The notes beneath the pieces were generated by a model. It did no database searches. It saw only the letters and a program-made list of their open reading frames with translations, and was not told the DNA's origin. From positions 46,284 through 110,283 of the IMG/VR virus record IMGVR_UViG_3300010354_007935: a stretch of 64,000 nucleotides of DNA; one strand, 5' to 3'. This document shows, piece by piece, positions 1 through 64,000 of this stretch. The DNA is from a virus. Its lineage: Duplodnaviria > Heunggongvirae > Uroviricota > Caudoviricetes. Within the stretch, counting starts at the first letter, position 1, and the number at the start of each line of letters is the position of its first letter. The position numbers and the translations under genes are program-made.

Positions 1-3000
1 CTATAATCACCATTTGTGAGTTTGTTAATTGATTTAGTTAGATCTAAAGCAGTAAATGTTCCGCCACTGCCACCAGTCTTAGCCACGGTACTCTTAACTA
101 CAGCACCTGGTAATGTTGTTGTACCATCTGTGCCAAATTGCCAAATCTTATTTGCTACTGAACTAAATGTAACTGTTTGTGGTCCACTATTAAATCCCGC
201 AGTAATATCTTGATCAAAGTGCAGAGCCCAAGTGCCTACACCAATGTCTTGTACAATATCGGTAATGGTAGCAGTTATAGGAGTTCCCCAGGCCGTAGTT
301 ACGGTGTCGCCTACTTGAACAGTTGTACCTAAATTAGGATAATCTGCGTCAAGAAAAAACATACGCCAAACGCCGCCTGGTGGCACAAGTTCGTCTACTA
401 CATCTACATTGAAATTTAATACTAAATCACCTACTATAATTGATGCGGCAGTTTCTTTGTGTATGTTACCTGGGATAGTTAGTGTGCCATCTGTGCCAAA
501 GGTCCAAGTGTTACTGTTTGTGCCAATAGAAATAACACCGTCTAGACCTAGTTTTAGATACTTGTTATCATTGCCAAAGTATTGATCATAAGTTGCTGTG
601 TCACCTACACTGAGATGTAGGTGTGTTGGATTATCTCCGCCGTGTATTCTAAAATACATATTGGCCGCAAGATTAGGTCCTGGTGCTAGATTTAGTCCTT
701 GGAACCCGTCGTTAGTACCTGTGCCTTGGAGTTTGTTTCCTACTACTGTTAGATCACCGATAGGTGTGCTGAGCACATACTTGGTTGGAACTAGGAAGTT
801 AGTAGCATCTGTGGGAGGAGATTCAGTAGCTGTAGTTATGTTTAAAGCGTTGTCACTGTCAGTTTTTCCAGCATTAGTAACTGTAATATCTGATGCGGTG
901 TTGTTTAGCAAGCCACTGAAACTGGCTCCTTTGAAGTCCCAATCACCTGTGGTAAACAGTGAACCTGCGGCACTGACCTGTGCTATAAACGCAGTATCGG
1001 CGGAAGGTCCTGGGTCACCAAATGATCCAGAAACAGCCACATAGCCATTTTTAACAGCGATATTACTACCACCACCCGACCCAAACCAATTACTACCAAA
1101 TGTCCAGGTTGTGGTATTGTCTAATAGGCGCTGCCATAGAACTACGCCTGATGTGCTGTATTTTGCTATAACAAAAGTAAAGTCACTGTTGGCGTTGTTA
1201 CCAGTTACACCTGATAGATATAAACAGTTGTCTGGGCCTACTACCACACTGGTAGCAACGTCTTGACAGTCACCTACTACTCTTCGGCTCCACTGTTTAG
1301 CACCGTTGCCATCCATCTTTAGCAGACTCATTGCTAGATCCCAAGGATTTCCAGCACCATCGGTTCTCACGTAATTACCGCAGATGTAGATATTGCCGTT
1401 GCTGTCTATGTCAGCATCTGCGCCTGAGCAGTTATAGCCTGCATCAAATTGTACGGCCTTTTGCCATTGTATAAATCCTGCGCTGTCGTACTTGACCACC
1501 AACATCTTATCATATACGTCGCCGGCAGTTACTGTGCCAACTTTTACAGTCATATCGTCTGCTGGTGTAGTCCCGCCAAATCCTGTGCCGTTGAATGTTC
1601 CTATTACATCGTCAACATTTCTATTTCCAGTGCCATCAACTATGTTAGTAAAGTTAGGAACGCCATCTGTGAATGTGACAGCAAAAGTCAGTGCTCCAGC
1701 CGTTCCGCCTGTATTACTTGTCCAATTAACATTACTAACAGGATCTGAATATAGTGTAGCGGCGGCATTTATTACACCAATGTTATCCATGTAACCTATG
1801 ACTACAATTTCACCCGCAGGACCTACAGCCATACCATAACTATATTCACCGTTTTGTCCGTCTAGTTTTCTGCTCCAGATGATGTTGCCAGTGTCTTTGT
1901 CAACCTTGGTAGTAGTGACAAATGCCTGTCCACCGCTGTAGGCATAGCCAACCATGACAGGGTTGCCGTCGCTGGCTACATCTACTACAGAACTGTAACT
2001 TTCTTCGCCAAAGTCGTAACTCTTCATCCATATGACATTGCCGTTGGCTGTGTTTAACTTCATCAATGAACTGACTTGATACTCCGCAGGACTTCCTGTG
2101 CCTTCTAATTCTCCTGCTACATAGATTGAAGTACTGTCTACTGCTAGACCCCAACCATCTGAATACTGTCCAGCGGCAAATCTCTGTTGCCATAGTTTAC
2201 CGCCACTGGTATCAAACTTGGCCACACTGATGTATCTTTCACTGTTGTTGGTATCATCGTGACTGAATAGTGCTATGACGTTGCCATCCGCATCATATTC
2301 TACACTGGTAGCACTGATTACATTGTCGCCTGGTGTATTTGAAGCAAATGTTTCTACCCAGATGTTAGTGTCTACTGCGGCATTGCCACCTAGAACCGAG
2401 TTGCCACTACTGTCTAAAATATCTCCGCCCGCAGGCAACGTTAGATTGCCGCCGTTGTCAAACTGCCATTCGTATTCTGAGTTGGCTCCTGTGCGTATGT
2501 TGACATTACCGTTGTTGCCAGTGCCTTGTTTCCTACCGCCACGAATGTTTACATCACCACCGTTGCCGTTGCCACCACCAGTAGCATCACCTGCTGAGAT
2601 TTCTATGTAGCCGCCTGTGTTAGAGCCGCCGTTGAAATCTGCGGCACTACCGCCTTCAATCTTTACATAACCACCAGCATTGTTCTGACCCTGTCCACCA
2701 CGGATCTTGATGTCACCACCGGAGCCACCGTAATAATTTCCGTTGTTGGATCCTTCACCTCCAGTACCGCCCCAGATGTAGACATCACCGCCTTCGCCTG
2801 CGGCAGTTTGATTCCAATCACCATAACCACGCTGTCCTTGGATAACAAGACGCTGTGCGTTGGCACTATTGCTGTTTGGCTGTGGCCCTGTGATGATAAC
2901 TTGATCGTAGGGATCGTTTTCTCCACCTAGACGTAGTGTAGGACCGTTCAGACCGTAACCGTTTTGATAGCCCGTGTTGTTTAGACTGGGTAGTTGTAGG

Positions 3001-4091
3001 CTACCATTTTGGGCAAATGTCCAAGCGTGATTGCCGTCGTCACTTTCAATAACAACATTAGTGTTTGCTTGAATACTTACTTCGTCACCGTTGGCAGTAA
3101 TAAACACATCGTCTGCGGCATATAAGTTAAGATCGCAGTCTCCTGTGTAGCCTTGAGGACGTAGTGTTTCAATGGTTAAGTCACCTTCACTGCGCCAATT
3201 AATTTCTCCGTAGCCTTCACCACCTTGCTGTAGATCAACTAGACGTTTCCAGATTGGTGTTTGCGTTCCGCCACCAGTATACGCAATAGTTACACTACTT
3301 CCTTGTGCTAGTTCTTCAGGATCTTCAGCACGGTGCAGCCATAAAATTGACATAATACCTGTTTGATCATTATAACCGGTACTGGTAACATTTTGTGCTC
3401 CACCGTAGGCTACACCAGCATCAACGGTAAATTGACCTTCTGACCAACTGCCATATCTTAAAATGTTATAAATTTCTGGTTCGTCTGCTATTGACAGCAC
3501 AGCACTATTAAAACTTCCACCACTTTGACTTACGTTGTATAGTTGGGTAGTTACAGCAGAAAAAGTTCCTTGTAGTCCTGATGAAGCATCTTGCCAGTCT
3601 TCTGTACAGATGTAGGTCTCACCGTTAGGTGTCAGAGCGATTGTGCCTCTAGTGTCGCCTGCTTCACCGTTTGGAAAAGATATACTACGTTCTACAACTC
3701 CGCCAGCGCCTCCGCTAATTTCACTAGTAGCATCGCTGTCTTCTGGATCTTCTGCTTCGTTTTCTTCTCCTGGATTAACGACTTTTGTAGCAACAAATTT
3801 ACCACCAACATTAGTAAGTTTAATATTGTCCAAGTAGATACTGCCGCCTGCTGTATAAACGTGACGCCATTGTTTTGTAGGACTACCTAAATCGTAAGTA
3901 TTGTCAACAGCAGGAACTATGTTAGTAGATGGGTCATATATGCTAGGCAAGGCTGTCCAGGTATCAGTACCGTTACCAATTTTTAATATATTATTTGTAG
4001 TATCTAAACCAGGTTCGCCCTCTGCTAAAATTGGATTTTCTATACCCCAATTAACAGCCGTATCTCTTCTTAATTTTATTTGTGTTGCCAT
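1..4091 (-). CDS. tail-fibre-like structural protein, 5' partial (runs off window start; at least ~1,360 aa). Not in the ORF track because there is no in-window stop.
   Basis: Manual minus-strand translation from ATG (rc of 4089-4091) with AGGAAA SD upstream. It reads through to position 1 as coherent protein (MATQIKLRRDTAVNWGIENPILAEGEPGLDTTNNILKIGNGTDTW...). Gly/Asn-rich repeats and beta-propeller-like motifs (DGNGNIYICGNY). Start lies 13 nt after the stop of the upstream gene. Confidence 0.5.
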   Translation of the reverse strand, partial: MATQIKLRRDTAVNWGIENPILAEGEPGLDTTNNILKIGNGTDTWTALPSIYDPSTNIVPAVDNTYDLGSPTKQWRHVYTAGGSIYLDNIKLTNVGGKFVATKVVNPGEENEAEDPEDSDATSEISGGAGGVVERSISFPNGEAGDTRGTIALTPNGETYICTEDWQDASSGLQGTFSAVTTQLYNVSQSGGSFNSAVLSIADEPEIYNILRYGSWSEGQFTVDAGVAYGGAQNVTSTGYNDQTGIMSILWLHRAEDPEELAQGSSVTIAYTGGGTQTPIWKRLVDLQQGGEGYGEINWRSEGDLTIETLRPQGYTGDCDLNLYAADDVFITANGDEVSIQANTNVVIESDDGNHAWTFAQNGSLQLPSLNNTGYQNGYGLNGPTLRLGGENDPYDQVIITGPQPNSNSANAQRLVIQGQRGYGDWNQTAAGEGGDVYIWGGTGGEGSNNGNYYGGSGGDIKIRGGQGQNNAGGYVKIEGGSAADFNGGSNTGGYIEISAGDATGGGNGNGGDVNIRGGRKQGTGNNGNVNIRTGANSEYEWQFDNGGNLTLPAGGDILDSSGNSVLGGNAAVDTNIWVETFASNTPGDNVISATSVEYDADGNVIALFSHDDTNNSERYISVAKFDTSGGKLWQQRFAAGQYSDGWGLAVDSTSIYVAGELEGTGSPAEYQVSSLMKLNTANGNVIWMKSYDFGEESYSSVVDVASDGNPVMVGYAYSGGQAFVTTTKVDKDTGNIIWSRKLDGQNGEYSYGMAVGPAGEIVVIGYMDNIGVINAAATLYSDPVSNVNWTSNTGGTAGALTFAVTFTDGVPNFTNIVDGTGNRNVDDVIGTFNGTGFGGTTPADDMTVKVGTVTAGDVYDKMLVVKYDSAGFIQWQKAVQFDAGYNCSGADADIDSNGNIYICGNYVRTDGAGNPWDLAMSLLKMDGNGAKQWSRRVVGDCQDVATSVVVGPDNCLYLSGVTGNNANSDFTFVIAKYSTSGVVLWQRLLDNTTTWTFGSNWFGSGGGSNIAVKNGYVAVSGSFGDPGPSADTAFIAQVSAAGSLFTTGDWDFKGASFSGLLNNTASDITVTNAGKTDSDNALNITTATESPPTDATNFLVPTKYVLSTPIGDLTVVGNKLQGTGTNDGFQGLNLAPGPNLAANMYFRIHGGDNPTHLHLSVGDTATYDQYFGNDNKYLKLGLDGVISIGTNSNTWTFGTDGTLTIPGNIHKETAASIIVGDLVLNFNVDVVDELVPPGGVWRMFFLDADYPNLGTTVQVGDTVTTAWGTPITATITDIVQDIGVGTWALHFDQDITAGFNSGPQTVTFSSVANKIWQFGTDGTTTLPGAVVKSTVAKTGGSGGTFTALDLTKSINKLTNGDY

Positions 4092-4103
4092 CACTATTTC
4101 CTA

Positions 4104-4373
4104 TTAGTTAAAACTAGCAGCATTACCGCCATCTATAATCACAGTAATATTTAATTTGTTTTGATTATCTAAATATTGTACTGTTACTCCGCTATGGTTA
4201 CCATTGGTAAACATAGCAGCAGCATAATCTTGGGCTAGCTCTGTAAAACTTGATACCGCTGTTAAATTATACAACTCAGTAAAATTATTGTTGATTTTAC
4301 TAAAAGCTGTACGCAACGGATCGCCAGTCTTGTCGTTAGCGGTTGCACCAATGTTTATTGTTTGTTTAGCCAT
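4104..4373 (-). CDS. small fibre-associated protein consisting of the conserved fibre N-terminal motif
   Basis: The 89-aa N-terminus INIGATANDKTGDPLRTAFSKINNNFTELY is nearly identical in pattern to the N-terminus of the adjacent 3,607-aa protein ([30 protein letters not shown]). Its start overlaps the giant gene's stop. Confidence 0.45.
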   Translation of the reverse strand: MAKQTINIGATANDKTGDPLRTAFSKINNNFTELYNLTAVSSFTELAQDYAAAMFTNGNHSGVTVQYLDNQNKLNITVIIDGGNAASFN

Positions 4374-7300
4374 TATACTCTCCCGATAGCGACTTGGATT
4401 ACACCAGCTTCGCCGTTGTCTTTGTCTTCTAATGCTTTACCAATAATACTGCCTAACTTAGGATCTAATGCCTTAACAGCATATCCTGGTGTAGAACTTG
4501 TAGTTAGTAAATCGCCTTTCTTAATACGTCCAACAACTTTAACAGGAACTCTACCAGCTAGTGCAATACAAACTTTGATTCCTTTTTGACCACTGTTCAT
4601 AACATAAGCAGGATCAGTTGTAACAACTCCAGCTGCACGAGTGTCGTCTCTTAAAGTAGTTGTAGTAACTTCTTTATCTCCGCCAAATACTAAAACAGTT
4701 CCTGGTTCATACTCGTTGTCTCCTTCGTAGTATTCTGCCAAGTCAGCATAAGTTGCCTGTAGTTGGCTACCAGCAGACAAGGACCAATTTCCAGTAATTG
4801 TACCTGCTGTGCCCGATGCACCAGTAGTTAGTGTTGTGGATCTTAATGTTCCACTACTTAAATCAATTTGACTTCCACTAGCTAAAGACCATGCCCCAGT
4901 CAGTGTACCAGCAGTACCACTAGCACCAGTTGTTAGTGTAGTAGATCTCAATAGTCCGTTAGTGACATCTAGTGTTCCAGTACCAAATGTAATACCACTT
5001 GAACTTTGTAGTGTCCAAGAACCTGTTAACTGTCCTGCTGTTGCTGCGCCACCAGTTGTAAGTGTAGTGGATTTTAGTGTACCGTTAGTTGCATCAAATT
5101 GGCTTAAACTACCCAGCGACCATTGTCCAGTAATTGTTCCAGCAGTTCCTGGAGCACCTGTTGTTAGTGTAGTAGATTTTAAGCTGCCTCCGCTTACATC
5201 TAACGTTCCGTATTGAGAAACAATACTTGTACTTGCATCAGTACCTTTAACACTTTGATAGTTGTAGCCGCCTGGAGTATAAAATTCAACACTTAGGTTA
5301 GATGGTGTTGTATCAATAACCCTATAACCGTCTACTTTTAATTGTCTAACATCGATGACACCGTTTGCATCAGATTTAACAATTGCATTATTAGCAGCAA
5401 CAGTGGACACAGTCTGCACAGAATATGAGTTGTTTGATGTATTAGTTCCATCATAAGTAACAGACATTACACCGGTAGCACTGAATCCTGCGTTCTTAAT
5501 ACCGTCACCGGCTGATACAACAGACCCAGGTGTTAGTTCGCCCGGAACAGCACTAGTTCCGCCTAAGTTACCTAAAATACTATTAGAACCAATGTATTGA
5601 ATTTTTGCTAAGGTTACACCAGTTGTTGCGTTGGTTGAATTTTTAATACTAATCCAACCACTATTTGCATCAAATTGACTACTATTAAAACTTGCTAAAC
5701 CTAAATCTGCTTGCACAATTCCTGTAGCATTTGCACGGGTACTTGCCGCAGTCATGGCCAATTTACTCTGTGTAATAGCAGCCGTTTCGCTAACCATGCT
5801 GTTTATAACAACATTTGGTTGTAATACTGTTGTATATCCTCCAACTACTACAGTTGTACTTGTTCTTGTTAAAGAAGTTGTGCCACTTCCATAAATGCCA
5901 GGATCGGCAGCATAGCTCAATTGAATTGTTGTAGCACTACTGCTATTAACCAAGTAAACACCGTTATAAAGGGCATTACTGTTACCGGTAACTGCATAGT
6001 ATTGACCAGCAGCCGCATTCCCAGCTAATGATGGTGTGTTAGGAATATTAAATGTAACTAGGTAAGGACCTGTTCCAGTCTTACCGTTAAATCCTGAACT
6101 TGTTATAGATGTGTAAGGCGTATAAGTTCCAGGATCGGTTGGGTACTGTAATGTTACACTTGAAGTTGTACTCGATGTAGCAATAAAGATACCGTTATAG
6201 TTACTATTTGGATCACTTGCAACGGTATAGACTACGCCAGTGCTTGGAGCACTACCTTGTGTAGGTATACTATAAGTTACTAAGAATGGACCAGTTCCAG
6301 TTTTTCCTACACTTGTTACTCTGATATTTGTGCCAGGAGCAGTATATGTTAAGTTTACATGTCCCCTTGGTTGGAAAGATCTGTTAACCCATTTTACAGC
6401 AGTTCCGTCGTATACGAGGAAGTCGGCGTTAGCTGGACTAGTCAATGTAACATCTGTCAATTCAGATAGCTGGTCCGTTGCGGCAGCTACAGTATCAACA
6501 TATAATTTAGTAGCAGCATCGGCTGGGTTAGTTGGCGCAGCAATATTACCAATCTTATAATTGGACATGTTAAGGTCGCCCTTCATACCCAACGCACCGT
6601 TCAATGGTAAGAAGCCAGAACCAATTAGATCTGCTTGAGTTACTGGACCTCCGCCATAGTCAATACCTAAACGCTTGTCGATATAAGTTCTAATAGCACT
6701 TTGTACTGGAACAATATCAGGAGCATTTTCTGTCATTCCTGAGTCTGTTGAGAACTGAGTAACAACAACACCGCGCTTAAATCCTAAACCATCTAAGTTA
6801 CTCAACGCAATACTTGCAGAGAATGTAACTGTACCTGTACCTTGGTCAACTGTAAAGAATCGACCTACACTGAAGATACCGTTTTGGTCAGTGGTTGCAT
6901 AGAATACACGACCTACACCTTCTTCATAAACTTCCTGTGTTTGACTTGCAGGAATAGCAGGGTTGCCGTAAATCTGATATGGATAGTTGGTAGTTGAGTA
7001 ACCGCCAGTACCAATATCTAGCAAGTCGTGTCCAGTTACACGGCAAGTACTAATACGTGTGGTAATTTGACCGCCCTGGCCAGCAGCTCTTCCAAGTCGT
7101 AGTGTACTTGCACTAGTTAAACTAAATGGTTTATTAATACCTAGTGGACTACTTGTAGCATTTGACAGACCGTTAGTTACAGTAGTGGTTGTAGCGGCAC
7201 TCCATGTTCCTGGGTCATATTCAAAACTTAATGTTATGCTAGTCGAACTACTTGCAGCACATTGATAAATTCCGTTGTATAGTGGGTTAGTATTTCCTGA

Positions 7301-10300
7301 AACTTTAAACCAGTTACCAACAGTCGGTGCAGTTGTTGAACTGAACGCAAGTACAACGGCATAGCTACTTGTGATGGTAGTTGATGTTACAGTTTGACTA
7401 GTACTTACAGTCCAGCTTAAACCTGCGCCAGCCGTGATATAAGTTCCACTTGCAACTCCTGTTCCTGTAATCTTCTGTCCAATTGCAATTGTTCCAGAAG
7501 TTACACTTGTTACGGTTAATGTTGTTCCAGCAATAGAACCAACAAATACAGCTGGCCCAGTATTACTTGTAAAGCCGGTAATTGTTATATCAGTACCAGC
7601 AGTCCAAGTACCTGGATCGCTCTCGTATGCAACTGTAATAGTATTAGTGTTGACACCAGCACTAGCAGTTGTGCTGACTGTGGCACTTGCACTTAAGATA
7701 GGAGTTAATACAGCATTGCCTGTTGCTACTAGAATAGTTGGTGTACTGGTATATCCATATCCTGGGCTAACAATTGTCACTGCTGAAATACTTCCGTTGG
7801 TAATTGTACAGCTAATAATAGCAGGACTTACTGCGCCTCCACCTTGTACTGTAAGTAGTGGAGGGGTAGTATATCCGCTACCTGCATCAGTAATAGTTAC
7901 ACCGGCTAGAACAGCAACAATAGTTGAGCTAACACTTGCACCAGCAGGAACCCAGCATGCTGGTGTAACTGTAAATTCTGTTACGCTATCAATACTAGCA
8001 ATAACAGCGCCAGCAGGAACATAAGCACCAGGGCTGGCGCTTGATACAACCATGCCCACACTTAATGCACTTGTACTAGGTACAGTAACTCTTGTCTGGC
8101 TTACTCGTGCAGTGATTTGTCTATAACCATTATAACCTGTAGTAGTATTTGTTCCAAAGAAATAATAAGCATCTACGATTGGTAAACTTGATGGTCTCCA
8201 AGCTACGTCGTAGGTAACAAATTTTAATCCGCTTGCTGGAACGTTTTTCGAAACATAATATAAACCAGGTATAGTTGTTCCGTCACCTACGATATTATAA
8301 ACAGGATTTGGATCAATATTCAACCAACCGTTTCTGTTAACACCAAATGTAATAGTACCACTAGGAGTACTATCTGCAACTGCACTGATAACAACGGTGC
8401 TATTGGGTGTTCCTTGTGTGAAACTTACAACGTATTGGTTGCTAGTAAAGCCTGTGCCTGCAAGAACTTGTCCTGGTAGTATAGAACCAGCAACAGTACT
8501 AACAAACATTGTTGTACTAGCAACGCCTCCGCTAACATAAGTTGCGCTAGATTGGTATGTCGGAGTTGTATAACTTGCAACTCTGTGTACACGGCCTTGC
8601 CATGCAGTTAGATAAGTTCCTTTATTAATTTGGTCAACAGTAGTTTGCGTACTAACGGCTAACACAGCAATCTTATTGTCCCCAACTAATGCACCTTGTG
8701 CTTTGTTAGCAACAAGGCCTACACCGCTGACAAAACCAACAGACCCAGTTGTTGTGTTAGCATACTGTACTTGTGTAGCAGTACAACCAGTAACAACATA
8801 AGTTCCGTTATATCCAGTTGGAATTAAATCTTGTACAACAATAGTAGAACCAACTGTATACGGTGCCGACCCTTGGCTAGCAAATGTTATTGTTGCAGTA
8901 CTACCTGTTCCACTAACACCAGTAATGGCAATAGCTACATCTCTATCAACTTGATTAACCTTAGCAGGATCGTGTGTAAACTTGTAGTATGCAAACGATT
9001 GGTCAGTAGACAGAATAGCAACGTTTGAAGGTAGTGCTTCTCCAGATGCTTCAACTAGGTTGTAAGCAATAACGCGATAAATTTCAGCAAGGTTATCGTT
9101 ATACTGAACAGCAGTACTTGGACGAGTTGGGTTTACGTTATCAATGCCTAGGAACTTAATATTCTGTAAGTTACGAATTGTAACTTGTTGTCCGTCGTAC
9201 AAAGCAGTAACTAAACCAACACTAGATGTTCCGTTATTACCTGCGGTACTTAAACCTAATGCTAATACGTTTTGTCCGTTAATTGTAACTGCGGTATGTG
9301 ACACGCTGTTTACTTCATAACGAACAATTCCTAATCCTGCAACACCGTGGTCAATTTCTAGTTCACTAATGTTGTAAGGAATATAGCTGTATCCTAAAAT
9401 ATAAACAGTAATTGCCTGCTGAGTTACAGTAGGTGTCATTGCACTGGCAAAAGTTCCCTGTTTGTAAACACGAGCAACTTGAACCATATCATTTGCTAGT
9501 GTAACTGCATCGGGTTTTTCAGTTACGTCATAACCTGTAGCACGTAACGCATAAACACCGTAGCTGTTAGAACCAGCAACAGAACGAACTTGTCCACCGT
9601 CTGCTGCCCAATAGTGTGTATAGCAGTAGTAACTGAATGTTGAAACTTGTTCAGTTACAGCACCGTTCTTGGCAACAATAGCGTAGCCCAAGTCATTAAT
9701 CATCGCAAAGTCGTTAGCAAGCATAGACTTGTTACCGCCCATTTCGATGTTAATTGGTTGTTCGCCGCCGTTGTTCAAATAGGTAATAACTGAAGTTTGA
9801 ATAGTTGATTTTCCAGCTAGTATGGATGTTCTAGCAGAAAGTAGACCGGCATCTAAACTTGTTAATGTTGGTGTAGTTCTTGGTGTTAGAGGAGCATCGT
9901 CATCGCCATCATATGTATAGTCAACAATTAAGTCACACAAGGTACCCATGCTAGCATACTCTGTAGTACCGCTTCCAATTACATAACCTGCATTAATTGT
10001 TTGTGAGGATAGGTTACCAGCAGACTTAGTAACTGTTGTGTTTGTAGCAATCTGTTGTAAAACAGTTTTAAATCTAGTAAATGCTGCTTGGAATACTGCT
10101 TCTTCGCCTGCTATTTGGCTACCAGCACCTACTTCACCTACAACGCTTCGACCATAGTAGGCCAAGCATGCATCGTAAGTCATGCTATTACCACCATACA
10201 TTAAATCGTAGCACATGGCATCTAGTAAGTAGCCAACGTCTCGACTGCATACAACTGCGCTGTATCCGGGAATCGCATTGGTAATAAAATTACTGGCGAT

Positions 10301-13300
10301 CCAAGCTACAATTTCATCTCTGATAAATTGTTTGTTAGCTACTAAATTATTTTTTAATTTTACTGCATCAGCAGTAGAGTTAGCGTTTGAAGGATATGTA
10401 ACTGCTGGCGCAGCGCCTACACCTTGTTCAATAATAGTTTGAATGATGCTATAGCTGGTAGTTAACGAACTTAATGCAGTAGGGTTAGTTGTATAGGTCT
10501 GTGCTAAATCTCTTGACTTTAAGATACCAACAACGGTTTGACTTTGTTGTGCGCCAACAACTATTGAAGCGTCAGCTCTTAGATAAGCAAGTCCAGCTTT
10601 AACTGCTTGATAGTTAGAACCAACAGTCATATCATATGTAACAGCATCTAAAATTAAACCAACATCTCGAGCACATACTGTATTATCATAGAAGCTAGCT
10701 GCATCATATGGAGTATTAACGTCCATACGTAGAACAACGGTTGCTGTTGTAGAGTCGTAACTTAATATATCGTTAATCTGATAACGATAACCTTGTACAT
10801 AGAATGCACATGGGGGTAGTGGTGCTCTTACATCTAAACCGCTATTAGGATAACCAGTAACAGTAACAGTGAGCCCACTATCAGCAACAGCAGTGATATT
10901 TCCTTTTAGACGCCCTGCGAACCCGTCAATAAACTGTCCACCAGCAAAACGTTTGTAATTGTTAGACTGACTAAACGATGAACAAACTTGTCCGTACGGT
11001 GATTTGGTTTTAATCTGTCCTTCTGGGTCAAGTACCATGGCAAATCCGCCGTGGCCCTGAATTGTAACGTTATTAACACGTACTGCATCGTTACATAGGA
11101 ATACGTCAATATCTCTATTGTTCTTAGGAGTTGAAGTAACATCTAAAGGATCGGTTAGGTAGAATCTTCCGTAGTTGATTGGAGAGTACAAGTGCCAAGA
11201 ACCTGGCGCATAAACTCCGCTGGTTTCGAATGGATAAATCACAGACAAGTTAGCAACGTTGCCGCTAACGCTGTCGATAACAGCTCGGCCAGGGTTGGCG
11301 TTATTTGCAGGATTGTTATCTTCTAGTACCTTACCAATCCAACTACTAGGTACTTGACCTGTACCTAGTGTAAAGGTAATCTTGTTAGTTGTACCACTTA
11401 ATGTAATTGTGCCACTTGCATAGTCAGTATCTCTATCTAAAATACCAACTAACATTGCGTCAATAACGGCATCTCGATAGAAGAATACTTTACGCCATGG
11501 ACTTTGGCTTATGCGATTCTTTGGACGAATAATTGTTCTGCGGAATTCGTCACCTTTAATACTAACGTTGGTAGGTAATTTAATTGGATAATCTTCGTAG
11601 TAAATTCCTGCTTCAACGAAAATAACAATTTGTAAATCAGTTACACTTTCACCAAACTCTAGTTGTTCTCCTGTTTGGAAGAAGCCCGGGCGTGTTAATC
11701 GATATGTAATAGTATCGATTGCTGTACTCACTCCAGGATCGTAGCTTACAACAGTAGCAAATGCATTACTGTCGATACCAACAAGTACCTTAGCTGGAAT
11801 AATATCAACATTACCTGGTGATCCTTGGTCTACGTAACCATTACCACCGTTATCAAATTTGATTGTCCATAATCCACTTCCGTATGTTGGAGTAGGAGCT
11901 GCACCAAAGCCGTACTGGATAATGTTAATCATTATATCCATGTTGGCAATAAAATCGTTCACTGCGGCAATACTAGCATTTTTACCACTTGGTGTTGATT
12001 GTGTAACAAGGGTTTGATAGCGTGTTCCAGTAATTTTATTAAGTACTTGAATACCTAATTCTTTAGCAAAAAGGATTCCGTCTAATGTTTCAGTAAATTG
12101 AGTTCCAATTGCAATAGCTTTTGCGCTGGCATTTTTGTAATAACTCTTTCCTGCAAATACACTTTGCCATGTTCCGTCTGTGAGTAAATCAATACTCATG
12201 GCATCGATAATATATCCAACATCTCGGTAACAAATTGCTTCGTCGTAGTTGAATCCTCCAGAGAATGTTTTATCAATGAAGTCTGTTGTTTCATAACCAA
12301 TAGTAGTTCTATTGTTTAATATAATAGTCCTTACCGCAATTAAATCAGGATCGTATACAAGAGATGTAATTGCTGGTTCAGTTAACGTTAATGTTGGTGT
12401 TGGTAAGACACTAGGATTATCTTCGGCGACTTCTCGCACAGCGGCCCAGGAGTCGGTTATTGCTTGGTTAGCAGCCGCGCCTCCAGTTAATGCTGGATTT
12501 ATTACCTGCGGTGTAGCAGAATATAAAATTCCAGGAGTTGTATTAGTACTAACTAGTAAAGTTAATGACTGTGCAAAAGCAAAGGCAGCGTATGTTGCTG
12601 TTTGCTCAGCCAGTGCAATTTGACTAGTATTTCCAATCCAATATTGATATCCTGCAAATATACCCGCACTATTTCCGCCATAAGTGATGTCATAGCAAAC
12701 TGCTTCTAAAATATATTGTAAATCTCGCTTACATGTATCATTGTTGTAGACAAGACCTGGGTAATTAGTATTAATCCAACCAATAGTCTCATCTTTAATA
12801 AAGTTAAAGTTAGCTTCGATTAACAATCTTGCATTTGTGATTCCGGTGCTTAATCCAGTAGGGCTATTGTTTATCGGTAAGGATCTAGTTACTAGTCCAT
12901 CTTGTAGTAAATCGATGATAACTTGGAACTTGTCGTTTATTGTTGATAATATTACTGGATCATTGACAACAGGATAATTATCGGAAATATAATCAATTGC
13001 TACGTTTTCTAAATTATTTGTTTGTGCAAGCACAGCAGTTCTTGCAGTTTGTAGCACAGATGGTGCTGCCGCAACAGTTGGAGCAACAACTGCTGGGGCA
13101 TTATTATAATCATTAATGATAGCAGCTATGTATCCAATGTTTAACGAGATAGAACTGTTAGCTGCACCACCGCCTTGTCTGGTTTCGTTTCTGTATTGTT
13201 TTACACTAGTTTGATAGAGTATAGAAGGATTTCCGTTTGTTGTAACAACTTGTGCAAGTACGCCTAAGTAATTAACTGCTGCTATTGTTGCAGTAACTTC

Positions 13301-22216: not shown

Positions 22217-23034
22217 GTGGCTGCAAAACCAAATTTTGGGTCGCTTCTTAGTTTTTGGGCAATTTTTTTGGCTGTGTCTATATGGTAATTTCTCCCCCAA
22301 TGAGAACCGTCCCTAGCCATATTTTGGGGTTCGTGGTCTCTGTCAGTTGGAAAATACAAATCGCATACATGCTCTTCGGCTGTTTTATTGTATTCAGTAT
22401 TCATACACCAATTGTATACTGGTACTCCAACAGCATTCCAAATTGCCTGAGTAGATTTAAAAGCAATATAACTATCAAACAAATAAGATTCTGTTTTAAC
22501 CGAATAGTCCCATTGAGCCAATGCTTCAGGAACTTTAAGGACTTTGCCCATAGACTGTGGAACCATATCAGTCCACACATCTAGTCGTTTAAAGATTTGT
22601 CTTGCAATAGACGGCCATTGGCACACTACAAATTTGGGCCTAAGTTTTGTGTTTGATATAAAACACATGCTATTTAAAAAAATTACTTGAGACCCTGTTC
22701 CTCCTAACCCGTGATTTAAATAATCCATTTCTAGTTCAGAGCCGAGAACATAAGGCCATGTTTCATCTTCTGCCAGGCCGACACCTTCTGTGTAACTACA
22801 ACCGTATGTAATAAAAAAATTTGATTTATCGATTTCGTAAAGATTCTTTGATCGATATCCTAAATCATCGCGTCGGTAAAAAACTTCTTTGCTTCTATAG
22901 TGCCAGTCCGCTGGCATTTTTTGCAAATTAGCTTCCCATAGTTCTCTCTTGTCTGTAGCTGAAAAATGGTTTGGTTCAGGATCCATGAACCTGGGGTGTA
23001 CAGCATACCTGTTAAATTTATATCGAAAATCCAT
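22213..23034 (-). CDS. SGNH/GDSL-like hydrolase paralogue (GCSYT variant)
   Basis: 273 aa. YGCSYTEGVG (block I with Cys in place of Asp), GLGGTG, C-terminal DGSHW (DxxH). Confidence 0.4.
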   Translation of the reverse strand: MDFRYKFNRYAVHPRFMDPEPNHFSATDKRELWEANLQKMPADWHYRSKEVFYRRDDLGYRSKNLYEIDKSNFFITYGCSYTEGVGLAEDETWPYVLGSELEMDYLNHGLGGTGSQVIFLNSMCFISNTKLRPKFVVCQWPSIARQIFKRLDVWTDMVPQSMGKVLKVPEALAQWDYSVKTESYLFDSYIAFKSTQAIWNAVGVPVYNWCMNTEYNKTAEEHVCDLYFPTDRDHEPQNMARDGSHWGRNYHIDTAKKIAQKLRSDPKFGFAAT

Positions 23035-23806
23035 ATTCTTCTTTTGTTAATTCTGTGAATAGCCAATCGGCATAAAATTTATGTGCTTCTCTTCCTAAGT
23101 GCCATAACTTATTACTTGTGTCTTGATTTTTAAAACCTGCATCAGAGCACATCCAGTAATAGCTCATATCTTTACGATTGTAATAAGGAAAGTATTTAGT
23201 GTCCAGTAATTTAGTAAGTTTTTGAAACGTTGGAGTATTGCAATAATCGACATAGAAAGAGTCGCCAAACCAATAAGGAATATTAAATTGTTTAAGGATA
23301 CCTTGCAAAGATATAATGTTTTTTATTTTGTTGTCCGACCAAGTTTCGAAACTATTTAAGAACATTGTTTTATACGCCCTAACTACTTCCTGGGTTTCCC
23401 TCCTGCCCCAATCCGGCACTGGGCTTTGGTTTGTAAATGATTGATAATGAGGATCTTCGCAGTAAGAAGAAAATTTTATTTTTAATAAATCCGGATCACC
23501 GAAACGCTCTTGAGAAAAATGGTAATCAAATCTTTCGAACCCAGTCCAGTGTACAAGAAAAAATACATCGAGCTCTTTATTTAAAATCTTTTCTAAATTA
23601 TCTCCAAGCCAAGCCATACTACTTCGACATATACGTTCGTTACTGCCTCCAGGATAGGCCATGTTAATTGCTTCTCTCCCAACCCTTTCTGCAATTAAAT
23701 TTCCAAAGCTATTGCTTCGACAAGTTGGACTATCTCCAACCCCTGCTCCATCTATTTCGCTTCCAGCTGTATGACTACAACCGTTAATTACCAGTACCTT
23801 TTTCAT
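23018..23806 (-). CDS. SGNH/GDSL-like hydrolase paralogue (GCSHT variant)
   Basis: 262 aa. INGCSHTAGSE, YPGGSNERI (GxSN block). Confidence 0.4.
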   Translation of the reverse strand: MKKVLVINGCSHTAGSEIDGAGVGDSPTCRSNSFGNLIAERVGREAINMAYPGGSNERICRSSMAWLGDNLEKILNKELDVFFLVHWTGFERFDYHFSQERFGDPDLLKIKFSSYCEDPHYQSFTNQSPVPDWGRRETQEVVRAYKTMFLNSFETWSDNKIKNIISLQGILKQFNIPYWFGDSFYVDYCNTPTFQKLTKLLDTKYFPYYNRKDMSYYWMCSDAGFKNQDTSNKLWHLGREAHKFYADWLFTELTKEEYGFSI

Positions 23807-24764
23807 ATTTAAACTTTGGTATAATAATGTCTGTTCCGCAAGTGCAATGATGTTTGCCGCATGTTATTTCTTTAGGACCAACTTTAGATACATCATCTAA
23901 TATATGCCCAATATTATCGCCCTGCCCACAACTGGCCATACTAACATTACCTCGTGGATTTATAAAAATACTGTCTCCAATTTTACATTTCCACCCTTTA
24001 AAGAAGTTCTGTCCTTTAACAATAATATCATTGGAACTTAATGGGGATTTCTCCCCATCTGCCCATAGTCCATAACTTACTGCTCCGTTATTTTTTTGCG
24101 GTTTAGGTCTAGTAAACTTCATTTCAACATTGTGTTTATTAATAAACTCAACTTTGCTTGGATCCTTATAGTGCCACGGACCAGCGTTTATGCTTATTTC
24201 ATCAAACAACGGGGTCCACTCAATAAAATAGTTAGGTAAGTTTTCTTTTAAATATTCGCCATATTCTACTACTTCCCAAAATCTTTCATCGTGCATGAGC
24301 ATTTTACTACTTAGATAGTTTACTTTATCGCATAAAAATAAACTGTTCTGAAAGTATTTTATTTTATCTGCAAATTCTATATGGAAGCTAGCTACGACAT
24401 CGTCAAATAATTTGTAGTGCTTTTCCCACCAACCCAGAGGTCGACTAAGGTTAGTATTAACTGCTATAGTAGCATCGGGTAGTTCATTTCTAATCCATTC
24501 ACATATAGGAATAAAATTTCTCCATGCAGTAGGTTCTCCACCACTAAAGAAAAATTTAAATGACTTATATCCAACAGACTTGTATTTTTCAACAATAATT
24601 TGTAGATTTTTTAAGTAAACATCTAAGTTACCGTCGTTAGAGTATGTACCACTCCAGTTTCCTTCATTGCAGTAGCTACATCTGAAGTTACAAAAATTAT
24701 TAACTTGCCATGTTACAGCAAGATAAGGCTGTTGCGGTTCAACAGCGATTAGCTGTGGGCCCAT
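23784..24764 (-). CDS. radical SAM enzyme (N-terminal CxxxCxxC, Cys-rich C-terminus)
   Basis: 326 aa. FCNFRCSYCNEG motif at residues ~23-32, FFSGGEPTAW glycine-rich SAM motif, C-terminal CGQGDN...CGKHHCTCG cluster. Confidence 0.75.
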   Translation of the reverse strand: MGPQLIAVEPQQPYLAVTWQVNNFCNFRCSYCNEGNWSGTYSNDGNLDVYLKNLQIIVEKYKSVGYKSFKFFFSGGEPTAWRNFIPICEWIRNELPDATIAVNTNLSRPLGWWEKHYKLFDDVVASFHIEFADKIKYFQNSLFLCDKVNYLSSKMLMHDERFWEVVEYGEYLKENLPNYFIEWTPLFDEISINAGPWHYKDPSKVEFINKHNVEMKFTRPKPQKNNGAVSYGLWADGEKSPLSSNDIIVKGQNFFKGWKCKIGDSIFINPRGNVSMASCGQGDNIGHILDDVSKVGPKEITCGKHHCTCGTDIIIPKFKYEKGTGN

Positions 24765-26002
24765 TTATAAACCTCCCACAGACCAGGAATGGTTTCGAAA
24801 ATGTCTTCTTTCCTATGTTGATCTAATTTATAGTTGAAATGGAAGAATTCTTTCATACCTTCTTTGTTTTCTTGTCCAGATTGAAGAGTATTCATTACTG
24901 CTTTATATGCATATCGTTGAGTATCAGAATAAGAATAATCGTTGCGAACAGGTTCGTATAATTCTAGTAACTGTTTTTTATAAAACTCTGGAGCTATTAA
25001 TATTGATGCATACCATGGATTGGTCAGTAAGTTTAGTCTTATTTCTTGAGTTTTAGAAAGTAACCCTTTTTCAATCCAGTCTTTGTGAAATTCAGGAAAC
25101 TGATGAACGTTCCATAATGAAATAGTCGGTGTTAATTCGAATAAAACATGCGGCACTTCTTTTTTAATCATTAGTGCATTTAATTCTATATCGTCCCATA
25201 CGGTTCCTTTGCGTACATACTCTGCTAATGGTCCGCTAGCATCTAAACTTGCGTATATTGCCACTTTAGGAAATTTTTTCCAATAGTCTAGTACATTTTT
25301 ATCTTTGTATTTGAATACACTAAAGTTGGTAGTGTACGTTATTTGTACATCAGTTTTTCCTTTCTCTAACCAGTAATCTAAAATTCTATAGTGTTCTGGA
25401 GTAATAAGGGCTTCGCCGCCAGCAAAATAGACTTCCTCGACGTCGTCGAGATAAGGTTCTAATTTATTCCAAAAATCGTCGCCCTCATTATTAGTGACTA
25501 CAATCTTATGCAAGCCAAATCTATCTCTTAATGTAACTTCTCCGTGTCTATCTTTGTATTCTTGGGCCCACTGACTACTACAACTTGGTCCGCAACTACG
25601 GCATTTCATATTGCAGATGTTGCTAAACCTAATGTCCATGTATTTTAGTTGAAAATTTTCAATGGTTCCGTCTTCTTTAGTTTCGTTAACAAGGTGCAAG
25701 TATGTGTTACCTCTTACACGGTTCTGACTTTGTCTTAGACTCCAAGTACCAAGCAATTCTACATCGTAACATCGTTGACATACTTCACTAGGCTCGTTAT
25801 TAATCATCCTCAGACGAAGTTTCTTGTACTCATCCGAGTTCATCATTTTGATAATACTTTCGTCTGTAGTATGAGCTACCGGTTTAGATGAATCGGCCAT
25901 ACAGCAAGGAAACACTTTTGTGTCCGGCCATGCATGGAAATGAATCCACGGTAGGATACAAAAATTTTTTGTATAAAAAATATCTTCTTCAATTTTTCTC
26001 AT
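24749..26002 (-). CDS. radical SAM enzyme with unrecognised N-terminal Cys/His domain
   Basis: 417 aa. N-terminal FCILPWIHFHAWPDTKVFPCC, then the core CNMKCRSC (CxxxCxxC) and YFAGGEALITPEHY. Confidence 0.75.
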   Translation of the reverse strand: MRKIEEDIFYTKNFCILPWIHFHAWPDTKVFPCCMADSSKPVAHTTDESIIKMMNSDEYKKLRLRMINNEPSEVCQRCYDVELLGTWSLRQSQNRVRGNTYLHLVNETKEDGTIENFQLKYMDIRFSNICNMKCRSCGPSCSSQWAQEYKDRHGEVTLRDRFGLHKIVVTNNEGDDFWNKLEPYLDDVEEVYFAGGEALITPEHYRILDYWLEKGKTDVQITYTTNFSVFKYKDKNVLDYWKKFPKVAIYASLDASGPLAEYVRKGTVWDDIELNALMIKKEVPHVLFELTPTISLWNVHQFPEFHKDWIEKGLLSKTQEIRLNLLTNPWYASILIAPEFYKKQLLELYEPVRNDYSYSDTQRYAYKAVMNTLQSGQENKEGMKEFFHFNYKLDQHRKEDIFETIPGLWEVYKWAHS

Positions 26003-26003
26003 A

Positions 26004-27224
26004 TTAACTCATCATAGATTTTAATTCAGGAAAAGTCTTTGTAAAATCTTCTCCTCGTATTTCGTCAACTCTTTTTATTTGAGATTGGAATTCCAATTTA
26101 TATTGATCCCATGTATTTTCAGCATTTGCAAATGAAATAGCGTTTTGCAAACTTTGTGTAGAATAATAATACTCTAATTTTAATTTATAAATTAAGTGCT
26201 GCAATTTTACACTACCTAATTTTTTAAGTTCTTCGGGCATTAGTTGAGAAGAAAAATAAGCAGGGTCCATGCAAGGAAATAGTGATATATTATCTTTAGG
26301 TCGATAAAATCCTTTTACCTTCATATAAGAATAGAATTCTGACAAGGTTAAAAAATTAAACACGCTCATAACAGTATTGAATTGATAATCAATAAAGTCA
26401 TACTGAGTAATTTGTTTTAGATTAGTTTCTATGACGCCCCAGTCAGTTCCGTGCCTAATATACTCTGCACGTTCTCCAAAATGATCGATACTAGCCGACA
26501 ATTCAATTTTTTTAAATTGTTTCCAAAGACCAATCAAATCATTGTTTTTAAATTTAAAATTGCTTAGGTTAGAGTTATATCTTAAAATAATATTTGTTTT
26601 ATTTCTTTTTATAAGCTCTTCTAAAATTGTATAATGTTCTTCTGTAATTAATGGTTCGCCACCTGCAAAATATGCAATTTCAATATTATCAATATGCTCG
26701 TCTAACACTTCTTGAAGTAAGGCTCCTTTGTTATCATCTGCATGTATAATGATAGGAAAATCTTTATTATAAATTCTATTTTCAGCGCCCCATGAGCTAC
26801 TAAATGCAGAACCGCATGTTCTGCATTTAAAATTACAGATATTACTAAAACGAATATCGTAATAGTACATTTTGAAATCTTTGAGGCTACCGTCTTCGTT
26901 GGTGTTTTCTAAGACTTCGTCTAAATGATGAATAAATTTTTCATTTGCATACGTCCTAAAACTCCAATTTTGAGTCTTTTCAGTTTTATAACAAAATTTA
27001 CAAGACGGGCTTTCGACACCATTCATCATGTTTAACCGTATTTGTTTATATCCGTCGGCATTTTTTATTACATCCTTCAAGGTACCATTCTTTACAGACC
27101 CAAAAGGAAGTTTACCGTCTGTAGTACAACAAGGTAGAACATTACCTGAAGGTTCTACGTAGGCGTGTATCCAGGGTAATATACAAAAAGTTTTATTATC
27201 AACTACAGATTTTTTAGATTCCAT
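26004..27224 (-). CDS. radical SAM enzyme, paralogue of 24749..26002
   Basis: 406 aa. FCILPWIHAYVEPSGNVLPCC, then CNFKCRTC and YFAGGEPLITEEHY. Confidence 0.75.
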   Translation of the reverse strand: MESKKSVVDNKTFCILPWIHAYVEPSGNVLPCCTTDGKLPFGSVKNGTLKDVIKNADGYKQIRLNMMNGVESPSCKFCYKTEKTQNWSFRTYANEKFIHHLDEVLENTNEDGSLKDFKMYYYDIRFSNICNFKCRTCGSAFSSSWGAENRIYNKDFPIIIHADDNKGALLQEVLDEHIDNIEIAYFAGGEPLITEEHYTILEELIKRNKTNIILRYNSNLSNFKFKNNDLIGLWKQFKKIELSASIDHFGERAEYIRHGTDWGVIETNLKQITQYDFIDYQFNTVMSVFNFLTLSEFYSYMKVKGFYRPKDNISLFPCMDPAYFSSQLMPEELKKLGSVKLQHLIYKLKLEYYYSTQSLQNAISFANAENTWDQYKLEFQSQIKRVDEIRGEDFTKTFPELKSMMS

Positions 27225-28587
27225 TTTGGTATTCTTTACATAAATTATAAAAATTTGCTAACTCAGGAAATGTTTCTAGAAAATTAACATTCCTTCTTCG
27301 ATCGTATTCATTAAACCAATTATAAAAGTCTTTTCGACCCTCTTTTAATTTATCTTCGGAGTAGTGTGTTGTTTCCATATATGTTACAACACGACGAAAC
27401 TTTTCATACTCCATTTCACTAAAATGAAACCCAGACGAATCATTTAAATTATTTTTGATAAATGATAGACAATCGTGCATATAGGGCATAAACTCATCTT
27501 TAGGTAATATGTTCATGTCATATTGTAGAGGTTCTTTTAAATGCGGAGTATCGAAACGAATTCTATGTTTAGACAAATGTTCATACCATCCGTATTGTCC
27601 GCGCCATTCTAAGATTTTTTCTAGTAAACTTTTAAAATTACTAACGGTAAGAATATTAAAAGTAATCATAAAAGTTACAGGATATTTTGTTTTACTAAGG
27701 TATGTATGAAAATTTCTTTCCCACAGATCTATATCTAGTCCTGTACGAATATATTCTGCACGTTTACCCCATGTATCTAGGCTAGTAAACAACTTAAAAG
27801 ATTTTATTTTATTTTCTAATCTTAATTTTTCAACTTTTTCAGCTAATCTTTCTACTAAAATAGTCTTTACACCTAAGTTACTGTTGAGATTTAACTCTAA
27901 ATTGGGCAAAGGATTCTTATCTAGGTCCTCAAGCAACCGCCAGGTGCTGCGTTGTAGCAAAGGCTCACCACCGGTTATACGCAAGATGTTTAGAGTTTTA
28001 CTGACTTCAGGCCACCATTTCCACCATGCCTCTACATAAGGGTTAGTTTCTTCCTCATAGGTAGTAAACCAATCAATGTCGTTGCGATGATGTTTGACCA
28101 TAGTATAAGGACCAAAGTCTCTTATTTCTTTATGATAAGCACTACTATGTTTAGGATGGCAGTAACCGCATTTAAAATTGCACTCGCTACCAAAACTAAC
28201 TTCAATGTATTCGGGATTTATATTAAAGTCCCAATTGTTCTTTTGTATTTCTTCTATTCTTTCGGGTCTGTAAATACTGGCATTACGTTCGTGCCGATCA
28301 CTAATATAGTCAGGACCAAGTGCCTCTATGTTCCAGCAATACTGACAACCACTGGGTTGATCGCCATCTAACATGGCAGCACGTTGTAGCTTCTTTTCCT
28401 GTGTATTGTGTAATGCACTAGGATTGTCTTTTAATTCGTGTAAAGGAATCTTATGAGGTGCTGGATGATAACAACTATGTGTTTCTCCAGTTTGTAGGTA
28501 TATTGTTGTATGATGCCATTTTGCAAGGCAAAACGTAGGACTAATTTTATTAGTAATGTCCTGTATTTGAATAATTCTATCTTTCAA
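27214..28587 (-). CDS. radical SAM enzyme, distant paralogue with the same N-terminal domain type
   Basis: 457 aa. FCLAKWHHTTIYLQTGETHSCYHP, then CNFKCGYC and ILRITGGEPLL. Confidence 0.7.
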   Translation of the reverse strand: MKDRIIQIQDITNKISPTFCLAKWHHTTIYLQTGETHSCYHPAPHKIPLHELKDNPSALHNTQEKKLQRAAMLDGDQPSGCQYCWNIEALGPDYISDRHERNASIYRPERIEEIQKNNWDFNINPEYIEVSFGSECNFKCGYCHPKHSSAYHKEIRDFGPYTMVKHHRNDIDWFTTYEEETNPYVEAWWKWWPEVSKTLNILRITGGEPLLQRSTWRLLEDLDKNPLPNLELNLNSNLGVKTILVERLAEKVEKLRLENKIKSFKLFTSLDTWGKRAEYIRTGLDIDLWERNFHTYLSKTKYPVTFMITFNILTVSNFKSLLEKILEWRGQYGWYEHLSKHRIRFDTPHLKEPLQYDMNILPKDEFMPYMHDCLSFIKNNLNDSSGFHFSEMEYEKFRRVVTYMETTHYSEDKLKEGRKDFYNWFNEYDRRRNVNFLETFPELANFYNLCKEYQNGI

Positions 28588-29414
28588 TTTAACCTTAAAC
28601 CTTTGAAAGTTGAATGGTGCTGATACTTCCCGCTGATAACTTTACCTATAGGCATGTATTGCCACGCTGTATTGTAGACGTGTCCTTTTTTTAAAAATTC
28701 TGTAAATTCTTTTGATTTTAGGATTTTATTTCTTTCACCATTTGTATCGATGTAAAAGTAATTATAGTAAGAGCACCATTGGGCAGTTATATCCCATTGC
28801 CTCGGATCATCGTCGTCGATGTATGCTTGAAAGTAATCTTTCCCGCAAATAGCCCATGTCATAAAAACATCATACTCGCAATCGTAGTCGAGGTATCTCC
28901 AGTCGCCGGGCTTATGGTCAAAGTATTGATCGTTTTTTAAACTGTTTAATTTAAAGAATTGATAGTTTACATGTTTACTATGAGCTTTTGCAACACCATC
29001 GTAGTAGTTTTCTAAAAAATGCACAACGTCGTTAATTGCAGAAGCCTTTTCATAGAAGATTGAATAATCTTCTCTACTAACGATAGGTCCAGTATCTAAC
29101 GACCAGCAGGTAAAAGATGTACCAGTTGTAAACCATCTATGGATCAAATTTAAATCTTTTCTTGTAAATTGTGTATCTTTTGTCACTTGAAAAGGAAATT
29201 TAACTTTATTAGTAGCGTTAAAGTCTTCAATAGCGGCAATCATTTCTAATCTATATTTTTCTTTTTCGCCGTTATCCTCATAAACACATTGTGGGACGTT
29301 CCAGCAGTCCCACAGATCAGTTGTGTTTAAATGTAAGGCCCAGTCTCTAACTAACGGATTATCTATTAGTTTAATAATAACTGTGTCTTTTTCAAAATCT
29401 AAAATTAGGTCCAT
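28584..29414 (-). CDS. hypothetical protein (276 aa, Trp/Tyr-rich)
   Basis: ORF with start/stop overlap to its neighbours. No motif recognised. Confidence 0.35.
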   Translation of the reverse strand: MDLILDFEKDTVIIKLIDNPLVRDWALHLNTTDLWDCWNVPQCVYEDNGEKEKYRLEMIAAIEDFNATNKVKFPFQVTKDTQFTRKDLNLIHRWFTTGTSFTCWSLDTGPIVSREDYSIFYEKASAINDVVHFLENYYDGVAKAHSKHVNYQFFKLNSLKNDQYFDHKPGDWRYLDYDCEYDVFMTWAICGKDYFQAYIDDDDPRQWDITAQWCSYYNYFYIDTNGERNKILKSKEFTEFLKKGHVYNTAWQYMPIGKVISGKYQHHSTFKGLRLN

Positions 29415-30244
29415 AAGCTGTTGCGAATTTTTATTAGACGAATCATCATTTCTTCGTCTTCTTTATTGTATGCATCTTCTATCTCTTGAGTTTTATCTAA
29501 GGCAACTCTAGACATCTCAGCTTCTTCGGGTGTGCGATCTTCCAGGTCCAACATATGATCGCCTCTTTCACGGCGCATATCACAGTAGGCAGTCCAGCCA
29601 CTGGCATCGTGTGGATCAGGACGCTTAGGATAAACTTCAGTCCACCACTTGTAGAGTGCAAGGATTTCTAAAGCCTTTTCTGCTTGATAAGTAGGCTTTC
29701 CAATTTTAGGATCGCCTGGCTCAAAACCTTCGTCCTCTTTCCAGACAAGCTCGCTTTGCCATTTGAGGTTATCAAGACCGGCCTGCGGACAACGCCATGT
29801 ACGAATTCGCCACCAACCTACTGCCCACCAAGGCATGTTATACTTAGGTCTTTCTTCGGGACTCCAGGCAAGATGCCACCAAGCAAGTTCAACTTCAACA
29901 AAGTCTACAAGCTCGTTGAACAAGCAAGGTAGGAACCGGTTGCCCACGTCGCACCACTGACCGGGCTTGATGTCGCGAGGGTGAGCGGTAAGACTATGAG
30001 TGCGACTAATCCAACGGTTATTAATATAATACTTAATGTCATAAATTTTATCCATAGGCCACCAGATAAAGTTCTGGATAGCATCTAGTGCCTCTTCGGC
30101 AATCCAATAGCGTATGGGATGCAATTGTTTGCCTTCTTTTTCCCATTCGCGCCAGCCGCGACCAGTTTTAGCGCCGCCTTTTTTGATGCCACGAACCCAG
30201 TCGGCAAATTTTGAACAACTCCAGTAATTACTTCTTTGTGCCAT
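29405..30244 (-). CDS. hypothetical Trp-rich protein (279 aa)
   Basis: Unusually high Trp content (WWPM, AWWHLAW, PWWAVGWWRIRTW). Co-operonic with the rSAM genes. Confidence 0.35.
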   Translation of the reverse strand: MAQRSNYWSCSKFADWVRGIKKGGAKTGRGWREWEKEGKQLHPIRYWIAEEALDAIQNFIWWPMDKIYDIKYYINNRWISRTHSLTAHPRDIKPGQWCDVGNRFLPCLFNELVDFVEVELAWWHLAWSPEERPKYNMPWWAVGWWRIRTWRCPQAGLDNLKWQSELVWKEDEGFEPGDPKIGKPTYQAEKALEILALYKWWTEVYPKRPDPHDASGWTAYCDMRRERGDHMLDLEDRTPEEAEMSRVALDKTQEIEDAYNKEDEEMMIRLIKIRNSLWT

Positions 30245-30999
30245 TATTTTTTCCAGTTAAAAGGACATTTACTTTTTTCTTCTTGTTTATCGATTATTTG
30301 TTTTTGCACTTTGTATTTGTTTAAAAAAGATGTAGGTATTAACCTTTCTCGCATATTAAAGTATTCTTCATTGTTTACTTTGTGCAAGTGAATTTTTAAT
30401 TTTCTTTCTGAAACAGGAACTATATTAACTAATGGTGTTCCTTGCTTAATAAACAATGGTTGTCCAGGGTTGCTAAAATGTAAAAACAAATTAATATCTG
30501 TGTTTGTATTGTATTTGTAATTCAGTGATGCTGGAGGAATAACAATTTCGTGAGGGTTATGAAACGCCCAAGTATTTCCAATCCAACTAAACTGAATATC
30601 TTCTTTACAACTAATAAGCCACGGTGAGTGTAATTTTAAATGAATAAAATCTTTTTGGTCAAGATATCCAGACATTTGTCTGAAATCGTGACTCATTGCA
30701 CCGCTTACACTATCGCTATATTGCCAATTAAATGTTCCGTTGTTTCTATCAACTCCAACTAACAAATCAGACCACATTGGAATCGTCATTCCGTTTTTAT
30801 AAAAATCTAAAAACCCCGCACAACTTTTCATAGTTGGTATCGGGGCCATCGAGCCTTCTTTGTTAAAACTTTTCGGTAGTGATTTCCACCAATCCGGAAA
30901 AAATTTATGGCTATAATCTATAGGGTAAAGGTCATGCACATATTGTCTACTTGTAAAACAATCGACGTGCAGGACCTTCTTTTTAAAAAAAAATAACAT
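30244..30999 (-). CDS. hypothetical protein (251 aa)
   Basis: ORF with ATGA-type coupling. No motif recognised. Confidence 0.35.
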   Translation of the reverse strand: MLFFFKKKVLHVDCFTSRQYVHDLYPIDYSHKFFPDWWKSLPKSFNKEGSMAPIPTMKSCAGFLDFYKNGMTIPMWSDLLVGVDRNNGTFNWQYSDSVSGAMSHDFRQMSGYLDQKDFIHLKLHSPWLISCKEDIQFSWIGNTWAFHNPHEIVIPPASLNYKYNTNTDINLFLHFSNPGQPLFIKQGTPLVNIVPVSERKLKIHLHKVNNEEYFNMRERLIPTSFLNKYKVQKQIIDKQEEKSKCPFNWKK

Positions 31000-31694
31000 T
31001 ACTCTTTCTTTTCACCAAACAACTGTAGCAGGTTCAAGAATAGATTAATAAAGTCCAAATAAAGTGTAAGAGCACCACGAATTTCTGCAATGCCGTCGTT
31101 CTCCATACTGACTTCTTCTCTAATCTGCTGTGTATCGTAGGCAGTAAGTCCGAGGAAAATTAGTATAGCAATAGCACTAATAACCATTTGCATAACTGTA
31201 CTACCAATAAAGATATTTACAATACTAGCAATGATGATAGCAATCAATCCGACAAACAACAAACTACCCAATCCACTAAGATCCTTTTTAGTAAAGTACC
31301 CGTAGCCGCTCATAACACCAAACAGGATTGCACCTCCCATGAAGGCACTGACAATACTGCCCATGTTATAAATGACAAAAATTGTAGCAAAGCTCAAACC
31401 CATTAGTGCGGCAAATCCGTGTAGGCAAAGCTGAGCCATGCTCTTAGTAGGACTCGCATTAAGCAGAATAGTAACACCAAAAATTGCAACTAATGGTGCA
31501 AAAATAACAATCCACTTCATAATTCCTGTAAAGAAAAACGCCATAAGACTGGCATTTGTTCCTACAAGGAAACTTACAATCATACTGGTCAATACTGCTA
31601 GAGCCATATGTCCATAAACACGGCCCATTGCGCTGTTGATTTCGCTAGCAGAGCGATAACTAACAGTATTATCCATGTAACTAGTTCCAAACAT
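30999..31694 (-). CDS. Bax inhibitor-1 / YccA (TMBIM) family membrane protein
   Basis: 231 aa, 7 predicted TM helices. C-terminal LTLYLDFINLFLNLLQLFG matches the conserved BI-1/YccA LYLDFINLF block. Confidence 0.75.
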   Translation of the reverse strand: MFGTSYMDNTVSYRSASEINSAMGRVYGHMALAVLTSMIVSFLVGTNASLMAFFFTGIMKWIVIFAPLVAIFGVTILLNASPTKSMAQLCLHGFAALMGLSFATIFVIYNMGSIVSAFMGGAILFGVMSGYGYFTKKDLSGLGSLLFVGLIAIIIASIVNIFIGSTVMQMVISAIAILIFLGLTAYDTQQIREEVSMENDGIAEIRGALTLYLDFINLFLNLLQLFGEKKE

Positions 31695-31697
31695 ATT

Positions 31698-32069
31698 TTA
31701 CTCCTTGTTTAAAAATGGTTTCAAATTAGGCGGTGTCCAGCCTTCGGGCTTGAGAACTTTACCATCTTCACGCTTACGAACTTTGCCTGTAACAGAATCA
31801 ATCTTAGCAAAGTTAGTACGCATTACTTCGTTCCAAGCACCTTCACCGTCGGCGCCCATGCTATTTATTGCACCAATAGTTACCACTAAAATATCTATTA
31901 GAGCATCTAATTGTTCAACAGGATCGTTAGCTAAGTAGGCTTCGTTAAGTTCTGTAAATTCTTCTGCGATTAAATCGTAGTAAAGTTTGTATTGTGCGCT
32001 ATTATTTTCGCATACAGTTTGATCGCAAGCGACCATAAATTTAGTTTGATCTGCAAACGGATTAGTCAT
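31698..32069 (-). CDS. MazG-like nucleoside triphosphate pyrophosphohydrolase domain protein
   Basis: 123 aa. LIAEEFTELNEAYL...LDALIDILVVTIG resembles the EExxE/ExxD helix pair of MazG/HisE-type NTP-PPases. Confidence 0.45.
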   Translation of the reverse strand: MTNPFADQTKFMVACDQTVCENNSAQYKLYYDLIAEEFTELNEAYLANDPVEQLDALIDILVVTIGAINSMGADGEGAWNEVMRTNFAKIDSVTGKVRKREDGKVLKPEGWTPPNLKPFLNKE

Positions 32070-32283
32070 TTGTTAATTTTTCCCAAGTTAATTCTTTTCC
32101 TTGAACATGAGCCACACATTTAATGTAGCCGTTTTCGTATGCCCATTGTACCTGTTCTCGAATACGCGATGGACAGTCCGGTAGCACATGTAGCATTGCT
32201 CTAGGATAGACAGCAAGGCCGTCAGTGAGGGTAAAGTTAGGATCACCCTGTCTAATAGTCTTAATGTCTGTACACTTAATCAT
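32062..32283 (-). CDS. hypothetical protein (73 aa)
   Basis: Short ORF in the operon. Confidence 0.3.
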   Translation of the reverse strand: MIKCTDIKTIRQGDPNFTLTDGLAVYPRAMLHVLPDCPSRIREQVQWAYENGYIKCVAHVQGKELTWEKLTND

Positions 32284-32498
32284 TTGAGTGCTTCTAGAGT
32301 TTGTCGTTTTGCCTCGTCTGCAACTTCCATTTTATGAATAGTTTGCAAACCTCTAAACATTTCTTCTACAACATGAATTATAGCTTCTTTACCTTCTTCG
32401 GTCAAGTGACTATATTCCGCTCCAACAGAACTTTCATGCCAAACACGTTGATTTTGACTTAGCTCTAACAACGCACCGTAGATGATGTCTTTGTTCAT
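32280..32498 (-). CDS. hypothetical small protein (start revised)
   Basis: The track ORF 32280..32717 overlaps the ligase 3' end by ~200 nt in another frame. An internal Met (MNKDI) at 32498 removes the overlap. Confidence 0.25.
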   Translation of the reverse strand: MNKDIIYGALLELSQNQRVWHESSVGAEYSHLTEEGKEAIIHVVEEMFRGLQTIHKMEVADEAKRQTLEALK

Positions 32499-32511
32499 TG
32501 AACGTCTTATA

Positions 32512-33834
32512 TTAAATTTTCTCGCCATCTTTAAAGCCTCTGAAACGGATAAACCTCGGAAAACGTAGCGAATAAGAACCATCCTGATTCTGAGTGACTG
32601 CGTCAGCTCGTACTTCCACGACTTTCCCAACCACTTCTTCACGAGCTGTCCAGTAATCATCGCGGTTAGCGTCACTGAAGCCGCTACCAACATTAACTCG
32701 TATAGATTTTTCGTCATCTACACCCTCACAAACCAAGGCACCTAATTTACCTACATTACGACCAGTGCCTTCTTCTACAGCCGTAACAGTCAACGAAACT
32801 TCGATAAAAGGTTTAAGTTTAAGCCAAGCCACACTACGCTTGCATTCATACGGAGCAGTTGGCTCTTTAATCATAATACCTTCGTAGCCGCCTTCGATAG
32901 CCTTTTGATTAATTTCTTTAAAACGCTTTTTACCTTCAGGGGTATCGAGATCGACAGCTTCGTGGTCAAGGCAAGTAACATTAGGTAGTGCATCTTGATG
33001 CTTTTCTACCCACGCTTTGACATAAGCACTACGAGTCAGTTGATCTTTGTCCCAGCTACCTTCTTGGAACTTATCCAACGGGCACATATCAAACAAGTGT
33101 AGCACAGCATCGTCTGCGGCTACATCGCTCTTACGATGAACCTGTTTCATCAAGTCTTGGAAACTGCTAGACATAATTTCGCCGTCTAGTACAAGGTCAT
33201 ACTTAGGAGGATCTTTTTTAACTACGGCACTAATTTGTGATTTAATAGTTTCAAAGTTCACCAGTTCTTTGCCGTTGCGAGAAAACTGATCAACACGGCC
33301 ATCAGTACGAACAATCGTAATAACTCGGACACCGTCGAGTTTGACTTCAATAAGTTTCTTTCCTGTGACCTTTGCCTCATGATTAGCACTATCATGAGCA
33401 AGCTGGCAAGTAAAAATGGGTACAGCATAATTGGGCCATTTCTTTTCTACAACCTTGTTGATTGTTTTTTCGCTGGCGCCGCAACGCAGATCCTTGATAA
33501 GGATGCGACGATACCAACCATTCCACTCAGATTGAGTGGCAGTATTCATCAGTGCCTCAACGGCACTCCTGGCAACATTGCCTGTGAGCTCACGATTAGA
33601 TAAACGCTGAGCAACACTATTAAAAGCATCCCAAGATAAGCCAGGCCCGTCTTCATTAGTTTTCTCCGGTATTTGTTTAAGTCCAAACGTAATCATTGGA
33701 TCTAATGCAAGCTGTGCGCCTTCAAAAAATTCGTTATTACCAGCTTCGGCTTGGGCAAGAATAATTGCTTCTTTATCCAAACGACTATTGTGGGTTTCTA
33801 ATGCGGAAATAACATATTGACAAGGATCGCTCAC
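32512..33834 (-). CDS. lig: ATP-dependent DNA ligase
   Basis: 440 aa. KxDG adenylation motif (EVKLDGVRVI) and downstream ligase motifs (DGEIM..., EGIMIKEP). Confidence 0.85.
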   Translation of the reverse strand: MSDPCQYVISALETHNSRLDKEAIILAQAEAGNNEFFEGAQLALDPMITFGLKQIPEKTNEDGPGLSWDAFNSVAQRLSNRELTGNVARSAVEALMNTATQSEWNGWYRRILIKDLRCGASEKTINKVVEKKWPNYAVPIFTCQLAHDSANHEAKVTGKKLIEVKLDGVRVITIVRTDGRVDQFSRNGKELVNFETIKSQISAVVKKDPPKYDLVLDGEIMSSSFQDLMKQVHRKSDVAADDAVLHLFDMCPLDKFQEGSWDKDQLTRSAYVKAWVEKHQDALPNVTCLDHEAVDLDTPEGKKRFKEINQKAIEGGYEGIMIKEPTAPYECKRSVAWLKLKPFIEVSLTVTAVEEGTGRNVGKLGALVCEGVDDEKSIRVNVGSGFSDANRDDYWTAREEVVGKVVEVRADAVTQNQDGSYSLRFPRFIRFRGFKDGEKI

Positions 33835-33879
33835 AGTAAACTCCAGTAGTTAGTTTACCACTATTATATACGATCTTGT

Positions 33880-34611
33880 TTAGTAAGTCAAGTAGTTGTT
33901 TGTTCGAAATGGCTTGCCAAGTTCAACGTTTGGTAATTGCGAAATGGCTTTTCTTTTGATACGTTTGATAATCGGATGATTATGGTTATGCCCAAACGTT
34001 TCCATATATTTGTAAAACGTAGTTCTCTTATGGCGCTTGTATTGGTTGGAATCCAAATATTTTGCAGCCGCATCAAAGTCATTGTCAAATCGATCATAAA
34101 GATCGCAAGCAATGTTGAAACTAAATGCACCCATTTCATCTCGATCTCCGTAATACTGCTGAGCTTTACGATCACGGGCATAGTACGCTGTGCTTTCGTA
34201 TCCAGGAATGGCTTTAAAGTTTCGGCTGCGGTATTGTCTGCAATGAATTATCTCATGTAACATTGTATCTGCAAATAGCGTACATAGTCGTAGCCAACGA
34301 TGTCTGCTTAATTTGAAATACTGTTGTGTGCTATTATAGCTAAAGATTACTTCAATGTAACGACCCGATTGTGTTTTGTCTGGCACACTATAGTAAGTAC
34401 CGCCAACATAAACATAGCCCTTGTCATTTTTTGGATCTCTATCCATTTTGACTTTAATAGGCATATGGCGCTTGATGTGCTTGGCCATTAATTCGTGTAG
34501 CTTTTCTACACTGAGTCTTTGATCAACAACTTTGCTTTGTATGCTGTTTAACATACAAAATAAAGCGTCTCTTGTGAGCAAACTCCAGTTAAAGGGTTTA
34601 CGGACTACCAT
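33880..34611 (-). CDS. HExxH zinc-metalloprotein family protein (paralogue of 43910..44575)
   Basis: 243 aa. MLHEIIHCRQYRSRN... aligns with IHEYRHQGQYRKRN... in the paralogue. Confidence 0.4.
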   Translation of the reverse strand: MVVRKPFNWSLLTRDALFCMLNSIQSKVVDQRLSVEKLHELMAKHIKRHMPIKVKMDRDPKNDKGYVYVGGTYYSVPDKTQSGRYIEVIFSYNSTQQYFKLSRHRWLRLCTLFADTMLHEIIHCRQYRSRNFKAIPGYESTAYYARDRKAQQYYGDRDEMGAFSFNIACDLYDRFDNDFDAAAKYLDSNQYKRHKRTTFYKYMETFGHNHNHPIIKRIKRKAISQLPNVELGKPFRTNNYLTY

Positions 34612-34669
34612 GATTAACTCCTACACAAAGTATTTATAGCTTACATGATAGTCCAATTAACTGCTACTA

Positions 34670-35260
34670 TTATGGGCGTTTTTCCACAATCTCGTCAATC
34701 AACCCATATTCTAGGGCTTCTTGTGCGCTCATGAACTTATCACGTTCCATATCTACACTAAATTGGGCAAAAGTTTTACCCTTACTATTGTGCTTGACAT
34801 AGATTTCTGTCAAAGATTTCTTCATTTTTAGAATTTCTTCGACTTGAATCTGCATGTCTGTAGCCTGTCCACGAGCACCGCCCGAGGGCTGGTGAATCAT
34901 GTGTCTTGCGTTTGGGAGCATTTTTCGCTTGCCTGGAGCTCCTGCTGTGGCAAGGAGACTGCCCATACTGCAAGCCTGGCCCATAACAATGGTGCTAACA
35001 TCGGGTTTGATAAACTGCATAGTATCGTAGATTGCCATTCCCTCAGTAACGACTCCGCCTGGACTGTTGATAAAGAAGTGTATGTCTTCATTTCCTTGAC
35101 TCTCCAAAAATAGTAGCTGTGCTACAATAAGGCTAGCACTATGTTCGTTAACATCTGTATCTAGCATAACAATTCTATCCTTGAGCAAACGACTATAAAT
35201 GTCGTAACTGCGTTCTCCGCGTCCTTCTTGCTCAATAACCATTGGTACCAAATTAGGCAT
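34670..35260 (-). CDS. clpP: ATP-dependent Clp protease proteolytic subunit ClpP
   Basis: [23 protein letters not shown]...GQACSMGS (Ser)...MIHQP (His). The track ORF extends to 35311, but the ClpP-like N-terminus begins at the Met at 35260. Confidence 0.9.
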
Positions 35261-35435
35261 CTTTCTCTCCAAAAATATACGCATCCATTTTGCGCTTAGT
35301 TGTTTCTTCATCCTTCATAGCACAATCAAAACAGATATTCTCATCGTTTGGCCCATAAGGTCTGCACTCGTCTACAACACCACACATTTCACATACTTCG
35401 TCTGGTTGTTGTGCAATAAATCCAGGTCCACTCAT
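35253..35435 (-). CDS. small zinc-ribbon protein (60 aa)
   Basis: [10 protein letters not shown]...CFDCAMKDE (two CxxC pairs). Confidence 0.35.
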
Positions 35436-36235
35436 TAGCGACCGCCGATGTTGCCTAGAGCAGTCATATTGCTAGGAACAATAATAGTGTTGACTTTACC
35501 ATTCTTAATACCTTCGGAGATATTAAGTTCAGCTTGGGCTCGCATGTAAGCAATAGCGGCTGAGTTTTGATTAGCTAGAGCAGCCATACGACGAGCTTCT
35601 GCTTCGGCAGTTTTCACTTCAACTTCCTTTTGTTTGAGTTCGTTTTTACTACGAACCAATTCGTTAGCACTAGCGACAACTGAGTCAGCAGGTACGATGT
35701 TACGAATCAGTACTTGGCCGATAACCAAACTGCCGTCTAGCTTTTCTTCTGCTAGAGTCTTTTGGATCTGCTCCTTGATGCTTTGTTCCATAGTCTGACG
35801 ATTATCTGCCATATCCAATGCTTCGTACTTACGTGCTTCTTTGTAGATAGCATTACGAGCAGTTTGAGTGATGTAATTGTACATCAAATAAATGTCGCCG
35901 TTATGTTTGGCATGAAATGCTTGACTTTTGGTGCTATACAACTCTGCAACTTGTGCTTGATTGATGTTATAGATAACCACAGCATCAAAGTCTTTCATTG
36001 TGCTATTATCTTTAGCAACAGGAGTCATGTCATCAAGTTTGACGTTAACATCCTTGATAGGAAAAGTAAGAACGTCGCCAATCAAAACTTGGTTGAAGGA
36101 TCCGGGCAGAAGCTCGCCACTTTGGACCTGCTTGTCAAAACCAACACGTACACCAACCTCACCGGTTTCGATACGGGTACAGCCAGTAGCGAGAACAGCG
36201 GCGGCGATTAAAGAAAGAGTTGCGATACGTTTCAT
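35435..36235 (-). CDS. SPFH/band-7 (HflC/prohibitin-like) lipoprotein
   Basis: The likely start is MKRIATLSLIAAAVLATGC (lipobox), with a GGAG SD upstream. SPFH-domain pattern (GEVGV...VKLDDMTP...) and an Ala/Glu-rich coiled-coil C-terminus. Confidence 0.65.
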   Translation of the reverse strand: MKRIATLSLIAAAVLATGCTRIETGEVGVRVGFDKQVQSGELLPGSFNQVLIGDVLTFPIKDVNVKLDDMTPVAKDNSTMKDFDAVVIYNINQAQVAELYSTKSQAFHAKHNGDIYLMYNYITQTARNAIYKEARKYEALDMADNRQTMEQSIKEQIQKTLAEEKLDGSLVIGQVLIRNIVPADSVVASANELVRSKNELKQKEVEVKTAEAEARRMAALANQNSAAIAYMRAQAELNISEGIKNGKVNTIIVPSNMTALGNIGGR

Positions 36236-36329
36236 TACATTACTCCAATTGAAAAAAGATAAACTGCCAAAACAAAGCCTAGTGCGGTATACGCAAGGCG
36301 CCCCAAAATTGCTAAAACCATTTTGATTC

Positions 36330-36507
36330 CTTAAAAAATTACAACAATAGCAATTAATGTTGCCAGAGTTAGTATAGCACAACCTAGGCTGTACGTCAAG
36401 AGTTTAGACATGGACCACAGTTCTTTTCCAGTCATTTCTCTCACAGCACGAATACCAAAAAAGAACAATCCAAATACCACAATAAATGCCAAAACTAATC
36501 TAATCAT
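36330..36507 (-). CDS. small hydrophobic membrane peptide (58 aa)
   Basis: Manual translation MIRLVLAFIVVFGLFFFGIRAVREMTGKELWSMSKLLTYSLGCAILTLATLIAIVVIF. ATGA overlap with the upstream gene. A second ~28-aa hydrophobic ORF follows at ~36236..36320. Confidence 0.3.
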
Positions 36508-37208
36508 TTTAATATCCTAAAGTCAAACATTTTATAATAATCAAACGGATAATCTACTTTAGTAATATGTGTTTCGAATTTAGTAGTTGACTGGGTCAAA
36601 ACTATATCTTCGAAAAACTTTCTAAGCAAATTACCTTCGTCTAATTGAATATTATACACAAACCGATTGTCGTCAGCGAACCAGTAAAAAATAAATTTCT
36701 TTTTGTTAACCCAACGACTAGTTTGATGGATATAGACTAATTCTCTTTGAAACTTTTTTAGATTAGGTTTAACTAACGGGCAGTCAGTGACTTGATAATT
36801 TTTGATAATTGAGTCTAGTACCTGATCTTCTTGGTAAAAGTGAGGCAAAGTTACAACCATGCCAACTTCTTTTTTACTCAGTGTTGACTTAACTTGTGAC
36901 AAAAATTGCACTAGATTGCTACGATAGTCACTTAGACGCGAGTCTTTTAAGTTAACCCACATCATTTTCTTGCTGTAATACTCTTTAATAACTTGAGCAT
37001 CGTTAAAGTCGTCCCCTGTTAAGGCGGCTTTAACATTTGGGTCATCGAGTCGATACCATTTAGACGGATCTTCGTCTCGTATTTTCTTAAGACGTACACT
37101 AAGCACCAACGGATCGACATCAAACTTAGTTGGTGCTTCTCGATACTCTGCGTTGAAAATACTGGATAGAGTATCTTCTGTTGTAAGATCTACAGTAGCT
37201 ATATTCAT
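36504..37208 (-). CDS. hypothetical protein (234 aa)
   Basis: ORF with start/stop overlap to its neighbours. Confidence 0.35.
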   Translation of the reverse strand: MNIATVDLTTEDTLSSIFNAEYREAPTKFDVDPLVLSVRLKKIRDEDPSKWYRLDDPNVKAALTGDDFNDAQVIKEYYSKKMMWVNLKDSRLSDYRSNLVQFLSQVKSTLSKKEVGMVVTLPHFYQEDQVLDSIIKNYQVTDCPLVKPNLKKFQRELVYIHQTSRWVNKKKFIFYWFADDNRFVYNIQLDEGNLLRKFFEDIVLTQSTTKFETHITKVDYPFDYYKMFDFRILK

Positions 37209-37759
37209 TAATCAAGCTCTTTCAATGCTTGTGGCGCACGAGCTGCCGCAATTTCGCGTTGGCGATTTGCTTCTTTAGCACGTTTTAGAACGTTGGCATC
37301 GCCGGTAGGCAGGGCAACTAGAACATAAGTCCTGTAACGACCGCCTTCATTGATACGTTTAATTTCTTTGACTTCAACTCCAGTCAAGTCAACTTCTTTG
37401 CAACTAGAACGCAGAGCCATTTCACTAAACTCAGTGCTGGTTGCTTCACTATCAGTGCGATAAATTTTAGTACGTTGGCTAGTAGTACCACCAGCAGTCA
37501 TACAGATTTTACCGTAAGCATCTGCCTTAGCTTTTTGGTCTGCCATGCTGAAATCCGAACTCACCGCAGTACCTGCTTCGTAGACTGCACTTTTGCTAAC
37601 TGGTAGCTCAGTCATCCACTTAGGTGCTTTGTCAATAACACGTTCAGCAAGTTTTTCTCTGCGTTCGTATTCTTGTTCTGCACGTTTTTGATACGGGTCA
37701 CTAGTACCACAAGCTGTCAATGCCGCAATAATTGGCAATAGAATAAAAACCTTTTTCAT
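37208..37759 (-). CDS. lipoprotein (183 aa)
   Basis: MKKVFILLPIIAALTACGTS, a signal peptide with an L-T-A-C lipobox. Confidence 0.5.
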   Translation of the reverse strand: MKKVFILLPIIAALTACGTSDPYQKRAEQEYERREKLAERVIDKAPKWMTELPVSKSAVYEAGTAVSSDFSMADQKAKADAYGKICMTAGGTTSQRTKIYRTDSEATSTEFSEMALRSSCKEVDLTGVEVKEIKRINEGGRYRTYVLVALPTGDANVLKRAKEANRQREIAAARAPQALKELD

Positions 37760-37761
37760 TA

Positions 37762-37884
37762 TTTTCCACCCATCTTTTCTTTAGTCCACTCTGCTGTGGA
37801 TTGAATATCCTTACCAACACCTGCTACAGTTGAGCAAGCAGATAGAGTAAGGGCCAAAATTAATGCTGTAAATGTTTTCATTTT
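37762..37884 (-). CDS. entericidin-like small lipoprotein (40 aa)
   Basis: Manual translation MKTFTALILALTLSACSTVAGVGKDIQSTAEWTKEKMGGK. The LSAC lipobox followed by GVG.DI resembles entericidin EcnA/B (TACNTTRGVGEDI). ATGA overlap with the preceding 42-aa TM peptide (37881..38009). Confidence 0.4.
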
Positions 37885-38042
37885 GCCATCTCCTGTGACT
37901 GTGTTTTAACGGTATCAATGCCCCTATCAAGAATTCGAGCAACGCCCGAAAAACCAACAGTAGCAACTACCAAGCCTAAAATAAAGCCTATTGCAATTTT
38001 AACCATATGTGCCTCTGTGTGAGTTGTAACGACTTTATTATA

Positions 38043-38513
38043 TTACACTTCGGTAATAGCGTCAACTTTTTTGGCAGAAAGGTAATCTTTTTCTTTATAA
38101 GTTTTGATCATGTGGCATCGGCAACATAGTGTTTGGATATTTTCGGCAATATCTTTTCCACCATCCGCTTGGCGTTCCAAATGATCGCCGTGCATCACGC
38201 CCCGCATACAGCGAAGTTTATGGAACGGATCTTCGATGTCATCGAATTGAGAATCTTCTCTTGGATCGTATTTGCATTTAACACAAACCCAACCACGATA
38301 GAATGTGTATGGGCGGTCGGCCTTACCCATTCCACCGTATTCAGCTAGCATTAGTTGGTGCTCGCGACAGTAACTATCACTGCCCGGGCCTTCGTAGTGC
38401 GTTAAGGGATTGCAACAATCTTCGAGCGCACAAGTTAGACCCTTACCAATCTGTTCCTTTAAGACTCCACGACTTTTACGCTTGTCGTATTGCGGATCAC
38501 GCAACTTGCTCAT
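38043..38513 (-). CDS. HNH endonuclease family protein
   Basis: 156 aa. CVKCKYD...HGDHLERQADGGKD...CCRCHMIK (CxxC ... H-N-H-like ... CxxCH). Confidence 0.55.
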   Translation of the reverse strand: MSKLRDPQYDKRKSRGVLKEQIGKGLTCALEDCCNPLTHYEGPGSDSYCREHQLMLAEYGGMGKADRPYTFYRGWVCVKCKYDPREDSQFDDIEDPFHKLRCMRGVMHGDHLERQADGGKDIAENIQTLCCRCHMIKTYKEKDYLSAKKVDAITEV

Positions 38514-39678
38514 CTTTAATCACTTCCCAAAGCCATGCTTTTTTAACAGTAAAACCATTGTTAGCTTCGTACTTAGGTACAGCCAGTTTGGTACTAGCCT
38601 TAAGTTGGGCAATCAAGAACGGAATACCTGTACGCATTTCTGTAGTAAACCCACGAACGATTAGCTCGCCTTTGGCATTGTATTCCTTTTGGTCTGGAGG
38701 AGTGATAGATTCGTACCAATTTGTGTACGCATCTTTAACTTTACTCCAGAAAGGACCATTAGGACTGAAGTCTGCGTCAAAGTAGTCTTTGGTAAATTGG
38801 GTAAACTTAATCAAGTATTCTCGATTAACTTTAATTCCTTGTTCGTGACAAATATTGAAATACTCGTAAAGCTGTCTAGCCTCCTTGGGCTCAACTGGAC
38901 GTTCTTGTCGTAGCAGTGACCAATACTCGGCAAACATTCGAGTAACATCGATATCCTTAAGACTCTTCTCGCTGTCGCTCATAATGGTGCCAGCTAACAG
39001 AGTAAATGCACCTGGTTGGTCTTCGTCACCCATTTTTTCATGGGTAACAAACAGTCCTGCATTTTGGAGATACTCTTGCTTCTTTGCGGCTGCTTCCCAA
39101 ACAGGATCGTTAGAACCGTCGATCAAAACTCCACAAACCATTTGTCGATATTTGTCGTAGAAGTCCAGAGGCTTCTTTGCTTCTCCGTTAAGCAAAATGA
39201 AGTTACGACGGATTTCTGCTTTCATTTTAACAGGGTAGACTACAATTGGAACGGTGATATCTCCAGCCCGTTCGCCGAAAATCTTAGTTGCCAAAATATA
39301 TAATACTATAGCAGTATGTTGCCCGTCCCAGGCAACATAATAACCCGGCTTCTCAGGATCTTCGTAGACCTGAATAGCCATTACCATTGTTTCTTTAAAA
39401 TGGTCCAAAATACTCAGAACGTGCTCAAAATTTACTTGACGTTGCATAGTGGTATCAATAAGGATCTTGTCCATAGTGGTACTCAAACTCTGGCACAAAT
39501 GCAAGTCGCCAAACTTTTTCCATTGTTTATTTCTACGTTTGAATTCGGCAATCGCGGCATCCATTTCGGCAGGAAAGGTACCAGTCAAACATTCGTTCAA
39601 ACGTTCGCGCAAACTAATAAAATGACTACTTGTTTTTTTGAAAAAGTCATTTACTTTTTGAGCATAATTTTTCATCAA
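38497..39678 (-). CDS. hypothetical protein with DGQH motif (possible ParB/DndB-like nuclease fold)
   Basis: 393 aa. VAWDGQHTAIVLYILAT resembles DGQHR-domain proteins (Arg replaced by Thr). Confidence 0.25.
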   Translation of the reverse strand: MMKNYAQKVNDFFKKTSSHFISLRERLNECLTGTFPAEMDAAIAEFKRRNKQWKKFGDLHLCQSLSTTMDKILIDTTMQRQVNFEHVLSILDHFKETMVMAIQVYEDPEKPGYYVAWDGQHTAIVLYILATKIFGERAGDITVPIVVYPVKMKAEIRRNFILLNGEAKKPLDFYDKYRQMVCGVLIDGSNDPVWEAAAKKQEYLQNAGLFVTHEKMGDEDQPGAFTLLAGTIMSDSEKSLKDIDVTRMFAEYWSLLRQERPVEPKEARQLYEYFNICHEQGIKVNREYLIKFTQFTKDYFDADFSPNGPFWSKVKDAYTNWYESITPPDQKEYNAKGELIVRGFTTEMRTGIPFLIAQLKASTKLAVPKYEANNGFTVKKAWLWEVIKDEQVA

Positions 39679-39722
39679 TTGAATCCTGTGTGTTAGTTGA
39701 TGTGTATATTATACGGCTTTTC

Positions 39723-40241
39723 TTACCATTTGTCAACCACGATCCAATCATTGTCGTTAACTTGACAAATTACACCGTGGTTTACACGCAACTTATTATT
39801 TTGGACATACCGTTCTTTAAACAATCGGCATTTGGAATTATTATATTTGAAATATCCAGTTTGGCGTTCAGCGCGAAGTAATTCGTTTTCCATAACCACT
39901 TCACCAACTTTAACCGGCTTATCAAATAGTTCTCCACCTTCTTTACAAGTGGTAACTACTTCGGTTCGATACTTACCAGCCAGTGTTACCAGCAGTTCAT
40001 TCTTACCACGCTCAATAGCTTCGGCACAATCTTTATGGGCAGAGTTTACCTTGTGCTCAACACCATTAACCAAAATAGAATAACTAACTTGACAACTATC
40101 GCCTTTGACAGTTTTAATCAAATTGAGTACAGGCCCGGTTTCTACTTCCTGTATCATTTGGCTAGCTTCTTTTACACGGCAATCGGCAAGAGCTTCTTTG
40201 AAAACAAATAGTGCAACAACAGCCAATATAAAGTATTTCAT
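39723..40241 (-). CDS. secreted protein (signal peptide)
   Basis: MKYFILAVVALFVFKEALA signal sequence. Several Cys. Confidence 0.4.
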   Translation of the reverse strand: MKYFILAVVALFVFKEALADCRVKEASQMIQEVETGPVLNLIKTVKGDSCQVSYSILVNGVEHKVNSAHKDCAEAIERGKNELLVTLAGKYRTEVVTTCKEGGELFDKPVKVGEVVMENELLRAERQTGYFKYNNSKCRLFKERYVQNNKLRVNHGVICQVNDNDWIVVDKW

Positions 40242-40489
40242 TCTACACCGCATTTCCAAGTGTACCACCAAATAGTAGCTTTGAGTCTACTATTGTAAGC
40301 ACGATCTTCTTCGTTTAGGTTGTCTGGATTAGGGTCAAAGTTTTTACGCATCTGAACCTTACGCAACTGTGCCAATTGCTTGTCGGCTTTGGCACATTGC
40401 ATAGGGTAGTCTACTAATTGCTGATAAGTTAGATTGGTATCTTCGCATCCAACTAACAGACAAAATAGTAGTGGTATCATGTATTTCAT
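40238..40489 (-). CDS. small lipoprotein (83 aa)
   Basis: MKYMIPLLFCLLVGC lipobox. Confidence 0.4.
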   Translation of the reverse strand: MKYMIPLLFCLLVGCEDTNLTYQQLVDYPMQCAKADKQLAQLRKVQMRKNFDPNPDNLNEEDRAYNSRLKATIWWYTWKCGVE

Positions 40490-40932
40490 TGTGCAGATTC
40501 ATCTAAACGAACGTTAGACAAACCTGCAACTGTTTGGAATTTTTCCCAAGCAATTTTAGCAGACGGATTATTTTCCAGCTCATCGCTAGGTAGTACAGTT
40601 TCCAGCCAGTAGTAGGGCATACGACGAGGATGGGCACCAAACTGTCGAGGCTGGTGAAGTTTACCCGACTCCCAGAGTTCGATGCTGACGCTACGGAATA
40701 GATCTTCGTCCTCATCGCCGTAGCTACCCCATTCTGGGTTGCTACCACCGAACATTCTAATCATACTTCCGCGATTGCTACCACCGGCATAACCTTGCCA
40801 AATGCCCTGCCATTGTTTATCGTCGTGCGGATCAAAATCCGTACGAGAAATAACAACAAGGACATCTGCAATGTCTACTTTGCCTTCGACAATATCTCTA
40901 ACACAACGGCTATAACTGAGACCAATTTTCAT
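40486..40932 (-). CDS. hypothetical protein (148 aa)
   Basis: ORF with start/stop overlap to its neighbours. Confidence 0.3.
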   Translation of the reverse strand: MKIGLSYSRCVRDIVEGKVDIADVLVVISRTDFDPHDDKQWQGIWQGYAGGSNRGSMIRMFGGSNPEWGSYGDEDEDLFRSVSIELWESGKLHQPRQFGAHPRRMPYYWLETVLPSDELENNPSAKIAWEKFQTVAGLSNVRLDESAQ

Positions 40933-41294
40933 AGTGTAAACTCGATTCGTTTAATGCTATCCCAACGGAAGCTACGCCATTCTTTAACTTCTAGGTCATA
41001 GACTGACATAACATCCTCGTTCTTTTTCTTTTCCTTTTTAGGAACTGCTACTTCTTCAGTAAGGACGGGAACTTGCGGAACAAGATCTGAACTGGTAGTG
41101 CAGTTCATTATTCTTTCTGTTCCGTCCTTCTTAGTAAATGTAACAGTTATAGGGCCGAAATTCAAGTGGCCTTTTAGCCACTTTTTAAAAGCCTTAAACT
41201 CCTTCTCGGTTTTCAGTATTGTCTGAATTCCGAAGTTCGAGTTGTCGTTTGAGTTCTGCATTTTCAGCCTCCAATTTTTCGATATGGTTTGCAA
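40929..41294 (-). CDS. hypothetical protein (121 aa)
   Basis: ORF with start/stop overlap to its neighbour. Confidence 0.3.
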   Translation of the reverse strand: MQTISKNWRLKMQNSNDNSNFGIQTILKTEKEFKAFKKWLKGHLNFGPITVTFTKKDGTERIMNCTTSSDLVPQVPVLTEEVAVPKKEKKKNEDVMSVYDLEVKEWRSFRWDSIKRIEFTL

Positions 41295-41361
41295 TATGAG
41301 TTACGAATTCGGCAAGATTCTTGCCAGTTTGTCTAGTCATTTCGACAATACTAATTTCCAT

Positions 41362-42210
41362 TTAAATCTCCAATACAATGTTAGGGTTCCAACCTGTTTC
41401 TTCGTATCCTTCATAACCACGTGGGTTACAAACAACACGAGTTTCTCCGATCATATAATCAAAGGGATGATGTGTATGACCATGTGTCCATAGTTTGATC
41501 TGAGGGTGATCCAAAATGAATTCGCTTAGATCACTGTGGTACCCGCCATTCATTACCTTGTCGTTGGCATACATTGGGTGTACACTTTGATGACTAGGGC
41601 TATGGTGACCTACAACAACAACCTTACGATCTTTAAGATCAGCAAGCACTGACTTAAAGTAACCTAGTGTTTGTCTGTGTCTTTCCATAATATGCGCCGG
41701 ACGCAGTTTAGTATAGCCATGACCATCATGTCGAATGATACGGAAATCATTCATTAAATCAGTCAAAGCATGCAAGGTCAAAGGATCACCCTTGTTGCAG
41801 TCAGTCCATAGTGTAGCACCGATAAACACAACACCATCAATTTCTTTAGTGTCTCTTTCCAAGAAATGAATGTTAGGAAATTTGCCGCACTCGTTACGCA
41901 GGTCGGTTAGACTAGACACAAACTTACCATGGTAAAATTCGTGATTACCAGCAACATAAACAACATGCGGAAACTGAAAACTGCAACGCTTTAAAAAGTC
42001 ACGGAAGCGAAGTGCAGTAGCTTGTCTACGGCCCAAGTCAGCAAGATTAACATTGCTGTACATGCCGTAGTCCATTTCTGGATGGTCGTGCAGATCCTGG
42101 GCAACCATAATGTCGCCACTGAGAATTAAGACATCGCAACCTTCACCATTCTTGATGTTGATGTCACTAAATTCTAAATGCAGATCTGATACTACCTTAA
42201 TTTTCATCAC
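41362..42210 (-). CDS. calcineurin-like metallophosphoesterase
   Basis: 282 aa. VSDLHLEF, ILSGDI, GNHEFY and the distal GHTH/GHHS blocks. Confidence 0.75.
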   Translation of the reverse strand: MMKIKVVSDLHLEFSDINIKNGEGCDVLILSGDIMVAQDLHDHPEMDYGMYSNVNLADLGRRQATALRFRDFLKRCSFQFPHVVYVAGNHEFYHGKFVSSLTDLRNECGKFPNIHFLERDTKEIDGVVFIGATLWTDCNKGDPLTLHALTDLMNDFRIIRHDGHGYTKLRPAHIMERHRQTLGYFKSVLADLKDRKVVVVGHHSPSHQSVHPMYANDKVMNGGYHSDLSEFILDHPQIKLWTHGHTHHPFDYMIGETRVVCNPRGYEGYEETGWNPNIVLEI

Positions 42211-42646
42211 TATTTCTTTCGTTATACCTAGCTTGGCGTTCTGCTTCGTGTTTGTCGCAAAGAGTCCTTATCCAGCCGCCACTACGAGTGGTTCCAGGCT
42301 GACCACATTCTTCACAAGTGAATGCCGCCCACGACTCCGCCATACGAACCATCCCATCCACTGTGTCGTCACCGCCATCATAGTAAAAACGCAGGCCGCC
42401 AAATTTTTCTTTGATTTGCCTAACAACAACATCCGGGCAACCTTGTCCACGTTGATACTTTTCCAATTGATTCTGCTTCCATTCAACATGATGATGAATT
42501 TGGTGGCAAAGTGTTTCAAGAATGGGCCACCAACCAATACCTACAGCAAAGCCACCATATTGGTCTGCAAACATCTTTGGATACTTTTCTTCCATTCGAC
42601 GAGCAAATTCCTCGTACTGATCTTCATCATACATTAGTCTGCCCAA
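42197..42646 (-). CDS. hypothetical Cys/His-rich protein (149 aa)
   Basis: HQIHHHVEW...CEECGQPG...CDKHE. Confidence 0.3.
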   Translation of the reverse strand: MGRLMYDEDQYEEFARRMEEKYPKMFADQYGGFAVGIGWWPILETLCHQIHHHVEWKQNQLEKYQRGQGCPDVVVRQIKEKFGGLRFYYDGGDDTVDGMVRMAESWAAFTCEECGQPGTTRSGGWIRTLCDKHEAERQARYNERNSDEN

Positions 42647-43173
42647 ACCTTTGCTCGTTGTTTCATACCCTCTGGGTCACGCTTGTATTCGTCAAGCAGG
42701 TCGCGCAGAGCTTCCTCGACAAATGCGTTAAAAGTCATATCACGTTCGTGCGCGGCAATCATGAACTTTAGTAGTTCGTTGTCAGGAATATCCAGCGGAA
42801 CTTTTACACGGGTATCGTATTCTTCTCCAGCAACCATAGCAGTAATCTTTTCCAAAATATCGTCTTCTACTTCCAAATCAGTAAACTTGCGATCGCAAGC
42901 AGCCTCAAAATCTACATCTTTAAGTACGCATTCAGCCTTGTACTTTTCTACATACTCTGGGCTAATCCAGCGATACTCACGTTCATTTACGTAGTCCCAC
43001 ATTTCGCACATATACACTTCGAAAGTAGCACTATCGAAAATAATATTTGTGCTGTAGTGATCTTCTTTGTCGCAATCTAAATAACGTGCCTCTGGACCAA
43101 ATGTAGTCCAGCCAAACTGTTCACCGCCAGTAATGCGGTATTGTGTAGCTTTAAGAAAGTCTTCGATTCTCAT
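42634..43173 (-). CDS. hypothetical acidic protein (179 aa)
   Basis: ORF only. Confidence 0.3.
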   Translation of the reverse strand: MRIEDFLKATQYRITGGEQFGWTTFGPEARYLDCDKEDHYSTNIIFDSATFEVYMCEMWDYVNEREYRWISPEYVEKYKAECVLKDVDFEAACDRKFTDLEVEDDILEKITAMVAGEEYDTRVKVPLDIPDNELLKFMIAAHERDMTFNAFVEEALRDLLDEYKRDPEGMKQRAKVWAD

Positions 43174-43889
43174 TGTGCAACCTTTACATAGTTAAGTCTT
43201 GTTACAGTACCTTTAGTTTTCCAGTGGAAGCCATGATCTTTAACTTTGGCCTTAATGACAACCGCAGGACCTACGGTTACATTTTTTTGGCTCATCCAAC
43301 TGACTAATTTATTTTCTATTATAGCATCAACATTAAAAGCTTCAAAGTTTTTCGACTTAATGCAGGATAATACTTCGCAGTCCAAATCCAGTAAAGTTTT
43401 ACCAACTTCCCCCAACCAACCTTCTTCTAATGTTTTGGTTTTCTTATGAAATTGGTGTTTGCTCAGGTCTCGTTTGTAAACACTGGGCAAGCAGGCAATC
43501 CAACCAAATTTATTAGTAGTTGTGTTTTCCTTAGTAAGAATTGCATTTAGTTCAGTTTTGAACTCGTCTTCACCTTGAATGGCATTAAACATCAAACGGC
43601 GATAAAACTTTATAATGTCTTCCGTTAATTGCTTATCTTCCATATTGGTTGTGATAAGCTGAGGCTTCATCAAAGGATCTACACCGTTGTAATTGGTTTT
43701 ATCTTCTCCCAACGCAGACAGCATCAATAGCTTGTTTGGCATACGATAACCAATTATTTTATAGTCATCGGTATAAATGGCTTCTGCCGTTTTAATGTAA
43801 TCTTTATTATACCGATAGGCAGCGCATGCCAATTCCAATACCGTTTGGACTGGGTACTCTTTTTCCGGCGCTGGCATAACTTGCTCCAT
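43170..43889 (-). CDS. hypothetical protein (239 aa)
   Basis: ORF only. Confidence 0.3.
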   Translation of the reverse strand: MEQVMPAPEKEYPVQTVLELACAAYRYNKDYIKTAEAIYTDDYKIIGYRMPNKLLMLSALGEDKTNYNGVDPLMKPQLITTNMEDKQLTEDIIKFYRRLMFNAIQGEDEFKTELNAILTKENTTTNKFGWIACLPSVYKRDLSKHQFHKKTKTLEEGWLGEVGKTLLDLDCEVLSCIKSKNFEAFNVDAIIENKLVSWMSQKNVTVGPAVVIKAKVKDHGFHWKTKGTVTRLNYVKVAQ

Positions 43890-43909
43890 TAATTGATAAT
43901 AGTCTTATT

Positions 43910-44575
43910 TTACATGAAAATCAAGTCTGTGTCAACCTTTTGGAGCCTAGTATATACTTTTTTAGTTAACCGATTTATTACAGGGTCGTTGTATTTTGGA
44001 AACTCTGTCTTATACATTCCCAAACTAGGAGCAACAAATTGGCCGTTTAACCTAAGCCTGCTCAATTTGTCTGTGTTGTGCAAATAACGTAAGGCTCTAT
44101 GCTTGCCTAAATTTCTGCAAAGTTCAAATGCTATACTGATTGAATAAGCATCTATTTCATCTGGATCACTTAGATACCTTCCGTGATTGTTATCGTGTTC
44201 TCGGCCAGATTTATAATTACGTTTTCGATATTGCCCTTGATGTCGATATTCGTGTATTAACGAATCGTAAATTTGTATTAAAAGTTCTGTAGAATTTTTT
44301 TCATGCCACGCACCAGTTTTATTAAAATTGTGCGTTATTATTAATTCAATAGGACACTCGTTATTTTTATCGTCTTCAGGATCATAAAAACCGTTAACAT
44401 AAAAAACATCTGTGTTGAGATTTTTATCTTTAACGGTCTTTATTTTTAATTCAATTTCATGTAACTTTAATTCTTTACGAATCATAGCTAACAGCTTTTG
44501 GAAACTAACTCCTCCCTGAGTTCTACGTCTTATGCTAGTACATATTTCGCAGACAGTTTCCATTATACCATTCAT
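43910..44575 (-). CDS. HExxH zinc-metalloprotein family protein (paralogue of 33880..34611)
   Basis: 221 aa. SLIHEYRHQGQYRKRNYKS...DPDEIDAYSISIAFEL is colinear with the other copy. Confidence 0.4.
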   Translation of the reverse strand: MNGIMETVCEICTSIRRRTQGGVSFQKLLAMIRKELKLHEIELKIKTVKDKNLNTDVFYVNGFYDPEDDKNNECPIELIITHNFNKTGAWHEKNSTELLIQIYDSLIHEYRHQGQYRKRNYKSGREHDNNHGRYLSDPDEIDAYSISIAFELCRNLGKHRALRYLHNTDKLSRLRLNGQFVAPSLGMYKTEFPKYNDPVINRLTKKVYTRLQKVDTDLIFM

Positions 44576-44577
44576 AG

Positions 44578-44796
44578 TTACAACCTATAAATTACCCTAC
44601 CTTTTGACAAGTCGTATGGGCTGACTTCTACTTTCACATTATCACCTAAGATAATGCGAATCTTGTTTTGCTTTAACCTACCACCCATGTAACAGAGTAA
44701 AGGGTTGGGCATATTGTCCACTTTAACCCTAAACATGTTTCCTGGTAATACTTCGTCTACTTTGCCTGTGAGTTCAATAATATCGTCTTTAGCCAT
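44578..44796 (-). CDS. infA: translation initiation factor IF-1 (S1-like OB fold)
   Basis: 72 aa. ...[54 protein letters not shown] is colinear with bacterial IF-1 (...TMFRVELENGH...[33 protein letters not shown]). Confidence 0.85.
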   Translation of the reverse strand: [72 protein letters not shown]

Positions 44797-44799
44797 TAT

Positions 44800-44964
44800 T
44801 TCTTTTCTAGAATGATTGATCCTTCTTCAACTGTAACCGTAATTACATCGCCTTCTTTCCAGCCTAGCTTGTCACGAATTTCTTGGGGGATATTCATGAG
44901 GACGTTTTCAGGGTCCCCGTTGATTTCTTCAAAAATTTCGCTTGCATCGTAAGTGTACTTTTCC
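44800..44964 (-). CDS. small protein (53 aa), possible swapped-hairpin (AbrB/MazE-like) fold
   Basis: Manual translation MEKYTYDASEIFEEINGDPENVLMNIPQEIRDKLGWKEGDVITVTVEEGSIIL. Not in the ORF track. Confidence 0.25.
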
Positions 44965-44985
44965 ATAGCAGTATTTACTCTTAAT

Positions 44986-45534
44986 TTAATTTGTGTCAGA
45001 ATCTTTTACAACTAGCCAACCTAGTTTATATAAATCGTTTTCGATTTCTTCAGTAACTACACTTTCTGCAACGTAGTCTCTTCCGTCCCAAAGTTTATTT
45101 TCTTCCTCGTCGTGACTAACATTTCGAATACCAGAACAGTACCAATCAATGTAATCACCTTTTTGTTGCATGTGAGCAATAATACCTCCAGCATAGCGCC
45201 AAGAGCATGACCATTTTTGGTCTTTTAGCAAAGGCCACATTTCTCGTTTGATAAAATCATTATTACACATTGCGGCATACAAGTTTTGAGCATAAGCATC
45301 GTTGGCACGAACCTTTTCTAAAATCCAATCGGTGGTACGCAGATCCCATTCTAGGTTATCTTTTCGCCATTTAGGGTCTGCTTCCTGGGCATCTTCTCGC
45401 TCATCCCAAGACTCGTAGTACTCAACCATGGCGCGAGTATTTTCGTCGTTCTCGGGAGTCTTGCCTTTTTCAGCTTGACGTTTGAGATAGTTTTCCTTTT
45501 GGAAAGTATTACGCTGAGGGCTTTTGCTAATCAT
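44986..45534 (-). CDS. hypothetical protein (182 aa, Trp-rich)
   Basis: ORF only. Confidence 0.3.
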   Translation of the reverse strand: MISKSPQRNTFQKENYLKRQAEKGKTPENDENTRAMVEYYESWDEREDAQEADPKWRKDNLEWDLRTTDWILEKVRANDAYAQNLYAAMCNNDFIKREMWPLLKDQKWSCSWRYAGGIIAHMQQKGDYIDWYCSGIRNVSHDEEENKLWDGRDYVAESVVTEEIENDLYKLGWLVVKDSDTN

Positions 45535-45844
45535 GATAGTTACCTTGCAAGCAATGTAGCATTTCGTGACCTAGATTGTCAATAGTGAACTTTTTCGGAA
45601 TAATTATAGTGCAAGTGTTAGCTTCCCAAAACGAGCAGGCTTGCATGGCGAATCCAAATCCATTTCGTCCTCGTTTACGGCTTTCAGTTTCACAGACTTT
45701 GTCAACATTATCGACAGCCCGAATCGTAACAGTTGTTTTATTTGTGAAGTTGTTTTTGGCATCGTACTTAAAATTAGGATTTTGCCAATCGGCGAGAACA
45801 TTAGTCGAAACCAAAATGGTTGTCAAAACAAGTGCCTTAATCAT
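45527..45844 (-). CDS. small secreted protein with HExxH motif
   Basis: MIKALVLTTILVSTNVLA signal peptide. C-terminal NLGHEMLHCLQG. Preceded by the conserved 5'-UTR motif CACACAGAGGCACAA. Confidence 0.4.
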   Translation of the reverse strand: MIKALVLTTILVSTNVLADWQNPNFKYDAKNNFTNKTTVTIRAVDNVDKVCETESRKRGRNGFGFAMQACSFWEANTCTIIIPKKFTIDNLGHEMLHCLQGNYHD

Positions 45845-45870
45845 TTGTGCCTCTGTGTGTAGTTAATCGG

Positions 45871-45966
45871 TGCAGACGGTAGGATTCGAACCTACAAAGG
45901 CAGCTAATAGCCTAGCCCTGTTCCCTCCCCGAAGGGAGGAGGTCTACCAATTCCACTCACGTCTAC
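45871..45966 (-). tRNA. tRNA-like element (class-II-like, atypical core)
   Basis: rc gives GTAGACG...GGAATTGGTAGA...GTAGG-TTCGAAT-CCTAC-CGTCTGC-A. This forms a 7-bp acceptor stem, a canonical T-arm (GGTTCGAATCC) and a Leu/Tyr-type D-loop. The central 45 nt contain a perfect 6-bp hairpin with a UUCG loop and do not fold into a canonical anticodon arm. Confidence 0.45.
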
Positions 45967-46011
45967 GGTTATATTATAACAGCATTTGAACAAAAAGTCA
46001 ATCTGTTTTGG

Positions 46012-46452
46012 TTACATATCTAGCGGTTCGTTTCTTGTCTTTTGAATAATTGAACCATCAAACATTCTATGTACTGCACCCAACGGAGTGATACTGGAAA
46101 TTAGCCCTCTACGATCTAGCCCGTCGTACATAAATTCAATTAATAAACTATGCCCATTATCTTGATAATACCGTGCCCGATCAAATCGTAACTCTGGATC
46201 AGTTTCTAAGGCTAGCTTGAGCCATTCTCTAAAAGCATCAACATCCGGGAATGTCCATTCGGTTTCAATAGTAAGAGCATCAGCGTTTGTAGATGGTTGG
46301 GGCCTTGAAGAAACTAGCTCAGGTCGACTATCCGCTAAAGCATATAAAGCCGACGTTCTAGTTTTGCCCTCCGTTGTATCTTCGTAAAAGGGTTGTGTAG
46401 CATCAGGTCTGCTTTTTGTAAAATATTGAGTAACGGGCATTTTTGTCTCCAA
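46012..46452 (-). CDS. hypothetical protein (146 aa)
   Basis: ORF only. First gene of the long minus-strand block. Confidence 0.3.
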   Translation of the reverse strand: METKMPVTQYFTKSRPDATQPFYEDTTEGKTRTSALYALADSRPELVSSRPQPSTNADALTIETEWTFPDVDAFREWLKLALETDPELRFDRARYYQDNGHSLLIEFMYDGLDRRGLISSITPLGAVHRMFDGSIIQKTRNEPLDM

Positions 46453-46522
46453 TGGATATTAGTTATTTATACTACCACTTAACACTAAATAGTCAGGTAT
46501 TTTAATATTTATCGAAGGAAAT

Positions 46523-48001
46523 ATGGAAGTCATATTATTAACATCAGTTTTGCCCTATCGTCTAGATGACAAAAATGTACAAGGAAGATCCTTGTACAGG
46601 GGTATGGGTGCCTATCAAGTAGCTTGGTATTTGCGAGAACACAATTATAACGTTCAAGTTATCGACTTTGTTTTCCAACGATCCGAAGCAGAGGTTGTTG
46701 ACGCTGTTAGCAGATATGTAACAGACGAAACAAAAGTAATTGGATTTGGGGTATTGGGGAACACAGTATATGATAGGCTACTATATCTTAGAGTCGCTAG
46801 CTTAATGTTTAAGCTCAAGGAAAAATTTCCTCGATTAAAATATGTTGGTGGCGGCCCAACTGCCAATCGTTTTGATTGGTTTTTGCCTCCGAAGTTGTTT
46901 GATCATATTATTGTAGGGCATGCCGAAGACACTATGCTTGCCTACTGTAATCATGTATTTAGAAACGGGCCTGCTGTTCCTTTTGAAATTAGTGCTCGCG
47001 GGAATAGACTTATCAAAGAATCGTTCTCAGTTCCAGTTGAAAAAAAATTTGATATACAGCATGATCGACATAGGTGGCACGAACGCGACTTTGTACAACC
47101 CGGCGAATCTTTACCAATTGAAACTACACGCGGCTGTATCTTTAAATGTAAGTTTTGTCAGTATCCGTTAATTGGAAAGCATAAGCTAGATTTTCTTCGA
47201 GATATGGAACTAATTAAAGAAGAAATGATAGATAATTATAATAAGTTTGGAACTACAAACTATTACATGTTAGACGATACTTTTAATGCCGACAAAGATC
47301 GTGTCGAAGCTTTTGCTAACATGGCTGCTAGTTTGCCTTTTAAAATAAGATACGCAACATATCTTAGATTAGATCTAATAGAAGCTCACAGACAAACAGA
47401 AGATATGCTTAAAGAGAGCGGTCTATTTGGTGCATTTTTTGGTGTAGAAACTTTTAATAAGGAAGCTGCGTCTCTCATCGGAAAATCTTTTAGTGGAAAA
47501 AAAGCTAAAGACTACCTTCCAGAGCTAGCCCATCAAAAATGGAATAGTGAGATCATTATCTTCTGCGGAATGATAGCAGGCATTCCTCCAGAGACAGTCG
47601 AAGAACTTTGGGAAACAAATCAATGGTTAAAGGATAACAATATCAATGGGTGGCATTGGAACGGTTTACATTTAAGTAATCACCACATCAAAGAATGGTC
47701 CAGCGAATTTGAACAAAATGCAGAGCAATACGGATTTAGATTTACAGGCCCTGATCAATGGGCACACGGCGAATATCATACATCGCAGAAAGCTCGTCAG
47801 TGGGCGCTGGACTTAGTTAAAGATTCTATTTCTCATCAACGTACTGCTTCATGGAACGGAATTGAATTGTTAAATTATCCTTCTATGACCACGCATGAAA
47901 TCTTAACTCGCCGAGTTAAAGACTATAATTTAGATCATCCTGTGCATGCTGACAGGAAAAAATTCCTAGATAATTATTGGTATCAAATTATGAATTCTTA
48001 A
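46523..48001 (+). CDS. B12-binding (class B) radical SAM enzyme
   Basis: 492 aa. N-terminal Rossmann-like B12-binding region (...VIGFGVLGNTV...), then ETTRGCIFKCKFCQYP (CxxxCxxC). Only plus-strand enzyme gene at the island edge. Confidence 0.7.
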   Translation: MEVILLTSVLPYRLDDKNVQGRSLYRGMGAYQVAWYLREHNYNVQVIDFVFQRSEAEVVDAVSRYVTDETKVIGFGVLGNTVYDRLLYLRVASLMFKLKEKFPRLKYVGGGPTANRFDWFLPPKLFDHIIVGHAEDTMLAYCNHVFRNGPAVPFEISARGNRLIKESFSVPVEKKFDIQHDRHRWHERDFVQPGESLPIETTRGCIFKCKFCQYPLIGKHKLDFLRDMELIKEEMIDNYNKFGTTNYYMLDDTFNADKDRVEAFANMAASLPFKIRYATYLRLDLIEAHRQTEDMLKESGLFGAFFGVETFNKEAASLIGKSFSGKKAKDYLPELAHQKWNSEIIIFCGMIAGIPPETVEELWETNQWLKDNNINGWHWNGLHLSNHHIKEWSSEFEQNAEQYGFRFTGPDQWAHGEYHTSQKARQWALDLVKDSISHQRTASWNGIELLNYPSMTTHEILTRRVKDYNLDHPVHADRKKFLDNYWYQIMNS

Positions 48002-49253
48002 GATCACCTATACTTGTAAGTATAGTTGGTGCGTCTAGAAGATCTTGGTCTAAATCATACACCGGTTGGAAATTAACTACAGGACCAAGTTTATAGTATT
48101 TCCTCCAAGATTTAAAACCAAGTAATCCTTTTACTGGGTCGTAATCTAAAAATTTCTTATCTAGAGATCCAACTAGATTTTCCAAGTCTGATACCATCAT
48201 TTCCCATATCTTAGTACCGGAGTGATGGCGATAGAACCAGTCGTCGTGTCTGCCTAGTAACATTCTGTCAGGCTTGCCTGCTTGATAACTCCATTTCTTG
48301 ATTGCTGGATAGATAGCAGGGACAATGCCTCTTTCATAAACACCTGCATTAAATGTAACAGAATCGACTCTAGGCAATGCTGTTGGTGTATCAGGTCTTT
48401 TAAGCCTGTCATCGTTGATCAGCATCATGTCGTAAACATTCCTATTTTCTGGCCGCATTAAAAATCTGGCTGCTAAATGTGCCTGTTTGACTATCATTAA
48501 GGGAAGTTCAGGACTATGATAAAAAAATATTTGATCCGTGTTTGGATGATTTATTGAATTATACTTGTTATTATAAATGTTATCTCTAAACATAATATAA
48601 AAATGATCTTTAGATCTAACAATTGAGGGTTTATCAATACCTTGAACAACCGCAATCCTTTTTCCAGACTCTGCAATACGTTTTAAATGTGTAAGGCGAT
48701 CTAAATTATAACGGCCAGCCATAGTTGGGTGTAACCAGTCGTTACATTTAAGTAACCAATCGTCTGCTTTATAATTCAGCATGTCCTGAAAGTAATCATG
48801 TAATGTAACTTTGATTTTAGGATATTTTTCTCGTATTGTATTAAGCCACGGAATCTGAGTTAAGAAAGTTTCTTCTATAGTGTTTTCAACTCTCGTATCC
48901 GACGGATCAGGATTCTTCCAATCTCGTAATCCTTCTAACGGAGCACTTCCAACTACTTCATCTATGTGCAACCCGTTATTTACAAAAGCGTGAAACATGT
49001 TTGTACTGTCAGCGCCGCCACTACAGAACATTACAATATAATCGTATTTTTCTCTTATCTGTCTAGCTCGTATAGCATAAAATTCATCTATGCTAGTTGT
49101 CGGCTCTTGTGTCCAGTCTATTGCTGAAAAGATATTATCATTGAAAACCCACTCCATATCTGTTCGTAGTTGCTGGGCTTTAAACATGGCCATAATTTTA
49201 TTATGAAATTTTTCTGTACCAACTTTATAATACCCTAAATCGTCTAAGTTCAT
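47988..49253 (-). CDS. PP-loop ATP pyrophosphatase family protein (AsnB-C-terminal / amidotransferase-like), paralogue 1
   Basis: 421 aa. YIVMFCSGGADSTNMFHAF (SGGxDS PP-loop). Confidence 0.55.
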   Translation of the reverse strand: MNLDDLGYYKVGTEKFHNKIMAMFKAQQLRTDMEWVFNDNIFSAIDWTQEPTTSIDEFYAIRARQIREKYDYIVMFCSGGADSTNMFHAFVNNGLHIDEVVGSAPLEGLRDWKNPDPSDTRVENTIEETFLTQIPWLNTIREKYPKIKVTLHDYFQDMLNYKADDWLLKCNDWLHPTMAGRYNLDRLTHLKRIAESGKRIAVVQGIDKPSIVRSKDHFYIMFRDNIYNNKYNSINHPNTDQIFFYHSPELPLMIVKQAHLAARFLMRPENRNVYDMMLINDDRLKRPDTPTALPRVDSVTFNAGVYERGIVPAIYPAIKKWSYQAGKPDRMLLGRHDDWFYRHHSGTKIWEMMVSDLENLVGSLDKKFLDYDPVKGLLGFKSWRKYYKLGPVVNFQPVYDLDQDLLDAPTILTSIGDLKNS

Positions 49254-50584
49254 TCTAAGTATCCTATATCCCTTCTATAGGTAAATTGACCTACATATTG
49301 TGTATCTAAGTAATCATAAATTCGTTTCGCTGCTTCCTGTCTTGAATTAGCTGTAGTTGTAAACAACGAATGTTTAATATAATATCTTTCAATGCCCATT
49401 GTTGCTCCAGCACATGTTTCAATACTTTGAATTATATTATCAGGTATGTTTTCAAACTTTGGTAGAAATGATGCAGGCCTGAGCCAGTCGTAAACACGAT
49501 TAAACACTCGTACAGAAACTGTAGACTTATTATTATGGATTACATCGGGGATCGGAAGATCTGCACTTGCCGCATAAAATAATTCAGATAAGTTATTTTC
49601 AACAGAGCCTAAAATTGAGCATAATTCAGGGTCACCACTTCGAGTATTAATTTCTAAAATATACGGAACATTATTCTTGTCAACAGCTATGCCTAAAAAT
49701 ATAAATCCCCGATAAAAGTCGTTTGATTTGCCGAGGTAGTCTTTTAAAAAATTAAAAATTTTATCGGCATATTCGTGTACTATCGGATCAGGATCGACGT
49801 TGTAACAACCAAGCCCAACAGTATTATACCCGCTGTCGCCGTCTTTTAATTTTTTATAATCTCTTGCAGAACCTAAATATTTCCAGCCGCTACGATTAAA
49901 CAATGCATGATAAGAGTACTCTCGTTTAATTTCCATGTATTCTTCTAGTACAATTTCTGTATCAAGATTTATGTTTGTAAGTTGTGCGTCACCGTTAACT
50001 AAGTACCCAAATAGTTCTTCAAAAACTGTTTCGTAATTGTCGTCGTCGACAATAATTGTTTGTCTGCCTGACTGATATACAAAATCCAACTTTACTACAA
50101 ATGGTCGTGCAAGACTTTTAAAATTTTTATAAAGATATCGCCCGTCCATTTTTTGATATTTTGGTGTTGGAATACCACATTTAGCAAGAAGTTGTTTGGT
50201 TAGATGTTTACTTCTTTCTAAATCTGTAATTTTTGGATTAACAAAAAAATAAGGTATTTTTCTATCTTGCAAATAATTGTGTATAAATGAACTTCGAGGA
50301 ACTGGGAGCCCGGACGCTAAAACAAAGTCGATTTTTTTATCTTCTGAAAATTCAGCAAATCGTTTCATGGCATTACCTACATTGAGATCGTAAGGTAACC
50401 ATGTAGTTATAGGTTCGTAGTTTTCAGTTGCCTTTACTCCAACAGCAGCTCCAAAATGATAAACGTGTGAATCCTTTTTTAGTAGCTGTGCTAAATGGTG
50501 GTAAGGGCACACCGATGACAATATAGCAATATTCATTTTTGAATTAATTTTATTACCCAGAATGTTGGATCTAATTCCCACCAA
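49250..50584 (-). CDS. ATP-grasp ligase, PurD (GAR synthetase)-like
   Basis: 444 aa. ERSKHLTKQLLAKCGIPTPKY (cf. PurD EGSKAFTKDFL...IPTAEY) and ILEINTRSGDPE (cf. PurD EFNxRFGDPE). Confidence 0.65.
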   Translation of the reverse strand: MVGIRSNILGNKINSKMNIAILSSVCPYHHLAQLLKKDSHVYHFGAAVGVKATENYEPITTWLPYDLNVGNAMKRFAEFSEDKKIDFVLASGLPVPRSSFIHNYLQDRKIPYFFVNPKITDLERSKHLTKQLLAKCGIPTPKYQKMDGRYLYKNFKSLARPFVVKLDFVYQSGRQTIIVDDDNYETVFEELFGYLVNGDAQLTNINLDTEIVLEEYMEIKREYSYHALFNRSGWKYLGSARDYKKLKDGDSGYNTVGLGCYNVDPDPIVHEYADKIFNFLKDYLGKSNDFYRGFIFLGIAVDKNNVPYILEINTRSGDPELCSILGSVENNLSELFYAASADLPIPDVIHNNKSTVSVRVFNRVYDWLRPASFLPKFENIPDNIIQSIETCAGATMGIERYYIKHSLFTTTANSRQEAAKRIYDYLDTQYVGQFTYRRDIGYLE

Positions 50585-51321
50585 TGACGACCGCCGTAAT
50601 TGGGATTTTTAGGGTCTCCATGATGATTGTTGTGCCAGCATTCTCCTTGTGTTAAAGGAAACAACCAAGGTATATTTGTACTATCGTCCTTTGTTGCGTA
50701 GTTTTTATATCCAAGATTTGGATAATGTACTACACTAGTCTGCAAACAAAATACATGTAATGTAATTAGCGCAGGCAACACTAGTAGGTAAAAGAAAAGA
50801 TCGATACTAATTAGTGCAGTGATTCCGTAAACTAACCAAATTATTTCTGTGTAGTATTTGTGAGAGAATACTACATCAGGATCTCTTAATAATTCTGGAA
50901 CTCTCCTGACACTTACATCGCCTTCTTTTAAAGTAAACATCCACGTAATATAACTGTGCCAAAATCCGTGCTTCGGACTATGGGGGTCCAAATCTGTGTC
51001 ACTGTGACGATGGTGTGCTCCTCTATGTATTCCTACCCACAAAATAGCACTTCCTTGTACTGCAATCGTTCCGCAGAACAGTATAAATCTTTTCATCAGT
51101 CTGCTAACTTCAAAACCATGATGGCTAAACAGTCTGTGGAATCCTGCCCCTATTCCAATAAACTTCATAAAGAACCAACCAATAAGAGTAGCTATCCACC
51201 ACCAGGCAGGTGCTGTGCCGGCGATTAAATTATAAATTGCCCAAATACCAAAAATATGTAGAGGTACGATTCCTCCCCATAGATGTTTAATTGTTATGAT
51301 ATTTTTAATTACTTGGTTCAT
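50533..51321 (-). CDS. membrane fatty-acid (acyl-lipid delta-9-type) desaturase
   Basis: 262 aa. Three His boxes: HRLFSHH, HRGAHHRHSD, WHNNHHGDP. Multiple TM helices. Confidence 0.8.
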   Translation of the reverse strand: MNQVIKNIITIKHLWGGIVPLHIFGIWAIYNLIAGTAPAWWWIATLIGWFFMKFIGIGAGFHRLFSHHGFEVSRLMKRFILFCGTIAVQGSAILWVGIHRGAHHRHSDTDLDPHSPKHGFWHSYITWMFTLKEGDVSVRRVPELLRDPDVVFSHKYYTEIIWLVYGITALISIDLFFYLLVLPALITLHVFCLQTSVVHYPNLGYKNYATKDDSTNIPWLFPLTQGECWHNNHHGDPKNPNYGGRHWWELDPTFWVIKLIQK

Positions 51322-51866
51322 TTACTTTTCCAGCTACGTAGTGCATCAATGTTGCCTTGATAGATAATGTGCTGCCAACAGGTTTCGTCACATTCGTTTG
51401 GGCATGTTAGGTATTTATTTGTAGCTATCTTGAAGTCTAAATTAAATTGTTTCTTAAAATTCTTTGAAACCCATTTCATCCAATTATCAGTTTGCCTACT
51501 GATAAAAAATAACTCGTACTCCGTATTATCTTTTAACCACCGGATTTGGCTTAACGTTGTCTCACCCATTGCTAAACTTATTTCTTTCATTATTTGTTTT
51601 TTGTTAGTATGTTTCCATGTTCTATTTAAAATCCTGTAGGAATTATTTGGCCAGCATTCGCGTAAAGAAATACTTGAGCACATTTCAGGATTATTGTTGT
51701 CATCAAAACAAATAGTATAGGCCACAATACCAGCATAGTCAAAAGATTTTTTACTATAATTTTCCCATAACCGATGAGATCTATCGTTGTACTGCTGTTC
51801 TCTTAAGTTATCAAAAAGTTGATCCAGGTAATTGTTTGCGCCTGGGCGCCATGTTACTGTATACAT
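51318..51866 (-). CDS. hypothetical protein (182 aa)
   Basis: ORF only. Confidence 0.3.
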   Translation of the reverse strand: MYTVTWRPGANNYLDQLFDNLREQQYNDRSHRLWENYSKKSFDYAGIVAYTICFDDNNNPEMCSSISLRECWPNNSYRILNRTWKHTNKKQIMKEISLAMGETTLSQIRWLKDNTEYELFFISRQTDNWMKWVSKNFKKQFNLDFKIATNKYLTCPNECDETCWQHIIYQGNIDALRSWKSK

Positions 51867-52723
51867 ATATTTTTTAAGAATTCATTATAATCTAAAGACC
51901 ACCGGCCATCCCATTGTTTTCCTAGTGTGTATAGTTCATTGAAGCTTTCATGTTTAAAAATTTCTAACTTTTCAATCTTTTCATACCCATGATACTTGGG
52001 ACGTTCTTCAAGTTCAAAGTTACTGTCTCTATTATAAATTATGTACTTGCTAGAATCAGACCCAAGTTTTCCAGGAACTTGATTTAACGATAAATCTTTT
52101 ATTCGTGGATCTTCTAAAAACGTTCTCATCATCTCAGGAGTGTATCGATTAAAATGAGGAGTGCCGTCAATGTTATAGAGTTTATAATAGTTAACAATAG
52201 CATAGTCGTGTTGATATATAGTCACGTCCCACGAATCATTTTCGTTTTTTCTCAAGTAGGGTTCGCCTTCTCCGCATATAACAGTTCCATCTAATTGCCC
52301 AATTGCATATGCCGTAGCAGCCCTGTGATGTACAGCTGATTTTATTTCTTTTGATATCTCTAGCATCATGCCACTTTTTACAAAGTGATCAAAATCGATA
52401 TCAATAATTAAAGGTTTTAGATTTTTGTATCTGCAAAATTTTAATGCATATTCAAGGTCATGTGAGTTATAATCATTTTTGAATTTTATTATCACAGGAG
52501 TAAAATCTATCCCAGCATCTTTAAAAACTGAAACAGTATATTCACTATCAACACCGCCGCTATACATAATATAAATTTTTCCAGTTTTTATTGATTCAAT
52601 TTTTTCAGCAGCAATTAGACTTTCTTTGTAGTATGTTAGCCCTGGAGTGATTGGAGAAATGTCTACAAAGAAAGAGTTTCCTGAACCCCTAACTGTAATA
52701 TAGTTATTTTCTGATATATTCAA
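51854..52723 (-). CDS. PP-loop ATP pyrophosphatase family protein, paralogue 2
   Basis: 289 aa. KIYIMYSGGVDSEYTVSVF. Confidence 0.5.
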   Translation of the reverse strand: MNISENNYITVRGSGNSFFVDISPITPGLTYYKESLIAAEKIESIKTGKIYIMYSGGVDSEYTVSVFKDAGIDFTPVIIKFKNDYNSHDLEYALKFCRYKNLKPLIIDIDFDHFVKSGMMLEISKEIKSAVHHRAATAYAIGQLDGTVICGEGEPYLRKNENDSWDVTIYQHDYAIVNYYKLYNIDGTPHFNRYTPEMMRTFLEDPRIKDLSLNQVPGKLGSDSSKYIIYNRDSNFELEERPKYHGYEKIEKLEIFKHESFNELYTLGKQWDGRWSLDYNEFLKNICIQ

Positions 52724-53328
52724 GTTGTTATATCCTTGTATACTACATTTGAAAATGCTTCATGCGTTTTTGGGCCTGGATGTAACTTGTCGCTGCATAA
52801 ATCTAACATTGGATTAAACGTCGATTTTACATCTTTTAAATTAGATAATTTAATAAACTCAGGTTTATATTTTAACATTGGTGCTTGTTCAGCTATGTAA
52901 CTATAGTTGTTTAAATTTAAACTTTTTAGATAAAGCTCTGCGTGATGAATATAAACCCATGACATGAATATCAGGTGCTCCTCTGTTTGTGCACCAAGCC
53001 ATTTTGAATATCCTGGAAGCCAAGCACCATACCTTTCAATTTTACTTTTGTCAATAATTGCACCTCGGGAGAACATGGTCCATAATATAACAATTAAATC
53101 ATCATGGTTGAATTTAAAATTTAAAATTTTATATAAAATTTCTAAATTGCTTGCGCCTGGATCACTACAATTTATTAAATCGATATTTAATTTGTTACTT
53201 AATAATTTTGGCCAACTGTAATTGCTTGGTGTAGCACTATCTGCTGGGCAATCTTGAAGCAGACTACCATATGTGTAGGAGCAGCCAAATGCTACCAGCC
53301 TTGTCATTTTAATTTTTTGCCCATCCAA
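52720..53328 (-). CDS. SGNH/GDSL-like hydrolase paralogue (GCSYT variant)
   Basis: 202 aa. VAFGCSYTYGS, DPGASN, DKLHPG (DxxH). Confidence 0.4.
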   Translation of the reverse strand: MDGQKIKMTRLVAFGCSYTYGSLLQDCPADSATPSNYSWPKLLSNKLNIDLINCSDPGASNLEILYKILNFKFNHDDLIVILWTMFSRGAIIDKSKIERYGAWLPGYSKWLGAQTEEHLIFMSWVYIHHAELYLKSLNLNNYSYIAEQAPMLKYKPEFIKLSNLKDVKSTFNPMLDLCSDKLHPGPKTHEAFSNVVYKDITT

Positions 53329-53765
53329 TGGAATACAGGAACCATACCTACTTTATCAGCAGATGCTAATCGAACTTTATTGTTTTTGTGTATGTGACTG
53401 CTAATAGCCCAGCAACCTTTTTCTTTGGCTATTTGTTCAAAATATCCATGGAGTATTGTATAAATTCCTAACCCTCGAGAGTCTTCGTCAACAGCACTTA
53501 ATGTTATCCACAACAGTCCTTTATTTTCGTAATGTTCGTAAACAATATGTCCAAGGATTTTTCCATTCTCGTCTGTGGCGTACACCGCTGAACAATCGCT
53601 ATCGTTCCATGATGTAAACGGATATGCAAATCCGTTATCGATAAGAGTTGCCATTTGTCGTAAAAAGAAAGTAAATATTGGACTCATGCCTAAACTATCA
53701 GTGTGCATGATTTTAATTTCCTTCCCGGACTTATCGTATTCTGTGCCAAGTTGAGTAATCTTCAT
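53304..53765 (-). CDS. GNAT-family N-acetyltransferase
   Basis: 153 aa. SRGLGIYTIL (R-x-x-G-x-G/A acetyl-CoA loop). Confidence 0.45.
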   Translation of the reverse strand: MKITQLGTEYDKSGKEIKIMHTDSLGMSPIFTFFLRQMATLIDNGFAYPFTSWNDSDCSAVYATDENGKILGHIVYEHYENKGLLWITLSAVDEDSRGLGIYTILHGYFEQIAKEKGCWAISSHIHKNNKVRLASADKVGMVPVFHWMGKKLK

Positions 53766-53805
53766 GTTATTATTCTCCTGCCGTTATTTATAGAGCCAAG
53801 AATGT

Positions 53806-53845
53806 GTAGCCAAAAAAAAAGGCTCCGAAGAGCCTTTTAAAGATG
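53806..53845 (-). terminator. rho-independent terminator
   Basis: Minus strand reads AAAAGGCTCTTCGGAGCCTTTTTTTTT, downstream of the SBP-like gene. Confidence 0.55.
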
Positions 53846-53852
53846 TTACATT

Positions 53853-54809
53853 TTAGTGTAATTGAATCTTTTGTACTAAACCTGGTGTGAAGTAGTCTTC
53901 AAATTTGGCATAAACTACTTTAGTAGCTTCTGCAAAACGAGCTTGCTCATCGGCGCTCATCTTAACAACTTCGATACCATCTGCTTCAGCGCGAGCTTGA
54001 ACTAGAGCAATGTCTTCAATGCTCAGTGTGCGCTCGTGACGTGCAGCAACTTTAGCACTTTCAGCAACAACAGTTTGTAGCTCTGGGCTCAATGTGTTCC
54101 AGAAGTCTGTACCAATTAGAATACTTGTTAAGAACAAGCTGTGTTCTGTATGGTTAATAACTTTAGATACTTTGTCATGTCCAAGTGCATAAACACGAGG
54201 ATATGTACTTTCGCCAACTGTTACATTAGCTGTACCTAAGTTCTCACTTAGTTCTTCTAGTTCCATTGGAACTACATCAGCGCCAAGTGTCTTGAATGTT
54301 TCAATAGCAACTGGGCTGAAACTTGTACGCATCTTCATACCACGTAGGTCTTCAATCTTAGCAACGGTTTCGTTACCAGGAATAATACGGAAACCACCTG
54401 AATATGTAAATGCTAGTCCTTTAACTTTCTTGCTAGCTTCTAAGCTGTTTAGCAACTCTGCACCAACTTCGCCTTCAAACACACGACTAGCATGGTCGTG
54501 ATCCTTAAACAAGAATGGCAAGTCTAAAGCATAAAAGTCTTTGTTAATCTTACCTAATGTGATTGTATAAGTTTGGCTCATTTGGATAGCACCGCTGTCT
54601 AGCAAATCAACTAGACTGTGCTTGTCAACTACAACACCGTTGTTATACTTTTCAGCATATTCGCTCATGGTCATAACTTCGATTTCTAGTTGCTCTGGCG
54701 CACGAGCATTTACTTCGTCAGCAAATACTTTTGCAGCACGAATAAACAACTCGATTGGCTCGTGGGCTAAAACCCATTTTACGTGACGTTTTGTCATATG
54801 TTTCTCCAT
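53853..54809 (-). CDS. TRAP-transporter DctP-like solute-binding protein homologue, no signal peptide
   Basis: 318 aa. LDLPFLFKDHDHASRVFEGEVGAELL is colinear with DctP LDLPYLFRDYEHARKVLDGEIGQELL. No DctQ/DctM genes are present. Confidence 0.5.
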   Translation of the reverse strand: MEKHMTKRHVKWVLAHEPIELFIRAAKVFADEVNARAPEQLEIEVMTMSEYAEKYNNGVVVDKHSLVDLLDSGAIQMSQTYTITLGKINKDFYALDLPFLFKDHDHASRVFEGEVGAELLNSLEASKKVKGLAFTYSGGFRIIPGNETVAKIEDLRGMKMRTSFSPVAIETFKTLGADVVPMELEELSENLGTANVTVGESTYPRVYALGHDKVSKVINHTEHSLFLTSILIGTDFWNTLSPELQTVVAESAKVAARHERTLSIEDIALVQARAEADGIEVVKMSADEQARFAEATKVVYAKFEDYFTPGLVQKIQLH

Positions 54810-54874
54810 TTAACGTTAAATTAGCAGGTCATGACTCCTGCTCAATTATTTATGTCTTTTGGATATAGTAGCCG

Positions 54875-55774
54875 TTATCTGGTACTTTTTTGACTGTCTT
54901 CTATCTGTTTACGGTATTTAGACTGTAACCTTTTAACTTGATCTGTAGATTTTAAATAGAATTCTTCTGAGCTAACACCGTCAAATTGCGGTGGACGCAT
55001 AGCAGATAATTTAAAAATCTCTGCTTCTCCTACCCTGTCCGTAGCCTTAGTTAATATAAGTCCTATGGCTTTTCTGCGCCCTTCTGACATTTGTCGTTGA
55101 GCAACGGCTATGTTAAAAATATAAGGAGCATCTATGCCCATTTCTTTTAAAGTTTTAATCTTAGGTTCTTGCGGTAATCTAGTAGGACAACTGGCTGCAA
55201 TCATTTGCATCTTTGGATTTTTAGTTCGCAACGATTCGTAGCCTTCGTACTTGTCTATCACAAACTCGATTCCATTGTTGCCCACCATATTAACAAGGGC
55301 ATCATTGTTGCTTCTGAATACAATGTATCTAACATCAAAATTGTATTTTTCGCCAAGAGCAAGTGCTGTTAGATGCGCGGCATTACCAAATCCTACTCCG
55401 CCCACAACAAATTCTTTTTGTCCAGCCAAAGGTTTGTTGGTAACCACAGCCCAGCAAGCATCGCCAAACGCATATACAGGAACATAGTCATTTTCGTTTA
55501 ATCTTCCTGCGGCAACGTTTTCGACATATGCCGGTGCAATAATGGCAATACTATTTTCATCTAAACTCTTAACTGCGATAACTTGATTGCCTCCAGGTTT
55601 AAATTCTACTACAAATTTATAGATAGACTGCATAGCATTAGCTTCGTCTACTACTTTAAATAGTGCAGGGGTTGCACTATGTCCCGGACTATAAGGGCTA
55701 TAAATTTTAATTGTTTCTGTGGCATAAGCAATACTTGCAAAGTACAGTAAAACACTAACTAACAATTTCTTCAT
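54875..55774 (-). CDS. secreted periplasmic-binding-protein-like protein (possibly Bug/TctC-like)
   Basis: The likely start is MKKLLVSVLLYFASIAYA (signal peptide). ~300 aa alpha/beta-type composition. Family uncertain. Confidence 0.3.
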   Translation of the reverse strand: MKKLLVSVLLYFASIAYATETIKIYSPYSPGHSATPALFKVVDEANAMQSIYKFVVEFKPGGNQVIAVKSLDENSIAIIAPAYVENVAAGRLNENDYVPVYAFGDACWAVVTNKPLAGQKEFVVGGVGFGNAAHLTALALGEKYNFDVRYIVFRSNNDALVNMVGNNGIEFVIDKYEGYESLRTKNPKMQMIAASCPTRLPQEPKIKTLKEMGIDAPYIFNIAVAQRQMSEGRRKAIGLILTKATDRVGEAEIFKLSAMRPPQFDGVSSEEFYLKSTDQVKRLQSKYRKQIEDSQKSTR

Positions 55775-55775
55775 G

Positions 55776-57023
55776 TTATCTCCAATCAATTTTGTAATTT
55801 TGTAAGTTATGTCTGTAAAAATCCCGTACACTCGGATCATCCATATATAAAATTTCAAAGTTTTTATTTAAACCAAGTCTGGATACTGGTCGTCGATTAT
55901 TGGGCACACCCTCTACATCTTGCCTGTGCCCAATGACCCAAAGAGATTCTAATTTAACTTTAAAATTTTTATACCAGTCATTCCTGTCTAGATCCCAAAT
56001 ATAATTTTTAGCTGCTGTTTTATATGTTGAAGGAGTTTTTTTAATTTTTTGTCCGTTGTTATTGTTAACCATGCTCCATCTCTGATAATCGGGATAATTA
56101 AACCAATTAACAATTCTGTTCATAACGAGTTTTGTTTCTAGTGTATCGTTCATATAGATACTTCCGCGAACAGCACAGTTCAAATATTTAATATTGAAAA
56201 TCATCCACCAAAAGAAGTCGTGTAGACTTTGTATCGGCACAGTGGCGGTGTCAATGTTGCGAACAAGTTTTTCGTAGAATAATTTTCCAAATTTAGGATC
56301 TGATTGTATTCCTAAATAATTTATTAATAAGTCTTTATATTGAGAATAATGTATATCAGGATCGGAAATTTTGTATTTGATATTTTGTAATTCGATCTTA
56401 GATTCCGGACTTAGATTGTTTGTGTAAGCATCATAATTGTTATATAAAATTAACCCAAATAAAGTTCCAAAAATACAGTCGCCTTCATCAGCAGTAATAG
56501 GTGTATACCCAAGTGCTATAAGTTCATCATACTTGTGTTTGTCACTATCAAGTATAGTAAACTGATCTTGTATATACTTGTGCCAAAAATGAGGATTCTC
56601 TATTATAGTTTCGACGCTAGCGCATACTGCAACACTTTGTAATTCATCTTTAGTCAAATTTTTCAACAAAGCAGACATTACCATAGTACTGTCAATACCC
56701 CCTGATAGCATGACAGCAAACCTTTCGCCGTGTGATATACGCTGTTTAATGAGTAACGCTTGCTCATTAGAAATTTGATCAAACGTTTTATTAAAAGTTG
56801 GATCATATATAGGCATCTCGTAACCTGGAATTAGCTCCTGTTTCCAGGGCATGCTCCAGTCTCCGTTACGACTTACAAATCTACAAGGATTAAGTCTTTT
56901 GGCCATGTTAATATAAAATTGTCCACCATCTCCACAATTCTTATGGACTTCACTCCAAAAAGCATCGTGATAATAATTGAAACTTATACTTGAAAAATAA
57001 AGTGTATCGTCTGGTTTAATCAT
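55776..57023 (-). CDS. PP-loop ATP pyrophosphatase family protein, paralogue 3
   Basis: 415 aa. RFAVMLSGGIDSTMVMSAL. Confidence 0.5.
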   Translation of the reverse strand: MIKPDDTLYFSSISFNYYHDAFWSEVHKNCGDGGQFYINMAKRLNPCRFVSRNGDWSMPWKQELIPGYEMPIYDPTFNKTFDQISNEQALLIKQRISHGERFAVMLSGGIDSTMVMSALLKNLTKDELQSVAVCASVETIIENPHFWHKYIQDQFTILDSDKHKYDELIALGYTPITADEGDCIFGTLFGLILYNNYDAYTNNLSPESKIELQNIKYKISDPDIHYSQYKDLLINYLGIQSDPKFGKLFYEKLVRNIDTATVPIQSLHDFFWWMIFNIKYLNCAVRGSIYMNDTLETKLVMNRIVNWFNYPDYQRWSMVNNNNGQKIKKTPSTYKTAAKNYIWDLDRNDWYKNFKVKLESLWVIGHRQDVEGVPNNRRPVSRLGLNKNFEILYMDDPSVRDFYRHNLQNYKIDWR

Positions 57024-57024
57024 T

Positions 57025-57783
57025 TTAAAACAGCATGGTTGAAATATTTTTATAGATGTCTTTAGACAGAGGAATAAGTTTTTCTGGCATAGGTTTATTC
57101 AAAATTTTATAATAACCATTCATCAGGTAAGTTTGGTCTGTATAATTATGAACCCAGAAGTCAACTATTTTTTCTTCAGCTTCTTCGGGACTATGGGACA
57201 GATATAAAATTTTCCTAAGCTCAAAAAACAGTCCCTTCTTAAGTGTAGATCTGTCTGCCCTTGAGGATATGTTTTCTAAACAGTCGTCATCAACGTACTT
57301 GTCAGCAAATGTTTCAGTATTTTCAAAATTATAAAATGCATTTGTAATGTTGAGAACATACACTTGATCTTGCACAAATCTTGCATACCTTAACAATCTG
57401 TCTAGTATTTCTGTATTATCTACATAATCTTCAGGAATGCCCACTTCGGCAACCATGTCTTTATCATATAAGAATTTAAGCATCGGATGCTGCCTGCCAC
57501 CAACAATTGCGCTTGGGCCGATGCGTTGCGTTCTTTTATCTTCAATTGTATAGTTGATACAGTTTTGATTAGTCATAGTAAATGCATTTGGAGGCAACAT
57601 ATAAGCTATTGTTGGTAATTTAGAACTTAGAATTTCTGCTGTCTCAAGAGTTAGCCAAAAATCTTTATCATCTACTAAAATAAATCTATCCAGCCCTGGA
57701 GCAAATATGGCGTGCCTTCTTCGCTCTCCCGTTGAGTCAACATAAAAATGTCTATAAAAATTATTAAATTGATCCTGGATCAT
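57025..57783 (-). CDS. hypothetical protein (252 aa)
   Basis: ORF only. Confidence 0.3.
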   Translation of the reverse strand: MIQDQFNNFYRHFYVDSTGERRRHAIFAPGLDRFILVDDKDFWLTLETAEILSSKLPTIAYMLPPNAFTMTNQNCINYTIEDKRTQRIGPSAIVGGRQHPMLKFLYDKDMVAEVGIPEDYVDNTEILDRLLRYARFVQDQVYVLNITNAFYNFENTETFADKYVDDDCLENISSRADRSTLKKGLFFELRKILYLSHSPEEAEEKIVDFWVHNYTDQTYLMNGYYKILNKPMPEKLIPLSKDIYKNISTMLF

Positions 57784-58646
57784 AACAAAATTTCTCTAGC
57801 TTCGCTTGGGGATGCTGCCTGATAGCCCAATAATCGTAAAACATCAACAGCCATAGTTACTAGTTCTGCATTGTTTTTTGCTAATACACCTTTGCTAGTA
57901 TAGATGTTATCTTCTAAACCAACACGAACATGCCCGCCCATAATAGCTGTCATAGCAACCATGGGCATTTCCATACGTCCAATACCAAATGCACTCCACA
58001 CAGAGTTAGGAGGCAAGTCTCTGTAAGCATACATAAGTGCATTTGGTGTTGCATCCCACCCATACTTGATTCCCATTGCAAACTGCCAGAACGGGGTTCC
58101 TTTAATAGTTCCATCTGCAACAAGCTCCTTTGCTATTCGAAAATCACCACTATCAAAAATTTCTAGTTCTGGTTTGGTTCCTGCTCGCTGTACTAGTTCA
58201 ACCATTCGCTTGGTTACTAGTTTATGATTAATCCGTATGCCGCCTTCCGCTTGATGCATTGTGTTAAAGTCCATGCTGCATAAATCAGGTTTAATCATTT
58301 CAATGTGTTTAACTCTTTCTACAGCATGTAAGAGTAGACTCCCTGGAGCACCTTGAGCCAATTTATCTTTGCTAGGAATGTATAACGCACCCGGGCCTGT
58401 AGTTAAATTTATTAGAACACTAGTATTGTGTTTTTTAATTCTATCTACAGTATCTCTATACAGATCTACATCCATACTAGGGCGAGCACTTTCAGGATTA
58501 CGAACATGTATATGTACAACTGCGGCGCCTGCTTCAGCTGCTTCTAAAGCACTGGTAGCAATTTCTTCCGGAGTAACTGGCAAATAAGGTGTTTGTTCTT
58601 TACTAGTTACTGCTCCTGTAATAGCACAGGTAATAATGGTTTTCAT
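57780..58646 (-). CDS. beta-keto acid cleavage enzyme (BKACE/DUF849, 3-keto-5-aminohexanoate cleavage enzyme-like)
   Basis: 288 aa. MKTIITCAITGAVTSKEQTPYLPVTPEEIATSALEAAEAGAAVVHIHVRNPE, the N-terminal signature of the BKACE family. Confidence 0.7.
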   Translation of the reverse strand: MKTIITCAITGAVTSKEQTPYLPVTPEEIATSALEAAEAGAAVVHIHVRNPESARPSMDVDLYRDTVDRIKKHNTSVLINLTTGPGALYIPSKDKLAQGAPGSLLLHAVERVKHIEMIKPDLCSMDFNTMHQAEGGIRINHKLVTKRMVELVQRAGTKPELEIFDSGDFRIAKELVADGTIKGTPFWQFAMGIKYGWDATPNALMYAYRDLPPNSVWSAFGIGRMEMPMVAMTAIMGGHVRVGLEDNIYTSKGVLAKNNAELVTMAVDVLRLLGYQAASPSEAREILL

Positions 58647-59362
58647 AAGCTAATGCCCCCATCGACAACAATTGTTTGTCCTGTTAAGTGCTTGTTGAAT
58701 ATAACACTTTCTACCATCTGTGCAATATCTTCAGCTTCTCCTACACGTTTTAACGGAGTCATATTAGCAATCTGCTCGTTAGCGCCCGGAGGTTTAACTG
58801 CGCCAGACGTAGCTTTTTCAAGATATCCTGGTGCTATTCCAATTACTCTAATTTTAGGTGCAAGACTTTTTGCAAGTGTCTTTGTCATCAAGTCAATTCC
58901 GGCCTTAGCAGCACCGTAGGCCAGGTTACTAGTACTTGCTCTTAGACCAGCAGTCGACGAAATGTTTATAATAACACCATCGGACATGAAGGGGTGAAAC
59001 GCACGTATGGTAGAAAATGTTCCTCGAAGATTTGTGTTAATTATTTCGTCAAATATATCGTCAGTTAGTTCTTGTAGTTTTATAGGCTGGATACTTCGTG
59101 TATATCCTGCTGTATTAATTAAGATATCACAGCGTCCAATTTTTTGTGCTGCGGATACTAGGCTAGCAGAATCAGTTACATCGGCAAGAACCGCACAACA
59201 TTTTGGAGAAAGAAGACGCATTCTTGCATTGTATTCTTCCAAATCTCGTCTTACTAGTGCAACAACTGTGGCACCCATTCCTGCTAATCGATTTGAAATA
59301 GCCCAACCAACTTGTCCACAGCCTCCGGTTATTACTACAGTTTTTTCTCTTAGTGTATTCAT
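58643..59362 (-). CDS. short-chain dehydrogenase/reductase (SDR)
   Basis: 239 aa. TGGCGQVG (TGxxxGxG NAD(P)-binding), NTAG, YGAAKAG (YxxxK). Confidence 0.8.
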   Translation of the reverse strand: MNTLREKTVVITGGCGQVGWAISNRLAGMGATVVALVRRDLEEYNARMRLLSPKCCAVLADVTDSASLVSAAQKIGRCDILINTAGYTRSIQPIKLQELTDDIFDEIINTNLRGTFSTIRAFHPFMSDGVIINISSTAGLRASTSNLAYGAAKAGIDLMTKTLAKSLAPKIRVIGIAPGYLEKATSGAVKPPGANEQIANMTPLKRVGEAEDIAQMVESVIFNKHLTGQTIVVDGGISL

Positions 59363-60723
59363 ATATTATATAGTAGTTTAAATGCATCCTCTTTTAATTT
59401 TTTCTTATCAACTTTATGCACACTTGTTAATGGCATAGTTTTGATAATCCAAATATCTCGAGGGCACGAGTATGCCGGCAATTTTTGTAAGGCAAAACTC
59501 TTTATTTCTTCAATTGTAACATCATTAGTAATAGTGATAAAGGCATATGGCTTCATTCCTTTAATTTCGTCTTCTACACCAACAACCGCTGCTTCTCTTA
59601 CACAATCATGTTCTTCTAAAATAGATTCGACTTGTCTTGGATAAACATTATTTCCTCCGCACACAAACATATCATCGGCTCTGCCAACGAAATAGAAAAA
59701 TCCGTGTTCATCTTCTCTAAACAGGTCGTTAGTAATGAAAAAGTTGTCTTGGGTAAAATTATTAGATGTATTATTGTATCCAATCATCATAGATGGACTT
59801 TTTACTTGCAGTATACCGTCAACTATTCGATATTCGATACCTGGTATTCGACAACCAACGCTGAGTTCAGGCGTGGGTTTTGTTTTATGAAATCCAAAAA
59901 GCCCAGGGCCGACTTCAGTACTACCGTATGCAATTGATACGCCGGCACTGGGTATTCTATTTTTAACTTCTCTATATAGACTTAAACTTACAGGTGCGCT
60001 GCCCATAGCTATATGTTTTACGCAAGACAGATCTTGATCTGATAGTTCATTGAGTAGCAAAGACATCATAGTAGGAACTGAACTGACATAATTGATACGA
60101 TGTTCTAAAATTAAATCGATAGCTTTTTTGGGTTCAAATTTTACCATCAAGCATGCTGTTGCTCCGCTACAAAGACAAACTTCTATATTCGATAGCCCGT
60201 TCATGTGATACATTGGTGCTGCAACTAACATTCTAACTTTCGGCCAAAAATCAGATCGAGTCTTTTCTTTGAGTGTCCAAAGATGCCTGTGTGGGATTAT
60301 TACTCCCTTTGGTTTGCTAGTTGATCCAGACGTGTATAGAATAAAGGCTGGATCCGACTCGGCCATGTGCTCTACAATAACTGGGCCGGCTTCAAGGTAG
60401 TTTTTAAAATTGTTTTCTGTAAGAACAATTTTAGATTTGCTATCCTCTATTATGTAATTAACAAGAGTTTCAGGTAATCTATCGCTTATTAATACTGCAA
60501 CTGCACCAAGTCTTAATATTCCAAGATATGCAGTAATTAGATTTATACTATTTTCAGACTTAATAGCTACCCTGTCACTTTTACCAATACCGGCTTTTTG
60601 TAAACCGTTGGCATATTGATTGGCTAGGTCATCAACATCGTTAAAAGTATAGGAGCCATTATGGACTACTGCAACTTTATCATCTTTTCTGTTTAGTAGG
60701 TTACCTAGGTTGTAAGGGTACAT
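59359..60723 (-). CDS. AMP-dependent synthetase/ligase (acyl/aryl-CoA ligase-type adenylating enzyme)
   Basis: 454 aa. YTSGSTSKPKGVIIPH (AMP-binding core motif), YGSTE, GDMF... Confidence 0.8.
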   Translation of the reverse strand: MYPYNLGNLLNRKDDKVAVVHNGSYTFNDVDDLANQYANGLQKAGIGKSDRVAIKSENSINLITAYLGILRLGAVAVLISDRLPETLVNYIIEDSKSKIVLTENNFKNYLEAGPVIVEHMAESDPAFILYTSGSTSKPKGVIIPHRHLWTLKEKTRSDFWPKVRMLVAAPMYHMNGLSNIEVCLCSGATACLMVKFEPKKAIDLILEHRINYVSSVPTMMSLLLNELSDQDLSCVKHIAMGSAPVSLSLYREVKNRIPSAGVSIAYGSTEVGPGLFGFHKTKPTPELSVGCRIPGIEYRIVDGILQVKSPSMMIGYNNTSNNFTQDNFFITNDLFREDEHGFFYFVGRADDMFVCGGNNVYPRQVESILEEHDCVREAAVVGVEDEIKGMKPYAFITITNDVTIEEIKSFALQKLPAYSCPRDIWIIKTMPLTSVHKVDKKKLKEDAFKLLYNI

Positions 60724-61615
60724 TTTGATAAAATCTTTTAGTAATTGCTCCTGGGGTTTTAATAAAATTTATAATTTCATCGTAGGGGATTATAACTGCC
60801 TTATGTCTAAATTTTTTATTTCCGTGCAGATATTCAATAGGTTCAAACCCTGCATACTTAGGAAAATATGTTAATTCGTCGCCCCAATATTTTCCGTAGA
60901 GCAAAGGCTTAATGTAGTAATCCCATCTATCAACAGTTTTTAAATATTTGTTTGGATGTGTTACACCGTTACCGTCAAAGTATCTGGCGCTCATTAATGC
61001 CGCTTTAAAAATGTCATCACCAATAATACTAAGCAAAAACTCTTCTGTATTTCCATAAAAGATGTTTGCACCTTTTCGATTCAAACTTTCAAACGCCCGG
61101 GATCGTGTTATTTCTGGTAAGTAATACCCTTGCATGTAGCCAAATTTTTCATATCCGGGATACACATAGACAAACGGATCATGTACCATTTGTATAAAAT
61201 TATAGTCGTCGGGTAGCATGCTAAGAAATTTTCTTTGCAAAACATTGTTGCGGGAAGATATATCTAATTGATCAGAAATTTCAATAATCTCATCTTGACA
61301 AGCAAACGGGTCGATATCGATGATATATGTATTAAGACCGTATTTTTTATCAATCAGCTTTACTTGTTCTAGTTCATTATCATTATATCCAGGCAGGTGT
61401 AAGAATGCTGTCTCTAAAGGAATTCCTTGCGTGACAAAACTATGTATGACACTTTGACTATCAAGACCGCCACTATTTCCTAGCATAAACTTTCCGCCGT
61501 ATTGGTCAGCCAGGTCTCTAGCTCTGCGGTCAGACTCTTCACGCATATTACCAACTTCTCTGTTCCTAGAAGTCAGTTCGATAAAAAATTTGTCATCTTC
61601 AAATCCGTACTTCAT
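60701..61615 (-). CDS. PP-loop ATP pyrophosphatase family protein, paralogue 4
   Basis: 304 aa. KFMLGNSGGLDSQSVIHSF. Confidence 0.5.
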   Translation of the reverse strand: MKYGFEDDKFFIELTSRNREVGNMREESDRRARDLADQYGGKFMLGNSGGLDSQSVIHSFVTQGIPLETAFLHLPGYNDNELEQVKLIDKKYGLNTYIIDIDPFACQDEIIEISDQLDISSRNNVLQRKFLSMLPDDYNFIQMVHDPFVYVYPGYEKFGYMQGYYLPEITRSRAFESLNRKGANIFYGNTEEFLLSIIGDDIFKAALMSARYFDGNGVTHPNKYLKTVDRWDYYIKPLLYGKYWGDELTYFPKYAGFEPIEYLHGNKKFRHKAVIIPYDEIINFIKTPGAITKRFYQNVPLQPR

Positions 61616-62418
61616 TTATCAAACCATTCTCTGTAATGTTCTTTAGCTTCTTCTAAATGGGCGGATGGAAATCTAAACATTTGTTCTGCTTGTACTTTGT
61701 CTTGAGAAAACGCAGTTTCCCACATATCTGAATTAATTGCATAATCTTTTTCTGAACAGTCTTTGCTTTTGTATTTCCATACTGCTATACGGGTGTGGTC
61801 GATCGCACAAGTTACAAACAAATACCCAGCTTGCCATTCAATCATAGTAAACGGATATACAGCTATCCATCGAGCCACTATTGTATTAGATTTATCTGTA
61901 ACCGTTTGAACACTTCCCCAGTCTGTAAAGTCCCATTTAACATTAGCATCGCCTTCGATTCCTAGTAAGTCATATACTCCATTATGTACTACGGGTATAT
62001 GATCAACGTCTAAAAATATATCCATAACCACCCTAGGATCTGCATTGATACTATCAATCCTGAATTCATCTAAAAAAAGATTTTCAAACGACATATCGCC
62101 TAAAACTGTTAAGTCTATAGGGCTATCGAATAACAATCCTTTATACTCAAATACATCTTTAAAATGTAAGGGAACTTTATTACATACTTTGCTAGATCCT
62201 GAGTCATTTGGAGAACCATCAATTTTCCACGACCACCCGTGATACTGGCATCTTATTTCTGTTGTTGTTCCAGAAATAATTCGACTATTTTGATGAGGAC
62301 ATATATTACTACCTAACTTATATTTTCCGTTGTCATTGGTTAAAATACGATTGTGTTCTAATATATCTAATGATTTTGATTGTCCAGGTTGAAGGTCGGA
62401 TACGTGTCCTAGAAACAT
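61612..62418 (-). CDS. Rieske [2Fe-2S] domain protein (oxygenase alpha-subunit-like)
   Basis: 268 aa. CPHQNSRI...(15 aa)...CQYHGWSW (CxH...CxxH). Confidence 0.65.
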   Translation of the reverse strand: MFLGHVSDLQPGQSKSLDILEHNRILTNDNGKYKLGSNICPHQNSRIISGTTTEIRCQYHGWSWKIDGSPNDSGSSKVCNKVPLHFKDVFEYKGLLFDSPIDLTVLGDMSFENLFLDEFRIDSINADPRVVMDIFLDVDHIPVVHNGVYDLLGIEGDANVKWDFTDWGSVQTVTDKSNTIVARWIAVYPFTMIEWQAGYLFVTCAIDHTRIAVWKYKSKDCSEKDYAINSDMWETAFSQDKVQAEQMFRFPSAHLEEAKEHYREWFDK

Positions 62419-62454
62419 GAAGGCTCCTTTTTGAATATTTATATGGGCTAAAAA

Positions 62455-63375
62455 GTGTTAGATAAATATCTGATGACAACATCTATAATTAATTTCTATT
62501 ACGAACAAGAGCCAAAAAATTGTTCTTTCTACAGCGTATTTGTTGATATTACGCACAGATGTAACATGGAGTGCGCTAACTGCTACACACCAAATAGAGA
62601 TGTTCCAGACCTAGACCTTGATAAATTTTATCACGCACTTGCTCAGTTTCCTAAGAAAACAGAAATACGATTAATCGGTGGCGAGCCTACTGTACGTACC
62701 GATTTGATAGATATTGTAGCAAAGATTAAAGAATTAGGGCATCGCCCAACGATGATGACTAATGGGCTCATGCTAGCTCGACCCGGGTATGCAAGATCAT
62801 TAGTAGATGCAGGAATGCGTAGTATCTATATTAGTCTCAACGGTGCGGATGATGACGATGTGTACGAAGTAATGGACGGTGTTAGATGTGCAGATCGTAA
62901 GCTACTAGGATGGCAAGAATGCGTTAAAGCTAAAATGAATGTTAATGTTGGTGCTATTCTACAAAAAGGAGTTAACGACCATATTCCTGGAAGGCTTTTA
63001 GAACTATCTAACCAATATGGTGGGAACTCTATTATACGTTTCCGAAATGTAGGACAAGTTGGTCGTTATAGTTTAGAAAAAGATCAGAACTGGACATTTG
63101 GACAAATGGTGGGATTAGTATGCGATCAATTTAATAAAGATCCGTCATGGGCTGTGAAATGGAATCGCATCAATGGTTGTGATGAAAAAAATGTTATTTT
63201 CTTCCCTATGGATGAAACTAAGCGCATGAAAACCACTTGGGTAAAAATTACTGATTGGAGTCCCGCTTCAAGTAACTTCCCCGATCCTGGAAACAATCGT
63301 CGTGGTCGATTAACACAAGATTTTAAAGTTGCGCCGTTCTTTGAACATGTAAAGATATACGAAAATGTATATTAA
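62455..63375 (+). CDS. radical SAM enzyme
   Basis: 306 aa. DITHRCNMECANCYTP (CxxxCxxC), IRLIGGEPT, MMTNGLML. The start may be the ATG at 62473 rather than the GTG at 62455. Confidence 0.65.
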   Translation: MLDKYLMTTSIINFYYEQEPKNCSFYSVFVDITHRCNMECANCYTPNRDVPDLDLDKFYHALAQFPKKTEIRLIGGEPTVRTDLIDIVAKIKELGHRPTMMTNGLMLARPGYARSLVDAGMRSIYISLNGADDDDVYEVMDGVRCADRKLLGWQECVKAKMNVNVGAILQKGVNDHIPGRLLELSNQYGGNSIIRFRNVGQVGRYSLEKDQNWTFGQMVGLVCDQFNKDPSWAVKWNRINGCDEKNVIFFPMDETKRMKTTWVKITDWSPASSNFPDPGNNRRGRLTQDFKVAPFFEHVKIYENVY

Positions 63376-64000
63376 TAAATCGTGGGGAGATAGTATAGAT
63401 ACTATAAAACATTCGTTGCCATTAGACGAATGGTATTCCTCCCACCCAAAGTTACCGTATAATTATTTTAAACTTCCTGCACGATATAGTTTTGATTTAT
63501 CAGAAATGCGTGAGCATGTTGAATCTATGAACACGGTATCTATACAGGCAAGCTCTAACGGTAGACGATTTAGTAAGTACAGGGGTTTAGGATTCTTTGC
63601 TAGAGAGGAAAGCGATAGTCCTTTAGAAGATCACTTTGTTAGACGAGATGAGGAATATGGCCAAGTATTTCCGGACGACTTACACTTACAGGATCGTTTA
63701 CCGAAACTATACGAAGACGACTTCAGCAAGCCAACCGAAATACTTGATAGCTATTTTACAAAAGTATTTTCAGTATTCAATCAGCCAATAACCAAAGCTA
63801 GTGTATTAGAGCTTCGTGCTGGTGGGTGGCTAGGCAGTCACGTAGATTTCCCTTATTACAAAACTATACGCCTACACGCTAGCATCCGAGGTTGCAATAA
63901 TGCTTGGTATGAAATAGAAGGAGAGCGTTTTCAAATACCCGAAGACGGCCACTGGTATTTTATAGATACGGGAAAATATCACAGTATATGGAACGAAGGG
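63365..64000 (+). CDS. aspartyl/asparaginyl beta-hydroxylase-like 2OG-Fe(II) oxygenase, 3' partial (runs off window end)
   Basis: Manual translation MYINKSWGDSIDT...AGGWLGSHVDFPYYKTIRLHASIRGCNNAWYEIEGERFQIPEDGHWYFIDTGKYHSIWNEG. It follows the H.D...R.H...GE...W.FD....H..N pattern of the AspH family. Not in the ORF track because there is no stop. Overlaps the stop of the preceding gene. Confidence 0.45.
   Translation, partial: MYINKSWGDSIDTIKHSLPLDEWYSSHPKLPYNYFKLPARYSFDLSEMREHVESMNTVSIQASSNGRRFSKYRGLGFFAREESDSPLEDHFVRRDEEYGQVFPDDLHLQDRLPKLYEDDFSKPTEILDSYFTKVFSVFNQPITKASVLELRAGGWLGSHVDFPYYKTIRLHASIRGCNNAWYEIEGERFQIPEDGHWYFIDTGKYHSIWNEG

Follow-up and report, generated by a model that had tools for sequence, protein, structure and literature searches.

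In an uncultivated jumbo-phage clade, ~20 tightly packed enzyme genes form an island that is a real and unusual feature but probably not one single pathway. The stable core of the island is a previously undescribed pair of proteins, u252 and the divergent PP-loop ATPase PP415. Tentatively, and at somewhat less than even odds, we propose that the clade has, at a hypervariable accessory-gene site, accumulated at least four separable enzyme modules, with the core adenylating carboxylates, rather than one linear pathway. In the window, that is, the whole 64,000-nucleotide stretch of DNA analysed, the island contains the following features:

46523..48001, plus strand: B12-binding-type radical SAM protein, 492 aa (Radical_SAM, 6.8e-13); left island edge
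47988..49253, minus strand: PP421, PP-loop ATPase, 421 aa, SGGADS motif; last gene of unit 2
49250..50536, minus strand: PurD-like ATP-grasp ligase, 428 aa with the start codon of public gene calls (GARS_A, 3.8e-23)
50533..51321, minus strand: membrane protein of the fatty-acid-desaturase family, 262 aa (FA_desaturase, 3.1e-15)
51318..51866, minus strand: 182-aa protein, no family match
51854..52723, minus strand: PP289, PP-loop ATPase, 289 aa, SGGVDS motif
52720..53307, minus strand: possible SGNH/GDSL hydrolase, 195 aa (Lipase_GDSL, 8.6e-4; sub-threshold only, 19.9 versus 23.6 bits)
53304..53765, minus strand: GNAT acetyltransferase, 153 aa (Acetyltransf_1, 6e-9); first gene of unit 2
53817..53838, minus strand: intrinsic-terminator-like hairpin dividing unit 1 from unit 2
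53853..54797, minus strand: DctP-family (TRAP-type) ligand-binding protein, 314 aa (DctP, 6.4e-51); last gene of unit 1
54875..55774, minus strand: TctC-like (tripartite tricarboxylate transporter) binding protein, 299 aa, Sec-type signal peptide
55776..57023, minus strand: PP415, PP-loop ATPase, 415 aa, SGGIDS motif
57025..57783, minus strand: u252, 252-aa upstream partner of PP415, from their pairing in related loci
57780..58646, minus strand: BKACE (PF05853, 1.1e-93)
58643..59362, minus strand: short-chain dehydrogenase/reductase (SDR), 239 aa (adh_short, 6.4e-38)
59359..60723, minus strand: acyl-AMP-forming ligase, 454 aa (AMP-binding, 1.4e-65, plus AMP-binding_C)
60701..61615, minus strand: PP304, PP-loop ATPase, 304 aa, SGGLDS motif; full-length paralogue of PP289
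61612..62418, minus strand: small Rieske non-haem-iron oxygenase, 268 aa (Rieske, 4.4e-13); first gene of unit 1
62455..63375, plus strand: radical SAM protein, 306 aa, divergent orientation (Radical_SAM, 4e-18)
63416..64000, plus strand, cut by the window end: Asp/Asn beta-hydroxylase-like cupin, 235 aa in full (20 bits for the partial ORF)

The ORF listing and translation of the window bear out the packed block outlined in a preliminary description, with 16 consecutive minus-strand ORFs (47988-62418) and plus-strand radical-SAM genes at both edges. The number of ORFs agrees with the "16 or more enzyme genes" counted there, but two of them, encoding the 252-aa and 182-aa proteins, have no detectable enzyme family. 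The Pfam and NCBIfam profiles recovered its PurD-like, desaturase, GNAT, DctP, BKACE, SDR, AMP-binding, Rieske and radical-SAM calls, whereas the esterase has only the sub-threshold GDSL match. The island itself stands, but its 17.5-kb extent (46523-64000) does not, with the window end cutting it and ~5 kb more following on contig L001, including the rest of the hydroxylase gene and, 3' of it, an AcpP-type ACP (4.6e-27), a second desaturase and more 2OG-oxygenase paralogues. At 13 of the 15 junctions, adjacent minus-strand ORFs overlap by 4 to 23 nt or lie 1 nt apart, and the only two true intergenic gaps (87 and 77 nt) lie on either side of the DctP gene. Within one of these gaps, 15 nt past the DctP stop codon, is the hairpin, with a 9-bp stem (AAAAGGCTC...GAGCCTTTT) and then a run of T, a terminator call that is a consensus match only. 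Lying directly 3' of the DctP stop, this element splits the minus-strand run into two units, from the Rieske gene to the DctP gene and from the GNAT gene to PP421. A search of the island for a riboswitch or other ligand clue found none.

The island is phage-borne, since a 3607-aa ORF upstream of it (4373-15196) matches tail-fibre PHROGs and relatives occur on IMG/VR viral contigs of 206 and 345 kb. Nor is it a chance assembly, because at least 24 public contigs carry the identical BKACE sequence, identity between the island genes and those of L001 is 97.8-100%, and gene order is retained on the diverged 110-kb contig L022 (52-98% identity per gene), so that synteny, the absence of which had been named as a potential refutation, is conserved in related phages. 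The GDSL-like hydrolase gene is missing from L022, which is collinear elsewhere, and its mosaic per-gene divergence points to gene-by-gene exchange. Uniform GC3 (0.24-0.35 over all genes) and a single syntenic cellular-looking copy among 185,579 species genomes scanned argue against a freshly captured host locus, the other refutation envisaged in the preliminary description; the core pair is nearly absent from bacterial genomes. The island proteins tested, including PP421, PP415 and BKACE, gave no tblastn match among 50,697 GenBank phages. As had been claimed, no single described pathway accounts for the whole gene set, with none found among Pfam and NCBIfam equivalogs, PHROGs and PADLOC systems. 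The site is fixed, with the backbone genes at 43170-45844 bordering differing island content in L024, L025, L027, L044, L048 and L059.

The core pair stands out against this variability. Related viral loci were collected through PP415 itself, ±10 kb around it, and some are the same or near-identical contigs, so the counts overstate the independence of the sample: u252 is the gene immediately upstream of PP415 in 48 of the 53, and near the pair occur DctP (25), GNAT (22), PP289 (18), desaturase and PP304 (15 each), PP421 and TctC (14 each), B12-type radical SAM (7) and ligase/SDR/BKACE (5). The pair is near-invariant while the other parts assort independently, and BKACE and the B12-type radical SAM are seldom near the core. 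GNAT, DctP or TctC is the next gene after PP415 in 31 of 46 loci (GNAT in 13). A PDB fold search with u252 gave no match, and none of the 333 metagenomic homologues of PP415 is named or carries a Pfam domain. The AF2 model of PP415 (pLDDT 89.8) aligns with uncultured Caudovirales proteins at TM-scores of 0.7-0.8.

All four PP-loop proteins announced in the preliminary description carry the SGGxDS motif. PP289 and PP304 are homologous over their full length (hhalign, 98.7%), and hhalign relates PP421 to PP304 (95%) and PP289 (91%). PP421 has no match in Pfam, NCBIfam or PHROG searches. PP289 by itself matches QueC and MnmA weakly, whereas the joint PP289/PP304 profile matches NadE (E 2.6e-6) and also MnmA, TtuA, TilS and QueC. 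The PP-loop ATPases characterised so far mostly have nucleotides or RNA as substrates; given this and the profile matches, the PP-loop enzymes of the island may instead act on a nucleic-acid target, whereas carboxylate-adenylating enzymes are the ones that PP415 weakly resembles. L022 carries a second PP304 copy after the BKACE gene (54% identity). In L024, L048, L059 and L022, the 182-aa protein, with no match in Pfam, NCBIfam, PHROGs or PADLOC, occurs together with PP289, the desaturase and the PurD-like gene. The desaturase has three His boxes (HRLFSH, HRGAHH and HNNHH) and hydrophobic segments. In the left radical SAM protein, which carries a CIFKCKFC motif, the radical-SAM part of the proposed B12-dependent enzyme was recovered, but the B12-binding domain is sub-threshold (25.2 versus 32.1 bits); its top NCBIfam model, a PhpK-family P-methyltransferase (1.8e-21), scores far under the cut-off. 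The right radical SAM protein (CNMECANC motif) matches TrsS and MoaA-like models over its N-terminal half only. The Rieske protein has readable cluster ligands (CPH...CQYH) and an iron motif, DVDHIPVVH (D-x2-H-x4-H); in the PDB it matches phthalate dioxygenase, CntA and SxtT weakly. The AspH-like hydroxylase call was borne out by the full-length L001 copy (27.7 bits versus a cut-off of 22.6).

As an accessory, the ligase-SDR-BKACE trio can be separated from the core. BKACE retains the HIH and LED motifs, with 9zsc and 3c6c as the nearest solved chains (E ~1e-74) and Kce as the top NCBIfam model (242.9 versus a cut-off of 382). The SDR, which always adjoins BKACE in related loci, is FabG/glucose-dehydrogenase-like and reaches no NCBIfam equivalog cut-off, and the solved chains nearest to the ligase are MenE, malonyl-CoA synthetase, FadD13 and NRPS adenylation domains. 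In the close relatives L007, L008 and L011, the trio occurs without the rest of the island and elsewhere in the genome, with radical-SAM genes on one side and a homologue of the window gene at 20977-22155 on the other. The SDR and BKACE form a known beta-hydroxy-acid oxidation/cleavage pair yielding acyl-CoA and acetoacetate (bioRxiv 10.1101/205583; family overview, 10.1101/2023.02.15.528638). The whole island may still be a single co-expressed pathway, as the preliminary description implied and as the collinearity of L022 and overlaps at nearly every gene would suggest, but the terminator-like hairpin after DctP and independent assortment in the 53 loci, together with the solitary trio and its previously known cleavage module, argue against one indivisible pathway.

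Of the two ligand-binding homologues proposed, DctP is firm, with TRAP solute-binding proteins as the nearest solved chains, and TctC is weak in the window (9.7e-4; 19.2 bits versus a Pfam cut-off of 27), although a homologue on L023 carries PF03401. The DctP-like protein has lost its signal peptide: all 27 viral homologues and the bacterial-looking L019 copy begin at the mature N-terminus, whereas 25 of 25 TctC-like homologues in related loci have one. The KxR-motif arginine conserved with solved TRAP binding proteins, which we take to be their carboxylate ligand, is kept in 25 of 27 DctP homologues. The DctP-like gene is 86-98% identical in loci whose neighbouring genes reach 45-76%, and adjoins BKACE despite rearrangements (L012-16, L048, L051 and L058). 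On viral contigs L068 and L075, genes for a TctA permease (49% to a bacterial protein) and a TctB-sized membrane protein adjoin PP415-TctC-DctP.

Our best guess, held with low confidence, is that carboxylic acids are imported, bound and ATP-activated. Gene content, operon structure, the assortment of modules, the lost signal peptide and the novelty of the core pair are observed, whereas all substrates, the way in which the BKACE reaction runs and any sharing of one metabolite by the modules are matters of inference. The secreted TctC-like protein would take up an acid in the host periplasm and pass it on to a TctAB permease, which would come from the host in this case, while some relatives encode their own. 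The DctP-like protein would then keep this acid, or a compound derived from it, in the cytoplasm, a point that counts against the proposal, as we know of no role for a cytoplasmic TRAP-type binding protein. In module 1, u252 and PP415 would form a two-protein ATP-dependent activating system, usually accompanied by the ligand-binding proteins and GNAT, that adenylates the carboxyl group to give an amide or other acyl derivative, after which GNAT may acetylate an amino group. Module 2 (acyl-AMP ligase, SDR and BKACE) would interconvert a beta-hydroxy/beta-keto acid and acyl-CoA, the co-substrates being acetyl-CoA and acetoacetate, and so either supply or consume the acid on which module 1 acts. 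Module 3 (PP289, the 182-aa protein, desaturase, PurD-like ATP-grasp, PP421 and B12-type radical SAM) and module 4 (Rieske oxygenase, PP304, radical SAM, AspH-like hydroxylase, ACP and second desaturase) would contribute additional ATP-dependent ligation steps as well as oxidative tailoring.

Among known systems, TIGR00877 (purD) aligns to the full length of the PurD-like ligase (125.7 versus a cut-off of 288), which shares ~25% identity with solved PurDs and retains the E-x-N-x-R-x-GDPE motif. The top PDB folds for PP415 are asparagine synthetase, TsnB9, beta-lactam synthetase, NadE and LarE (all E > 8e-3), and its resemblance, albeit weak, is to the carboxylate-adenylating PP-loop enzymes among them, namely, the asparagine synthetase C-domain, TsnB9 and beta-lactam synthetase.

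The enzyme island is real, phage-borne, conserved and uncharacterised; it is composite in nature, with modules that assort independently around a new core of two proteins. Sixteen tightly packed genes run in an unbroken series on the minus strand, from 62418 down to 47988 in the ORF map, and at 13 of the 15 junctions neighbouring genes overlap by 4-23 nt or stand 1 nt apart; true gaps, of 87 and 77 nt, occur solely on either side of the gene for DctP, a homologue of ligand-binding proteins. As the preliminary description had it, radical-SAM genes on the opposite strand stand at both edges of the series.

Plus-strand features at the edges of the island
46523-48001, plus strand, radical-SAM gene at the left edge
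62455-63375, plus strand, radical-SAM gene at the right edge
starting to the right of the 62455-63375 gene and cut by the window end at 64000, plus strand, Asp/Asn-hydroxylase-like ORF

A hairpin with a 9-bp GC-rich stem and a T-run (53838-53817) lies 15 nt 3' of the DctP stop codon, and this terminator-like element would divide the gene run into two units, one extending from the Rieske oxygenase gene to DctP and the other from the GNAT gene to that of the PP-loop ATPase PP421 (PP-loop proteins are named here by their length in residues). The island had been put at 17.5 kb. However, L001, a contig with a near-identical copy (97.8-100% identity, gene by gene), continues beyond base 64000 with the remainder of the hydroxylase (235 aa in full, above the Pfam cut-off), an AcpP-type acyl carrier protein (ACP), a second desaturase, several unknowns and more 2OG-oxygenase paralogues, so that the island measures ~23 kb and comprises roughly 25 genes. 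Nearly all of the domains originally assigned were reproduced with Pfam and NCBIfam, including GNAT, SDR, the acyl-AMP ligase and the second radical SAM, but the 'esterase' corresponds to a sub-threshold GDSL match; the 252-aa and 182-aa genes have no match in either collection.

The window is phage (Caudoviricetes) DNA, and several of its genes are of tail-fibre or virion type.

Tail-fibre and virion-type genes of the window
3-4100, minus strand, ORF of more than 1366 aa that runs off the left end, with an N-terminus that is tail-fibre-like by eye
4373-15196, minus strand, tail-fibre/virion gene of 3607 aa, matching several PHROGs
19453-20919, 488-aa ORF matching tail-fibre/virion PHROGs

The first two are very large ORFs arranged in tandem. 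No capsid or terminase gene lies within the 64-kb window, and the T4-type ATP-dependent DNA ligase encoded in it shares at most 34.6% identity with cultured phages among the matches listed. Relatives sit on IMG/VR viral contigs of up to 345 kb: PP415 has relatives in 53 loci and BKACE on 12 viral contigs, including those of 345 kb and 206 kb, and at least 24 public contigs encode BKACE in identical form. By comparison with 50,697 GenBank phage records, megablast of the island DNA returned nothing and tblastn of PP421, BKACE and PP415 found no counterpart; against PHROGs, ten island proteins gave generic radical-SAM matches alone. Literature searches on phage BKACE, jumbo-phage PP-loop proteins and phage DctP brought up no account of the system. 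PADLOC yielded solely generic QueC and viperin-core matches, thus indicating no known defence or anti-defence system, and an Rfam search at a permissive threshold found no riboswitch able to name a ligand. The early remark that no described pathway uses this combination of enzymes is supported.

Two further features of the window lie outside the island. Genes for a Bax-inhibitor-1/YccA protein (30999-31694; 2e-53), ClpP (34670-35311; 2.8e-77) and an SPFH/Band-7 protein (35435-36382) are found near one another; YccA and HflK/C-type proteins modulate FtsH, and the group may thus be a membrane-proteolysis control set. A 98-nt tRNA-Arg(UCG) called by ARAGORN (45869-45966, minus strand) has a long variable arm and a D-arm that is Leu-like by eye, its best Rfam match being tRNA-Sec, below threshold. 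Codon reassignment through this odd tRNA was considered and rejected: CGA codons in two island genes are aligned to Arg or Lys in homologues, and hence there is no sign of recoding.

To define which genes accompany PP415, neighbours were counted within 10 kb on either side of it in the 53 related viral loci. The gene for u252, a 252-aa protein, lies immediately upstream of PP415 in 48 of the 53. DctP is found nearby in 25 loci, GNAT in 22, a desaturase in 15 and TctC, the second ligand-binding-protein homologue, in 14, and the gene that follows PP415 is GNAT, DctP or TctC in 31 of 46 loci. PP-loop, ATP-grasp, B12-dependent radical-SAM and BKACE genes had been proposed for a search for conserved co-occurrence; the additional PP-loop genes do recur (PP289 in 18 loci, PP304 in 15, PP421 in 14), but the B12-type radical SAM is present in seven, the trio of acyl-AMP ligase, SDR and BKACE in five, and the PurD-like, 182-aa and Rieske genes in three each. 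In 11 related loci (L033, L043, L045-L047, L049, L057, L062, L063, L067, L073), a conserved His- and aromatic-rich protein of ~94 aa with one hydrophobic segment (MNKKYPFWARARHHLEHSNMGYWYH...) is encoded directly upstream of u252; it is missing from the window.

The four PP-loop proteins recognised at the outset all carry the SGGxDS motif of the superfamily (SGGADS, SGGVDS, SGGIDS and SGGLDS, one in each). Single-sequence pairwise comparison of the four reveals the motif only, and profiles were needed to establish paralogy: in profile-profile comparison, PP289, PP304 and PP421 are mutual full-length paralogues, and PP415 is linked to them solely via the PP-loop region. The PP289/PP304 profile matches NadE (2.6e-6), followed by MnmA, TtuA, TilS and QueC, which marks these proteins as generic PP-loop ATP pyrophosphatases. 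PP415 has 333 metagenomic homologues, none of them named and none with a Pfam domain. Its AF2 model (pLDDT 89.8) resembles uncultured Caudovirales proteins at TM 0.7-0.8 and matches PDB entries weakly (asparagine synthetase, TsnB9, beta-lactam synthetase, NadE and LarE; E of at least 8e-3, TM of at most 0.35), and its profile gives weak matches to AsnS, LarE and NadE. PP415 does not qualify as an asparagine synthetase B or class-II amidotransferase: the glutaminase domain is missing, Asn_synthase reaches 18.7 of the required 21 bits and aligns with no more than ~40 residues, and TIGR01536 is matched at 17 against 267. The u252 family, comprising 162 clusters, matched no PDB fold, including no RRE or protease fold, and no domain fusion of it was found among 1.84 billion representatives. 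On these sequence and fold comparisons, u252 and PP415 are a novel core pair without characterised relatives.

All island genes have a uniform GC3 of 0.24-0.35; thus, none looks recently captured, and recent capture from a host was ruled out. A PP415-profile pattern scan of 185,579 species genomes confirmed at least three loci, and among the matches listed there is one syntenic locus, with the order ligase-SDR-BKACE-u252-PP415-DctP and 25-63% identity, located at the end of a 243-kb contig (L019) binned as Pseudobdellovibrio. Within L019 6326-14311, genes for another AMP-ligase, a DUF1574-like protein and an MBOAT acyltransferase come after the module, in a layout that resembles the Dlt system, and beyond them lie two PLP enzymes of housekeeping type (cystathionine-type and PALP), which suggest a cellular genome; a cellular version of the six-gene module probably exists.

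The two binding proteins differ in their cellular address. The DctP-like protein has the score and fold of the TRAP family (6e-51, 173.8 bits in Pfam), and its start coincides with the mature N-terminus: no signal peptide is present in 27 of 27 viral homologues or in the L019 copy. Hence, it is not a periplasmic uptake receptor and must work in the cytoplasm. The arginine of the KxR motif, shared with solved TRAP binding proteins, is retained in 25 of the 27 and is presumably a carboxylate ligand, by analogy with those proteins. DctQ/DctM partners were not found, no examined island ORF having five or more transmembrane-like segments. The protein has the fold of TRAP binders but probably does not perform their function. 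The DctP gene remains beside BKACE across several rearrangements. In five relatives (L022, L024, L044, L048 and L059), the gene (53853-54797) is 86-98% identical to that of the window, versus 45-76% for its neighbours, reflecting either unusually strong constraint or a recent single-gene exchange. The TctC-like protein scores 19.2 bits against a cut-off of 27 in the window, PF03401 being recognised in its L023 homologue, and carries a Sec-type signal peptide in 25 of 25 homologues. A TctA permease gene, 49% identical to a bacterial tripartite tricarboxylate transporter (TTT) permease and preceded by a gene for a 138-aa TctB-sized membrane protein, occurs on related viral contigs (L068 and L075, 15533-17364; L076, 10909-12246). 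On L068 and L075, these genes, which are not in the window, lie a few kilobases from PP415-TctC-DctP. Their presence in two relatives makes a true transport role for the secreted TctC-like protein credible, and TctA, the TctB-sized protein and TctC together would be a complete phage-encoded TTT transporter.

The recurrence of the core pair with carboxylate-binding proteins, GNAT and, in some relatives, a permease favours a reading based on acid activation, which we advance tentatively: an organic acid would be imported, held and then ATP-activated by the system around u252 and PP415, and ligation and oxidative tailoring would come from the remaining modules. We are more doubtful of a second proposal, namely that u252, PP415 and the cytoplasmic DctP-like binder form an undescribed, almost phage-confined enzyme system, in which a transporter-type binder would have been recruited as the subunit that delivers substrate to an ATP-dependent carboxylate-modifying enzyme; with the PP-loop paralogues and the PurD-like and oxidative enzymes, such a system would make a phage-specific metabolite or modification without cellular counterpart.

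The preliminary description implicitly read the whole island as one pathway, and ~25 genes could in principle build a single small molecule, such as an acylated, hydroxylated and methylated pseudo-peptide or amide assembled by ATP-dependent ligases on a CoA or ACP carrier, that would serve the phage as toxin, signal or cofactor. Sixteen genes are translationally coupled, carboxylate activators are combined with tailoring enzymes as in natural-product clusters, an AcpP-type ACP adjoins the island, and on L022, a diverged 110-kb contig, the whole island is collinear at 52-98% identity per gene, including the ACP, desaturase and hydroxylase genes past the window end. However, related phage genomes are normally collinear at such divergence, and this is no proof of a functional unit. 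L022 has a DUF2061 small membrane protein in place of TctC, lacks the GDSL-like gene and carries an additional PP304 paralogue. Three contigs (L007, L008 and L011) that share the backbone of the window (ligase 74%, PTPS 84%) contain the trio alone, at a different position, whereas 48 of the 53 loci have the core pair without the trio; the ACP gene is found in just two related loci, and a terminator-like site falls inside the island. The modules thus assort independently around the two-protein core, no single pathway is demonstrable, and a dedicated one is unlikely: the initial observation is confirmed, its interpretation in part. The small number of ACP loci also weakened an ACP-centred lipid pathway, considered as a unifying idea. 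Homologues of the backbone genes at 43170-45844 border islands of widely differing content, and the site beside these genes looks like a fixed hypervariable site.

The remaining enzymes can be placed in families with varying precision. The ATP-grasp ligase aligns with TIGR00877 over its full length and keeps the E-x-N-x-R-x-GDPE signature, but it scores 125.7 bits against 288; it is PurD-like, its identity as PurD not being demonstrable. The radical SAM protein at 46523-48001 has a CIFKCKFC (CX3CX2C) motif and a Radical_SAM score of 49.6 bits, with the B12-binding domain at 25.2 bits against 32.1 and the best NCBIfam matches, all of them to B12-radical-SAM families, far below their cut-offs; the core of that at 62455 resembles MoaA and viperin. 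The membrane desaturase belongs to PF00487 (57.1 bits against 29.7), given its HRLFSH, HRGAHH and HNNHH boxes and hydrophobic segments. The Rieske oxygenase (49.4 bits) has both CPH...CQYH and DVDHIPVVH (D-x2-H-x4-H), and the window shows no reductase to partner it. 2OG/cupin oxygenases are expanded on L001 (1-3577, past the right end of the window) and in the window (18202-18834), where, on L001, the island is followed by a 2OG-FeII_Oxy_5 protein and by three proteins paralogous to the 2OG-Fe(II) oxygenase of the window; several unannotated cupin-like families also recur near PP415 in related loci (H-x-D...H by eye, one weak AspH match). This window oxygenase is grouped with a UvdE UV-damage endonuclease and a PTPS/QueD-like protein at 17054-19337, beside the tail-fibre genes, the PTPS being 84% conserved in the 345-kb relative.

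Several of these enzymes, namely the PP-loop ATPases, PurD-like ligase, MoaA/viperin-like radical SAM and GNAT, might alter DNA bases, nucleotides or tRNA, in the service of restriction evasion or retuned translation, a reading for which phage hypermodification islands offer a precedent (PMC5889632, PMC8989533). The matches of the PP289/PP304 profile to NadE, MnmA, TtuA, TilS and QueC, the PurD signature and the MoaA/viperin-like core are in line with such hypermodification, as are two genes elsewhere in the window, PTPS/QueD-like at 18831 and MazG-like at 31698. Yet, no TGT/DpdA, FolE, QueE equivalog, hydroxymethylase, 5-hmdU kinase or glycosyltransferase was detected in the 64 kb, and QueC-type matches span the generic PP-loop region only (18 bits against a cut-off of 22 for an island protein), the sole QueC-pathway partner in the window being the PTPS/QueD-like gene ~28 kb off. 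Furthermore, the commonest partners of the core pair are carboxylate-binding transport proteins, joined by TctAB in some relatives, which have no obvious role with nucleic acids. Collectively, this makes hypermodification quite unlikely.

Modification of proteins or peptides is very unlikely. PP415 would then act on a side-chain carboxylate in the manner of a lasso cyclase or amidating enzyme, and virion proteins, such as the giant tail fibres, or host proteins would be decorated by the hydroxylases (AspH-like and 2OG), the radical SAMs and GNAT. The best, albeit weak, folds for PP415 are those of the asparagine-synthetase/beta-lactam-synthetase group, which includes lasso cyclases; paralogous oxygenases of the AspH-like, cupin and 2OG types are repeatedly encoded around the core pair; and three SPASM genes and a fourth radical-SAM gene lie near the tail-fibre genes. 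However, no ORF has the size of a precursor peptide, for which intergenic gaps of at most 87 nt leave no room, u252 shows neither an RRE nor a protease fold, so that the island does not qualify as a RiPP cluster, and the binding proteins, BKACE, ligase and desaturases are left unexplained. The four radical-SAM genes are consecutive on the minus strand (23784-28587), between the tail-fibre-like genes and the accessory region, and a related set is present in the 345-kb relative; with three SPASM paralogues (34% and ~23% identity), the set looks like peptide- or protein-modifying machinery.

BKACE is a full-length member of its family (PF05853, 1e-93; 314 bits against 24.8) with VHIHVR and GLED motifs, and it matches the solved chains 9zsc and 3c6c at ~1e-74. 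It scores well against the Kce, 3,5-dioxohexanoate and 3-oxoadipate cleavage models but falls below the Kce equivalog NF052387 (242.9 against 382) and misses the other named BKACE equivalogs. The family includes Kce of lysine fermentation and an enzyme of dehydrocarnitine cleavage, examples that reportedly come from the family study by Bastard et al. in 2014. SDR and BKACE are an established pair, in which a beta-hydroxy acid is oxidised and the resulting beta-keto acid is cleaved with acetyl-CoA, yielding acetoacetate and an acyl-CoA, as in the oxidative deoxyribonate pathway (10.1101/205583; family overview in 10.1101/2023.02.15.528638). Since the reaction swaps thioester for thioester, it could run equally in the chain-extending direction, and BKACE could extend the acyl-CoA of the adjacent ligase. 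It is improbable that the island is an ordinary catabolic set or captured host locus, with an operon of binding proteins, ligase, SDR and BKACE serving to increase the supply of energy or acetyl-CoA through uptake and degradation of a dicarboxylic or beta-hydroxy acid and the rest being passengers: a transporter and CoA activation beside SDR and BKACE is a known design (10.1101/205583), the cleavage models are well matched and the syntenic six-gene copy stands beside housekeeping-looking enzymes on the Pseudobdellovibrio-binned contig, but that locus is the one cellular-looking syntenic case among the scan matches listed, no copy of DctP has a signal peptide, conservation in the neighbourhood is lowest for the trio, GC3 has an even, phage-like level, and the four PP-loop ATPases, u252, PurD-like ligase and radical SAMs do not fit the route.

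The auxiliary metabolic genes known from jumbo phages can usually be recognised as parts of host pathways. The island belongs to the already known phage auxiliary and biosynthetic gene islands but contains new protein families; it differs from the usual auxiliary genes in having ~25 genes, of which the most conserved are without characterised relatives. Its tested components BKACE, PP415 and PP421 have no counterpart in the GenBank phage records, and the core system is nearly absent among the matches listed from the bacterial and archaeal species genomes. The two-gene core, the cytoplasmic TRAP-type binder and the portable ligase-SDR-BKACE trio offer separate units for testing, which might reveal a new PP-loop enzyme function, a solute-binding-protein fold used inside the cell, or an unfamiliar route by which large phages rewire the carboxylic-acid or lipid metabolism of the host. 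A dense phage enzyme island should not, by default, be equated with a single biosynthetic cluster.

Comparison with known systems places PP415 nearest to AsnB, beta-lactam synthetase and TsnB9, its best fold and profile matches, with which it has in common an SGGxDS PP-loop and, after it, a helical domain; it differs from AsnB-type enzymes in the missing glutaminase domain, the sub-threshold Asn_synthase score, the low TM values and its obligate partner, the 252-aa protein without a known fold. A GNAT and an ATP-grasp enzyme are encoded nearby, as in the AsnO/Ngg system for N-acetylglutaminylglutamine amide (NAGGN), which we place beside the AsnB-type PP-loop enzymes, but the island ATP-grasp is PurD-like rather than Ngg-like. 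Phage solute-binding proteins are used with host transporters, cyanophage PstS being an example. The secreted TctC-like binder is similar in that the permease is absent in this phage, with relatives adding TctA and TctB; however, PstS is an ABC component, whereas the island protein is of the TTT family and is paired with a second, cytoplasmic TRAP-type binder and activating enzymes. As in SDR-BKACE modules, a full-length BKACE with HxH and acidic metal-ligand motifs adjoins an SDR, and both a carboxylate binder and an enzyme for CoA activation are encoded close by. The island copy differs from these modules in being phage-borne and under every NCBIfam equivalog cut-off, in lacking a thiolase or CoA-transferase, in lying in one operon together with an unknown protein and PP-loop ATPases, and in the cytoplasmic nature of the binder. 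Short, phage-carried FA_desaturase proteins with three His boxes are also known as lipid desaturases among cyanophage auxiliary genes (PMC5776448), but here two paralogues, and up to three in relatives, occur among PP-loop ATPases, one of them coupled to an ACP gene, and there is no evident link to a photosynthetic host. Finally, radical SAM, QueC-type PP-loop, acetyltransferase and ATP-dependent enzymes are shared with phage DNA hypermodification islands. No enzyme that defines thymidine hypermodification (PMC5889632, PMC8989533) or the 7-deazaguanine pathways (10.1101/2023.04.13.536721) was detected in the window, and, unlike in those islands, it is carboxylate-binding proteins of transport type that recur as partners here.

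Follow-up and report, generated by a model that had tools for sequence, protein, structure and literature searches.

A metabolic island in a large uncultivated phage encoding four divergent, glutaminase-less PP-loop proteins

The DNA analyzed here, a stretch of 64 kb referred to as the window, contains a metabolic island of approximately 17 kb (46.5-63.4 kb) that belongs to a large uncultivated phage and runs past the end of the window. Four minus-strand ORFs of the island carry a PP-loop motif, preceded in each case by a hydrophobic strand: P1 (FCSGGADS), P2 (MYSGGVDS), P3 (MLSGGIDS), and P4 (GNSGGLDS). The genes and features of the island are the following:

46523..48001, plus strand: B12-binding radical SAM enzyme (Pfam Radical_SAM 6.8e-13, B12-binding 1.5e-5), convergent with P1, at the downstream edge
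47988..49253, minus strand: P1, a 421-aa glutaminase-less PP-loop protein with a predicted AsnB-type synthetase fold
49250..50536, minus strand: ATP-grasp ligase, GARS_A/PurD-like (Pfam GARS_A 3.8e-23), directly upstream of P1
50533..51321, minus strand: membrane di-iron fatty-acid-desaturase-like protein (Pfam FA_desaturase 3.1e-15)
51318..51866, minus strand: 182-aa protein with no significant Pfam, NCBIfam, or PHROG match
51854..52723, minus strand: P2, a short P2/P4-type PP-loop protein (289 aa, SGGVDS motif)
52720..53307, minus strand: GDSL/SGNH-like hydrolase (Pfam Lipase_GDSL 8.6e-4, sub-threshold)
53304..53765, minus strand: GNAT acyltransferase (Pfam Acetyltransf_1 6e-9)
53817..53838, minus strand: predicted intrinsic terminator (hairpin and T-run; scan and sequence), between the DctP-like and GNAT genes
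53853..54797, minus strand: leaderless (cytoplasmic) DctP-family solute-binding protein (Pfam DctP 6.4e-51)
54875..55774, minus strand: exported TctC/Bug-like solute-binding protein with signal peptide MKKLLVSVLLYFASIAYA (Pfam TctC 9.7e-4, weak)
55776..57023, minus strand: P3, a 415-aa glutaminase-less PP-loop protein with a predicted AsnB-type synthetase fold
57025..57783, minus strand: unk252, partner of P3 by gene adjacency
57780..58646, minus strand: BKACE, beta-keto acid cleavage enzyme (Pfam BKACE 1.1e-93)
58643..59362, minus strand: short-chain dehydrogenase/reductase, SDR (NCBIfam SDR-type families, down to 3e-45)
59359..60723, minus strand: AMP-forming acyl ligase of the ANL family (NCBIfam acyl-CoA / o-succinylbenzoate-CoA ligase, 3e-91 to 1e-67, all below equivalog cut-offs)
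60701..61615, minus strand: P4, a short P2/P4-type PP-loop protein (304 aa, SGGLDS motif)
61612..62418, minus strand: Rieske-type oxygenase (weak NCBIfam Rieske-oxygenase matches), directly upstream of P4
62455..63375, plus strand: radical SAM enzyme, MoaA/TrsS-like (NCBIfam 4.9e-29, PHROG radical SAM), divergent, at the upstream edge

The ATP-grasp ORF as listed extends to 50584 and likely starts at Met17 (50536), and the GDSL/SGNH-like ORF, listed to 53328, likely starts at 53307; their orthologues in the syntenic locus L082 have 428 and 195 aa, respectively. Three His boxes (HRLFSHH, HRGAHHRH, and HNNHH) are present in the desaturase-like sequence, of which related contigs may have as many as 8 paralogues in one locus, and the 182-aa protein is conserved in L082, L004, L005, and L120. 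The Rieske-type oxygenase contains the motifs CPH...CQYHGW and DVDHIPVVH, and Pfam Rieske is matched by its L082 orthologue. The B12-binding radical SAM gene is also syntenic in L082, and in a syntenic relative the island goes on with an acyl carrier protein.

An earlier note on this DNA had assigned the four PP-loop genes to one operon. The co-directional genes indeed mostly overlap, with remaining gaps of 65-88 nt, but a strong predicted terminator (AAAAGGCTC-TTCG-GAGCCTTTT followed by a T-run, with a 9-bp stem, a TTCG loop, and at least 9 T) gives two putative transcription units instead of one. Its position (53838-53817) would separate an upstream unit containing P4 and P3 from a downstream one containing P2 and P1.

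A six-frame scan of the window detected exactly four SGGxDS sites, one in each of P1-P4, against a chance expectation of 0.035 (mean of 200 shuffles of the window; maximum 1), and the relaxed motif [STA]GG.D[ST] added no further site in the window. The motif residues are also conserved within the families: S78, G79, G80, A81, D82, and S83 are invariant in the P1 alignment (50 sequences), as are S107, G108, G109, D111, and S112 in that of P3 (47 sequences) and G50, D52, and S53 in that of P4 (45 sequences), where S48 is at least 90% conserved. Thus, the PP-loop described in the earlier note is real in all four ORFs, shuffles and the P1, P3, and P4 alignments both speaking against spurious matches.

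The joint alignment of P1-P4 showed 17-26% identity with very divergent flanks. Pairwise BLAST connected P1 with P4 (1e-4) and P2 with P4 (5e-5), and hhalign extended the likeness to 232 columns, nearly full length, for P2 and P4 (99% probability) and to 162 columns for P1 and P2 (95.9% probability); for P3, the alignment to the other three was limited to 43-58 columns around the motif. A P2 profile run against the window recovered P1, P3, and P4 and no other ORF. The flanks are therefore very divergent, but not unrelated, as the earlier note had it. P1-P4 are best read as four anciently diverged, probably active members of a little-known branch of PP-loop ATP-pyrophosphatases.

The AF2 models obtained for P1 and P3 (pLDDT 89) resemble over 30 PP-loop enzymes of solved structure, and the full-length match of the modelled proteins is to AsnB-class enzymes. 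Beyond the PP-loop core, the models have the synthetase-domain fold of the AsnB family (AsnB, beta-lactam synthetase, CarA, TsnB9; PF00733). A Rossmann-like fold is assigned to P2 and P4 only through hhalign to P1 and sub-threshold Pfam hits. In contrast with the AsnB family, P1-P4 lack any N-terminal Ntn glutaminase domain, even a degenerate one, share 7-11% identity with it, and are shorter (289-421 aa versus about 500-560), and P3 would have a separate obligate partner, unk252. None of P1-P4 starts with Met-Cys, and Pfam and NCBIfam detected no glutaminase (GATase) domain either in them or in any neighbour, in agreement with the earlier note.

No Pfam or NCBIfam model reached its cut-off for P1-P4. 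P3 scored 18.7 bits against PF00733 (cut-off 21) and 17 against TIGR01536 (cut-off 267), neither of which matched P1, P2, or P4. Against PDB sequences, the P3 profile found only the PP-loop of human ASNS (E 0.0095), and the P1 profile found nothing meaningful. QueC, which like the defence proteins Cap9 and QatC has the PP-loop core in common with P1-P4, is the commonest sub-threshold Pfam match of P2 and of the P4 family. P2 scored 18 bits against Pfam QueC (cut-off 22) and 14.1 against the TIGR QueC model (cut-off 150), its QueC, MnmA, and NadE matches covering the N-terminal region only; in the P4 family, QueC was matched by 27 of 45 members (best E 2e-4) and NAD_synthase by 16. The family alignments revealed no conserved cysteine cluster: no Cys is invariant in the P1 and P4 families, and only Cys283 in that of P3. 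This bears out the earlier by-eye impression that a QueC-type C-terminal zinc cluster is lacking and, together with the sub-threshold scores, leads us to reject the idea that P1-P4 are simple QueC/ExsB duplicates; thiolation chemistry was likewise discarded because conserved cysteines are absent. The RNA-binding domains and catalytic Cys/Fe-S features of tRNA modifiers (TilS, MnmA, ThiI, TtuA/NcsA) were not found in P1-P4, and N-acetyl-sugar amidotransferases (WbpG/PseA/LfnA type) are not the closest class by fold or sequence.

Neither megablast of the region nor tblastn of P1, P2, and P3 gave a match among 50,697 records of deposited phage genomes. For each of the four families, however, unnamed homologues run into the hundreds among phage contigs from metagenomes, and the families are widespread in uncultivated aquatic phages: more than 522 P1-type matches were found in IMG/VR using the P1 family alignment as query, P2-type proteins form 1147 clusters at 50% identity (E<=1e-3), and 172 homologues of P4 were found, none with a Pfam domain. 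A P1 profile run against GTDB retrieved no cellular relative, and our literature search found no paper on these families or on the island. The number of SGGxDS-bearing ORFs per locus ranges from 1 to 6. All four types occur together with ATP-grasp and GNAT genes in the compact locus L083 and in the syntenic L082, L090, L095, L098, and L120.

Gene order in related loci revealed recurrent associations. Among unique cases, unk252 has a co-directional P3-family gene directly downstream in 47 of 48 (in a separate count, 55 of 57 unk252 copies adjoin P3), and the ATP-grasp gene has a P1-family gene directly downstream in 9 of 11. For 30 of 50 unique TctC-like homologues the next gene upstream is of the P1 or P3 family, and for 16 of 50 the next gene downstream is DctP, P1 followed by the exported TctC-like gene being a further recurring pair. 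A signal peptide was predicted in 47 of 53 TctC-like homologues and in none of 33 DctP-like ones, which in phages and bacteria alike have the conserved N-terminus RWVLAHEP; the DctP-like protein matches solved TRAP binding proteins (4e-29), and its GxK[IM]R motif is intact. Some members of the P4 family are fused to a GNAT domain, and the C-terminal domain of these fusions shares 32% identity (3e-22) with the GNAT of the island.

By gene neighbourhood, unk252 appears to be an obligate partner of P3. Its family profile has no match in Pfam or PDB, and Pfam searches with 21 members returned only noise. A fifth, degenerate PP-loop paralogue, in which PGLDRF would resemble SGGLDS, was rejected as an identity for unk252 (hhalign probability <=0.4%). 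Another idea is that unk252 might be an AsnB N-domain that has become detached; no Cys follows its initiator Met. The comparative data thus point to separable modules, namely unk252-P3-(TctC)-leaderless DctP, ATP-grasp followed by P1, Rieske oxygenase followed by P4 (linked to GNAT by the fusions), and P2, so that P1-P4 would not be an obligate set. The triad of unk252, P3, and leaderless DctP occurs in phages and in bacteria, and constitutes a compact, testable unit.

The region is a mobile metabolic island. We propose with moderate confidence that P1-P4 are ammonia- or amine-dependent amide synthetases, with an AsnB-like fold but no glutaminase, acting in a small-molecule pathway independent of NRPS. 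They would bind ATP at the SGGxDS loop and adenylate a small-molecule carboxylate, after which ammonia or an amine would displace AMP to give an amide, as suggested by the fold class; the binding proteins may capture carboxylic acids that feed the pathway. The four may act in succession on one scaffold, as the earlier note envisaged. The island would most likely assemble or tailor an amide-rich small metabolite without NRPS, for instance an N-acylated amino acid or an amidated peptide, along the lines of the AsnO/Ngg pathway, which makes N-acetylglutaminylglutamine amide and in which GNAT acyl transfer, ATP-dependent peptide ligation, and AsnB-type amidation yield a capped peptide amide (PMC8070244). 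As in that pathway, GNAT, ATP-grasp, and AsnB-like enzymes are encoded together, and GNAT fusions of the P2/P4 type exist elsewhere. However, AsnO is a full glutamine-dependent AsnB, whereas P3 matches TIGR03104 only with E 0.0074 over the PP-loop, and the island has four PP-loop enzymes and many other genes, in a phage, the likeness being one of enzyme logic. The NRPS-independent dapdiamide pathway employs the AMP-ligase DdaG, the AsnB-like amidotransferase DdaH, and the ATP-grasp enzyme DdaF. The island likewise combines an AMP-forming ligase, AsnB-like enzymes, and an ATP-grasp in one cluster, a likeness of gene content that serves as a lead only.

Among the alternatives, the most probable, though rather unlikely, is that the PP-loop enzymes form independent modules, each of which, with its own binding protein, amidates or otherwise activates a different imported carboxylate and diverts the host's uptake of nutrients while infection proceeds, the four being a collection rather than a series. 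The frequent position of P1/P3-family genes directly upstream of the exported TctC-like gene agrees with this, as do the joint duplication of this pair in L013, L024, and L067, the minimal loci L053 and L069 (only P1-TctC-DctP, beside phage core genes), the variable copy number of SGGxDS ORFs, the many phage and bacterial loci with the P3 module alone, and the terminator dividing the region. Nevertheless, six loci keep all four types with ATP-grasp and GNAT, and the fusions to GNAT and the adjacency of ATP-grasp suggest that a molecule is built rather than simply trapped. In addition, no TTT/TRAP membrane component is encoded, so that uptake would rest wholly on host transporters.

It is improbable that P1-P4 act with the radical-SAM/SPASM enzymes on a ribosomal peptide or protein, for instance by forming a macrolactam or a C-terminal amide or nitrile. 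Lasso-peptide cyclases (McjC type) have an AsnB-like fold and are AsnB-derived, ATP-dependent formers of amides (lactams), the chemistry proposed here for P1-P4, and the window has an array of four radical-SAM genes (23784-28587), of which two encode SPASM domains, besides the ATP-grasp and GNAT genes. However, lasso cyclases need a precursor peptide and a leader peptidase/RRE; beside P1-P4, where genes overlap or are separated by no more than 88 nt, no fitting precursor ORF was found, nor did Pfam and NCBIfam detect a leader peptidase or PqqD-like RRE among the neighbours. The SPASM array lies 20 kb away, and the conserved partners (solute-binding proteins, BKACE, SDR) have small-molecule functions. 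An AsnB-type enzyme reported to make a C-terminal nitrile in a RiPP (PMC13060819) adds to the case for peptide modification.

More improbable still is base modification of tRNA or phage DNA in the manner of TilS, QueC, ThiI, or MnmA. The sub-threshold matches to these models, the tRNA and IF-1 encoded by the phage, and the ThyX, dCMP deaminase, and GTP cyclohydrolase I genes near the island in related contigs would fit such a role. Yet the matches are confined to the PP-loop region of 40-90 residues and all stay below cut-off, the fold agrees over its full length with AsnB-class enzymes, cysteines for sulfur or zinc chemistry are not conserved, TGT/DpdA, QueD, and QueE homologues were not recognized among the island genes, and bacterial contexts contain efflux, amidase, and NRPS genes. 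Finally, that one or more of P1-P4 is a dead scaffolding paralogue of the Ctu2/Ncs2 type is hardly credible, since despite the extreme sequence divergence and a degenerate post-PP-loop acidic motif in P1 (GIDKP) and P4 (HDP), which aligns with GEGEP of P2, SGGxDS is invariant or nearly so over 45-50 homologues of P1, P3, and P4, in long-lived, constrained families with 40-90% identity over hundreds of members.

Most auxiliary genes of phages encode lone enzymes taken over from the host; here, several unnamed enzyme families form variable multi-paralogue arrays with other ligases and solute-binding proteins. If P1-P4 are indeed amide synthetases, they would represent four new families of minimal, glutaminase-less enzymes of this kind, and an amide-rich product would imply a phage-encoded pathway resembling those of natural products, which might provide an osmolyte or a signal, modify the envelope, or trap nutrients. 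A bolder version of this proposal, put forward only tentatively, is that of an unnamed, largely virus-borne AsnB-like branch with up to six SGGxDS paralogues per 20-kb locus, in which the cytoplasmic DctP protein would hand a carboxylate to a split unk252-P3 synthetase, and the four PP-loop enzymes, ATP-grasp, AMP-ligase, and GNAT would make a new amide-rich metabolite during infection. Solute-binding proteins would be used unusually in such a hand-off, and the exported TTT-type receptor adjoins P1/P3-type genes.

A six-frame scan of the 64-kb window recovered exactly four SGGxDS motifs, one in each of these ORFs:

47988-49253, minus strand, PP-loop protein P1 (421 aa)
51854-52723, minus strand, PP-loop protein P2 (289 aa)
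55776-57023, minus strand, PP-loop protein P3 (415 aa)
60701-61615, minus strand, PP-loop protein P4 (304 aa)

The four ORFs are present as described in the earlier note, each motif being preceded by a hydrophobic strand. Spurious matches were ruled out: the motif occurred on average 0.035 times, and at most once, in 200 shuffles of the window, and its residues show little or no variation across 45-50 aligned homologues each of P1, P3, and P4, indicating functional features rather than chance matches. The finding of four PP-loop genes is real and merits experimental follow-up.

Searches of Pfam, NCBIfam, and PHROGs returned only sub-threshold matches for P1-P4, restricted to 40-110 residues around the loop and scattered among QueC, MnmA, Asn_synthase, NadE, LarE, and GuaA. 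When P1 and P3 were each compared with solved structures, the predicted folds showed both to be stand-alone AsnB-type synthetase domains; the remaining PP-loop classes, namely TilS, NadE, LarE, GMP synthase, and PAPS reductase, and likewise TtuA/NcsA, QueC, ArgG, and a sugar amidotransferase, aligned over a core of ~150 residues only and with lower scores. P2 and P4 are probably domains of the same type. TADEGDCIFG in P3 and GEGEP in P2 occupy the position of the AsnB motif SGEGSDEVFG, and hhalign placed GIDKP of P1, GEGEP of P2, and HDP of P4 as equivalent. Three of the six P3-like uncultured-phage proteins detected by Foldseek against viral models are automatically named "Asparagine synthase". 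As expected from the first inspection, no glutaminase domain was detected (Pfam/NCBIfam) in P1-P4 or in any neighbouring gene, and no conserved cysteine cluster was present in the P1, P3, and P4 family alignments. These absences rule out thiolases as well as QueC/ExsB duplicates.

The flanking regions, previously regarded as unrelated, are indeed extremely divergent (17-26% identity in a joint alignment of the four), but that description was overstated, since BLASTP (P1 vs P4, 1e-4; P2 vs P4, 5e-5), profile-profile comparison (P2-P4, 99% probability over 232 columns; P1-P2, 95.9% over 162 columns), and a P2-family HMM, which among the window ORFs matched P4 (4e-20), P1 (1e-6), P3 (9e-6), and no others, all connect them. 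The profile match of P3 to the other three is limited to 43-58 columns around the loop. P1-P4 are thus homologous despite their divergence, with P2 and P4 forming one short type, P1 a longer relative, and P3 an outlier.

A single operon, as proposed in the earlier note, was not found. An intrinsic terminator (53838-53817, minus strand; 9-bp GC-rich stem, TTCG loop, T-run), of textbook form, interrupts the seemingly continuous co-directional gene block and is followed by a good ribosome-binding site for the GNAT gene; hence, the PP-loop genes are spread over two or more transcription units. The upstream unit (minus strand) contains, in order, genes for a Rieske oxygenase, P4, an AMP-forming ligase, an SDR, a BKACE protein, the P3 partner protein unk252, P3, and the exported TctC-like (54875-55774) and leaderless DctP-like solute-binding proteins. 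After the terminator, the downstream unit (minus strand) encodes GNAT, an SGNH-like hydrolase, P2, the 182-aa protein unk182 (51318-51866), a desaturase-like protein, an ATP-grasp enzyme, and P1. Radical-SAM genes on the opposite strand flank both island ends. L082, an NCBI metagenome-assembly contig with conserved synteny, reproduces the whole island and extends it past the window end by an Asp/Arg-hydroxylase-like gene, a PP-binding carrier protein, and a second desaturase.

Multiple PP-loop paralogues are the rule in these phages, as 59 of 81 P1-centred loci carry 2-6 SGGxDS ORFs within ~20 kb, but the partner genes differ between loci. The orphan unk252 (57025-57783, minus strand; invariant residues R33, S53, S54, and K55), whose family has no Pfam or PDB match, is followed directly downstream by a same-strand P3-family gene in 47 of 48 unique cases. 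It occurs in 52 of 57 P3-centred loci (3 from exact-protein look-up, 54 from a viral-contig scan), many of them lacking P1, P2, or P4 inside 10 kb, and may represent a synthetase subunit that became detached. Among 50 unique TctC-like genes, a P1- or P3-family gene lies directly upstream in 30 and a DctP-like gene directly downstream in 16; in several loci, P1-TctC pairs are duplicated as units. Signal peptides were predicted in 47 of 53 TctC-like proteins and in none of 33 DctP-like proteins, whose N-terminus RWVLAHEP is conserved in phages and bacteria. Since no DctQ/DctM membrane component was found near the DctP-like genes linked to PP-loop genes (window 53853-54797, minus strand; L140-L145, L001, L004, L047, and other loci), a periplasmic-binding-protein family appears to have been put to use in the cytoplasm.

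Of 11 ATP-grasp genes, 9 are followed by P1. Some P4-family proteins carry a C-terminal GNAT 32% identical to the free-standing window GNAT, and fusions of P2-type proteins to GNAT exist in either domain order. A 7.4-kb contig (L083) holds adjacent P2-like, ATP-grasp, P1-like, P4-GNAT fusion, P3-like, and unk252-like genes, and all four PP-loop types also co-occur in L082, L090, L095, L098, and L120. The quartet is conserved within a sub-lineage, but each module is also distributed more widely on its own. Fatty-acid-desaturase-like membrane proteins are expanded as well, with up to eight paralogues within a single 20-kb locus of a phage contig (L016, IMGVR_UViG_3300042484_002676) and further expansions in L009, L099, and L105.

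The window is phage-like, with tail-fibre and virion proteins, endonuclease, DNA ligase, metallophosphoesterase (PHROG), and a tRNA-Arg. Among 50,697 deposited phage genomes, neither a nucleotide match nor a tblastn match for P1, P2, or P3 was found. Metagenome-wide protein searches yielded 278 homologues of P1, 333 of P3, 172 of P4, and 1147 clusters (50% identity) of P2 relatives, all unnamed or "hypothetical"; the P2 representative library carries no annotation, and on P1, P3, and P4 homologues the only Pfam domain was the GNAT of two fusion proteins among P4 relatives. IMG/VR holds >522 P1 and 54 P3 relatives, on contigs up to ~370 kb. The families are carried mainly by viruses and have expanded into arrays of variable make-up. 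In a related huge-phage contig (L003, ENA scaffold, 373 kb), the island adjoins a Bax1-I/YccA-like gene and lies beside genes for GTP cyclohydrolase I, a carrier protein, a UDP-glucose/GDP-mannose dehydrogenase-like protein, a NodU/CmcH-type carbamoyltransferase, and dCMP deaminase.

A scan of GTDB species genomes detected no P1 relatives but did detect P3 relatives on 8 contigs (GC 33 to 65%) from MAGs assigned to Bdellovibrio-like bacteria, Burkholderiales, Xanthobacteraceae, and Alphaproteobacteria. There, unk252 adjoins P3 in 7 of 8 contigs, joined by leaderless DctP in 6 (L140-L145) and by SDR, BKACE, and AMP ligase in three. The three loci scanned for flanking genes have bacterial flanks: MBOAT, a DUF1574 protein, and a PLP enzyme in L141; two AcrB-type pumps, an amidase, and an ABC ATPase in L142; and an NRPS C-A-T module, a fatty-acyl-AMP-ligase-type enzyme, hydrolases, a desaturase fusion, and two P2-like genes in L143, where the P3 module is within a lipopeptide-like cluster. 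The P3 module is thus a cellular small-molecule module, one shared with phages.

Each PP-loop enzyme would adenylate a carboxylate, an amide then being formed with ammonia or an amine, and the ATP-grasp, AMP-ligase, GNAT, carrier protein, and hydrolase fit a pathway that builds or tailors an N-acyl or peptidyl amide without an NRPS, a reading that is somewhat favoured. An enzyme combination of this kind has a documented precedent in the AsnO/Ngg pathway (PMC8070244), where acetyl transfer and peptide ligation are used together with AsnB-type amidation to make N-acetylglutaminylglutamine amide. The binding proteins are members of carboxylate-binding families, and the GxK[IM]R motif is retained in leaderless DctP, which suggests that these proteins capture or present the acid substrates. 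Another precedent is the dapdiamide pathway. That all four enzymes act in series on one scaffold, as first proposed, is doubtful: the quartet stays together in a sub-lineage, but the terminator and the separable modules speak against it. The one-operon, one-scaffold view of the earlier note thus has partial support only. Independent capture-and-trap modules are a rather unlikely explanation, RiPP or protein modification is improbable, nucleic-acid modification still more so, and inactive scaffolding paralogues are scarcely credible. The superfamily and its likely chemistry are already known; the P1-P4 families themselves are unnamed, falling under every curated threshold, and no description of their coupling to solute-binding proteins and unk252 was found in the literature.

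Elsewhere in the window, on the minus strand, an array of four radical-SAM genes (23784-28587) lies by a DUF6071 gene (23018-23806); two of its members (24749-26002 and 26004-27224) have an unusual domain order, with SPASM placed N-terminally of the radical-SAM core, and comparable arrays occur near P1-family genes in L011, L024, L049, L060, and L067. The same strand carries one 3607-aa ORF that lacks any Pfam domain at E<=1e-3 (4373-15196), an Fe/Mn superoxide dismutase (15834-16397), a 2OG-Fe(II) oxygenase (18202-18834), a Bax1-I/YccA-like membrane protein (30999-31694), a phage-encoded IF-1 homologue (44578-44796; 72 aa; Pfam eIF-1a, 4e-19), and tRNA-Arg(TCG) (45869-45966).
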